From contig CM120640.1 in NCBI GenBank assembly GCA_051362555.1, positions 44,122,788 through 44,186,787 of the forward strand: a stretch of 64,000 nucleotides of DNA. The letters run 5' to 3'. Origin of the DNA: Lingula anatina (taxonomy: Eukaryota > Animalia > Brachiopoda). A model generated the notes under the pieces. That model was not told the origin of the DNA. It searched no databases and saw only the letters and a list, made by a program, of their open reading frames with translations. Numbering within the stretch: the stretch's first letter is position 1; each line of letters begins with the position of its first letter. A program made the translations under genes and the position numbers. Below are positions 1 to 64,000 of the stretch, in pieces.

Positions 1-900
1 TGCTAAAAAATTTCTATTTCTATGGTGGTCCAAGAAAATGCATTTCAAACTGAACAAACTTGTTGGTAATTAATTGGGAAATTTTGGTTGTCACCTTGGA
101 TTAACATACCATCTTAGATGTGCCTTTAAACAATTGAAACAATCCTCCTATATCAATTTATTGTTAAATAAAAATGACGTATAGGCCTACTTCATTAAAT
201 ACTTATACATATTATACAGTTTAATAATAATAATAATAATATATATATATATATATATCCCTTTATATATTTTAAAAATAAGATACACTTTGTTCCTTTG
301 ACTCATAATGGTAAGGGGTGTATGGCGACCATATTATTTCTTCTCTAATTATAAAGCCTTTATTCTGCGCATAGCTAGTAAAATGCAGATAGTGTAGTAG
401 AGAATCCAAATTTGATGAAATTTTGCTTTTATCATTTGTTTGACACTTATTCCAAATTAAAGAAAAAATTACTTAATATTGGTGAAATTTTGGTCGACAT
501 CTTGGATAAAGAAGCCAATTTGAATTTTAAAATTAACATTAAAATATTGAAACAATATCATAATCATCCATTTTTTCATTCGTATTTCTAGCCTTGACTC
601 CCTTACTAGAGGCAGTTCAACTAAATTTTCAAGATATAATTAACACAAATACTAGCGAGTACATGTTAAACATGCTTTTATTTTACACACTTGAGAATAT
701 TTCGACATTGAAACTTAAATAAAACGTGCCGCCGCACATTTCGCAGGGGATTTAGCTTTAAAGCGGGTTCATCTATAGTGACAGCTAAACCCTTCAAATA
801 GTAAGAATATGAACTAAGATGGTAAGAACAAGAGCGTCGTGTTGCGCTTTACGTTGTGTGCAGAACATTTTGACGAAAAAGTTTCTTCTTCGACGTCTAA

Positions 901-1336
901 AACCCCAATTACACTGGACGGCGTCCTTTCTGCGTCCTTTGTGCGACCATGGAACTGGCCAGGTCGCCGTTGGACGCACAAAGAACGTTCAAGCATCGCC
1001 GATGATGCCATGCTCGTCGCGAATTTTTGAACATGTTCAAAACAATCGCAGAGAGAACGCGATGGAGGATGGACGCTGTAAGGTCGCTCAAGGGACGCAG
1101 AGAGGACACACAAGCAGCGTTGTGGTCGTAGAGAGAAAGGCACAAGCATCGCTTTGTTTGCAGAATGAATGCTCTATGATCGGCCAGTTGTCGGCACGTG
1201 ATGGGAAAATCAAGATTCGGTCGTTCGGACGCAGACGCCTGTACACTGAGACACGTTTTAATTGCTTTGGCGACCGTTGAGCGTCCTGCCCACATTTTTG
1301 ATCGCAGAAAGGACGCCGGCCAGTGTTAAGGGGGCT
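901..1336. mobile_element. Non-autonomous DNA transposon (MITE), PIF/Harbinger-like
   Basis: Imperfect terminal inverted repeats of ~35 bp: left AACCCCAATTACACTGGACGGCGTCCTTTCTGCG, reverse complement of right end AGCCCCCTTAACACTGGCCGGCGTCCTTTCTGCG. Flanked by TAA and TAG, a degenerate TWA-type target site. GC-rich island in AT-rich DNA with no transposase ORF. Confidence 0.65.
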
Positions 1337-4300
1337 TAGGTTTCAAGGTGAGCAGCGTCTAATGCACGTGACCCATAATGCAAAAAATTACTCTTACTAC
1401 GGATGTTATCAGGATCGGATTACTCTAATGTTATACAAACAAATTAATTCTCAAGGCTGGGCGTTGTAAACTTACAGAGTAGTGTAAAAACGGCAACTGT
1501 TCAGCACACAAAGATCCCCATGAAAACCACCATGTGGCTTTGCACTCACACTGTGAAACATCATTTTTGTCATCTTACCAAAATAGCACGGCTGTAGGCT
1601 GAGAAAAATGTTTCGGGGCAGCTGTTGAGGTCGACAATGTATGCACGAAGGTTATTTGCACCGTAGTGAGTACTCGTGTAGACGCTTACTGAAGGAAAAG
1701 TAAAATACTTCTGATAGCCTGGGAGAAAGAAAAACTCGTATCAATTTTAATTCAATTTTTTCAAAAATATCTGTCCCTTTCCTGCGCCCCACAACATACG
1801 ACCCTTGTTAAAACACCACTGCCCCACAACAATTATCATTGTTTTCCTAAATTCCATATTCTGCACATGTATACAGTTTACAAGAAATCCAAAGTAATTT
1901 GAAATATGTATAAATATAAGTCTGAAAGAAATTGTGGCAGAGTAAAGACCGCGGGTCACAGTTTTCTTTAAAAGAGACTTTTGTACTACCTTTCACGACA
2001 CCTGTGCTTAGAGTTTTCTGTGATAGCATCAAATTCACTGTACAGTATATGTAGTATACATTTACTTACATACCTACCACTGGCGAAGTATAGTATGTCA
2101 ATCAGGTTTGGAATGCACAAATCATGACCAGCTGTGACACTTGCGACGATGTATACTTAGAATAGGTTTTGATATTTGTTTTCCTGTCGTTTGATCTCGC
2201 ATTTGGTATTCAAATGGCTTTTCCTGAAGTTTGAGCCACTGATAATTAAGGCGCTTGTCTGTGCCGCATCCCTTTGTATAAGGTGGCTGGCGTACGACTT
2301 GTGAAGTTGTCTGTTTTCTATCTTTTGACGTGGTCGTTTTTATTTAGTCAACATTTCTGTAAGTTAACTTACGGTAGAGGGACTATTAATGAATTTGAAT
2401 TTATAAAAAATTGATCACGCAGTATGTTTGCATTGAAAAAACAAATCACTTGGCGAACAAATTGGCCAGCTGTTTTAATATTGGGCAGGTTAAAATAAAG
2501 ACCTGAAATACCTTAGATTTGTAAAGACCAAGCACATAAATGTAACAGAGCAATTAAAGTTTAATCCAATCCAAGTTGTCAGCTAGACAAGTGACATTTT
2601 CTTTCCAAACTTATTGCGTCAACTGAAATGACTAAAAGGAAACGTCAGTGGCAAACATTTTAGTTGGCACTTTAGAGTGTTAGCTGATGGGCCCCAGCCG
2701 TAATTAGTTTATTTGGCGCCGAGAATGTCCAATGGTTCTAGCTGATGAAAACGGCAGGATGCTTTCTCTTTTCATTATCTAACGAAGTCAGCGATCATAT
2801 ACCTTCCAAATGTCAGACCTCGTAAGACTGCTCTTTCAATTGCCAAGTTTACAATCATATGCAGGGTGCCATTGAACGAATAATATTATGTTATTATGAA
2901 CAGGTAACAAAGAAACACAGTTTACTGCACATTGATCGATTTCCAAAGGAAAACATCCGGTCTCTAGTGGCCTAATCGAACAATATCCAATCGATATATC
3001 CAAAAAGAAAAAACACTGTCGTAAATAAGTCATTAGGTTAAAAAGCCAACCTGTCGAACCTGTCGGTTAGAAATAGGTGCAACCAAGATAAACGTTAATA
3101 TACTGAGTGAGGTTTACCTACAAATTAGCTTTTGGGATTTCCGGCATCCGTAGAATTCTGATTCTTTTATTCGTTAATATCTTAATTTCTAGATGATTAG
3201 AAAATGTTTTTTTAGGATCAATTAAGTTGGCAATCCTAACAAATCTGTCAGCACATGACGCACAGACGAAATTCTCGATACGGTGTTTGGTTCAAAACGT
3301 GCCATTTCTCAAATGGGATTCTTTCTTCAAACATGACCAGGTACATGTGTTTGGCTTTATTTCTGAAGTAATATCCATCCTAAAATCGTTCATCAGTGAG
3401 AAACGCGACAAGAAATATTAAAACCATCTTGATGTCAGGGGAACGGAATGACAAATGAAACATGTTGCAGTGATAATGAATCCCAGAGGAACCAACTGGA
3501 TCATTATTGAATTTATTAATATATTGTATGGGAAGATAAGGAGATCGCACGTTACCATTTAACTGCGTGTATATATTCAAATTAACAATGTGTCGTCTCG
3601 GATATTGGAATTAATTTATCTGCGTGGTTAAATCTCAAATTATAAAGGGATTATATGAAGCAATCATCCCATTAAAGGTGATTTCTTATCTTATCTCGGA
3701 CTCAGAAAATTTAATATAGGGCCGTCCACATGATCCGGACTATGAAAAACCTGAAGATAATGAACTGGCCTCACGGACTTTGCTGTATAGGGGCACTCAC
3801 CCTAATGGCTCCTAAATATTTCAAAATCCATTTGAATCGACCTGGTCGGATGGTAACGTCAACTTTGTCTTGACAACAAACACGAGAGTGTGTTCTGCAC
3901 CTTAACTGAGCGTGTGAAATAGCACGTTTCCAAATCCCGCTTGAAAGAACATCTATAGTCGGGTCTTTTGTTTTTTCCTTTGCTTTTTCTAGAAAAAAAC
4001 TTTGACTCGATAGTTAAATCCGTTTCCCTGATTCTCGTAATGTACATGTAATAGTAACAAGCTGCTCTTGCCGGGTGGCTCATCGTGGGATATCAAACGC
4101 GCCTCATCCTTCAAACATGTCTAATTTGCGTCCTACATGGCAGATAAACAAGCGATTCTTTTCAATTATTGTATCTGTTTTACACAGTGTAATTCCCATA
4201 TTCCCTGCTGTTGCTGGAGTAATTTCACGGTTTTATGGCTATATACATCCCTAGATTCTTCACAAACAATTCTACACGATATTGATGTTTTCATCGGTAC

Positions 4301-6394
4301 TAAAACATCGCAGAAGATGCAATTCCTCTTACTATGTCTACATATTCATGTTGATACCAGTAAATTATTTCATACGACACCATTTAGCAATTTATTAATG
4401 TAACTGTCAGAGCAGAATTGTTAAGATAGTGGTAAAAAAACAGTGATGGTTATTCTTACGTCACACTACACCTATTTCCTAAGGTTAAGGGAGAGATGCG
4501 TGCACATGACAACGAGTTTACATAAGTAAGTTCCAAAGTACCTGTATGACCTCGCAGAAAAATATTGTCACAATCGAAATATTGGTAGGGATTTCTTTTT
4601 CGGTGAATTGATTTATTGATATATCCACTTTAATCTCACCCCTGGTGCCATTATATCATCAAATCATATATCATAATATTAACTGTGGCATCATCGTGTC
4701 ATACAGGTCAGACGTGAAGGACCCCGGCGCCACGGAGCATCTAAATAATGTAAAAAGACTGTATACTAGTGATTCTTCTTTATAGGGTACCGCTGTTTTC
4801 CTGCTTTATGAAAGTCTGTATTTCTAGAGCAAAAAGAGCAGATTTTCGTTCCATCATTCCTACCTGTCAGTCCATACCGTATCAGTGCTTTTAATGGGAA
4901 TACCGTGTTATCATTAGCACGTGTAATAAGTGCCTGTGCACCGCTTTGAAATGAAATCGGAAAACAATATTGCTTTGTTATCATTATATATGATTGTCAG
5001 TGTTTCTCAGCGTTCCTTTTGAAATGTCCGCATTTGAGATATTCTAGCCAGTGATATTATAAAATGCACAACTCATGCATTGTGTGGGTTGAGTTCTCTT
5101 CGATGTTCTCAAAGGTGTTTCGTCTTTTAGGCATACTTTTGAATCTCTCTGTTGCAAATTTTAAGGACAGGCTTAACCTAAAGGGGAGGGCAAAAAGTTT
5201 CATCATAATTATATTCTGGCCGAATGCTTTTGTATACTACATGTAGTACATGTACCATTTTTGTGTGAATAAGTTGTTTCTGGTGTCAGGTAAAATGACA
5301 CCAACTAACTATGGATAAAACATTTTATCCAGTTCTGAAACAAGACTACCTTAATAATTTGTTTCGGAAACTTGCAGTTTTTACTGCAAAAGACTTTCCT
5401 CCGTGTACTTGATCCCCTTTCAATCTAGCTGTTGTGCACTCTAACAACCACAGAGACCAAATCTTCAGCAATTACAAGATTTCCACACTGTTCTCACTCG
5501 ACTAGTTTCTACACTTAGAACAATACCAGGGATCCTTCTTGTCACATATTGAAAGTACTCTTCACGCACTACATTGTGAATATATTAGCATGTATTTTGC
5601 CCCCAGAATCCTAATGTCCATTTATCTTATTGTTTTGCCATCTTTTTGACACCTCATTTCCTCATAACAAGATTGTACATGGAAAATATGTTTATTAATG
5701 AGTTCCCAGTGACACCGAAAGACATTGATTTCAATCGCAATATAAGTGTTCTCTCTGATTAAGTTGCATAACGGATAATATTTTAGTCAAAAATAAAGAC
5801 AAATGAATTGAATATAATAATTGGCATGATTTCATTTGTTCTTGTCAGATGTAAATATTGAGCACTAAGATGCTCAGTTGTTTATGAAAGCAAAACTGTT
5901 TGCTGTTATAACATATTAATCAATCCCTTCCAAATTATCAGAGCTATTTCACTATCCCCCAAGTAGTATAATATAATATAATTACAAGTAAGTAATAAGG
6001 ATAACACTAGTAAAATAGTTTTTAAACATTCCTAGAAAGTTAGTTTTAACTGAATTAAAATCTTTTTCCTTCGAGGCCAGTAACAGAAGTCTATCGCATT
6101 GCATTAGTAGAGGTCATACCTGCAAGTACGTCACAACTAACACAACAGCAATTGCTGTCTGGTAACCTATATCGATGAACAGTTATGTCTATAAAAAACA
6201 CTAAAAAGATTTCCCTCAATTAAGTTCCATGCAGAAATATCCTAGGATTACCTTAGTTAGCACCATCATTGCATTGAAATGAAACGAGATTGTCCAGGAG
6301 AATCAGAATCGGGGAAAAATTATCCCTCTGAAGCTGCCTCTTGTATACACGCCATTGGCATTAAAATTAACGGCTATGGTCCATAGTAATTCTA

Positions 6395-7528
6395 TTAGAT
6401 CTTTCTAAGTATCCTTATCAGTTCTGATTCGTTGTTAACTATCATGGCTAATCTATTTTTCAGCGTTGTGAATTCCCGCGTTGGAGCATTTGCAAGGAGA
6501 TTAAAGCCTTCCAAGAAAAAATCTTGCAAATTACGAGTCGAAATGCTCTGCAAGAGGTCCGTTAACATGATAAGAAAGCACGTCTCAAGATGGTCTCGTT
6601 GCCATCGCGGAGACGTGTCAACGTCACAGTCAAAGCTGTTAAACAACACCGCCTTAAAATGGTAGGAGCTGAGTCCGTGTAAAGTTTTTTCGCGCCTGAA
6701 CATTGCTTTGATTATTTTGAAAGCTTTGATTCTGGTACCCCTGTCTGCGAGCTCCATCGTTTTCATCACTCTCTGTTCTTTTTCGTGATGACAGTACCTC
6801 CATAAGAGCTCGGAACCAGGGTACTCGTCATACCAGTACGTTCTCGTTACAAGATAATCGAAAGGCGGATTAGCGTTGTTTCCTTTTAATACGATCGTCG
6901 GGATGATGTTCAGTTTGATAGTAGATTTCACCATCAGGGCGACCCTTGCTTTCCCTTGTGGTTCATCCTCAAAGGGGATGAGAGTAATATTTGGTATCTC
7001 TATTGGATACTTTAAAGCGTGTTCAATCACTTTGTAAACACTCTTGTCTACTCTGATAGGGGAGAGGTGCTTCCTGTCATGTTCGTTCCTACCGTACCTG
7101 TACTTGTCAGGTGCGTTGGGAGGGTTTTTCGGAGTCCTGGGGATTATCACACGCATATAACCAGGCTCCATTAAATCGGTAGTACATTTCCCTTCATCGA
7201 AAGGAAGAAATACATCAACTTCTTTCGCGGAAATCACCTGTGTTCCGTCAAACACACTCCCACCATAAATAACACTTTTGGCAAACTTGATGTCGAACTT
7301 GTTGGTCCGCATGCGAGGAAGTAAGGTGTCGATGACTTTCTGTGCCCGCTTTCGTAGTGTCACTAATTTTCCCTCAGGAATAACCGCCACGTTATGATAA
7401 TATGACTCCAAATGATCCGTGAGAGGCGTAGACGGAGGTAACATAGTTTTTTCTTGTCCTAACCTCGGCAGTTTTAAAAATGGTCTAGAGTTTAGCTGTG
7501 ATCCACTCTGTCTTACATCGACTGCCAT
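6395..7528 (-). CDS. Mab-21/cGAS-like receptor (cGLR) family nucleotidyltransferase-fold protein, single coding exon, 377 aa
   Basis: Uninterrupted ATG-started ORF. NTase motif GGSVFDGTQVISAKEVDVFL fits G-S...E-x-D. Mab-21 C-lobe motifs: WRYCHHEKE, KAFKIIKAM, LSSYHFKAVLF and W..DHLETCF...L.DFFLEGFNLL. Confidence 0.88.
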   Translation of the reverse strand: MAVDVRQSGSQLNSRPFLKLPRLGQEKTMLPPSTPLTDHLESYYHNVAVIPEGKLVTLRKRAQKVIDTLLPRMRTNKFDIKFAKSVIYGGSVFDGTQVISAKEVDVFLPFDEGKCTTDLMEPGYMRVIIPRTPKNPPNAPDKYRYGRNEHDRKHLSPIRVDKSVYKVIEHALKYPIEIPNITLIPFEDEPQGKARVALMVKSTIKLNIIPTIVLKGNNANPPFDYLVTRTYWYDEYPGSELLWRYCHHEKEQRVMKTMELADRGTRIKAFKIIKAMFRREKTLHGLSSYHFKAVLFNSFDCDVDTSPRWQRDHLETCFLIMLTDLLQSISTRNLQDFFLEGFNLLANAPTREFTTLKNRLAMIVNNESELIRILRKI

Positions 7529-9245
7529 TGAAACCAGTGACTTTTTTTCCCGACTTGCTATTAACTCACGTAACTGCTAGTTCCTCTCGGCAGGAGACCA
7601 CTGTTTATATGCCTCGTACAAAGTTTAGAATATCACCAACTGCCTGTCAAGTCCCGCCCCAGACCACTTCTGTCTCAAAAGTAGGCTTTGGCGATACTCG
7701 TAGGTCATACTGTGATAATTTGAAATCCCCCTGTTCAGTGATAAAGTAAAAATCTGTACGTGTAGTTTCGTTGCTGTGGTCTCTTTCACGTGGGGGTAAA
7801 CAATCAAACGCCACTATTTACGCCCCGGACCTTGTTCACCCCGTGCTTTTTCACTTTGCTTATAGCTATTAAACACACAGCGGTCTACTTACTGAGCAAA
7901 CACCCCCTTTTATGCCGTTAATAAAAGGTGAATATCAAGCATAACCTGTATTTCTCAACAATTTTAATACAACTATTCAGAACACGATGTTTGTGTAGCA
8001 TTCATACACCGGCGTCGCCTTTATTCGAAAATGTTAATATATCAGAAAGAGCACGAACAACATTAAGACTAAAATACGTTTTAAAAAAGTTGTTTATTTC
8101 GTGTGTGCCATTTAAGAACAAAGGGTTATTACGCCAAGCATATTGCACCGCTGTGTAAACGACTTGATTTAGATGAGCTTCGGGGCTCACGTAATGTGCT
8201 TAACTACTAAAACTTTTGTTGTTCCGACATATTTACTCTGCATTATTAGTCCCACGAAGAGCCATGAAGCGTGTGCCTATATACAGAGTAACAGTTAATA
8301 AGTTGCAATATGTTAACTTTGGTCACTCAAGCCTCTCTGACAGACTGAAATCAGATTCTTTCTTTCTTTAACATTTACAAAATATGGCTATTTATTCATG
8401 ATGATTTTCAAAATTCTTTCAAGTAAATAGGTAAACAGGCGAAGAAAATAGTACGTCATCGAAACCACTTAAACAGTGCACAGTACCGCAACATTTTTTT
8501 ATCATAGTTTACACATCGAATCACTACCATGCTTTTACATTGAACATACCGTCGGAATTTACCATAACAACACACTACCAAAGTTAAATTTTTCACATCA
8601 AATAAACATTGTAACACCCGGATATTTAATATACCAAACGGATTAGACTTTCCCAACGTTTCGATAACCATAAAAAGTGTATCTCATGTCATCCATTAGC
8701 ACCACATTCTGATTCATATTTATCAATGAATGATATAAACAGCCAGTCAAAAATTAGAATCCACTCAATTTAAGGATATTCAGATATTCAGGATATTCAG
8801 ACAAAATATACTGCAATAGTCTATACTTGAAAGGTCCATATAATAACATCAACATTCAATACTCTAAACTAACTAGTGTAATGACATTTTACGAAAATTT
8901 TCTCTTGGCTTAAGCCTAGGGAGCAGTTAAGTGCATTGTTTGTATTTTTACTTTGCACACAAAAGCAAAGCTAGTGTTTTCATTAAATGATATCCCGCTA
9001 ATGAGACATAAGTAGAAACTGCATTTTAACAATAAATAGGAATATTCAAGATGACAGAAACTCACGATGCGTCACTTTAACTACAACTTTATAGCTACCT
9101 TTATCGTAAGATGTCAAATAGATAATGAATAAGTATACATCAAAGATAATGGTATATCTCCCAAGCATCTTGTTTCTTACACGATATATTACACTTACAG
9201 AGGCACAGATTAATATGACTGTGTTAGGTGTGCCAGGAACACAAT

Positions 9246-12095
9246 TCACACGTTGCCTGTAACAAGCACCGGGGCTTCAGCGCTGGTATGTAACGTCTTC
9301 AGACTGTACCGCGAGGTGCGGGAGGTTCTCCTGGAAGATTGATCCCTAGGGCGACACGTAGTTTTACGGGGGTTCAGTAAGCGAAGACAGCAAACCAAGG
9401 CCTTGAGACGTCTTCTAAATTTCTGACTAAATATACTGTACAGGATGGGGTTGACCGCTGAGTTAATGTACCCCATCGAAATCACGAACACCCTGAAGGA
9501 CCAGGTGAAGTGGAAAGGCACAGACGCAAAGGTGTTGTAAAACAGCAGTACCTGTATTGGAGAGTAGCAGATGAAGTAGACTATAACGCAGGCTATGAGC
9601 ATCTTCACGACACCTCTGCGTGCTTTCACTGCCACGTGCGTGTTGGGTTTCTCCGAGCCATCACGTGTGCTTACTGGTTTATGGTGCAGCGTCGCGGAAT
9701 TCAGAAATAGGCGTTTCCCTATGATGGTATAGAGAACTAGCTGTGCGATCATGGGGACTAAGAAAAGAAAGCCGAACTCGGCGTACTTGAATATGCTTTT
9801 TAATAAGCGCGAGGGGTATACCCCCCGGCAGAATTTCACATACGGGTTAGGCCCCACCACTTGGTTGTACAACAGTATGGGGACGCCGAAGGCGCACGCC
9901 AGGGTCCAGATTACGCCGATGGCGACGCAGACGCGGGAACGACTGCAGACGATGTGGGCTTGGATTGGGTGAACTATCGCCACGTATCTGAAAATACAGA
10001 TAGAACTGTGTTAATTTGACAGTGGCTCGCAATCTGTTTACTTCCTGAAAATTAGATCGATCATTTTATCTTCATTTTGTCTCCAACTCCATGAAAGCCT
10101 TTTTGTTTGACGTAATATCTTTATTAGGATCTTGCAGTGCAAATTCTCGCAGAATCGATATTCGCGATTCCCTTATATTGAAACTAGATAAAAAATTCCT
10201 TTCAGCATGAAGATGATATTTTCGGGACATGTTATTGATGCCTGAGCGTAAAAGGTCTCTCTGATTCATTAATTTAATGGTTTCGAAATGCATTTTTCGT
10301 GTAAATCTAGGCTTTTGGCGGTCCGTCAATTTTAGACTGATTACTCCGTTTCTTGATAGTGTACACCGTGCATTGCGGTGCGGCTTTCTCATGCTTCGTT
10401 CGGTGCACCCAGTAGATCCCACGCTGCCTGCTCTTTGGGTTGGTGTTACACTGCGGTTACGGTATACTTGGCGTCTCCCGGAAACTTCCCTGAAACTTCA
10501 CTCGAAACTACCCTGGATACTCGTTCAAATACTCGACTCTTATGTAGAATTGAAAAAGATAATGTTAAGTAGATGTAGACTGGCTTAAAGATACAAAGGA
10601 ATGCATTTCATGTTTGTTACGGTTTTGCTGTATCGAATTAGAAAAAAAGAAAATGGTGCTGTGGAATTAGTAACATAGTCTGTTATTTCAAAGTTTTACT
10701 TTTCTAACAGTTATTTGTAGATAATTTTTTAAGAGGTGGAAAATTTGTCCGCTTAGCTCTAGAGCTTAATGAGATTTCGCTTTTTGTTACACGTTAATGA
10801 AACTTTTCTTTCCGCGTATCAATCGGTGTAAGATTAGAATTATTTCCACAAACGTGATAAGTTTGTTTAATTAATTTAAGCAACTCCGGGAATACAGCAG
10901 CTGGAAGTTCTCTATTTTTAGCGGTAATTCGAAGCCATGATTAGTGACTTTTTGTTTGCGAAAAGATGTGCGAGCTGACAATCAAAAATTTTGGTCACAT
11001 TAAGTCAACGGTGCCCTCTCTGCGTTTTTGTATTCGGCATTAGTATTTGGGTAGGGTACATAGAGAATGATATCAAACATGGAAAATCTTCCCCAGCCCG
11101 CATAACATCAACTGAAATCACTGTTTTCGAGTGTCTCGTTCAAATCCAAGCGAAGTATGAACTTTTTTCCGCAAATTTTACCATTAAATGAGGTGCGGAG
11201 AAAGGAAAGGCCCGGAGTTCAAAGGGGCCCAGTATTTTTTTTACGTTTTATACGTGGCTATCTTATTTCTCAGGAATTCAATTTATGTTTTTCGTAATTT
11301 TTTATACTATACGTAAGCCCTTTTCCTTGATTTCATTGCAAATTCGCTGTCCTCATTTTACTTATTTACAGTGTATGTAATTCATGTTGTACTGTCCCTT
11401 TATTTCCATGTTTTATACTTTTTGTACATTTGTTCTGGTATCTATCGTCTCTTGATATCATTTTCAGTATCTTGGTCGGATATTAAACAAACAAACAAAC
11501 AAACCAATCAACTAAAACTATATTCTTTACCTCTTTGTTTACACTTGTGTTTTTTAGCCACGAGCATGCAATACTTGTATATATGCATAAAATTAATTAT
11601 TTCAAATAGTGATCACGAGTTGTTTTTTTTTCCCTCAATTCACATTGTAGTTTTTAAAATGTCTACATTAAAAACAAGATGACCATATTAGGGCGTAGAG
11701 AAATACGGTGAGAAGCGAACAAGATGCTTTCAAAGGGTAGAAGCACAACTTAATTTTGGTTTGATATTCGATCCGTAGTCTCCCTCTATAACTAGTTATG
11801 TCGAACTTATATCCAGCACTTACCAGTATGGTTTAGAGACCAGGGAGAGGGCTATGAAGATAAACTGTTTTAGCAATGTTTTTCGTGTTACTTGAACTGT
11901 TTGTACTTGGGCATTTTAACCCATTATTCTCTGTATATGTAGATTAAAGTTACTAGAAGCCATTAGGAACTTCAAACCTTAATCTTTCCGACATCTGTAC
12001 TTACATACCATCTAGGCCCATCCATGAAAAATAAGGGAAGTATTTCCAGGGCCCTATGAAGAGAAACCTCTCCTAATTGAAAATCGTTAAATTGG

Positions 12096-12126
<31 letters not shown>

Positions 12127-12663
12127 ATTACGCTGAGCATTTCCCCAAACTTGCAAAATATCTCAAATGGAAAGTGTAGTCCTTATCTAAACTATATTTT
12201 CAACCAATACATTTTTTGTTATTTCCAACAGCCCCTTACCGGTGTCTTACCTTTCTACACAAACTGCGAGCAGCGTCAGGATGGACGCAGCTAGCGATGT
12301 CACCAGAAGTCCCCGCTGTAGTTTGCACAGTACCTCGTCCAGCAACCAGCCCTGGTTTAACATGAACATGACAATATCTGGAACCCCAAGTAACATGATC
12401 AACAGATCAGCTATAGCTAAGTTTGTGATGAAAAGGTTTGTTGCAGACGAACGCATCTGGTAGTTACTGAGAACGACATAGATGACCATGAAGTTACCAG
12501 TGACCCCTACGGACACAATGAAAAACCAGAGGAACGATAAAACAACGACGATTTCTTTAGAGGCAGGTCCGTCACGAGGGCCTGCTGTCAAGTTATTCAA
12601 AACTGCGAGATCATCTGTCCAATTCACCGCACTCGTGCAGTTTGAGTCTGTCATCTCCAACAT
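9246..12663 (-). CDS. Rhodopsin-class (class A) GPCR, neuropeptide-receptor-like; exons 12663-12251 and 9987-9246
   Basis: Exon 1 has N-glycosylation sequons (NCT, NWT, NLT), TM1 GN, TM2 NLAIADLL and the TM3 Cys. The splice GAAAG|gtaag...ttttcag|ATACGTG rebuilds the ERY motif. Exon 2 has the TM4 Trp, TM6 CYSP and TM7 NSAVNPILY. The start may be the ATG at 12663 or at 12654. Confidence 0.9.
12102..12126. repeat. (GA)n microsatellite in the GPCR intron
   Basis: Direct dinucleotide run. Confidence 0.9.
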
Positions 12664-13333
12664 CTTTTGAAGAGGAAAAAAATCAGACACCTGCGTCAAC
12701 CTCTACGAACGTAAAACGAGAAGTGGCTCGATCGTTTCTTCTTTCCTTGATAGCTCGGTCTTTCACGAATGTTGGCAGTTCGTTCGTCCGTACAAATTAC
12801 GTGCACATATATATATTGAGTGCATCTCTGGCGGAGTAGAAATAAACATCATCCTCCTATCCGAAGGTTAAGACCAACTTATGATCAATAAAGACAAGTG
12901 GCGTTTCGCTGTTACTTAAACAAATCTCCTTTGGGAGGATGCCCACCATGACAACTTCCAGGTAAAAATTAATGAAAGATTAATATATTTTAGACTGAGA
13001 AATGGGCCAATTACGCTTTAAACGAGTAAAAAGCGTGTTATTGCTCCAAGGCAGGTATCCCTTTAGTAAGGTCGGGGAGGCTTTAACATCAAATGTGAAC
13101 ATGATGCACGCTGTGCAGGAACACGAGGATTAATGGATTTCTAATCAATAAACACCAAGGGCGGCAAAGACAACAAACTGACCGTACCCCCGCTGATCAA
13201 GACATGGTCGACCGCAAGAATCGACTGCATGGTAGCCAGTCCTATAACGTGCTTACTCTTATGACTGTTGCAGAAGTATATTGAATAATGGCAAACACCC
13301 TATATTATATTCCTCCGATTATGGCAAAAGCTT

Positions 13334-13337
<4 letters not shown>

Positions 13338-13370
<33 letters not shown>
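13338..13370. repeat. (CT)n microsatellite
   Basis: Direct dinucleotide run. Confidence 0.9.
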
Positions 13371-13374
<4 letters not shown>

Positions 13375-14213
13375 AACCATAAACGCAGCAAATTCTTAAG
13401 CTCTTAGAATTCTAGGATCTAGGATCTGCTCTATGTCAAACAATAGACTTGCTCTCCGAAAACGTCATCAAAAAACCCCTATCTTGAAAACACGGCTTTC
13501 GCAGATTTTTTTCATAAAAGAGTCTCCGCTAACACATCCAGTAATATACCTATACCCGAGAAGTCACGTGACATTGGTGGATCTAGGATATGACTAAAGG
13601 AGAGAGAAGGGGGGCACAAGGACAAAAAGGATAATGTTACCACAATACTTTGGGTAGAGGGATAGAAAAATCGCTTGGATTTGTCTCTTTTCGCTTCTTG
13701 TACATTTGGGGGGAGGGGGGTAGAAGATGAGTAAACTATACATATATTTTTCGAAAGTAATAACATGAAACATTTTCAAGCACAATGAGCTTAGATTTAA
13801 CTAGTAAACAGTTCTCGTTCATAACATAAGTACATTTGATGGATTCCAATGATATATTGTTCATGCCTCCTCTATTCTAATATTATTGTAGGGGTCTTTT
13901 CAGAGCACCATAAAAACTAATCATTTCAAGGAAGCTTAATATAAAGACAAACATGAACATGTGATAAAAAACTTAGTCCCCTCAACAAATATCTTTTATA
14001 TACCCAGAGCATGTTCTAGTATCTCAAACATAATGTTATCTCAGACACATTTCTATGTTTGAATCTTAAAGGTATCCACACACTTTTTTGGAGGGGGAGA
14101 AGGGCTCACACAAAAGTATAATATTTGCTGTACCGACCCAATGTTGAGTATTCTGAATATTCTGAATATTAATGGAACAAGAGGCAGGCGTTTACGATCG
14201 ATTCCGTGACGAC

Positions 14214-14308
14214 GGGTAATCCCCGTCACCTTTAGACACGTGACCCATACGGGGGTTGTTTATCTGCTCCTTTCATGTTCGCGTGTATGCGGGTCAAACA
14301 TTATACAG
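14214..14308 (+). promoter_or_regulatory. Putative promoter and non-coding first exon of copy 1: kB-like GGGTAATCCCC, E-box CACGTGAC, splice donor ACAG|GTAAAT
   Basis: The motifs and the donor sit at equivalent positions in all three units. An acceptor (taattcag) lies just upstream of the ATG exon. Confidence 0.4.
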
Positions 14309-14937
14309 GTAAATTTTTGTTTAAATATGATCATTATAAGCGAACCTTAGAATACCATTATATATTCACCTCTTATAGAAACTGTAGATAGATTTTGAGT
14401 CAACATCGTGCATTTTATACATTAAAACCTCATGTTCGATTTGTCTGTCACTTCCGTAAACACAATAATGGCTGATTTGGTTGAAGCTTTTGTTATTGTT
14501 ACACACGTATCTCAGTGCTGATTAGTGTAGTTCTAAAGAAGCAAATTATGGTGATTATGTAGAAAGATTGGAGTTGATGAGCGTAAATCAATAAACCGAA
14601 GAAGATACGTTTAATAAAATGTACATGTACTGGTCACATCTACTTTCTTTTTCGATTCCGTCATAACCTGAAGGTCGCCGTGTTTGTTTTGATCTCTCGG
14701 GACTTTTTCAACCTCTTATCATGGAAGTTACATCTGTAATACTAGGGCATGTTATGATTTGGATTTTGTGAATATCAATAAATATAGTTGTCGATGGGAA
14801 AACGAATCAATGAAGTACATGTATGTGTAGCGTAAACGTTAGTATAGTGGCGTTATTCCTAAACTATGTTTACTCGTTTTTAATTCAGGCCTATGCATTC
14901 ATAACATTCAGCGCAATCAGATAAATGTTAAGTCGCA

Positions 14938-17900
14938 ATGGGAAATGAAGCATCGACATCCCGGCTTCTCCATAATTTGGAGGAGCTTGAACAGGAGCTT
15001 GAACGAGACCAAGTCTCTAAGTCCAACCAACCACTAAAGGTGCAACATGGCTGGGATTCCAAGGACTGCTCTAATAATATGACAGTGCTAGATGACGGTT
15101 TGAAGGTAGGATTCACGGATCACCAGAAAAATCTTCTCAACTTTAAGTTTCTGACGTATCCTAACATTTCATCAAAATAAATTCATAATGTTTTTAGCTT
15201 GGCTGTTGACAAACAAACAAACAAACGGAGGTGAATACTTTATCTCCTTGGGGGAGGGGGGGGGGGTTAAAAGCCATAGTCTCCATCAACTTTAGATGCA
15301 AAAACGCCGAGTGACTTGATTTAAAAGTTTTATCTTTGTAACTCTTCTTTTGTAAAATCCTGTACCTGCTAGTGATTTGTTTCAATTTCAAACTGACTCC
15401 TTACAACGAAAAAATACGGGTTTTCATTTCATTATAATTTCACTATTGATTAAAGACTTGTTAAAACCTTCACGTTTTCTTTATTCACTAAGTCGTACAA
15501 TCATACTTTGTATCCATTTTACAGGTGCGTAGAAATAAATCTTTACAGCCTAGGACGGATGCTGTTAGGGGCAAGAGAGGCTATGGTCAAGGGATACATA
15601 TCTGGAAGATTCACTGGCCCCAGTCGATGAGAGGCAGCAATGCTGTTATTGGTGTGGCTACATATCAGGCCCCTCTGACTTGTACTGGTGAGTTTGGTTG
15701 GATGGATGACAGGAAAAAATTCACCTAGACCTATACATGTACATAAGTTATGTATAAAAGTGAAGACGTTTTTTATGCTTGAGGTATAGCAAGGGCAACT
15801 TATGAAGTTTTGTAGCATGTTTTTTCCATAGAGTTTTTACAGCTTTTATTGTTTTTGAAGAATATATATATATATGTATAATTATAATTATAATGTTTGC
15901 ATATAGGCGATCTACTTCAAGTGCTTCTAATCTTATCATTCTCTCGAAGGTTATTCGTCTTTGATTGGTTCCAATGATCAGTCCATGGGATGGGATATAG
16001 TCCGCAATGTTCTTCTCTTCAATGACTGCGTCATCAGAAAGTACCCAGATGATGCACCTGGTGAATTTGTTGCTCCTGATGTCATCACTGTAATTCTCAA
16101 TATGGACTCGGGGACTCTTGGCTTTAAGGGTGAAGGAAAAAATTACGGAGTGGCATTGAAGGGTCTTCGCTTACTGACGAAAAAACTTTACCCTGCAATA
16201 AGTGCAACATATGGCAACTGTGAAGTGGGTATCGAGTATATCAGCAGTACAGGTAAATGCTGGGCTCAGAGGAACTTTTACTTGGTAAAATCTAAAAAAA
16301 ATCCTATGCTTTATTTTTTGGTAAAAAATTCAAAAAATCAATCTTACAAAAAAAATTATAGTATTAAATTATTGTTGAAAGAAGACACAGGAAAGTAGCA
16401 CAATAGGCCACCAGTACATTGTGACTAGTTCATTGTTGCAAGATAGGACTGCTTTAATTAGTTTGCAATCTGTTTTGAACAAAATCATGTATGAGTAGTA
16501 TGCTGCACCCGACCTCCAGTCTGCTTCAAGGCCCACTGAAAGAATCAGTGCAAGAGGTACGCTCTGTACCCTAAATACAATCATCGCACCTTAAATCCTA
16601 AGATAAGTGTTGAATATAGCTTTTCTATTCAGGATATTTTCTTTTCTTTTTTAATAAACAGATCAAATAGTTTTGATTCAAACTTAATCTGGCTATTTCT
16701 TTCAGAGCAAGGAAGACCACAGACAAAACCATGTCCTCCGGCTCTGCCTCTGATATTCAAAAAGCAATGTGGGGAAAATATCGAATTGTCAAACGACAGC
16801 ATTCAAGCGGAAAGATCAAAGTACCTTTTGATCAATTATTCACTTTTAAAAGCAGAAAATAGAAAATGAAAAAAAGTTAATAACTAATTTTTATAGTAGA
16901 GAATTCACTGCAATTTAAAATATCCAACTACAGGTATTTTATCGACGGCAGGGTTTTTACATGTATGTATTGTATTTTATTGCTGATATATTGTAAATGC
17001 CCCTTGGGATGTTAAAACGTCTTCATTTTGATTATGTTTTAGACATATCTTTTTGCATCTTATTTTATTAATATCCTCACATGGCGTTAACAAAAAAAAA
17101 AATATAAAAACCGAATGTCACGCATTATAACAATAACGTTTTCCATTCCAGTTTTATGTCTGACTCAGACAAAGCAGTTGTTTTGACTTCAAGAAGTCTA
17201 CAACCGAATGAAAAGTTTGAAATATGTGTTAAGAAAACCCTGGATAAATGGCCAGAGGGTCTAGCTATCGGAGTTGTGGCTCTGGAAGCAGGATTCGAGA
17301 TTCCGAGAAGTCTCCCTGGACAAGCCGCAGATATAGCGTGGGTCTGGAAAGGCACGGATGTTTAGCATCATCGAAAGACGGAAAGGAAATTGGATTTTAA
17401 CCTTAATTCCGCAAAAGTATGTATTTAAGAATACAATTTTGTTTCGCCTTTGTGAACAAAGGGGTCTCTGCTGGAGCCAAGCCTGTGTAGTACTGTTCCT
17501 AATGCCTCTGTACTAATAGTACTGTATGAAACAAAGTAAAAACGTTTCTCATTTTCCCAATCAACAAGAAAATCCCGAGATCGAAAGAGTAAGTCCAATT
17601 GTTTAAATCAAAATTCACAAAGTTTTTATTCCATTTATGAGAAAGGGTAAATGTGCAGGTGGTTGATTGTTTGTCAATTACACGAGCGACCAATACATTT
17701 TTCGTTAACGCGGTTACCGAAATCCTAAAAGTCAGGGAGTTGATTACACTCTTTAGCTCTAATTTCAGATTGGCGACAAATTTGGTGTCATGAGAAAGGA
17801 AGATGGTGCTTTGCACTTCTTTTATAACGGTCGAGATATGGGAATGGCAGCCACAAATGTTCCTCAGAAAATACACGGAATTGTTGATGTCCATGGAAGT

Positions 17901-20900
17901 ACTATACACGTAGAATTAGTGGGTAAGAATGCTATATCTATTGAAAAACGACAAATGATCTTTCTACATGTACATGTATGTGAGTTTTGTCCCGCAGGCT
18001 GTTAAACCTGCCGAATAACCTTTGTTTGACCGTGTGCTAGCATCTTATATCACAATGAAACTAAAAATAAATTCATAATTCATGTTCTTTTTTGTTTCAT
18101 ATTCAACAGAACAAATTCGAGAGGAAACCACAGAGCCAACAGGTGCCGCTTTTACCGGCATTTCTAGAATAGATCGCGTCTTTGAAAAAATGAGACAAAC
18201 GATCGATTTATTAAAGAAGAAAGACGAACGCTCTATTCGATCCACTATACATATGGTCCACGAACATTTGTACATGCTGTACGCCAAGCATAAGGCCCGA
18301 AACCTTCGGCAGTTAATGGGTGACAAGCTGGTCCAGTTGAATGCTGCCTTCCATATTACTGAATATATAAAATTTCTCTGTGAGTGCGGGATTGAAAACG
18401 ACAAAATCCATGAGCTGCTTCGTACTGTTTGTTTGAATTACAGTGATGCCAGTCTGCAGTTTGCCAGGTCCATCGGACAGACGGATCTGCTTGGAATCCT
18501 GTCTGCAGAACTTGCCAAGTATCAGAATAGATATATGAGTGAAGAGGTAAGAAAGAAAAACCAATTTGATATCCCCAATCCATTAGATAAATCGGAAAAA
18601 ATTAAATGATGTGTGTCTTTGCATTAGTTTTGACTGGGCTTAAATTTATGACAAGTTTCACTTTTGAAAAAGGTATCAATTAAGATTGTTACTGATTTTC
18701 ACCAACGGAGTCTCCAGTTATTCTGAAAATGTAATACATGTTATATTGTTCCATATACTTGCTGTATATATATCATACTGTACTTAGATATAATTGCCAA
18801 ATTATCTTCAAACAGAGATGTGTTATTTATTCAAAACTGTTGTTTTCAACACCAGGGGATAAGAGATATTGTTATGTCAGCACTTGCCATTCTTCACAAC
18901 TGCTCAAAAGTTACGGAGAACCGAGCGGTGTATTACCTCCTCGGTGTGATCAACATCCTGGTCCCTTATACGAAGCCAGGGAATGACGAAAGAGTCGCAA
19001 TGACGGCCTTAATGACCTTGTCCTACCTTGTTACTATTGACCAACAACACCTGATCCAAGCAGAGCCATCAGCTATTGCATACATTCTGAAGAAACTCGA
19101 CGAAGCACTGAGAAACGCAGAAACTCATCAATCGGACGGTTTCCATGCCTACGAAATTGTGGAATCGCTTATAAACCTATCGAAAAGCGCACAGAATCGG
19201 GTGACGACGGTACAGAAAGGAGGCATTCCCCTGTTTGTGAAAATGATGAAAGTCGGTAATCCACGAGAGCAGGAACTCGCCCTGAACGCCGTGTGGGAAC
19301 TTATTAACGGTGGCGACGGGACGCTGTCAACTATCTCTAGAACAGAAGGGCTATTAGACGAAGCGAAGGCTTTAAAGAGCAGCAAAGTCGAAACTGTTCG
19401 CCAAGCCGCTGAAAGGATTTTATTGAGGCTTGATACGCAGACTCAAATGTTTTCCCAGAGGTTTGGTGAGATAATAGTTTTTCGTTTAAAAAAGTAAATA
19501 TCAATCAATCAATTATTCAATCGTGAACTGTGAATTCTTGGATATCATTAGTGAAAGAAATTACGTTTTAAACAAGCTGTTCTGTTCAAAGTTTATTACC
19601 TTTCCAGAACCGGCACCCATTCCAAAGTGCACTTACAAAGATATCTGCGACAAATTTGTTGAGACACTCAACATACATGGTAAGTTTTCATTAACTAAAA
19701 AGTATTTTCAAATTCATTTCCTTGTGATATTTTTAAGATACTATTACCCTATTTTAAACTCTTTTTATTCATTCACTCAACTGCTTTTGGTTATGTACAT
19801 GTATTTCCATGCATTGCAATTTAACAGAGAGATATTTTGATGCCAAGTATCATCACTGCTACTGCAACGTTTGTCATAATGAGAGAGGAGACAATCTGTA
19901 TTATACTCGCGGAAATCCACCCAAGGACTATGGTATTCCAATTGGATGGTACAGGTATGCCCTTTGGTGAGTATAACAACGACAATCCGGGTTTGCGCTT
20001 ACCTTATCTAGAAATGCTGGTAACTTGGAAATTTGAATGTAATCTTCAACTTCTCAGTGTGTCACAGTCATAAGCAAAACTTAAAATGTAACAATTATTA
20101 TTCATGTATATTGTAAAACCGCAAAACTTTTTGCTTTTTGTTTTGTTATTCAATGCTACTGTGGGATATTCGTCTGACTATTTGAAGTTACTTTTTACTG
20201 TATCAAGGAGCATGTATGAACTGTCTATTTTTTTTTTCAATGTGGCACCAGCCTTCCAGCTAAAGCAAAGGCAATGAACGTATTGGACAACTGGCACAGG
20301 GCATTCCATGGCACTAAGAAAGATGTGGTTAGCAAGATACTTGAAGTCGGGGAACTGCTCATTCCAGGTTAGGGAACCGATTGTCTTATGACGTCATGGA
20401 ACAGGCAATTGTATTGCGAATAGCTGAAATTCACAAAATGTGCGATATTTATGTGTCAGTGTCTATAATTAATGTCAACTTCGCTTAATTCATTCCCTTA
20501 TTCAAGTGCACATGCGGACTTTTTTTCCTTTTTTTTTTTTTTGGGGGGGGGGGTCCGTACGTGTTCTCGAACTCTTACTTTTTTTGGTTTTATTTTTTTA
20601 TTAATCTTTTTTGGAGGGCATGGGAAAAGGATCTTGTTTCAGAGATGCCATATCAGAGTTATATAAAAGTTATCAACATTTGTATTTCATGGACTTTAGG
20701 CGACGAAGCGTTGGGCGGCGACAAAGTAAGCGAGAGGGAAGGCCATTTCAAAGACGACCATAAGCCCGAAGAGTTCGACACCAAGAAAATATTTTTATCT
20801 CCCAGTATCCGTTATGCTGGCCATGGCGCTTATGCCATGCCACACAAGTATGTATTCGTGTGTTGTATTCGTGTGGTATTTGTATAAATTGTAAACAGGG

Positions 20901-22210
20901 GTAAAAAAACAGGTTACACACAGTATGTTTGTGTATTAAAGTGTTTGTTTAAGAAGAAACATGCGGTCAGTATCGTGTTATTCTAATGCTATTCTGATTT
21001 AAAGTGGTATCACGAAATTAAAAATAGTTATTATTATATTAATAACAAAATGGTAATTATTGGTTTTATTCTTATAAAGCAACTGTTGACAGTTTAGTGA
21101 AATGATTCGGCAAAATATAGACTAGATGCTGTTGAATACAGGATGCAGCATTGATTTAAGTTTTTTTAGCATGTAAAATTCGAGTCGTTTGATAAAATCA
21201 GTAAAGTCAGCTCAGGAGGACACTTCCTATCTTCCTGTATGACCAGGTTAAACTTGCGGAGTCCGTGCACGCTGTAATTAGTGTGGGACCGCGAAACTGT
21301 ATCTGGGTCTGCTTTGGAGCTCGTACCTGACGCCGTTACTCTCTGCCCAGGGCGCATCTACTGATAACATTAATGAGTGCGAAAGGATATGCAACAGCCA
21401 TGGGGCAATAAAATGTTTACAATTTGGGTGGAGCTTAGACTAAGGCCCGTTGTCTATTGGTTGATTGAGAAACCCTGTATTAAAGGCGTGGACTAAATAG
21501 TTAAATGCTGATAGGCGCGGGCTAGGCCACTGTAGATTTCGGCAACCCTGAAACTATTCTAGCTCGTTTGAATAAATCGTTCTCTGAGGGAAAACTGCTT
21601 TTACATACCGCAAGTGAACACGATTTATTGCTGACTCAACAAAACCATCCACGAGGCCAGTGATTTCATTTTCTGGAAGTTGTATCAGCTCATTGGGAAT
21701 GGGCTGAATCCGTGCTGTTTTCCCTGCAACTTTGTATGTAATGATTACAATAACAACCTAGTAGACTTAGAAAGAAACTATTTCACATGCAAGAAATGTT
21801 ACATCGTATGATGACGTCGCGATGCATCGTCACATAAATTACGTCAAAACGCAGGGACATGTAAACGACATTTTAATTTTAATGGGTTAAAAGACACAAG
21901 GTTCAATATTCTGGATGACATTTTTTCACCTTTTTTTTAATTCTTGAAACTGGTTTCTTCATAACAAATTAATCATGCACTTTTTATCAAATATTTCAGA
22001 TTTGAGGTATCAGGAAAAACCTATGTGGCCCGTGTAGCACTTCAAGTGTGCATTCGCCCAGGCAGCTATGATGTCGGCGATCAAACTATCGGAGAAACCA
22101 AGCCAATCGACCCAAAGTTTGATAATCAGGAAATAGAGTGGTCAACAAAAGAGTGTGGAAGCACCATTTTGTATGGTCTGCTGGTGAAATTGGAAGAACA
22201 AGCTTCTTGA
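14938..22210 (+). pseudogene. Copy 1 of the myristoyl-SPRY-NHR-ARM-NEURL4-type ART gene; premature stop and lost exon
   Basis: Exons 14938-15105, 15525-15687, 15950-16252, 16706-16820, 17152-17416, 17769-17922, 18110-18546, 18856-19465, 19608-19679, 19828-19966, 20252-20367, 20700-20847, 22000-22210, all GT-AG and phase-compatible. In-frame TAG at 17363-17365 where copies 2 and 3 have TTG. The acceptor of the 63-nt exon is deleted near 16500. Confidence 0.8.
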
Positions 22211-23155
22211 AATAGTTAATTTCAACTTCGACGGAGCTGAGAACAATAAAGCTTTAGACTTAATCAGTGTAAAGGGTTTGAATGGTATATCATTCTGTAT
22301 CCAAATCGATCGGATCATGTTGGAAAGTGTCGGTTTCATACCATTTGTATATTGTTTTATGTATGGCGTGATATTTGCAATGGATAGGCCAAAGCCGACT
22401 TGCGGTTGATTGTGATTGACTTAAAACCTTGCATTTACATTTTTAAAAAATGATGTCTACGTGAGAAAAATAATCCCTTTCCAATGCACAGGCCTAATGA
22501 TATTTGAAGAGTTAAAAACATGCCGATTTTCAAACCAGTTTACAATTTACATCCATGCAGCTTCTTGCGTTTTGTTTCGATTTTTCTCAACCATTTCGAA
22601 TTTTCATCAAGTGATTTGGAGATGGTTATTGGTATTTTCGAAACCAAGAAGGCCTACTTGTGTCCTTCAATAAAAGAAGCATCCACAAATATGCTAGTTC
22701 CTTGTAGTAAACTTGTCTTTGTAGGTTACAGACATTGGGCGAAGTAAAAGTGCCGAGAGACTTATGTGGGGGTATCCGCTACTCACTGAGTTTCACTTTA
22801 CAAAGGAATTCTTAATGTAGCACTGGACTAAAATTTTAGCCTAGACTTTGTTTCTCCCAGTAGGTGATGTCAGCCGGTCAACAAAGAATACAAGGAGGTA
22901 TTCCAGTCTTTTCACCTAATCTGTACTGTTGGTAAATAAAGTACCTCTAAATGTGTTAATATTTTTTGTTTTGCTTTTTTTTTTTTTTGGCAGAAATAAT
23001 AAAGAGTTTAACGGCTGGGTTTTTAGGCAGCTGGAATCGTGCCATTTTGCAAGTCCACCTACAGACCAAGATTAAATCATTGCGATAGTTGAGCATCAGA
23101 TTGCAAAGCGAATTGTATCACGTTTTGGTTATGAAAGGCCAAAGTTATTTTTAAA

Positions 23156-23210
23156 ATGGTGTGGATGCGAAACACACTGACGAAGGGTTCCAAAATATTT
23201 TACGACCTAC
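23156..23210 (+). pseudogene. Stranded duplicate of TIMM44 coding exon 1, cut before its splice donor
   Basis: ATGGTGTGGATGCGAAACACACTGACGAAGGGTTCCAAAATATTTTACGACCTAC matches 44546-44600, and the upstream TIMM44 promoter region also matches. Confidence 0.8.
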
Positions 23211-23584
23211 CCCTATCTTGAAAACACGGCTTTCGTAGTTTATTTCATAAAAAATCTCCGCTAACAAATCCAATAATATACCCATAAGCATTGGTGGATG
23301 TAGGATTTTAAATAAGGAGACAAGGGAGGGGGGGAAATTTAACAATGGACCTTTGACCATTTATATAACCAGAACATGCTCTAATTAATAGGCCTATCTG
23401 AAACAAACTTAATGTTATCTCACACACATTTCTATGTTTGAAGCCATATAAAAGGTATCTAAACACTTTTGGGAGGGTGGAGGGATCACACAAAAATATT
23501 GTATTTGCTGTTTGGACTCATTATTGAATATTCTGAATATTAATCGAACAACAGGCAGGAGTTTATGACCGATTCCAAGATGAC

Positions 23585-23616
23585 GGGGAATCCCCTGTCA
23601 ACTTCAGTCACGTGAC
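23585..23616 (+). promoter_or_regulatory. NF-kB-type site GGGGAATCCCC and palindromic E-box GTCACGTGAC upstream of copy 2
   Basis: Matches the kB consensus GGGRNWYYCC. Lies ~90 bp before the conserved non-coding-exon donor ACAG|GTAAAA (~23687). Confidence 0.45.
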
Positions 23617-24306
23617 CCATACGGGGGTTGTTAATCTGCTGTAAACTCCTGTCCTGTTCGCGTGTATGTGGGTCAAACATAATACAGGTAAAATTCTGGT
23701 TAATTGTGATCACTTCATCTTTGTATATGATTACATATTCACCACTAATATAAACTGTAGATAGATTTTGAGACAACATCGCGTATTTGATACATTAGAA
23801 CCTCATGTTCGATTCGTTTCTCATTTCCGTAAACACAGCATAATGGCTGATTTTGGTTGTTGCTTTTGTTATTGCTACTCCCCTCTCCATGCATTCCTCT
23901 ATACTAATTATGTAGAATTATGTAGAAAGATTGGAGTTAATGAGTATATATCAATTAACCAAAGAAGATCTGTTTAATAAAAAGTACGTCTACAGGTCAC
24001 AGCTACTTTCGTTTTCAAGTCATTCGTAACCTGAAGGCCGCCGTGTTTGTTGTGATCTCTGGGGGCTTTTTCAACGTCTTACAGTGTATCGTGGCAATTA
24101 CAATCTGTTATACTGGAGCATGTAATGATTTAAATTTTGTGAATATTAAATGTAGTTGCCGAATACGAATTAATGAAGTATGTATGTCTATCGTAACCGT
24201 AAGTATAGTGGCGCTACTTCTTAACTGTGTTAACTCATTTTTAATTCAGGCCTATATATGACTTTTGCATTACCATTCAAAGCATTCAGATAAATGTAAA
24301 GTCGCA

Positions 24307-27300
24307 ATGGGAAATGAAGCATCGACATTACGTCTTCTCCATAATTTGGCGGAGCTTGAACAGGAGCTTGAACGAGACCAAGTTTCTAAGTCCAACCAAC
24401 CACTAAAGGTGCAACATGGCTGGGATTCCAAGGACTGCTCCAATAATATGACAGTGCTAGATGACGGTTTGAAGGTAGGATTCACGGATCACCAGTAAAA
24501 TATACCCACATTTAAGTTTCTGACTATCCTGAACATTTCATCAAAATACATTCATAATGTTTTTAGTTGACAAACAAACAAACAAATAGAGGTTGGGGGG
24601 GGGGGGGGGGTAAAAAGCTATTATCCACCCCTGTGCCGAACATTTTATAGTCCTCATCAACTATTTTCTAGATGCAAAAAGGCCGACTGACCTGATTCAA
24701 AAGTTTTATCTTTGTAACTACTCTTGAGTAAAATTCCGTATCTGCTAGTGATTTGTTTCAATTTCAAACTAGACTTCTTATAACCAAAAAAAGGGGAGGG
24801 CGGGGATCATCATTTTATTATAATTTCACTATTTATTAGAGAATCGTTAAAACCTTTACGTTTTCTTTATTCATCAAAGTTGTACGCCCTACAATCATAC
24901 ATTGTACCTATTTTACAGGTGCGTAGAAATAAATCTTTACAGCCTAGGACAGATGCTGTTAGGGGCAAGAGAGGTTATGGTCAAGGGATACATATCTGGA
25001 AGATTCACTGGCCCCAGTCGATGAGAGGCAGCAATGCTGTTATTGGTGTAGCTACCTATCAGGCCCCCCTGACTTGCATTGGTGAGTTTGGTTGGATGGT
25101 GACAGGAAAAAATTCACCTAGACCCACACATGTACAAAAACTGCGTATAAAAGTGCAAAGCCTTTTATGCTTGAGGTATAACAAGGGCAACGTATAATTT
25201 GGACTCTTTAAATTACATACTGTATAGGCAATTTGTTTCAAGTGCTTCTAATCATATCATTCTCTCGAAGGTTATTCGTCTTTGATTGGTTCCAATGATC
25301 AGTCCATGGGGTGGGATATAGTCCGCAATGTTCTTCTCTTCAATGACTGCGTCATCAGAAAGTACCCGGATGATGCACCTGGTGAATTTGTTGCTCCTGA
25401 TGTCATCACTGTAATTCTTAATATGGACTCGGGGACTCTTGGCTTTAAGGGTGATGGAAAAAATTACGGAGTAGCATTGAAGGGTCTTCGCTTACTGGGG
25501 AAAAAACTTTACCCTGCAATAAGCGCAACATATGGCAGCTGTGAAGTGGGTATCGAGTACATCAGAAGTACAGGTAAATGCTGCTATTGTTTGGTTTAAT
25601 CTAAAAAATATCATTTGCTTTATTTTTTGGTAAAATATTACAAATAATCAATCTAAATGCTAAGCTCAGAAGAACTTTTATTTGGTATTATCTGAAAAAT
25701 ATCCTTTGCTTTATTTCTTAGTAAAATATTGAAATGTTGACTCGATTTCTTTTACAAAAATATCATACCAAATAAAGATTAAATAAATAATTGATGAAAA
25801 TAGACACACAAAAGTATCACAATAGGCCACCAGTGCATCGTAACTAGTCTATTGTTGATGGATAAAACTGCTTCAGTTTGCAACGTTTTGAACAAAATCG
25901 TGAGTAGTATGCAGTATGCACGATATTTCCCCTCATACTCTCAGCACAGATTTACAAACCTACATGTATTTTGTTTCTTTCGATTCATGTAAGACGCAGC
26001 ACCTGCACCCGACCTCCCGTCTGCTTCAAGGCCCACTGAAAGAACCACTGCAAGAGGTACGCTCTGTAACCTGACTACAACCATTGCACCTTAAATCCTA
26101 GAATAAATCTTGAATATCGTTTTCATTCAGGAAATTCTATTTTATTTTTTATTTTATTATAGACGGATCACATAGTTTTGTTTCAAACTAAATCTTTTTA
26201 TTTCTTTCAGATCAGGGAAGACCACAAGCAAAACCATGTCCTCCGGCCCAGCCTCTGAAATTCAAAAAGCAATGTGGGAAAAATATCGAATTGTCAAATG
26301 ACAGCATTCAAGCGGAGAGATCAAAGTACGTTTTGATCAATTATTCATTTTTAAAAGCAGAAAATGGAAAATGAAAAAAGTCAAAAACTAATTTATATAG
26401 TAGAGAATTTACTGATTTTTTAATTTTAGATTCAGGTATTTTGATAGGGGTTTTGTGTATTGTTATTTATGTATTTTGTTGCTGAAATGTTGTAAATGCC
26501 CCCTTGGGATGTTAAAACGTCTCCATTGATTATATTTTAGACATATATACCTGCATTATATTTTATGAATATTCTAATACGGCGTTTACCAACAAAAATA
26601 AAAACCGAATACCACGCATTATTACAATAACGTTCTGTACCTGCTCATTTTTATTCCAGTTTTATGTCTGAATCAGACAAAGCAGTTGTTTTGACTTCGA
26701 GAAGTCTACAACCAAATGAAAAGTTTGAAATATGTGTAAAGAGAACTCTTGGTCAATGGGCAGAAGGTCTAGCGATCGGAGTTGTGGCTCTGGAAGCAGG
26801 ATTCGAGATTCCGAGAAGTCTCCCTGGACAAGCCGCAGATATAGCGTGGGTCTGGAAAGGCACGGATGTTTTGCATGACCGAAAAACGGAACGGAAATTG
26901 GATTTTAACCTTAATTCCGCAAAAGTATGTATTTAAGGATTGTGTGTATTTATTATGTTTCGCCTTTTTGAAGGGGTCTCTGCTGGAGCCCAGTCGGTCT
27001 TGTACTGTTCCTAATGCCTCTGTACTAACAGTACTGTATGAAACAAAGTACAAACGTTTCTCACTTTTTCCCAATCAACATGAAAATCCCGAGAGCGAAA
27101 GAGTAAGTCCAGTTGTTTTAATCGAAATTCACATTGATTTCATTTCATTTATGAGAAAGGATAAATGTGCAGGTGGTTGATTGTTTACCAATTACACGAG
27201 CGACCAATACAATTTCGTGAACACGATTACCGAAATCCTAATAGTCCGGGAGTTAATTACTATCTTTAGCTCTAATTTCAGATTGGCGACAAATTTGGTG

Positions 27301-28159
27301 TCATGAGAAAGGAAGATGGTGCATTGCACTTTTTTTACAACAGTCGAGATATGGGAATGGCAGCCACAAATGTTCCTCAGAAAATACACGGAATTGTTGA
27401 TGTCCATGGCAGTACTATACACGTAGAATTAGTGGGTAAGAATGCTATATGCATTGAAAAAGGACAAAGATTTATTTTCATAAATGATGATACATGTATG
27501 TCCATGTGAACTTTGTCCCGTGGGCTGTTCAACCTATCGAATTACCCTTGTCTGACCGTGTAATAGCAACTTGTATCACAATGAAACTGAAAATATAATA
27601 TATTAAAAACAGGTTTGAAATCTTGACATTCATGATCTTTTTTATTTTATATTCAACAGAACAAATTCGAGAGGAAACCACGGAGCCAACAGGTGCCGCT
27701 TTTGAGAGTATGTCTAGAGAAGAACGCGCCTTTGAAAAAATGAAACAAACAATCGATCTCTTGAAGAAGAAAGACGAACGTGCTATTCGATCCACTGAAC
27801 TCATGGTCTTACAACATTTGTACATGTTGTACGCCGATCATAAGGACCGAAAGCTGAGGCAGTTAATGGGTGATAAGCTGGTCCAGTTGAATGCCGCCTC
27901 CCATATTACTGAATATATGAAATTTCTACGTGATTGCGGGCTTGAAAACTATAGAATCTTCAAGTGTTATGATCTGCTTCGTAGTGTTTGTTGGAATTAC
28001 AGTGATTCCAGTCTGAAGTTTGCCAGGTCCATCGGACAGACGGATCTCCTTGGAATTCTGTCTGCAGAGCTTGCCAAGTATCAGAATAGATATATGAGTG
28101 ACGAGGTAAGAAAAAAATCAATTTGATATCACCCAACCCATTAGATAAATTGGAAAATG

Positions 28160-28195
<36 letters not shown>

Positions 28196-30480
28196 TGGCT
28201 TTGACCGGGCTTAAATATATTTAAGAACTTGCACTTTTGAACCAAGCGTCAATTATGATTGTTACCAATTCTCATCGACGGAGTCTCCAGTTATTTTGAA
28301 AATGCAATACATGTTTATTGTTTCGTTTCACAAATATACATCACACAGAAAAAAGTGCCATACTTGTTTCTCTACTTAAACGCAAATTATCTTCAAACAG
28401 AAATGTACTATTAATTCAAAACTATTTTTTTTAATCCCAGGGGAAAAAAGATATTGTTATGTCAGCATTTGGAATTCTTCACAACTGCTCAAAAGTCACG
28501 GAGAACCGAGGGGTGTACTACCGCCTCGGCGTGATCAACATCGCGGTCCCCTACACGAAGCCAGGGAATGACGAAACAGTCGCAATGACGGCCTTAATGA
28601 CCTTGTCCTACCTGGTCACTATTGACCAAAATCACCTGATACAAGCAGAGCCATCAGCAATTGCAAATATTCTGAAGAAACTCGATGAAGCACTGAAAAA
28701 CGCAGCAACTCATCAATCGGACGGTTCTCTTACTTTCCATGCTTACGAAATTGTAGAATCGCTCATAAACCTATCCAAAAGCGTACAAAATCGGGTGACG
28801 ACGGTACAGAAAGGAGGCATTCCCCTGTTTGTGAAAATGATGAAAGTCGGTAATCCACAAGAGCAGGAACTCGCCCTGAACGCCGTGTGGGAACTGATTA
28901 GCGGAGGGGATGGGACGCTGTCAACTATCTCTAGAACAGCAGGGCTATTAGATGCAGTGAAGGCTTTAAAGAGCAGCAAAGTCGAAACCGTTCGTCAAGC
29001 CGCTGAGAGGATTTCATTGAAGCTTGACACGCAGTCTCAAATGTTTTCCCAGAGGTTTGGTAAGGTGGTAGTTTTTCGTTTACAAAATTTAATATCAATA
29101 AATAAATAAATAAATAAATAAATCATGAGCAGTGAATTTTTGGTAATCATAAGTGAAAGTAATTGCATTTTAGACAGGCCATACGGTTAAAAGTTTATTA
29201 CCTTTCCAGATCCGGCACCCAAGCCAAAGTGCACTTACAATGATATCTGCAACAAATTTGTTGAGACTCTCAACTTGCACAGTAAGCTTTCATTAACTTA
29301 AAAATTGTTTTTAAATTCATTTCCTTATCATATTTTTTAAAGATTCTGTTTGCCTATTCTAAACTCTTTTTATTATGTTTTCAATAAGATGTAAAACGAG
29401 TACATGTTGCACTCAACTGTTTCCGGCTATGTGCATGTATTTCCATGCCTTGGAATTTTACAGAATCATATTTTGATGCTAAGTATCATCGCTGCTACTG
29501 CAACGTGTGTCATAATGATAGAGGAGACAAACTGTATTATACTCGCGGAAATCCGCCAAAGGACTACGGTATTCCAATTGGATGGTACAGGTATGCCCTT
29601 TGGTGAGTATACCAACGGCAAACCGGTTTGGTAAATTAGAAATTTGAATGATTTTATATGTCTTCAACGTCTCCGTGTGTTACAGCCGTGAGCAAAACTC
29701 TATATTTTTCATGTATATTGTGAAACCGCAAAACTTTTTGCTTTTTGTTTTGTTATGCATTGCTACTGTGGGATATTTTCTGACTATTTGAAGTTTTTTT
29801 TCTTTACTGAATCAAGTTGCATGTATGAGCTGTCTATTTTTTCACCGTTTTACCAGCCTTCCACCTAAAGCAAAAGCTATGAATGTATTGGACAACTGGC
29901 ACAGGGCATTCCATGGCACCAAGAAAGATGTGGTCACCAAGATACTTGAAGTCGGGGAACTACTCATTCCAGGTTAGGCACTGTTTGTCTTATGACATGA
30001 CGGGAAAAGCGCTTGTATTGCGAGCAACTTTAATTCACGAAACCTGTGATACTTATGTGTCAGTGGTCTAATTAATGTCAACTTCACCTATTCATTCACT
30101 TATTCAAGTGCGCAGTACTATTGTTTAAAATTTTTGTTGATCCGTACGTAATCTCGAACTCGGGTATTTTTTGAATTATTATTTTTTATTAAACTTTTTT
30201 TCTTTTTTCCCATAGAGATGCCGTATTAGAGTGATATAAAAGTTATCAACATTTGTTTTTCATGTATTCATTTACTTGGATTTTAGGCGATGTAGCGTTG
30301 GGCGGCGACAAAATAAGCGAGAGGGAAGGCCATTTCAAAGACGACAATAAGCCTGAAGGGTTCGACACCAAGAAAATATTTGTATCTCCCAGTATCCGTT
30401 ATGCTGGCCATGGCGCTTATGCCATGCCACACAAGTATGTATCCGTGTGTTGTATCCGTGTGGTTTTTATGAATAGTAAA

Positions 30481-30516
<36 letters not shown>

Positions 30517-31743
30517 ATGTTTGTTTTGGAAGAACCCTGCTGTCAGTATCGTATTTTTCTAATGCTATATTGAATCATGTTATCATGAAAATAATCATAG
30601 TAACAATAATAAAAATAATAATAATTTTACCGATTTTTCTCCTGTAGATGAGGATTCTGAAAATTAAATTAAAGAACAAGCTTAAGCATCACTATCGTCT
30701 CTTCCTTTATTTTCATATTTATTATTCATTTACCAAGTCTGTATAAATAATAAATGTGAAAAATAATAAATGTAAACTTAAAGAAACATTACAAATATAA
30801 ACAGAAATAGATATGGTTTGCATCGCAAAGGGTGATCCTGTAGCCCAAGAAAGACGTTGGAGATATTGAAGTGCGTTTTGAATATACATGTAAATGCGTT
30901 TCGGTACGCAGCTTCAAATATCATGACATTAAATCTTACGATCTTGCGACCACGACTCTCTATCACTCCTGTCTCTTCAACATAACAAATTAAAGAGGAT
31001 GTTTATACACGTGATTCTTTGTTAATTTTTGGATTAAAAAGACTTTCGCCACACTTGATACATTTTTAACAGGTACATGTATACATGTAGCATACAGTGA
31101 ATCGTCACAAAGATATCACTCTAAAACAGTTAGAACAAACGAAACAATACTTGAGTAAGCGAGATTTTAGCTTGACTTTCCTTAAAAGGCGACAAGACTT
31201 ATGGATTACTTACTTGAATTTCTACACCCCATTGTGACAAAGAAACAAATTACAAATTCAAATTCAAATTACGAAAATACAACACCTGTGAGGTGTCAAG
31301 TAAGTGAAATTTGTTTTGTATCTAAGGCGTCATAATAAGTATTATGACGTCGGGATGCATCGTTCACTTAAATTACGTCACAACGCAGGAACATGTAGCC
31401 TAAATGACATTTTAATTTTAATGGGTTAAAAGAGACGTGGTTCAATATTATGAATGATATTTTTGACCTTTTTTATTTTTGAAGCTGGTTTCCTCATAAA
31501 AGATAAGTCATGCACTTTTCCAAATATTTCAGATTTGTGGTATCGGGAAAAACCTATGTGGCCCGTGTAGCACTTCAAGTGTGCATTCGCCCAGGCAGCT
31601 ATGATGTCGGCGATCAAACTATCGGAGAAACCAAGCCAATCGACCCAAAGTTTGACAATCAGGAAATAGAGTGGTCAACTAAAGAGCGTGGAAGCACCAT
31701 TTTGTATGGTCTGCTGGTGAAATTGGAAGAACAAGCTTCTTGA
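24307..31743 (+). CDS. Copy 2 (intact, ~993 aa): N-myristoylation motif, SPSB-type SPRY, neuralized/NHR domain, ARM repeats, NEURL4-type ADP-ribosyltransferase domain
   Basis: 14 exons: 24307-24474, 24919-25081, 25271-25573, 25994-26056, 26211-26325, 26660-26924, 27282-27435, 27660-28105, 28441-29059, 29210-29281, 29464-29602, 29857-29972, 30287-30434, 31533-31743; total 2982 nt with an open frame. Motifs: MGNEAS; TDAVRGKRGY...AVIGVAT...SMGWD...LYPAISATYG (SPSB SPRY); FKKQCGKNIELS...GDKFGVMRKEDGALHFF...VDVHG (NHR); GGIPLFVKMM...EQELALNAVWEL (ARM); CYCNVC...RGNPPKDYGIPIGW...WHRAFHGT...SPSIRYA...QVCIRPGSY...EIEWSTKERGSTILYGLLVK (NEURL4 C-terminal ART). Confidence 0.88.
28161..28192. repeat. (TG)n microsatellite, with a paralogous run at 38798-38834
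   Basis: Direct dinucleotide run in the same intron of copies 2 and 3. Confidence 0.9.
30483..30512. repeat. (GT)n microsatellite, with a paralogous run at ~41134-41172
   Basis: Direct dinucleotide run in the last intron of copies 2 and 3. Confidence 0.9.
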
Positions 31744-32679
31744 AATAGTTAATCTTAACTTTGACGGAGCTGAGAACAATAAAGCTTTTGACTTAATCGG
31801 GGTGAAGAGTTTGAATGGTACAGGGGTATTTCATTCTGTATCCATATCGATCAGATCATATTGGAAAGTGTCGGTTTCATTCCATTTGTAAATTGTTTTA
31901 TGTTATGGCGTGACATTTGCAATGGATAGTCCTAAACCTACTTGCGGTTGATTGTGATTGACTTAAAACGCTGCATATATATTTTAAAAAATGATGTCTA
32001 CGTGAGAAAAATAATCCCTTTCTAATTACATGTGCCTACTGATATTTGAAGAGTCAAAAACATGCCGATTTTCAAACCAGGTTATAATTTACATCCACGC
32101 AGATTCTTGCGCTTTGTGTCGATTTTTCTCAACCTTTTAGAAAAGACATTTCTACTCTGCATCAAGTGATTTGGAGATGGTAATTGGTATTTTCGAAATC
32201 AAGAAGGTCTATTTGTATCCTTTAATAAAAAGTACTGTAGCATCCACAAATATGCTTGTTCCTTGCAGTAAACTTGTCTTTGTAGGTTACAGACATTGGG
32301 CGAAGTAGCCTACATGTATAGACTAGTAATAGTGCCAATATTTCCTGTTATTTGGGCCTATTCGTTACTCATTGAGTTGTATTTCACAAACGAATTTTCA
32401 AAGAAGCACTGGACTAAAATTTTAGCCAAGACTTTGTTTCTCTCTGTAGGTGACGTCAGCCGGTCACCTAATCTGCACTGCTGCTAAATAAAGTGGCTCT
32501 AAATGTGTTACTATTTTTTGTCAGAAATGATATGTTTAACGGCTGGTTTTAGGTAGTTGGAAACGTGCCATTCTGCATGTCCACCTACAGACGATATATT
32601 AAATCAAGCGATAGTTGAGTATCAGATTACAAAGCCAATTGTGTCACCCTTTGGTTGTGAAAGACCAGATTATTTTTAA

Positions 32680-32725
32680 ATGGCGTGGATGCCTGACGAA
32701 AGTTGCAAAATATTTCAAGATCTAC
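32680..32725 (+). pseudogene. Second stranded, degraded duplicate of TIMM44 coding exon 1
   Basis: ATGGCGTGGATGCCTGACGAAAGTTGCAAAATATTTCAAGATCTAC carries internal deletions relative to 44546-44600 and has the same breakpoint as the first copy. Confidence 0.75.
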
Positions 32726-33410
32726 CCTTATCTTGAAAACACGGCTTTTATTTTATAAAAAGAGTATCCGCTAACGCATCAAATTATATATCCATACCCA
32801 AGCAGAAGCATTGGTGGATGTAGGATTTTACTTAAAGCGACAGGGGGTCACAAGGACAAAAAGGACAATTTTACCACATTACGTTGGGTACAGGGGTGGA
32901 AAATTGATGGATTTGTTTTTTTTTTTGCTTCTTGTACATTGGAGGGGGGGGGAGAGAAGCTGAGAATATTATTCCTTTCGAAAGTAAACATTTTCAAGCA
33001 AACTGAGCTTAGATTTAACTAGGAAAGAGTTCTCGTTCATATCAAAAGCGCATTTGATGGATACATGCCAATGGTAACGTTCGTGCCTCCCTAACATGAA
33101 ACATTTTAAAGACAAATATGAACAAGTGATAAAAACATAGTCCCCTCAACAAATTTAACAATGAACCTTCGATCATTTATATATCCAGGGCTCTAATAGG
33201 CCTATCTCAAACAAAATGTTATCCCACACACATTTCTTTGTTTGAAACCATATTAAAGGTACGGAGTATTTAAACACTTTTTGAAGGGGGGGGGGGCTCA
33301 CACAAAATTATTTTAATTGCTGTATGGACCCAATGATGAATATTCTGAATATTATTATTCTGAATATTATGGAACAACAAGCAGGAGTTTATGATCGATT
33401 CCGAGATGAC

Positions 33411-33440
33411 GGGGAATCTCGTCAGCTTCAGTCACGTGAC
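33411..33440 (+). promoter_or_regulatory. kB-like GGGGAATCTC and E-box GTCACGTGAC upstream of copy 3
   Basis: Positionally equivalent to the elements in units 1 and 2. Confidence 0.4.
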
Positions 33441-34154
33441 CCATACTTGGGTTGTTTATCTGCTGTAAACTCCTGTCCTGTTCGCGTGTATGTGGGTCAA
33501 ACATTATACAGGTAAAATTCTGGTTAATTGTAATCACTTAATCTTAGCATATCATTATGATGACATCAGAAGCAACTGATTATTTTATTCACGCCGAAAA
33601 GAAACTGTAGATAGATTTTGAGACAACACCGCGTATATGATACATTAGAACCTATGTTCGACTGTAGCTCACTTCCGTAATCTCAGCAATTGCTGATTCT
33701 GGTTGTTGCTTTTGTTATACTCCCACTCCATGCATTTCCTGGTACTAAGTAGCGCAGTTATGAGGAAACAAATAAAAATTATAATGTAAAAAGATTGAAG
33801 TTGATGAGTGTAAATCAATTAACAGAAGAAGAAAATAAAAAGTAGGCCTACTAACACATGTCAAGGTCACAGCTACTTTCGTTTTCGATTCCGTCGTAAT
33901 CTGAAAAACGCAGTGTTTGTTGTGATCTCTCGGGACATTTTCAACCTCTTATCATGGAAATTACAATCTGCTATACTGAAGCATGTAATCATTAAGATTT
34001 TGTGAATATTAATGAATTAGTTGCAGACGGGAATACGAATCAATGAAGTAGGCCCTATGTATGTGTAGAGTAAACTGTGTTTACTCATTTTTAATTCAGG
34101 GCTATATGTTAAATTTGATACCATTCAGTGCATTCAAATTAATGTCAATTCGCA

Positions 34155-34961
34155 ATGGGAAATGAAGCATCGACATTACGTCTTCTCCATAATTTGGCGG
34201 AGCTTGAACAAGAGCTTGAACGAGACCAAGTTTCTAAGTCCAACCAACCACTAAAGGTGCAACATGGCTGGGATTCCAAGGACTGCTCAAATAATATGAC
34301 GGTGCTAGATGACGGTTTGAAGGTAGGATCTACGGATCACCAAAAAAAAAAGTTTCTGATCTATCCTGAACATTTCATCAATGTTTCATAATGTTTTTAG
34401 TTTTGCTGTTGAAAAACAAATAAACAACCCATTATCCATCCCTGTGCCGCACTTTTTATAGTGTCCATCAACTGTTTTATAGAAATGAAAAAAGGCTGAG
34501 CGGCCTGATTCAAAAGTTTTATATTTGTAACTCTTATTTAGTAAAATCCTGTATCTGCTTGTGATTTGTTTCATTTTCAAACTAGACTCCTTATAGCGAA
34601 TAGGGAAAAAACGGCTGTCTATTTTATTATATTATTGATTAAAGTCTTGTTTAAACGTTTGTTTTCTTTATTCATCAAAGTTGTAAAATCATACATTGTA
34701 CCTATTTTACAGGTGCGTAGAAATAAATCTTTACAGCCTAGGACGGATGCCGTTAGGGGCAAGAGAGGTTATGGTCAAGGAATACACATCTGGAAGATTC
34801 ACTGGCCTCAGTCGATGAGAGGCAGCAATGCTGTTATTGGTGTGGCTACATATCAGGCCCCTCTGACTTGTATTGGTGAGTTTGGTTGGATGGTGACAGC
34901 AAAAAAAAATCACCTTGACCCATACATGTACATAAGCTATGTATAAAAGTGATTATGCTTG

Positions 34962-35003
<42 letters not shown>

Positions 35004-38000
35004 TAAAATCGGATTACTGTATTACGTACGTTGATCAGAAGAATAAATGTCACAAAGTTTTAAGTGTAATTTGGCCTCTTTAAATTGCATATAGGCGATC
35101 TGTTTCAAGTGCTTCTAATCATATCATTCTCTTGAAGGTTATTCGTCTTTGGTTGGTTCGAATAATCAGTCCATGGGATGGGATATTGTCCGCAATGTTC
35201 TTCTCTTCAATGACTGCGTCATCAGAAAGTACCCGGATGATGCACCTGGTGAATTTGTTGCTCCTGATGTCATCACTGTAATTCTCAATATGGACTCGGG
35301 TACTCTTGGCTTTAAGAGTGATGGGAAAAATTACGGAGTGGCACTGAAGGGTCTTCGGTTACTGGGGAAAAAACTTTACCCTGCCATAAGCGCAACATAC
35401 GGCAACTGTGAAGTGGGTATCGAGTATATCAGAAGTATATCAGGTAAATGCTGGGCTCAGAGGAACTTTTACTTGAAATAATTTGAAAAATATCGTTTCC
35501 TTAATTTTTATTTAAATATTAAAATGATGACTAAATCTTACAAAAAAATTCAATATTTAATAAATTATTGATGAAAAAAGACACAGAAAAGTATCACAAT
35601 AGGCGACCAGTGCATAGGGGAAACCAGGGCTAGTTGGCCCAGTTAGACAGTTTTGTGCCAACTAGGAATGAGTTAGAGTAACAAAACCGGTTTCAAAGTA
35701 AGCCCCATGAACTAAGCTACGTATGCAACGTCATTATTTTTCAAAAATAATGCCAGATGGCTCACAATTTGACAAAAAACGCAGTTAAGGTGGGGGGGGG
35801 GGCAACTTGCCCAGGGTTGGGGCAAGTTGGCACCCTATATGAAAATGAAGTAAGTATCCCAAGTAAACGTCTTGAAATACATTTTTATACATTTTTAATT
35901 TATTACATTGATTTTTGAGAGTCTTTGATGAATAAATAGTTCATATGAGGCAGATTTATTGAGGTTTCCGTACGTCACGTTGTATGTGTTGCAAGAACCA
36001 ATATATCAGACTCATTATCTATCAATAAAATTTGTTTTGTTTTAATTAAGAATAAATTGATACTGGTTTACAGCAGCTTTTTAATGAATGAAAACGAATA
36101 ATAAATTTTCGTTTTAAAAGAAAGTAACAAATTCAGTTTTAAACCATTGAGTTTGTTTCAACAATGGTCTCTAGCTCTGTTGCGCGCAAAGGTTTGTGGG
36201 TAATATGAGGGACCAACCTGCCCCGAGTCAAGGCGGCCAAAAGCCTATGAAAATAGATTTTTAAATCCCTTAAAGAAAATTACTTTTAGGTGCAAAAATC
36301 GTTTATTTCGACTCACCGCTTAAGTAAAACTTTTTAACGCCCGCCACTTCCTTAGCATTGTATGCTACGGACACTTTACAAGAGTATGTGGCCAATTTTT
36401 TTTTAACCTCGTAGTTACTTTTTCATAAATTGACGGGGGGGGGGGGGGGGAGGCAACTTAACCCCGGGGTCCAACTAGCCCCGGTCTCCCCTAGTAACTA
36501 GATTGTTGATGGATAATGCTAGTGTTTTGAACAAAATCGTGAGAAGTATGCAGTATGCACAATATTTTCTCTCATACTCTGCTCACAATTTTAAAAACCT
36601 ATTTGTTTCTTTCGATTCATGTAAGACGCAGCACCTGCGCCCGACCTCCCGTCTTCTTCAAGGCCCACTGAAAGAACCACTGCAAGAGGTACGCTCTGTA
36701 ACCTGAATACAACCATTGCATCTTAAATCCTAGAATAAATCTTGAATATCGTTCTCATTCAGGAAATTTTATTTTATTTTTTATTTTATTATAGACGGAT
36801 CACTAGTTTTGTTTCAAACTAAATCTGGCTATTTCTTTCAGAGCAGGGAAGACCACAGGCAAAACCATGTCCTCCGGCCCAGCCTCTGAAATTCAAAAAG
36901 CAATGTGGGAAAAATATCGAATTGTCAAATGACAGCATTCAAGCGGAGAGATCAAAGTACGTTTTGATCAATTATTCACCTTTAAAAGCAGAAAAATAGA
37001 AAATGAGGAAGTTAAAAAATAATTTATGTAATAGAAATTTCACTGACGTTTTTATCTATCTTCAGGTATTTTATCGACGAAAGGGGTTTTATGTATTGTT
37101 ATTTAAGTATTTTGTTGCTGAAATATTGTAAATGCCCCCTTGGGATGTTAAAACATCTTCAATTTGATTATATTTTAGACATCTTTTTGCATTATATATT
37201 ATGAATATTCTTATATGGCGTTAACCAATAAAATTAAAAACCGGATGCCACGCATTATTACAATAACGGTTTGTACCACCTCATTTTCCATTCCAGTTTT
37301 ATGTCTGAATCAGACAAAGCAGTTGTTTTGACTTCGAGAAGTCTACAACCAAATGAAAAGTTTGAAATATGTGTAAAGAGAACTCTTGGTCAATGGGCAG
37401 AGGGTCTAGCGATCGGAGTTGTGGCTCTGGAAGCAGGTTTCGAGATTCCGAGAAGGCTCCCTGGACAAGCCGCAGATATAGCGTGGGTCTGGAAAGGCAC
37501 GGATGTTTTGCATGACCGAAAAACGGAACGGAAATTGGATTTTAACCTTAATTCCGCAAAAGTATGTATTTAAGGATTGTATGTATATATTTATTATGTT
37601 TCGCCTCTGTGAACAAAGGGGTCTCTGCTGGAGCCCAGTCTGTCGCGTATTGTTCCTGATACCTCTATATTAATAGTGCTGTATGAAACAAAGTAAAAAC
37701 GTTTCTCATTTTTCCCAATCAACGTGAAAATCCCGAGAGCGAAAGAGTAAGTCCAGTTGTTTTAATCGAAATTCACAAAGATTTCATTTCGTTTATGAGA
37801 AAGGATAAATGTGCAAGTGATTGATTTTTTTATCAAATACACGAGCGACCAATACATTTTTTGTGAACATGATTACCGAAATTCTTATAGTCAGGGAGTT
37901 AACTACTATCTTTAGCTCTAATTTTAGATTGGCGACACATTTGGTGTCTCGAGAAAGGAAGATGGTACATTGCATTTCTTTTACAACGGTCGAGATATGG

Positions 38001-38795
38001 GAATGGCAGCCACAAATATTCCTCAGAAAATACACGGAATTGTCGATGTCCATGGAAGTACTATACACGTAGAATTAGTGGGTAAGAATGATATATGTAT
38101 TGAAAAAAGGACAAAGATTTATTTTTATCAATGATGATCTGCCCATGTGAATTTTCCCGCGGGCTGTTCAACCTGTCGAATAACCGTTGTTTGACCGTGT
38201 ACTAGCACCTCATATCACAGTGAAACTGAAAGTAAAATGAATTTAAAACAGGTCTGAAATCTTGACGTGTTCTTTTTTTATTTCATATTCAACAGAACAA
38301 GTTCGAGAGGAAACCACAGAGCCAACAGGTGCCGCTTTCACGCGCATGTCTAGAGAAGATCGTGCTTTTGAAAAAATGAAACAAACGATCGACTTCTTAA
38401 AGAAGAAAGACGAACGCACTATTCGATCAGCTGGGCTTATGGTCTACCAAAATTTGTGCATGTTGTACGCCGATCATAAGGACCGAAAGCTGAGGCAGTT
38501 AATGGGTGATAAACTGGTCCAGTTGAACGGCGCCTTCCATATTACAGAATATCTGAAATTTCTCCGTGATTGCGGGATTGAAAACGACAAAATCTATACG
38601 TGTTATGAGCTGCTTCGTAGTGTTTGTTGGAATTACAGTGATGGCAGTCTGAAGTTTGCCAGGTCCATCGGACAGACGGATCTCCTTGGAATTCTGTCTG
38701 CAGAGCTTGCCAAGTATCAGACTAGATATATGAGTGACGAGGTAAGAAATAAGAAACAATTTGATAACCCCCAACCTATTAGAAAAATTGAAAAA

Positions 38796-38838
<43 letters not shown>

Positions 38839-41134
38839 GCATTGACTTTGACCGAGCTTAAATATATTACAACTTTAACTTTTGACCTAGGTGTCAATTA
38901 AGATTGTTACTGATTCTCACCAACGGAGCCTCCAGTTATTTTGAAAATGTAATTCATGTTATATTGTTCCTTATACATATATATCACACAAAATAAAATG
39001 TACTATACTTGCTATCTACTTAGATACATGACAAATTATCTTCAAACAGAGATGTGGTATTCTATCAAAGCTAATGTCTTTTAATCCCAGGGGAAAAGAG
39101 GTATTGTAAAGTCAGCATTTGGAATTCTTCACAACTGCGCAAAAGTCGCAGACAACCGAGAGGTGTATGACCGCCTTGGTGTAATCAACATCGTTGTTCC
39201 GTATACGAAGCCAGGGAATGACAAAACAATCGCAATGTCAGCCTTAATGACCTTGTCCTACCTGGTTACTATTGACCAACAACACCTGATCCAAGCTGAG
39301 CCATCAGCAATTGCAGACATTCTGAAGAAACTCGACGAAGCACTGAAAAACCCAGCAACTCATCAGTCGGACGGTTACCATGCCTACGAAATTGTGGAAT
39401 CTCTTATAAACCTATCGAAAAGTGCACAAAATAGGGTGACGACAGTACAGAAAGGAGGCATTCCCCTGTTTGTAAAAATGATGAAAGTCGGTAATCCACA
39501 AGAACAGGAACTCACCCTGAACGCCGTGTGGGAACTTATTAACGGAGGTGACAGGACGCTGTCAACTATCTCTAGAACAGCAGGGCTATTAGATGCAGTG
39601 AAGGCTTTAAAGAGCAGCAAAGTAGAAACTGTTCGTCAAGCCGCTGAGAGGATTTCATTGAAGCTTGATACACAGACTCAAATGTTTTCCCAGAGTTTTG
39701 GTAAGGTGATAGGTTTTCGTTTAGAAAAATAAATATAGATTAATAATTAATAATAATAAATTAATATAAATAAACCATGAGCAGTGAATTGTTGGTAAAC
39801 ATGAGTGAACGTAATTGCATTTAGACAAGCTATAGTGTTTAAAGTTTATTACCTTTCCAGATCCTACACCCAAACCAAAGTGCACTTACAAAGATATCTG
39901 CAACAAATTTGTTGCGACACTCAACATACATGGTAAGTTCTCATTAACTTGAAAAGTATTTTCAAATTCATTTTTTTATAATATTTTTAAAGATTCTATT
40001 CGCCTATTCTAAACTTTTTTACTATGTTTTTAATAAGGGAGTAAAGCTTGTACACGATGCACTCAAATGTTTTCGGTTATCTACATACATTTGCATGCCT
40101 TGGAATTTTACAGAGACATATTTTGATGCTAAGTATCATCGCTGCTACTGCAACGTGTGTCATACTGACAGAGGAGATAAACTGTATTATACTCGCGGAA
40201 ATCCACCAAAGGACTACGGTATTCCAATTGGATGGTACAGGTATGCCCTTTGGTGAGTATAACAATGCCAAACCGGGTTTGGTAACTTAATAATTTGAAT
40301 GATTTTATGTCTTCAACGTCTGCGTGTGTTACAGACGGAAGCAAAACTTAAAATACTGTGCAAAATAGTTTTATTCATGTATATTGTGAAACCGCAAAAC
40401 TTTTTTGCTTTTTGTTTTGTTATGCAATGCTACTGTGGGATAGTCTTGTGGCTATTCGAAGTTTGTTTTTTTTTACTGTATCAAGGTGCATGTATGAGCT
40501 GTCTTTTTTATGTGGTACCAGCCTTCCACCTAAAGCAAAAGCTATGAACGTATTGGACAAATGGCACAGGGCATTCCATGGCACTAAGAAAGATGTGGTT
40601 AGCAAGATACTTGAAGTCGGGGAACTGCTCATTCCAGGTTAAGCACTCAGTTTGTCTAATGAAGTCACGGGACAGGCACTTGTATTACGAACAACTCTCG
40701 AAACGTGTGATATTTATGTCAGTGTCTAATTAATGTCAACTTCACTTCATTCATCTACTTATTAAAGTTTACACGCAGGACTTTTGTTTTAAATTTTTGT
40801 TGGTCCGTACGAGATCTCGAACTCGTGTATTTTTTTTGTATTATTTTTTATTAAACTTTTTTTTGGAGATGCCATATTAGAGACATATAAAAGTTATCAA
40901 CATTTATTTTTTCATGTATTCATAAACTTGGATTTTAGGAGACGTAGCGTTGGGCGGCGACAAAATAAGCGAGAGGGAAGGCCATTTCAAAGACGACTAT
41001 AAGCCTGAAGGGTTCGACACCAAGAAAATATTTGTATCTCCTAGTATCCGTTATGCTGGCCATGACGCTTATGCCATGCCACACAAGTATGTATCCGTGT
41101 GTTGTATCCGTGTGGTTTTTATGAAAAGTAAACA

Positions 41135-41169
<35 letters not shown>

Positions 41170-43434
41170 TGTAAATGTTTGTTTTAGAAGAACCCTGCTG
41201 TCAGTATCGTATTTTTCTAATGCTATTCTGATTTAAAGTAGTATCACGAAAATAATGATAAGTTTAATCATGATATTGATAATAAAAATCATTGTTATTA
41301 GTTTCATTCTTATAAAGCAGAAGTTGTCAGTTTAGTGAAGTGGTAAACATCAACATAGATTTCTAATGATTTATTAAATTACATCAAGTTTGACGCAAGA
41401 GAGCAGTAATTGAGACAAATAAATTTTCATCATTCAGCATTTTTTAGAAAATCGATGTAAAGCTACATGACAACATAAAAATTTTGTTATCCATTATCAC
41501 ATCACTCCAACACTGGCCTCCTCCAGAACTGAATACCATGACCTTTACTCGACGGTGACGTTTGGAGTAGATGTTTGGTCGATGACCGCGTTTTCGGTGC
41601 TCAAGCTAAGGGTGGAATGAAAATATAGATTTGTAAAACATTTAATAACCTTGGATATAAATTTGCTAATTATAAACGCACAAACTACGACGTATACCCG
41701 CCTCCAAGGTCGACGCATCCGGGAACTGCACTATTCTTTAATTCTTTTTTAAGTTACCAGTGCCTGACTCAAGGGACATTATCCAAAATTTGGTGTAAAT
41801 GCAGTGATGATTTTGTCTGTGACGATTTTATTTGTGTTACTTTTTATACAAAGATTTTTTTTAAAAATCTACTACATTATCAGACAAAATTTTGTATGCA
41901 AAAATATAGACTACAGGATGCAACATTGATTTAAGCTTTTCGGCGCGTAAAATTCGAATTGTTTGATAAATGAGTAAAGTCAGTTCAATATAGGACACTT
42001 CTTATGTGTCTGAAGTCTTATGATCTACTTGTACATACCGCAAGTGAATACGGTTTATTGCTGACTCAACAAAACCATTCACGAGGTCATTGAGATCTTT
42101 TTCTGGCAGTTGTGTCAGCTCTTTGGGAATGGGCTGAATCCCTGCAATTCTATATGTTATGATTTCATGAATAACCTGGTAGACTTAGATATAAACTGTC
42201 ACATGTAAAGTATTACGTCCCATATTTCAAGATGAAAAAAAGCAATTTTGATAACTTACAAGTATTATACCATACGAGATATAGTCAAAGATAAAAGACA
42301 TATAAACGATAAAACTATATATATACTATATATGTCACGTGAACATTAACATACATTGTAATACGTTTACCCATACTTTTGATTTTGCGAAGGATCCATT
42401 GCCGCTTTTACCGATTTTTCTCCTGTACATGGGGATTCTGAAAATAATTAAAGAAGAAGCTTAAGCGCATCCCAATCGTCTCTTCCTTTATTTTCACATT
42501 TATTATTCACATCAAGTCTAAATAAATGATTATGTGATAAAAGTCGCATGTGAACTTAAGAAACACAAAAACAAGTAAACAAAATTAGATATAGTTTGCA
42601 TTACTAAGGGCCATCCTGTAGCCTAAGAAGACATTGAAGTACGTTTTGAATATATAGAAATGTGTTTCTGTACACAGCCTCAAATTAAATCTTATGACAT
42701 TAAATCTTACCATTCTTTGCTTCATTTTTGCGACCACTACTCTCTATCACTCCTGTCTCTACAACATAACCAATTAAAGACAATATTGTTACGCGTGATT
42801 CTTCGTTAACTTTGGGATTTAAAAAAGTTACACAAAGACATTCGCCACACTTGATACATTTTTAAATGGTATAGTATACAATGAATAGTCACAAAGATAT
42901 CATTCTTAAACAGTTAGAACAAACGAAACAACACTTGAGTAAGCGAGATTTTAGCTTGACTTTCCTTAAAAGGCGTCAAGAATTATCGATTACTTAGATT
43001 ACTTACTTGAATTTATACACCCCATTGTGACGACGAAACAAATTACAAATTCATTGCGGAAAAAATTTAACACCTGTGAGGTGTCAAGAACTTGAAGTTT
43101 GTTTTGTATCTAAGACGTCACAACAAGTATTATGACGTCGCGATGCATCGCTCACTTAAATTACGTCATAACGCAGCGTTTTCCTCATAAGAGATAAATC
43201 ATGCACTTTTCCCAATATTTCAGATTTGAGGTATCAGGAAAAACCTATGTGGCCCGTGTGGCACTTCAAGTGTGCATTCGCCCAGGCAGCTATGATGTTG
43301 GCGATCAAACTATCGGAGAAACCAAGCCAATCGACCCAAAGTTTGACAATCAGGAAATAGAGTGGTCAACTAAAGAGCGTGGAAGCACCATTTTGTATGG
43401 TCTGCTGGTGAAATTGGAAGAACAAGCTTCTTGA
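34155..43434 (+). CDS. Copy 3 (intact, ~991 aa) of the myristoyl-SPRY-NHR-ARM-NEURL4-type ART gene
   Basis: 14 exons: 34155-34322, 34713-34875, 35138-35443, 36626-36688, 36842-36956, 37297-37561, 37928-38081, 38296-38741, 39091-39700, 39861-39932, 40114-40252, 40522-40637, 40939-41086, 43224-43434; total 2976 nt with an open frame and the same motifs as copy 2. Confidence 0.88.
34965..35000. repeat. (TA)n microsatellite
   Basis: Direct dinucleotide run in intron 2 of copy 3. Confidence 0.9.
35617..36491. mobile_element. 875 bp non-autonomous TIR element with a TA target-site duplication (Tc1/mariner-pogo-like), present only in copy 3
   Basis: TIRs GGGGAAACCAGGGCTAGTTGGCCC and (reverse complement) GGGGAGACCGGGGCTAGTTGGACC, with TA on both sides. 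The paralogous site in copy 2 is empty (CAGTGCATCGTAACTAG, ~25831). Confidence 0.88.
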
Positions 43435-44545
43435 AATAGTTCATCTTAACTCTGACGGAGCTGAGAACAGTGCTTTTGACTTAATGGTGTAAAATGTTTG
43501 AATGGTATTTCATTATTGAAAAGTGTCAGTTCCATACCATTTGTATTTTGTTTTATGTTATGACGTGACATTTGCAGAACCATTGTGATTGACTTCAAAC
43601 GTTACGTTTACATTTAAAAAATGTCTATGCGAGAAGAAAATTATTACTCCAACATGTACAGAAGAAAACTATTACTTTAACATGTACAGTAGGCCTACTG
43701 CCGTTTAAAGAATCAAAAACACCTATTTTCAGACCAGATTATAATTTAAAGCCATGTAGCTTCTTGCGCTTTGTATCGATTTTTCTCAACCTTTTAGAAA
43801 AGAAAATTTTACTTCGCGCCAAGTGATTTGGAGATGGTAATTACTATTTGAATCAAGAAGGCCTACTTAAATCTTTCAATAAACATCCACAAATAGGCTA
43901 TGCTAGTTCCCTTGCAGTAAACTTGGCTTTGTAGGTTAGGCCTACAGACATTGGGTGAAATAATAGTGCCGAGAGACTTGCTTTTTGAAACGTATTTCAA
44001 TAACATTACTTTAGGCCTGTAAGGCCTATATGTTACTCATTGAGGAATTTTAATGTAAAATTTTAGCCGAGCTGACTACGTCTCTCCCTGTAGGAGAGGT
44101 CAGCCGGTGTGACGGGACAGAGAATTCTCTCATGATAGAGAGTCTGGTTCTTATTAATTTACGCATGTAAGCCTCACCCTAGATTTTGACCCATTAACGT
44201 CAGGCTAACCCTTACCTGTATAATTAAATGGAGGGTGGATTTTTTGTTACACGGACCCTCAGTTGCGTCACAACGGCCTAGGCCTATTAAGAAAACGGGA
44301 ATTATTCTCCTTTTACTTATTTGCGCTGTTGATAAATAAAGTGTATTTGATATGTTACTAGTTTTTTTCTTTTCTTGATTTTTGTCAGAAATTAATAATA
44401 AGGAGTTTTACGGCTGGTTTTAGGCAGCTGAAATCGCGTCATTCTGCACGTCCTCTTACAGATTTAATCATTGCGATAGTTGAGCATCAGATTGCAAAGT
44501 GCATTGTGACACGTTTGGTTATGAAAGGTCAAGGTTATTTTAAAA

Positions 44546-47500
44546 ATGGCGTGGATGCGAAACACGCTGACGAAGGGTTCCAAAATATTTCAAGATCTAC
44601 AGGTAATTTTTTCAGCTTATGATAAAAAATTAACTTTCAATTGATTAGTTTCAAATTTTCGATGAATATGATTTTTTACATTTTTGTGATTTAGAGCGTA
44701 ATATATTTGTTATGTCAGAGTTTACATGCTTTTCATGCCGGAGCCTGGTGATGGGCACAAAATCGTGTAATATTGTAGCGTTCGGTGTTACTCATTACCC
44801 AAGTTCAGAATAAAAAATGTCTTGTCACTGAGGCATGAGAGATGGAATATAACAAAAAGAAGTTTTCACATACCTCTATTTCTCTCTCTCCTCCGTCTAA
44901 CTCGACTCTTTAAGTCCCCAATTTTTTAAATCCAGTCTATCTTAAATACCTGTTCTGTATCTATGAGTTGAATTAAATTTATAAGTAGACATCCTTTGAT
45001 TGAACACAATCCCAGAAATATCAAGTGTACTGATTAAACAGATTTTAACGGTATAATCAAGTATAAAGTCATGAAACGATTAAAGACATAATCCGAGTGG
45101 GAACCAAGTCTCAAGGTACTCACAAAGAACCTTGGCAATATGCAGATTTTTTGTGCTACTAGCATTTCTAGTGGCATTAAGATTGGGGTATTTGTGCAGT
45201 GGCACACTCCATTTCATTTTTTTCAAGGCAGTTCAGCAGACACAGTATTTTCATTATTTATTTTAATGATATAAATGTGATGTTTGATGATGCAAAATAA
45301 ATCCAAATTGAATAACACCCAAACCCAATATAGAGGTGCATTTCACATGCTTGAAGTATCAAAAAATAAAATTGAAAGAATTCGAAGTTGTATGCAGTTT
45401 TTAAAACATATTTGTGTATAGAATAAAAATCCACGACTGTCTCAATTTAACATCTACATTAAGTTTTTACCATGTGTATGTAAGGAGCCTGAATTGGTGC
45501 AAAAGGAAACATGGATTTCTACTTATTACCACGTATCTTTGTTATACTTGTAAGAGATAAAGAACAGAACCAGTGATGATTGAATTTTCAAAGTGGGTAA
45601 AATGTTTCCACAGCTGGACATTTTGCATTGTGACAGTAGTGTATGCTCCTTATTTGTGTTAGAAGATGAATTATTTTTTATTATTCATGGTTCTAGGAGA
45701 GTGAAACTTTGATACAAACTTCTTTATGTGGGACTCTAAAATAATCAAACAGTTTATAAACTGTGCAGTAAATATTTTTAAGTGCATGCCTGTAACCTCG
45801 TTTGCACCTCTATATTGGATTTGGGTGATAATTGTTATGTTGGCTTTTAAACCCCTCCCCCCTTTTTTTTTTTTTTTCTTTTCTTTGTAGAGGCAGTCAA
45901 AAATTGAAAATAAGTAAATTTGAAATTAATTCAAATTGTCTGTAGTGCAGCAGTTCTGAAATTTATGCATTTGCTTATCTTGCAAGCACATTCTATCTCT
46001 GTTTTACAGGCTTTACATATAAAACAAAATGCATTAATTGATAGAGGATTTGCTTCTGTATGCCTGCACCATAGACCTGATAGGTACCAAAAAACTGGAG
46101 TCTTGGATGTTCGAATTTATCAGGTGAGTTTAAATTTTGAAAGTTGCAATTATTTAAATTTTCATAAGATGTTAATAAAATATATGAAATAGTTTTTAGT
46201 GACAATTATCTGTTAGATATTGCACCACACGAATTAACAAAATAACATCCTTTATAATTGTTTTACAAAGTACCACTTAGTTGGAGATTAAACAAATAGC
46301 TATGAAAAAAAAAATGTATTCTACAGTAATTTGACCTGTTGACTTCTCAAGTGTTAGAAAGCATTTTTCACAATTGTGATTATTTAGATTATTATTTACT
46401 GTTAATTAGACAATATATTGTTTTGCCTTTACTTGAATTTTAATTTATTTTATTTCAGTCTCGGTCTATGGCTAGGGGTAATTTCTTTTCTAAAGTTTAT
46501 GAAAATATAAAGCAGGAATTTGATAAAAATAAAGAAATGAAGGTAATGTTCAATTTTTCTTAAATGCGTAAAATTAGGAGAATTAGAAGAATATTTCATA
46601 ATAAATATTTGTGAATGCTGCTGCATTTACTACAATTTATCATTTGAAAATTGTAAATAAGCATCTTTTTTTGCAATTACTATTTGTTTGTTGGAGTAAT
46701 TTGGCTCACATATCTCTTTCTGATCTAAACAAGTAATTAGAAATATCAATATATGTGTGATTTTTAAGGGGTATGTTGTATATATTAATATATTAAGACA
46801 GTTACTTAATACAATCAGATATTTCAGACCTATTGAACATTTATGTATTGCATATTATACATCATTGTATTTCAGGAAAGTGTAAAAAAATTTAGAGAAG
46901 AGGCCGACAAACTAGAAAAATCGGAAGCATTGGAAAAAATCAGACAAAAATATGTAAGTTATCTTCATTTTTGATCTTATCAGACATAAACCAGTGACCT
47001 TAAAAGATGGCCTGTATATCCAAAGACGGTTGGATGGTTTACAAAATTTTGGAGAAATGACATGTTTTTAGGTCGAGTTGAATTGTGGACAGCCTGGCAA
47101 ATTACCAAAAAGCAATTTGTTGTACCCAGGTTGTGTGATGCACAACAGTTGAATAAAACTACAGTGTATCATGACCTAAAGCTTTAATCTCCCCCTCCCC
47201 CATATTTTTACTTGAGTTGGACTCCTTGTAAATCATTGACCAAATTACATTTTGTACTCCCTGTACCTCAATTCCCACGGAAACTCCTGATTGTAGGTGA
47301 TTTTCTAGATTAAGGGTTTAAAAACTTTGTGCAGTGTGTCTCTCATATCTAATAACTGTAAGACTTTTTTGGGTTTTTTTTCCAGCAAGAAATGGATAAG
47401 GAAAAATCTGAAATTTTTGAATCCTTAACACAGGTAAGTTTTTTGTTTACTTTAGTGTGTAAATTGTCATTCCTTATGTTAATGTTATAGATTCACCATG

Positions 47501-50500
47501 TGATATATATATATTTTTTGAAAGTCTCGACACGGTACAACTACCCTAAAATTTTCATTCTTTTAAAGAAATTAGAGGAAGCTAAACAGACAGAAAGTGT
47601 GAAAAAATTAACTGAAGAAGTGAGCAAACATGCAGAAAAAATTGGAGAGGTAGCTGGAAAAGTGTCAGAAACAGTTGGTCGAGGCAGTGAGCAACTTGGA
47701 AAAATAGGACCCATCAAAAATATAAAAGAGGTAAGATTATTTCAAAATTGCAAATTCTTTCTGAAAGATATATTTACTTTCTGTGATGTCATTTTCTTTT
47801 TTAAAAAGACTTTGGGACATTCTTTCACCATTAAAAGTTATGAACAGAATTGGCCATCATTGTGTCGTTTTTTTTTTTTGTTTTTTTTAAATAAAGATCC
47901 ATATTTCAAGTGCATGCTGATAAAAGACTGACTACAAACATCCTGTTCTCTTCATAGATAGCCACTTCTCAACATGTTAATTTAAACAATTAAGGATGCA
48001 ATGGATAAAGTGTGGATCACTGTGTGACTTACCACGAAAGACCATCACTTTCGTAAAATCTACTGGTCAAAATCACAATTCACTGGTCTGGATATAGATT
48101 TTGACAGGACTTGACATTTTAATCTGTTGCATTATTATTAATTATATCAAGACCTTGATTTTGTCAAACAATTTTTATTTAGAATCATTATGTAACAGTT
48201 AAAAATTAAATCAAGTCGAAAGCTCTTTTCAAAATAAATTGAAAAACCCTATTGCCCTTTTCAAACCACTTAATTCATACATGTTTTCTAAAAGAATCTA
48301 CTGGTCCAATGAAATTATACTGGCCAGTAGTGTTTCAGGTGTAGAACCAATGGCTAACCTACAGAATGAACTTATATGCGCCCTTTTACATCTGGTGCTA
48401 TATATCGATTATGCGTCAATCAAACTTATGTGGCTCAATATTTATGATTTGATTGAATTTTTGGACAAGAAGGATGTCAGTAGCAAGGACTGTACAAATA
48501 AAGGTTCAAGAATGACCCTAGGATAGAGAGTGTGGTGAACCTCTACATATAAGATGTAGAAAAATGTTTTTGCAGTGGAGATGATACAAGCAAAAAAGTG
48601 CACCCTATACCTCATTAAAAGAACAACCATTTTTCTTGTCTTTCAGGGTGTAGGCACGATTTCTTCTGAATTTCAAAAAAGTACAATAATTTATGAAGCC
48701 CCAGGTAGGGTATTTCAATATATTTCTATGTAAAATTATAGTCTACTTGTTTTTTTATATACCATATGCAGTTAAAATTCCTGATTGAATATGTGTTGAA
48801 ATGTTGGTATGCCTTAGCCTTTCAGCAAATGAATAATAGAAGAACACTTTATTTTACTAAAACCTGTAAAGATTAGACATCAGAAATGTACAGATTTATA
48901 ACAGGCTGTTAATTTTTTATCTGCAGTTGAACTACGTAAACGATCAGACTATTTAGTTAATAATCCAGAGGATGAAAAGATCATTGCACCTGATGAGTAA
49001 GTTGTATTTTGAATAATTCTAGATAAATTTCTGTTAATTAATGAATTGGTGAGAATTCATTGTATGGCAGACCAATAATAGATAAGATTTTTTGCGCAAC
49101 TGCCTTAAGACAGCTGATATTTTGATTAATATTGTACCTTAATTCATGATAAAATGTTCTTGTTAGACTATTTTGCAGTATTGGCTTACCATGGTGAAAA
49201 TATTACTCTTCTGAACATCTCATTCTACATGTTACTGCATAGATTTGACATTTTGACAGTTATTCTTTCTTAAATGAACATTTTTTATAAAATTGAATCA
49301 ATTTTTATTTTCAGAGAGAGCACTGGCATGGTAATGCATAAAGATTCCAGGTGGTCTCAAAGTTGGCAGAATTTTAAAGACAGCAACCAGTATGTTCATA
49401 GTAAGTTTGCTTTCAGTCTTTTTTTACTGTTACATAGTTAATTCTTTCTTTACTTAGTTAAAATCATTAAGCTTAGTGCCGTGATATGATTGCTCCAGAC
49501 AGAGGTCTGACATAAAGTGTAATTTTTTAACCACCTGAATAAACTAGGTACCAGAATAACACTATGTAGAAAGTGTTATAAACTTTGAGTTGCTTCATAT
49601 TTTATGTAAGTTTCAATTTATAGCAAATAAAGGTACTTATGTTTGATTTTTTTTTTTCAGAATTATTTGACCTTAAAACTAAGTATGATGAAAGTGATCA
49701 TTTAGCAGTGCGGATGACTAGGGCATTCACAGACAGAATTGGCAGTGTATTTGGTCAGTATATTTATGTTATCAAACTAATTGACTTCATCTATTGTGCA
49801 ATTATTGTGTGATCTACAAGTTCATTTTGAAGCACAAGTATTATCTTGTTGTTTTGGGAGAAAATATTCCTTGTAGTTGAAAGGAAGGGTACAACATAAG
49901 TACAATACAAAAACCATGTGAATAAATTGTACCCTTAATGGAGGTTATTATTTTATTGCAGGAGGGATGCTTCAGCCAACAAAGATGTCGGAAGTGCTGA
50001 CTGAGATTGAGAAAATGGATCCCACCTTTGAAAAGGAGAAGTTTCTACAACAGTGTAGGCAAGACTTAGTTCCCAATGTACTAGAGGTAGGTGTGAAAGC
50101 TGTTCATTTAATGTTTAGAGCTCTGAAAGATATTGATTGCAAATGTTAACTTGTAAATGGTAAAATACTGCAAGGTTCATACAGCCTTGAAAAGTGCTTG
50201 AATTAAACCCTGTGCCTTGAATTCAGTTTGTGCCCTTGAAAAGTACTTGAAATTGCTATTAGCCTTGAAGGGGCTTCTATTTCACCATTTTTGTTCTTGA
50301 AAAGAACATGAATTTGATCACTTTTTGTCAAAAATTTTTTTTCCATTCTTGCAGTTTTTATGTGGAACAAATACAGTAATTCACAAAAATAGAGAATATT
50401 GTATTTGGACATTGTGTAATTTTTTTATTTTCACATTTCATCATTAGTGTGTTAAATAAAAGTTTGTATGAAATAATAAGGCTTTTTTTCTGTGGTATGT

Positions 50501-52293
50501 ACTTTTATGAATGACAATAAGTTGCCACCATGTGCATTCAAAAGGTCCTTGAAAAAATTGAATTAGAGTCACTTAAGTCCTTGTATTTGTTATTAATGTT
50601 GCTGTATGGACCCTGTACTGCTAGATTAATTGAGCAACTTCTTTTATGCCCATACTGTAATTGAATCCTGGCATTTTCCCCTTCTGTCATCTTACCAATT
50701 TTCAAAAGTACGTATATATTAACAGCATATTGTTTCATTTGTATGTGCTGTACTATTTATATTTTTCTTTCAAGTCTTGGGTCAGGGGAGATCTAGAAAT
50801 CCTTCAGGACTGGTGCTATGAAGCAGTGAGTACTATTTCTCATGTAGGATGTGTAATTAACATGTTCATTACCTCTTGCAAGTGCTAGAAGTTCTTGAGT
50901 ACTTTTGTGTTTAAATATGCTGTCTTAATGCAGTTGTACAGAACTCTCACAGGCATTCAGAGTAAAATATGAATATATAAGCTTGACTGGAGATATCTTT
51001 TGATTAACAGAGGTACAGATATTATAGAGCAAAAGCTGTTTTATAGATGAAGCAATAAAGTGTGCTCAAACTCCTTATCTTTCAGGCATTCAATGTGTTG
51101 GGTCAACCAGTGCAACAAAATTTAGCCATGGGACTAAAATCTCAGTGCAAAGTGTTAGATATAAGTCCTGTTGAAGTAAGTGTAGAAATCGTGGATTTCT
51201 CTTCATTTTCGTAAAGTGGATTCTTACAGATACATGGTTGATGTTAAGGATTTTACTCTTGATTCTAAGAAAATCACAAATTTACATTTAATCTGAATTA
51301 AAATAAAATGACAGTTAATAGAATAAAGGCAGTGAAAACACAATGGCATTGTCGGCAGAATGTTTTAATTGGAGGCTTTGTGGTGTTCTTGTTGCCCACG
51401 TAATGTTCAGGCACCCAGCCTTCCTTTAAGGCGATTAAATAGGTGTATCTGTGTTATTCTAATTCAACATTATTCTATATTATAGCTGGCAGCAGGACAG
51501 CTGATGGAGCAGGGGCCAGTGCTGATCATCAGCTTCTCCACACAACAAGTGGAAGCATGGGTAGATAAATCTAACAAAGTTGTCTCAGGAGATCCTGTAA
51601 GTTATGTATGAGATAATACACTGTCAACCTGGACCCCGTAACTCGAAAACATCGCGCATCGTGACCCAGCGCAAGCATCTCGATTTCGTAACTCCATACT
51701 CGTCCCATATAATACATTGTAGCCTCTATGTGATATTGCTATTGGCAATATGCAATGCTTTCAAGTTGCGGGACCCTGAGCCATGTATACCAGAACACCT
51801 TGAGCATCGGCAAAGTGTTTGGTGCACATATAGCGAAAGACTGGCAGTATATTATTTGACATAGATTTTGAAAGGAAGTTACTAACAAAAACACTGCTAA
51901 AACCCAGTAAATATCTCCACGGTCACATAACATTTCTCGGTGTGTAATAAGAGACATGTCTGCCTTGAAGAGACATATGGATATGCTGTTGTAATTGATT
52001 TAACCAGCATTGGTATCAATCAAAGAAAGTGGAATTGAACCATGCAAATATGCAAAGAATAAGGCCTTTTCAACATAATAGTATATACAACATTCTGTAA
52101 ATATCAAAGCAGACTACCATTTCATTTATCCTAGCATTTGAGAAGTCATTCTTTTTGTACATTTATTCTTCAGGACAAACTTTTGAAGGTAGTTCATGTG
52201 TGGGCCCTGTGCAGAGATCAGAGTATTCTGGACCCCAGAGCAGCATGGCGAGTGTTGGAGTTCAGCTTCCATCCTACTGAACAGTTGTTTTAA
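44546..52293 (+). CDS. TIMM44: Mitochondrial import inner membrane translocase subunit TIM44, about 15 coding exons
   Basis: Exons include 44546-44602 (MAWMRNTLTKGSKIFQDLQ), 46010-46123, 46459-46542 (NFFSKVYENIKQEFDKNKEMK), 46876-46953 (ESVKKFREEADKLEKSEAL), ~49315-49400 (GMVMHKDSRWSQSWQNFKDSN), ~49962-50086 (MSEVLTEIEKMDPTF...VPNVLE), 50775-50825 (GDLEILQDWCYEA), ~51486-51596 (GQLMEQGPVLIISF) and 52174-52293 (VWALCRDQSILDPRAAWRVLEFS...TAA). Some internal boundaries are approximate. Confidence 0.93.
50171..50615. mobile_element. 445 bp MITE with a 5-bp TSD (TACTG) in a TIMM44 intron
   Basis: 15-bp TIRs CAAGGTTCATACAGC and (reverse complement) CAGGGTCCATACAGC. TACTG lies at 50166-50170 and 50616-50620. 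Internal CCTTGAAAAGT(G/A)CTTGAA repeats. Confidence 0.8.
51629..51778. mobile_element. Short degenerate MITE (~150 bp) in a TIMM44 intron
   Basis: Left end CTGGACCCCGTAACTCGAAAACATCGC versus reverse complement of right end CAGGGTCCCGCAACTTGAAAGCATTGC. Confidence 0.55.
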
Positions 52294-53769
52294 ACCAGAA
52301 CTCTGTCAGAAGAATTTCATCAAAAGAAAGCATTTGTGATCATTACAAATGCAGTGTTAAGAACAAGTTCTGAGGTTTCATTTTAATGAGCAGTTGTCCA
52401 AGACGACATAGAATTGACCTTTTTTCAAAAGGAGGCCATGGACTGTTCCAATTTTTTTTAAATTAAAACTTGTGTGCTGAATGGAATGCACACATAAGAA
52501 CAAATATTTTAAAGCATTAAAAATTGTTAAAATTTTTTTATGTTGAAACAGAAGGTATAGTGTCTTACATGGCTTTTTGTGATAATTGTTATCACAACCA
52601 CAGAGCTTGATTGAAATTGGATCGATAAATTATCAGTACAATATGAAAATATTTAAAATGCATAGAAGAATTATATGGCTAAAAATAATGCAAACTTATA
52701 GGTAATGTTTTAATAATAAAACTGCAGTTTGATTAAATTAATACGAATTGTTTCTTATAAGTTCATTTTATTCTTGCGAGTAATTTATCAAATATGCTGA
52801 AAGAAAAGACACACTCAGTGGCCATCCCGTAGTATCTTAAAGGGATAACAACTGTTCGTATCATATCCATATTTTACAATAAATGCATTGCAAACAACTC
52901 ATAAAAATATAATCGATTCTATTTCACCTCCAATACAGCAGTTCATGCAACTATTCTGGAATTTTTGCTTGCCATCACATCATGTGACTTCCATAGATGG
53001 CTATACTCTGTAATAATCTCTTAAGAGAATATTACAAAAAAACAAACTTTTTAGAAAAAAAAAAAAAAAACAGGGACTAACTTTGAATGTTGGAATGGAT
53101 TCATTTACCATTGGTAAGTATGGGAAAATTGTCTTTTACTCTGGGAAAATCCATTTTTTGGCAAAAATGAGTTGTTATCCCTTTAAGCAACCTTTAACAT
53201 TTTCATCTACTTCATTTGTCCCTTCGAGCTAATGTTATTTCAAAATGCTTGCAAAAATACCCAAAACTGTACTTCCCAAAATAGGGCGACAATTCTGATC
53301 TTATAGCATTGGATTTGCTGAATGTTGTCATTGTGAACATGCTCCAACAATTGCAAACTACCTCACAATTTCAAATCTTCCTTGAAAGATCTATATCCCA
53401 TACTTAAACTTCCCACTACAAGGATACATGGTGATAACAATGTTAACTTGGTTAAAAAGTCATGCCCCAAGCATTGGACTTTATTTAAACTTATTTTGGC
53501 ACTACACCTCTAAACAATATTTTTGCTTGTACAACATTAAGTTGTTTATCGACAAACACAGTAGCTGTATGTTAAGAATTTGAGCATAAGGAAAATATCA
53601 ATTTTCCATTTGGACATATACAGCTGAATCTGAGGTATGTGTGACACTGGTTCATCAAGAGTGGCAGATATGTAGCAAAGTGATGCCCTTATCCCTTGTG
53701 ACTATCCAGAATCAGTGAATGTAACCCTGTTAGAAATATGACTCTTCAGGCCTCTCTCAGGTTTGCTAT

Positions 53770-56558
53770 CTAGCCTATTTCATCCTCTGACATGCCGTCT
53801 TCATCAGTATCCTGATCACTGTTGTCCTCGAACGTAGCAGCAGAACCAGTGTCAGAAAGCTTGCCTTCAGCTTGAAGTCTCAAAAAAGTTCCTGTAAAAA
53901 TAAAATATGCATAAATAAGCTTTATATTATTCATAAGCAGCAGCTACAGCATTTCAAAATGTACACTTCATCTTCCACACAATTCAAGCAATAGCTACAG
54001 ATGCTTACAGCATAATAAAAATATGTATGGGCAAGTTGTATTGTACTTTTTGGCAGATAACAGAAATTTTGAGAAATTTTGTCCTGTCCACATTCTTGAA
54101 TCTAAAAATGTCTTTGCCACACATCTACACTCACTCCGTTTCCTTTCTGGCAACATTTTTAACTCCTGCTGGAGCTGACTGTTTAATGAAGCCTCTTCTT
54201 CAGCTGACAAGCCTGGCCTGTAATGTTTACATGTAATTTATCAGTGCTATAGCAGTCATCACAAAAGAATAAACATGCAGCCCATTGACCATATTAAAAA
54301 AAATGACATTTAACAAATTTTTAAACTGACAAATCTGAAGGGCTTCTATTTGATTATATTTTTGTTTTTCATTTATTTTGCCTTCAGACTTTTTCAGGCC
54401 TAACCAACTACCAGACTCGGCACCTAAGGATCCTGAATTAACCGGTATATCGGACTACACTACCAGTTTTCAAGGTGTGTGTCAGATCGCATTTCGGAGT
54501 ATCAGCCAGAACACCGACAGGATGAGCCCTGGCATGCTCGGCTGTCACCTTGATTGGATAGTAAATGATTGTCGTAAAATCGCTATATGATTTTAAAACC
54601 AGGTGCATAAATTTGAAAGCCACCTACATGCACCTTAGACTGCCACATTAATCTAATACAATGCAAAAAAGCCCTATCAAAAGTGGTTAAAACATTCAAA
54701 CCGAATGTCGTAAAGTCCCCATATATCCCCATAGAGACAATAAAATGGAGTACTCTTAAGTAAGAGTACAGTTTAAGGTTGTTCAGCCGAGCGTGGATGA
54801 GCCTGCAGTCGTGCTACAAATTTTTTTCTGGGGTATGATACTCTGAAATGCGATCTGACACACACCTTGAAAACGGGTAGCGTGGTCCGATATACCGGTT
54901 AATTCAGGATCCTTAGGTGCCGAGTCTGGTAGTTGGGTAGGCCTGTTTTTTAAACTGTGAGTTTAATACCACTCACCCTTGTACAATATCTTTCTTTTCT
55001 CCACATTTTGCACAAACCCCATGATGTTTTGCACAGTCTGTGCAAATTATGTAGTATGCTCTCTTAACTGATTTCTGTTCACATTTTGTGCTAAGGAAAA
55101 AATCAGAAAATGAAAAATTTAAGCGTAAGTCTATATCTTTTCAAATTAAAAAAATGGTAATTTGAAATTTGCTTCCTTCTGCATTATAAAACTACAGGAG
55201 TAACAATATTAAATGAAAAAAGCGCGAGTGGATAATAAAGCTATTCTTTATTTCACTTTCCAGGCTGACAAACAAGGCTTGTCCCTGCCAACCCTTCAGC
55301 CATCATTTGGACAGCCACTGGCATCACCGGAAAACCTATATTTCCAAAGACATATGGACAGCTTACGAAATTTTTTAAAAAGATGGCTTGGCTTGTTGGG
55401 GTGGCCATGGACGTCATACAAAATTCTGTTAGAGTAATTTATCATACCCAGCCTGTATGGTGCATTCCAGTCGAATATAAAAATACTTTGTAGTGCATGC
55501 TGTTATTCAGTCACGATGTAACTAATACCAACAGCTTACAAAACACAATAAAATATTTCCATTAACTTTAAAATATATAATCTACACCAAACGCAGCAGT
55601 ACATACAACAACACTGACAGACAAGAAGGCAATTTTCATTTCTTCAGCAAGATATCATTCGCAAGAGGAGAAGGCAATTTTCATATTTGTTCAAAAGACT
55701 TCATGAGCTGAAGATCGGATGCAGAAGATAGTTACCGATCTGAGTGAGATAAGAAGGCAATTTTCATATTTTGTTCAAGGGACTTTCTTTGTGGAAGATT
55801 GTGAGCTGTACATGTAGATGGTTTGCGATCCAAGTGGGACAAGAAGAACAGATACTTTGTTCATGGAAGATCGTCAGGTGATTATTCACAATCATATTCA
55901 TTCAAGGGAGTTTGTTTGTAATCCGAGCGAAATGAGAAATCAATTTTCATATTTGTTCAAGGGGCTTCCTTTGCAGAAGATTGTCTTGTATCCAGGTGAG
56001 ACAAAAAGGCAATTTTCATATCCTTTTGAAATGTACTGTATTATCTTTAAAATATTGCTTTCTTTTTATTTTAATCTCCCCCCCCCCTCCCCTCACGGCA
56101 CTTAGAAAGTTGGCCGCCCTGAAATTTTGAAGGAAATTACAGATGGCAATTTATAAGTTATGGACGGCCTGTACCCCAATCCTGGGAAAAGCTTTGCTGA
56201 CAAAACATTGCTACGTGTACCTAAATACCACCTATATAAAAACAAAGTAGAATACAAGTACTGTATAGTAGCATGCCTTATTTAGTTATACCCTTACGGC
56301 TAAACCTTCAACAGTTTTTTTATCAAATAAAATATAATCATTTTCTTACCACTTCTTTGGGACAGTGAGAGGCTTATATTTCTTATACTTGATCTTCCAG
56401 TCAATGATGTCTTTGCATCTGGCACACACCCCTGTGACTTCCAGTGAGTTTATCTCCTTTGTCTTCTTGCTGGTATCATGAAGTGAATTCTTGAAGGCCT
56501 TCTTGTTTTGATGTTTCGGTGGGCCAGTTTTCCTGACGTTGCCTCTTTGCGAACTCAT
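53770..56558 (-). CDS. C9orf85: C9orf85 homolog (DUF2039 family, Cys-rich), 4 coding exons: 56558-56350, 55090-54977, ~54217-54135, ~53891-53770
   Basis: MSSQRGNV...PPKHQNKKAFKN...GVCARCKDIIDWKIKYKKYKPL...CTKCEQKSVKRAYYIICTDCA...VCAKCG is the C9orf85 signature. GT-AG junctions are in phase, and an acidic tail ends in TAG at 53770-53772. Confidence 0.88.
54395..54945. mobile_element. ~550 bp MITE with ~110 bp near-perfect TIRs in a C9orf85 intron
   Basis: CAGGCCTAACCAACTACCAGACTCGGCACCTAAGGATCCTGAATTAACCGGTATATCGGA...GTGTGTGTCAGATCGCATTTC recurs inverted at ~54835-54945. The TSD is ambiguous (T-run flanks). Confidence 0.85.
55623..56022. repeat. Degenerate minisatellite with core AGAAGGCAATTTTCATATTTGTTCAAG, about 5 copies
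   Basis: The core recurs near 55623, 55669, 55751, 55935 and 56003. Confidence 0.6.
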
Positions 56559-56979
56559 GTTTTACAGACTGTTAGGGGACAGGGCATTACCCGCACGTGT
56601 TGGAGCTTAGAAGTCAGTGATAGAAAACATTAGGTACGGGCAGAGTAATTTTAATAATGATTGCGTTTTATACAATGTTACATATACATCCATACATATT
56701 GTTTTTATTTATAAACACAAAAAATTCAAAACTATGTTTAAAATAATCCAATGGGGTTTAATGATTAAATATATAACGCGGAAGTAAACTGCCCGTACCT
56801 CTGCCTCACTTTCGGACAAGTGACGTCACGGGGAAGAAAAGAGAAAGCTGTGGATTGACGGTACTTATTTTCTCTTAATTTTCAACCACTTACTGAAGTT
56901 GTGACGACCAGGAGCTTTAATTGTGAAGTGTCATATAAGGAAAAAGAAGTTCACAATTACACTAAGCAATACTTTCATA
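56559..56979. promoter_or_regulatory. Putative bidirectional promoter between C9orf85 and ABHD17
   Basis: Only ~420 bp between the divergent ATGs. ETS/GABP-type CGGAAGT at 56779-56785, CRE TGACGTCA at 56821-56828, E-box CACGTG at ~56594. Confidence 0.6.
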
Positions 56980-59900
56980 ATGAATGGTTTATCATTTAGC
57001 GAACTTTGTTGTCTATTTTGCTGTCCTCCGTGTCCATCCAGAATTGCAGCCAAACTAGCATTTTTACCACCTGAACCTACCTATTCTTTCGTATCGGACG
57101 AAGCAGGTTCTAAATACAGCTTGCATCTAACAGAAAAATCAGAATGGCAGTATTCACAGAGAGAACTAGATTGTATAGAAGTTTTTATGACTCGCACATC
57201 AAAGGGAAATAGAGTAGGTTGTATGTTTGTAAGAACATCTCCAAACGCCAAATACACTATTTTGTTTAGTCATGGAAACGCCGTAGATTTAGGACAGATG
57301 AGTTCTTTCTACATTGGCCTAGGATCCAGAATAAACTGCAATATCTTCAGCTATGATTACTCAGGGTATGGTATGAGTAGTGGGAAACCGTCAGAGAAAA
57401 ACTTGTACTCTGACATTGATGCAGCTTGGCAGGCACTTCGAACGAGATATGGAATCAGTCCAGAGCATATTATATTGTACGGGCAGAGCATCGGCACAGT
57501 ACCAACAGTTGATCTGGCATCACGATATGAAGTGGGTGCCGTCATTCTTCATTCCCCACTGACATCTGGCATGAGAGTGGCATTCCCTGAGACCAAGAGA
57601 ACATGGTTCTTTGATGCATTCCCTAGGTAGGTGGAACAAGACCTGTGGCCAAGTAGATGGGCAGCCATTAAAAAATGATGGATAAGTTTAGCAAATCCAT
57701 CACAGAAAATTTACCATGAAAATGATGCAATTAAAATTTTGCCACCATTCTTTATAACTGTTAATATTTGCTAACCACCACTTCATTAAATTCCAAACTC
57801 AAAAATATAGTTTTGAAGAGGATGGCCTTTAAGATATTTGAACAGGTCATATTTGACAAAAGTTTTCAAAAATACTGGATGATGACATATCTCTTTTTCA
57901 GTCATAATATGCTATTAACTAAATGATAAAAGTCATATATCTAGATGTACCTGTATGTATCATAAACTGTGACCAGCTTTTCTCTTCTCTCGTCAAATAT
58001 TTGCATACATAAACTAGGCAGTAAATGCAAACAAAACATTACCCAAAAGTTTTGTTAGTGATGCTGGTGGCTCTGCTTTTTTTTTTTTTTTTTTTTTTTA
58101 CACTTTTGCAGAGTTTGACTTTTTCCATATGTTGGATGTGCAGCTTATAAATATAATGCTACCTAAAACATTTGACTATGAAGATAACCAAAATTATATG
58201 GGCAACTGTTACTTGGAGAAAATGTTTAGGTGACAGTTAATGGTGTTAGCAATGGGAACTTCTATCTACAATTTCTTTTCACCTTATTGGGGGGGGGGGG
58301 GGGGGCAGCTTTAGTAACATGTTTGAATGCTTTTGATTTTAAACTTCATGGGAGAAATTCTGCCTTTGGGAACTAAATCCTCCCACCAAAACACCAGCAC
58401 ATAGATAAAAACTCATCATGAGGATTGAAGAAATGAAGCGAGCAGTCTTTTGTACATGTCAGAAAAAGATATTGGTAAATGGGTATTAGAATAAGATTAA
58501 GAATAAGTTTTTAGATAAAGTTTGTGTGTAACGGTAATGACACACTGTCATTAGGTGAACTGCACATCTCAAAGTTCACACTACACCCTTAACAGACACT
58601 GAATCATTTGTTTGGTAAACCCAGAAACAGTGAACTAAAGTATGATTAACAGCTTAATTAATAATTAGTAGTATTGTTATAATTAATTTTTGTATACATG
58701 GTCCATACTGACTGTTTCTCTTACCTAATGTGCAAACTTGTCTAAAAGCATGAATCAATAAGGTCTTATCATATAAACACAACTAAATGATTTAAAATCC
58801 TAAATACTTCATTGTGCATTTGTCAGTTCTCTCCAAATGACTCATTGCTTATAATGGAACTTTATTCATTGAAGTAATTATAAACAGTGAATGATCATTT
58901 GCTGGCCCAATCATTGGTGATTTAGTTGTAGCCTTTAGGTACAAGGCAATGACTGCTTTGTCTTATAGACTGCTGCCTAAGTATGTATTGCAACTGACTA
59001 TATTTCTAGTGGTACTGAGGTCAGACAGAGACAGTCTGTCTTTGTGGTTGCTATTCCTGTCACGGTATTGGAAGGCAAGGAGGTCAGATAGTAGCTGTGA
59101 TAAAACGTGCACTCTGTTTTTGTGGAGAGCATATACCATTATCATTTCTAAAGTTGTCTGTTGGTTTGAGGCCTAAGTACTAGTAGTTAGGTGTTTTACA
59201 CAATTTTGGTAAAGGTGAATGTTAACTTGTTAAATTGAATGGATTTCAAAGACATAGGATGTATTGTTTACCTTTTGAAAAGCATATTATTTCTCAAACC
59301 ATTACTTCGGTTCTATGCATTTTGTGAACAGGTTGCATTTCATTTGAGGACAAACAAAAGTCATTTCAGAGAATTTTTGTTGTGGAGATTCCTCTCAATT
59401 AAGGCACAATTTGATAATATTGATTTTAAAAGATACATGTATTTCAAGTAATGAGTCATTATTTTTCAACACTTCAACATTACTAGTACACAAGTAACCC
59501 GTTTTGAATATGCAGTAGGCAGTTCTGTTTACAGACATTGTAATTGATATTGACATGTTCACTCTTTTAAGTTAATTGACTTCTCTAGTGAATAAGTAAA
59601 GAAAAGGAATAACTAATGAATTGATTAGATCTCCTAAGGTTTGGGCCAATTATCCTGTAAGATAATGACATTCAGCTAGGTTACGTTTTGCTTCTGTTCA
59701 CTTCACTAATAGGATTCTTCTTCTACAGCGTGTCATGGATAAAAAGACACAAAGGAGTTCCCTTTTTTATAATAATATTTCTTCTCCTTATATACAGAAT
59801 ATACAAGAACACAAGGCTGGCTTCTTTTTCAAGTGATCGGTAAAAACAATCATCTTAAATGAATTACCTTAATTCCACAAATTACATCACACAGACTTAT

Positions 59901-61811
59901 AATGGTGACACGTTGTATGGTCTTTTAATATCTTCATGCCCAACAATCAAGTAAAATTTACAGAAAAAATGCATTTGAATATAATTAAACAAGAATTTGA
60001 TCATTAAGTTATTGTCTGATAGTCAATTAATTCTGATAATAACATCCAAAGTGCTTTACTGAGTGTTGGTGTATCTCAAGAAGCTTTTTCTTTACTTAAT
60101 CATGGAGAAAAAAATTTACTTCTGTTCTGTTTGGAATTTCTGATAGCTCTAACTTGGAATTCCTCACATCTTCCATATTGAAAATAGTCTGAGGTTGAGG
60201 GAAAAAGGATGTAAATTTGTAAATAGGAAAATTGAAGTTAAATCTTACAGAAACCTCATGTTGTTTTGTGTCAAAAATTTAATACTGAGGGTCATTACTG
60301 ATATATTGATACACTGATATGGAATATGAAATTGTAGCTCCAGGTCATAACTATTAAGGCACAGATGGCACTTATCATTTGTGAAACTGTGAGAGAGATT
60401 TATCCCTGCTAGAAAGTTTTTGGTCTTGCAACCAGAATGGCTACTGGCTTTGAAGTTAAAAAATTGTTGACCTGTAATAAAGAGGTGTTTCAGAAAGTGA
60501 AAGGCCTCTGTATTGATTATTCACCAGTCTTAATTGTACAGGCCAGCTAAGTGACCAGTATTATCATAAGTGCTGCAGCATGCGGTTCATGCATTATTAT
60601 AGTTATTCTATAGCTATTATCAGATGTTTATGCACCAAGCAATATGATTCATTTCCCTCTGTCTCATCATGAACTGGTTGTAAAGACACCATTTGAATCC
60701 TAATAATAGACTAAATTCATTGTATAACTCTTCACAATTTTAAAAATTACTTATTTTTATGATATTTACTGTGAAAAGAAAAATAAAATAAAATATTTTT
60801 TTGTGAAAAATAACTATTTAGTCAGAACAAGAATGTTATCATTGCCCTCCAGCAGATAGATAATTATATAGTCAAACAGTTTTTAAATGTGTGCATGCCA
60901 TGTGTGATACTGTAGCTGCTGTACTAAAGCATCAATAAGTCACGCAGTTGGATTTGTATTTCACATATTAGATACAGGAGAGTTGTTTAGATCTTGGATT
61001 GTGAAAGTAATTTTTACATTATCTGATCAATGATAAACATTCAAAGTACACAGGTATGCTAGCTTGGCATTGATTTCATCCATGTATTATTTTTCTAAAA
61101 TGAGCCTAGTTGCATGTTGGTAATTTCTCCAGCGTGTCAAGTGTTAGTTTCAGACCAACCTGAAGCAGGCAAACAAACATTCTATTGAGTATGGCATTCA
61201 TTACTAGGTATTTGTCCAGTCTCACAGTGGCAGGTTTTTTCTCTTCAGTTACAGAGGTGACCTCTGAATGTGCCTATCTAACACCATTTTTAGATGTTAA
61301 AAAACATTTTTGTATCGTATGTTGCATGTTATCGCTGATTTCCTTCAGCCCTTCTATTACGTGTACAACAAACGGTCTTGCTGTTGTTAATTAAATAATT
61401 GTGTTCATTGTGTACCTCTAAGTTCTGTACGCATGAAAATAATACGTAATCAATATATTGTCAATAAGTGATATAACTAGTAAAATGTACTGTGTTTTGA
61501 CATATATGAATATTAGTAGCATGCTAGTACTGTAATTGGTAATGATCAACCCAAAGACGAAATATCTAACAACATGTCTGTTTCATTTCAGCATTGACAA
61601 AGTTCCAAAGATCGTCTCTCCCGTCCTTGTGATCCATGGCACAGAGGATGAAGTTATAGATTTTTCTCATGGCCTGGCTATCTATGAGCGCTGTCCAAGA
61701 GCCGTGGAGCCACTCTGGGTAGAAGGCGCCGGTCACAATGATGTAGAACTCTATGGCCAATACTTAGAGAGGCTTAAGCAGTTTGTTAGTGTAGATCTTG
61801 CTGTCAACTGA
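56980..61811 (+). CDS. ABHD17: Alpha/beta hydrolase domain-containing protein 17 (protein depalmitoylase); exons 56980-57626 and 61592-61811
   Basis: [33 protein letters not shown] palmitoylation cluster, SHGNAVDLG, nucleophile motif [14 protein letters not shown] and GAGHND. Junction CCTAG|gtag...ttcag|CATTGAC. Confidence 0.96.
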
Positions 61812-63417
61812 TTCCTGTGTGTACATGTGGGAGTCACATGAAGATCATCTGGGCTAGCATAAATTATATGAAGTTAAAGATCTATTTTAGATATTTCAAA
61901 GCTGTTGAACAGTGATTTAGTTTGTGTGTATGTGTGCCCAGAGACAAATGTGGGCAACCTTTATATGTCGGTAGGCATTGCATGTCTTCACATGCTGGTA
62001 TTCATAACTTTGATCCTACTGTTCAGTATTCAGAACAAGAAGCAAGAGGGGCTTGTGGATTTTGGGACAATTGAATCCCCATCATTTTAATGTTGAGTAA
62101 GATAATTGCGAGTTTTATGGGGTAAAAATTTTGTCTATAAGATGTTTTGCAGTTAAGTGTTTGCAGGGAGTTGAATTTTAATGAAAAATTACTCTTAACT
62201 GGTGTAAGAACAACAGCACTATGGAGTTCCTATTCAGAATAAAATTTAAGTTTTCTTTATTTTCAAACAGTTACTTGTCTTAATATGTATCACATTTCAT
62301 ACAATACTCCAAAAATCTTTTTGTGTATTTATTTATCATGTCAAAAGTTCTGTACAATGTAATATTTTGCTTGTAGGATATTTTGCTTAGCAATGTCTTG
62401 TTTGATATAAGATTGCTGAATTTATAACTCTTCCAGAATTTGGAAGAAAATGAAGCAATTTTTAAAGTACATGTACATTCCCAAGTAATGATTTTCTTAC
62501 ATACAACTTTCACTTTAAGTGTTCAATTTATTCTTTGGCTTTTGGTATATACCTATAAAATTTTGTCTGAACATTGCAGTTCCTTGTTAAAGCATCCTGT
62601 AAGCATACGTACAAAGTAATAATATTTCATAATATTGGCTTGGTAACAGAAGGTAATTGAAGGTAGTGTTAAAAGGTTGCTCTACACTTGAATCCATAAT
62701 CCCAAGTTCTCGGGATACTGCTAATCCCTTCTTGTGCACTGCTAAAATTCAATTAATGATCTGATGTGAATCCAATTATCTGATTGATGCACAACTACTG
62801 TGATTTCCTTCCAATGAAGATGTAACCTAATTAAACGTGGTGGTTCCTGTCAAGTAGGATTGATATAGATTGGATAATCTATTCCAGTATGGTAGATTCT
62901 GTAAGCTATCAGACTTTACTTAATGCAGTCATATATTGTAATTGTATCTGAAATGACTGAATTTCATTAATACTTTTTTTTTTCAAAGATGTTAAAATTG
63001 TGCTATTTTCTTGTAGTAAGGCGACCTATTTTACATTTGATGGTTTTCAAATAGTTTGGTAGACAGTAAGGAATCAAAATTGAATTGAAGTATCCTGGCC
63101 ACAACCTAATCTCAAAGGTGACAACCTCTGTGTCCTTACATTTGGGAATGCTTTCTTTTGTTTGTCTATTTATCACTTCACAGAGATAGCTCTTCTGCAG
63201 ACATTTTGTTACTTGTTTGGTGGTTGCTTTTTCTTATATAAAACATTTATCACTTCTCCTTTCTGGGCACAATTTTTGGCCACTTAATAAAATACGCTGT
63301 CTTGAGGCACAGTTACTTAGATCTGTAATGCATTAATGATAAAATCATCAAAGTGTCTTATATTTCTTAAAAAGGCAACTGAATGCTCTTTTTGAAGGGG
63401 GCAGCAAATGGTAGACT

Positions 63418-63453
<36 letters not shown>

Positions 63454-64000
63454 TGATGTTCATTGCTAAAAAGAGATCCATGTGTACATTGTGCAAACAT
63501 ATGTATTAAAATGCCAGTAAGACCCATTCTGTTATTGTAGAGGCTCACTTTATTATATTTTGCCACCTTGTCGACTACATGAGGTTCTTTTCTACAGTGG
63601 GAAATAGTTTTAAGTGAAAATCTCTGAGGATGGTGTAACAGCTGGGCTCAAAGAATTCACTTTCACATTAGAGGGAGTGTAAGCTTTTGCTGCCACATGA
63701 AATGAATCTCTTCATACTCAGTATGGTGCAGAAATATTGCTAGAGATGAAGGCATACCAACTATATAGTACAAGTTGACTCAGCTTGATTGTCAAGTTCA
63801 ATATTTCCGTGCAAATATGAAAAGGAAAGTCATGTAATATAAACGTCACTTTCAAGTGTACGGTGATGTTAATTCTTTCCAATTGGGTCACTTTTCTTAT
63901 CTGTGCAATTTAGTTTTGTACAAGTATGTCTTGCCTTAAAAATCATTAGTTAATTGATCCAAGCTTGCTCTGGATATGTTTGCCCCACTGGACGTCTGTT

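Follow-up and report, generated by a model that had tools for sequence, protein, structure and literature searches.

An old animal protein family joins SPRY, NHR and ARM modules to a predicted ADP-ribosyltransferase domain

Which protein is encoded by three neighbouring genes of the brachiopod Lingula anatina that place SPRY, NHR and ARM modules before a putative ADP-ribosyltransferase (ART) domain, and what might it do? The stretch of DNA analysed here (64 kb; hereafter the window) had been predicted to hold three collinear genes, each giving a single spliced product of this architecture, and all motifs quoted in that prediction indeed occur three times on the + strand, in the same order. Domain annotation of the three copies yielded an MG start, an SPSB-type SPRY, one NHR, ARM repeats and a NEURL4-type ART. 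In the genomic reading, each copy comprises 13 coding exons with GT-AG at every intron and compatible phases (Table 1); Pfam detected SPRY, Neuralized and Arm each on single exons.

The splicing of this product was supported by RNA reads. In copy 3, reads joined every one of the 13 coding introns; the joints fell exactly at GT..AG in 11 cases and a few bases off, with letters that mismatch, in the other two. The ARM-to-ART joint was found in 10 reads from two of the four RNA runs; no read in the four runs covers the whole transcript end to end. To the exons of the genomic reading, the reads added a further one of 63 nt in copies 2 and 3, an in-frame linker lying between SPRY and NHR that had been missed. 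As most reads were 90-99% identical to the window (at least 99% in 38 of 463 and 25 of 453 reads), they serve as evidence for the gene structure and not for expression of these particular copies. Joints between copies 1 and 2 occurred in both directions and were taken as cross-mapping; read-through transcripts were therefore rejected.

Table 1 Features of the tandem array in the Lingula anatina window. Each copy is given from its MGNEAS start to the end of its stop codon.
Feature	Position	Strand	Details
Copy 1	14938..22210	+	13 coding exons; probable pseudogene or null allele
Copy 1, exons 1-7	14938-15105, 15525-15687, 15950-16252, 16706-16820, 17152-17416, 17769-17922, 18110-18546	+	GT-AG, compatible phases
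Copy 1, exons 8-13	18856-19465, 19608-19679, 19828-19966, 20252-20367, 20700-20847, 22000-22210	+	GT-AG, compatible phases
Copy 1, in-frame stop TAG	17363..17365	+	Codon 321, inside NHR; TTG in copies 2 and 3 (assembly sequence)
Copy 2, non-coding 5' exon	Ends near 23687	+	RNA joint 23688>24271, extra letters between
Copy 2	24307..31743	+	Intact, 14 coding exons, 993 aa
Copy 2, exons 1-3	24307-24474, 24919-25081, 25271-25573	+	Start with MG, then a short helix and an SPRY of SPSB/Gustavus type
Copy 2, linker exon	25994-26056	+	63 nt, 21 aa, phase 1-1; RNA joint 25571>25992 GT..AG
Copy 2, NHR exons	26211-26325, 26660-26924, 27282-27435	+	Pfam Neuralized; structure match
Copy 2, ARM exons	27660-28105, 28441-29059	+	ARM-TIR-homologous; most variable part between copies
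Copy 2, Cys/His cluster and ART exons	29210-29281, 29464-29602, 29857-29972, 30287-30434, 31533-31743	+	FHGT, FVSPSIRY, QEIEW
Copy 3, non-coding 5' exon	33400..33512 (start approximate)	+	RNA joint 33512>34115, extra letters between
Copy 3	34155..43434	+	Intact, 14 coding exons, 991 aa
Copy 3, linker exon	36626-36688	+	

Judged from their sequences, the genes are paralogues that arose by recent duplication in tandem. With dS of about 0.17, introns 70-91% alike and three copies present, assembly or haplotype duplicates were ruled out. The three-gene array thus stands as predicted in number, and its first member is broken: in addition to the stop codon in the NHR, a 91-bp deletion removes the acceptor of the linker exon, which leaves two of the three copies intact. 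Private changes in copy 1 were nonsynonymous in 48 and synonymous in 42 cases, compared to 44 and 85 in copies 2 and 3 together (Fisher p = 0.005). Amino-acid variation among the copies is concentrated in the ARM (68 of 331 sites vs 43 of 567 elsewhere; p 3e-8), and within it is more frequent in the putative groove helices (32/114 vs 19/123, p 0.03; helix classes hand-assigned from predicted secondary structure). However, no domain reaches a dN/dS of 1 (0.36-0.53 for ARM exon 7), and the synonymous/nonsynonymous contrast between ARM and the rest (53/48 vs 65/34) was not significant (p 0.06). Relaxed constraint and positive selection therefore explain the variation of the ARM equally well, and the latter was not retained.

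We then considered the modules from the N-terminus onwards. The N-myristoylation consensus is a Met-Gly-x-x-x-Ser/Thr start, which MGNEAS, present in all three copies, fits as predicted. Gly2 occurs in 15 of the 18 family members with full architecture and in 24 of 174 other stored proteins, and Gly2 together with Ser/Thr6 in 12 of 18 and 12 of 174, respectively, among rows that are related and not independent. The SPRY matches SPSB2/GUSTAVUS (E 1e-42 in the P0001 sequence comparison) and the SPSB type in structure (Z 32, rmsd 1.4 Å over 191 residues). No SOCS box was found in the full protein by Pfam at E ≤ 1, in line with the original prediction; the SPRY is followed by a Pro-rich linker and the NHR, whose closest structure is an NHR of KIAA1787/NEURL4 (PDB 2e63; Z 25.3, rmsd 2.2 Å over 167 residues). 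The contact residues of SPSB1 are given in PMC2923778 as Arg77, Thr111, Tyr129 and Val216-Trp217-Gly218. Mapped on the alignment, the window copies have R, S, Y and T-Y-G at these positions, which vary across the family, including the Tyr and the V-W-G loop. The contact positions for the [DE]-[IL]-N-N-N peptides of SPSB thus appear to be partly kept in Lingula and variable in the family.

The C-terminal domain had been assigned to the NEURL4-type ARTs, and this assignment was borne out. NEURL4 sequences from a crinoid and a spider align with residues 745-965 of the Lingula protein, and Lingula P0006 is 52% identical to a seven-NHR abalone NEURL4 (P0187; E 6e-72). FHGT and QEIEW are present in all three window copies. 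Among 35 ARM-ART proteins, H831, Y889 and E946 are invariant and E944 is kept in 34 (P0001 numbering). H831, E944 and E946 correspond to the HGS and ELEW motifs, and NEURL4 lost its activity once these had been mutated (PMC8932523); catalytic motifs are also given in PMC7955679, where the activity of NEURL4 is tabulated as not determined, and PMC10450202 calls the protein 'PARP-like'. In one study, NEURL4 is reported as a protein ADP-ribosyltransferase, not as an NADase (PMC8932523). Atlas features of the domain pointed to PARP clusters (25 of 30 named matches, best 0.95), while direct similarity to PARPs is weak: Pfam recognised PARP in 2 of the 21 ART domains, with 0.024 as the best E, and the best PDB sequence match is Tpt1 (E 0.033). 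A structure model built from a 65-row alignment reached a pLDDT of 89.5 (single sequence 35.6); residues 750-969 are mostly above 83, with HGT, FVS and EW predicted on strands. Fold searches with the whole model returned SPRY, NHR and ARM matches and no PARP-family or SARM1 row among the 50 matches listed, an absence that is uninformative, as these searches covered the other three modules. Matches in a viral library were SPRY/lectin-like rows and were set aside. The same ART domain also occurs on LRR-ZU5, GT4-conflict and PARP14-like proteins. In a quick ART tree, all 38 ARM-bearing rows clustered together, with an SH-aLRT of 88 that was not starred, apart from the multi-NHR proteins (supports 88 and 94).

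The helical region predicted to span about 350 aa does consist of ARM repeats, with a length of about 320-330 aa. In hhalign, it proved homologous to the ARM of ARM-TIR proteins from invertebrates (probability 100, E 7e-42, 320 columns), and the same module lies N-terminal to a TIR in Amphiura and Branchiostoma proteins. By sequence, one ARM module serves two NAD-using effectors, TIR and ART. The Amphiura and Branchiostoma TIRs carry a C-x-x-E motif, whose Glu we take to be the catalytic glutamate. The importance of the TIR catalytic glutamate is described in bioRxiv 2026.04.20.719644; ARM-TIR proteins are a catalogued but functionally uncharacterised class, with 11 genes in Aplysia (PMC9334734) that may or may not carry this ARM. 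The ARMs of amphioxus ARM-TIR and Mind-bomb-SH3-ARM-ART proteins were mutual best non-sister BLAST matches and grouped at an SH-aLRT of 94. In the ARM tree, supports of 99 each joined Lingula to Lamellibrachia and the corals to the anemone Actinostola, as vertical descent predicts. Monophyly of the three TIR rows was not rejected (AU p 0.126), so that no more than one effector swap is established, and repeated swaps between TIR and ART are not. With regard to the SARM1 ARM and its NMN/NAD allosteric site, the rows listed in the ARM comparisons were generic ARM matches; the absence of SARM1 from the best 60 of 189 sequence matches is uninformative.

The full SPRY-NHR-ARM-ART order was found in 18 stored proteins from eight named species: Lingula, the annelid tubeworm Lamellibrachia, the hemichordates Ptychodera, Glandiceps and Saccoglossus, and the stony corals Oculina, Montipora and Porites. 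The family is shared by cnidarians and bilaterians, and the proposed local domain shuffle has to be abandoned. Database auto-labels assign its members to NEURL4 ('neuralized-like protein 4') or SPSB2; with one NHR, an SPRY, an ARM and no SOCS box the protein is neither, as had been claimed. The family is expanded in Lingula and in hemichordates, with 12 ARM+ART clusters in Ptychodera, all on contigs of one and the same length. Corals have few conserved members, with one full-length cluster per species that is 47-50% identical to a hemichordate protein. Before ARM-ART, the N-terminal modules vary between SPRY, NHR, SH2 and Mind-bomb SH3. The named matches included no ARM-ART protein from molluscs, arthropods or vertebrates. 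The literature searched contained no description of SPRY-NHR-ARM-ART, in agreement with the original prediction, and the family is apparently undescribed; comparative ART surveys or their supplements may still show it.

These results lead us to favour, at a probability of about 50%, an old animal family in which SPRY, NHR and ARM are joined to a predicted protein ADP-ribosyltransferase that is likely membrane-bound and likely acts in defence or stress signalling. Myristoylation of Gly2 would quite probably tether the protein to the inner membrane face, and the C-terminal domain is likely to be an active ADP-ribosyltransferase, by analogy with human NEURL4. The SPRY of SPSB proteins and the NHR of Neuralized supply ubiquitin ligases with substrates; for the present family, we lean slightly towards both modules bringing targets to an ART instead. 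Chances are about even that a variable ligand is bound in the ARM groove, which would determine the timing or the targets of the enzyme, and the same holds for host defence as the setting. The expansion in Ptychodera, the varied N-terminal modules, one dead copy and the occurrence of the ART on other architectures are plausibly defence-like signs. Against such a role stand the reported roles of NEURL4, which are mitochondrial and centrosomal and not immune, the few conserved coral members and a dN/dS below 1 in all domains.

A different mode of action would be a switch of the SARM1 type, in which binding of a danger ligand would free the enzyme from the clamp of the ARM, and this release would lead to bulk NAD+ consumption and cell death. 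The ARM shared with the C-x-x-E-bearing TIRs of Amphiura and Branchiostoma fits a logic of 'ARM plus NAD-using effector', and the ARM immediately precedes the effector in all family members. On the other hand, Pfam detected neither SAM nor any other domain for oligomerisation in the Lingula protein, NEURL4 as the characterised relative is reported to transfer ADP-ribose to proteins (PMC8932523), and the model, with a flexible, low-confidence ARM-ART linker at residues 739-741 and a pTM of 0.64, fixes no closed state. SARM1-like gating and NAD depletion are drawn as an analogy; we regard such a switch as improbable, and strict autoinhibition by the ARM as equally doubtful.

Somewhat less likely still is a housekeeping or developmental modifier, in which a membrane-anchored ART would mark endogenous partners such as receptor or ligand tails or germ-plasm proteins, with the Lingula and hemichordate expansions reflecting tandem-array drift. 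The NHR and Mind-bomb SH3 modules derive from Notch-ligand ubiquitin ligases, and purifying selection throughout, conserved low-copy coral members and the decay of copy 1 would suit this role. SPSB-type SPRY domains are also reported to bind the endogenous peptides VASA and Par-4 (PMC2923778). Yet a range that is patchy among the named matches, repeated expansion, module swapping and ARM-focused change form a pattern established for defence genes, to which the family would seem closer. In addition, CpG is frequent where the array lies, with 44-81 per 2 kb against 10-37 in the window beyond 44 kb, and CpG-rich regions in invertebrates tend to mark non-housekeeping genes. That the ART-like domain is a catalytically silent scaffold, binding NAD+ or nucleic acid with no transfer, is very improbable: several PARP-like domains are inactive or undetermined, as NEURL4 is tabulated in PMC7955679, and direct PARP similarity is weak, but the active-site His, Tyr and Glu are invariant in 35 of 35 proteins from corals to brachiopods.

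NEURL4 has so far been viewed as a lone PARP-like oddity, and a second ancient family of NEURL4-type ARTs sits under its auto-label. With ARM, LRR-ZU5, GT4-conflict and macrodomain partners, this ART behaves as an effector that moves between architectures in marine invertebrates, and the common ARM ties together two uncharacterised classes, ARM-ART and ARM-TIR. Should the ARM gate the enzyme, then corals and other invertebrates, in which immune signalling is poorly known, would have a sensor-effector design of a new, NAD-based kind. Short single-NHR proteins also offer an easier route into the biochemistry of NEURL4-type ARTs. More tentatively, invertebrates may have an unrecognised class of immune switches in which one ARM sensor is coupled interchangeably to TIR or to a NEURL4-type ART, both NAD+-using. 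SPRY-NHR-ARM-ART would then be the branch of this class that is anchored to membranes and ADP-ribosylates; it would predate the cnidarian-bilaterian split, and its paralogues would diversify the ARM groove for different ligands; if true, this would be an animal sensor-effector system parallel to SARM1 that writes ADP-ribose.

Compared to known systems, the family shares with NEURL4, as compared with crinoid, spider and abalone sequences, a homologous ART with HG[TS] and E-x-E-W. NEURL4, however, has six NHRs (PMC8932523; 5-7 in invertebrate matches), lacks SPRY and ARM and is imported into mitochondria, whereas the Lingula protein has one NHR and an MG start. The SPRY domains of SPSB1/2/4 and Drosophila GUSTAVUS are about 41% identical to that of Lingula (rmsd 1.2-2 Å), but these proteins act through a SOCS box and a Cullin ligase, in place of which the Lingula protein has a predicted ART as output. 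ARM-TIR(-SAM) proteins likewise have the homologous 320-aa ARM directly before an NAD-using effector fold; in Lingula, ART takes the place of the TIR, and SPRY and NHR are added. SARM1, dSarm and TIR-1 also carry an ARM upstream of an NAD-using catalytic domain and a likely membrane-tethered N-terminus. The tandem SAM and TIR NADase of SARM1 are both absent from the Lingula protein by Pfam, and four other domains fill its folded sequence. Macro-PARPs of the PARP14 type are, like the Lingula protein, multidomain ARTs with reader modules; canonical PARP14 has an ART of another subfamily and other accessory domains, while the PARP14-like protein P0051 of Glandiceps bears a NEURL4-type ART at its C-terminus.

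The motif sets quoted in the original prediction occur three times, in the quoted order, on the + strand of the window, in three collinear repeats with a unit of about 9.4-11 kb. Exon limits were set in copy 1 by three-frame translation and then mapped onto copies 2 and 3; read from the genome, each copy has 13 coding exons, and every intron is GT-AG with compatible phases. The proposed three-gene array is real, its component domains all being already known, but only copies 2 and 3 are open, as copy 1 is interrupted by a stop codon. Protein identity of 89-93%, dS of about 0.17 and overall dN/dS of 0.20-0.30 indicate recent paralogues on which purifying selection acts; intron likeness is 70-91%. 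Copy 1 looks to be decaying, since it has lost a splice acceptor and carries an excess of private nonsynonymous changes (nonsynonymous/synonymous 48/42 vs 44/85 in copies 2 and 3; p = 0.005).

Features of the window (positions in nucleotides of the window)
Feature	Position	Strand	Details
Mab-21-like/cGLR gene	6395-7576	-	single long ORF, Pfam Mab-21 and Mab-21_C; 7 kb upstream of array
Rhodopsin-family GPCR, two exons	9246-12702	-	Pfam 7tm_1
Copy 1	14938-22210	+	TAG at 17363 within NHR; copies 2 and 3 read TTG
Copy 2	24307-31743	+	open reading frame; 993 aa with linker exon
Copy 3	34155-43434	+	open reading frame; 991 aa with linker exon
Inverted repeat, 110 nt	54395-54945		MITE-like; arms 95% complementary, 331 nt apart
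Alpha/beta-hydrolase exon	56905-57630	+	N-terminal Cys cluster

RNA reads were mapped from six of nine runs, using 6-30% of the reads of each. For copy 3, 15 splice joints are described here, with 6 further joints beyond these: 11 match coding introns exactly with GT..AG, two more come close to coding introns, off by a few bases where letters disagree, one lies in the 5' UTR and one belongs to a shorter linker form. The reads also exposed an additional exon of 63 nt, in frame, that separates SPRY from NHR; with it, the products of copies 2 and 3 measure 993 and 991 aa. As predicted, the coding introns are joined and a chain of joints connects SPRY, NHR, ARM and ART; the ARM-to-ART joint is carried by 6 reads in run X8 and 4 in run X9, with none among the joints listed for X7 and X3. 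Because the reads are mostly 90-99% alike to the window copies, the transcription and splicing pattern holds for the family and not for a particular copy. Reads at 36688>36883 and 26056>26252 have a linker 13 codons shorter with two extra letters and would stem from a further allele or paralogue in which the stretch from SPRY to NHR differs. Repeats at 35600-36500 (copy 3 intron 3) and 44170-44290 (downstream) attract many partly matching reads and are probably transcribed interspersed repeats.

The Lingula anatina RefSeq protein XP_013389395.1 (P0001; 969 aa), labelled 'neuralized-like protein 4' in the database, is 99% identical to one copy 2 exon. It is a mosaic, with exons 1, 2, 6 and 7 identical to copy 1, exons 9-13 identical to copy 2 and exons 3-5 unlike all three copies, which may reflect either a recombinant allele or a chimera of assembly or gene model. 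Exon 8 of a second stored protein, P0002, whose scaffold equals that of P0001 in size, differs from every window copy at 21-28 of 206 residues, so that the species holds at least four versions of the gene.

The expected SPRY without SOCS box, single NHR and ARM were recovered by Pfam (SPRY, Neuralized and a weak Arm match), which found no SOCS box, SAM or TIR in the protein. The predicted model of P0001 (65-row alignment; mean pLDDT 89.5, pTM 0.64) comprises four folded units with flexible linkers. SPRY matches SPSB1/2/4 and GUSTAVUS (E 1e-42; structure Z 30-32), and the NHR matches PDB 2e63 (Z 25.3). Residues 405-736 resemble armadillo structures (Z 15-20, rmsd 4-10 Å) and, by profile, beta-catenin, Vac8 and designed ARMs. 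The C-terminal domain (residues 745-969) is of NEURL4 type, as proposed, being homologous to the C-termini of multi-NHR NEURL4 from crinoid, spider and abalone, and its active site is conserved: H831, G832, T833, S884, P885, Y889, E946 and W947 are invariant in 35 ARM-ART proteins and E944 is kept in 34. C749, C755, C776, C778, C781 and H782, kept in 33-35 of the 35, form a probable zinc site. In human NEURL4, in vitro activity is abolished by HGS and ELEW mutations (PMC8932523). Language-model features of the ART domain point to PARP clusters in 25 of 30 named matches (best 0.95); direct sequence similarity to PARP is weak, as also stated for NEURL4 (PMC10450202).

The SPRY-NHR-ARM-ART order is present in 18 stored proteins, found by one full phmmer scan and two word-based searches: two from Lingula (one with two NHRs), two from Lamellibrachia, five from Ptychodera (two being isoforms), three from Glandiceps, two from Saccoglossus, one each from Oculina, Montipora and Porites, and one further record. 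NHR-ARM-ART and SPRY-ARM-ART variants occur in hemichordates and an anemone, alongside SH2 insertions and an amphioxus Mind-bomb-SH3-ARM-ART; the source contigs of 12 Ptychodera ARM+ART clusters are all of one size. No mollusc, arthropod or vertebrate ARM-ART appeared among the named matches (best 150 of 2674 from phmmer, 20 looked up by name), an absence not equivalent to loss, as word-based searches drop distant relatives. In a quick ART tree (108 rows, without rows below 185 aa and without Lamellibrachia), all 37 ARM-bearing rows fall together with one fragment in a group of their own, separate from multi-NHR NEURL4 (SH-aLRT 88, not starred). The tree of 39 ARM rows unites Lingula with Lamellibrachia (99) and the cnidarians with each other (99). 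Based on species range and both trees, the family is likely older than the cnidarian-bilaterian split. The NEURL4-type ART was defined earlier (as cited in PMC3417536; also PMC7955679). In the portions of the literature searched, PMC7075850 included, we found no description of the four-domain architecture, which the work first defining the ART may show, and likewise none of its age or of an ARM shared with ARM-TIR.

The Mab-21-like gene keeps G-S and E-x-D, its third acidic position seemingly being Asn when read by motif, and we take the hydrolase exon to be ABHD17-like. CpG counts per 2 kb fall from 44-81 over 1-44 kb to 10-37 over 44-64 kb; this step just past the array, at about 44000, resembles the edge of a methylated gene body. 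Elsewhere, stored fusions of the NEURL4-type ART (P0020, P0046, P0049, P0051, P0082, P0098, P0113, P0127, P0185, P0014) span several partner types, namely LRR, ZU5, GT4-conflict, PARP14-like macro/WWE, thioredoxin-kinase, ubiquitin, cold-shock, Kelch and actin-fold, and a Dimorphilus protein has SPRY, an intervening region and then ART. The NEURL4-type ART behaves as a mobile effector.

The N-terminus is conserved, with Gly2 in 15/18 family proteins vs 24/174 other stored proteins, and Gly2 with Ser/Thr6 in 12/18 vs 12/174. Variable sites among copies 1-3 fall at 68/331 ARM positions vs 43/567 elsewhere, at 51/188 in the N-terminal ARM half vs 17/143 in the rest of the ARM, and, under our own assignment of helix classes, at 32/114 in the long third helices lining the putative groove vs 19/123. 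As dN/dS is below 1, a diversifying sensor and relaxed constraint both fit. The NHR of Neuralized recruits targets. So does the SPRY of SPSB (PMC2923778). We favour, with a probability of about 0.5, a myristoylated protein that would sit on the membrane, recruit targets for the ADP-ribosyltransferase through SPRY and NHR, and control that enzyme by binding of a variable ligand to the ARM.

A role in defence, included in this reading, is favoured by several signs: the family has expanded in some lineages and been lost in others, it has pseudogenes and shuffled modules, and its ART has telling partners in other proteins (LRR-ZU5, GT4-conflict, PARP14-like); SPRY-like domains are often immune sensors (PMC8195603). 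Caution is due since coral members are conserved and low-copy and NEURL4 roles are non-immune. Endogenous signalling is in our view an unlikely role. Slightly better placed, though still doubtful, is a strict SARM1-like switch depleting NAD; a dead enzyme, to be set beside the kept active-site residues, is very improbable.

Brittle-star ARM-TIR-SAM proteins were among the matches of the first search, and amphioxus ARM-TIR came from the phmmer scan. Comparing profiles of 16 ARM-bearing family proteins and five ARM-TIR proteins, three of them near-identical, aligned 320 columns (probability 100, E 7e-42). The ARM tree places amphioxus ARM-TIR with amphioxus ARM-ART (94); the topology test nevertheless leaves room for one clade of all TIR rows (p = 0.126). 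Profile match and tree placement together indicate one ARM module joined to two NAD-using folds, the effector having been swapped once or more. ARM-TIR is catalogued in molluscs as a class of unknown function (PMC9334734), and many animal TIRs are catalytically active (bioRxiv 2026.04.20.719644).
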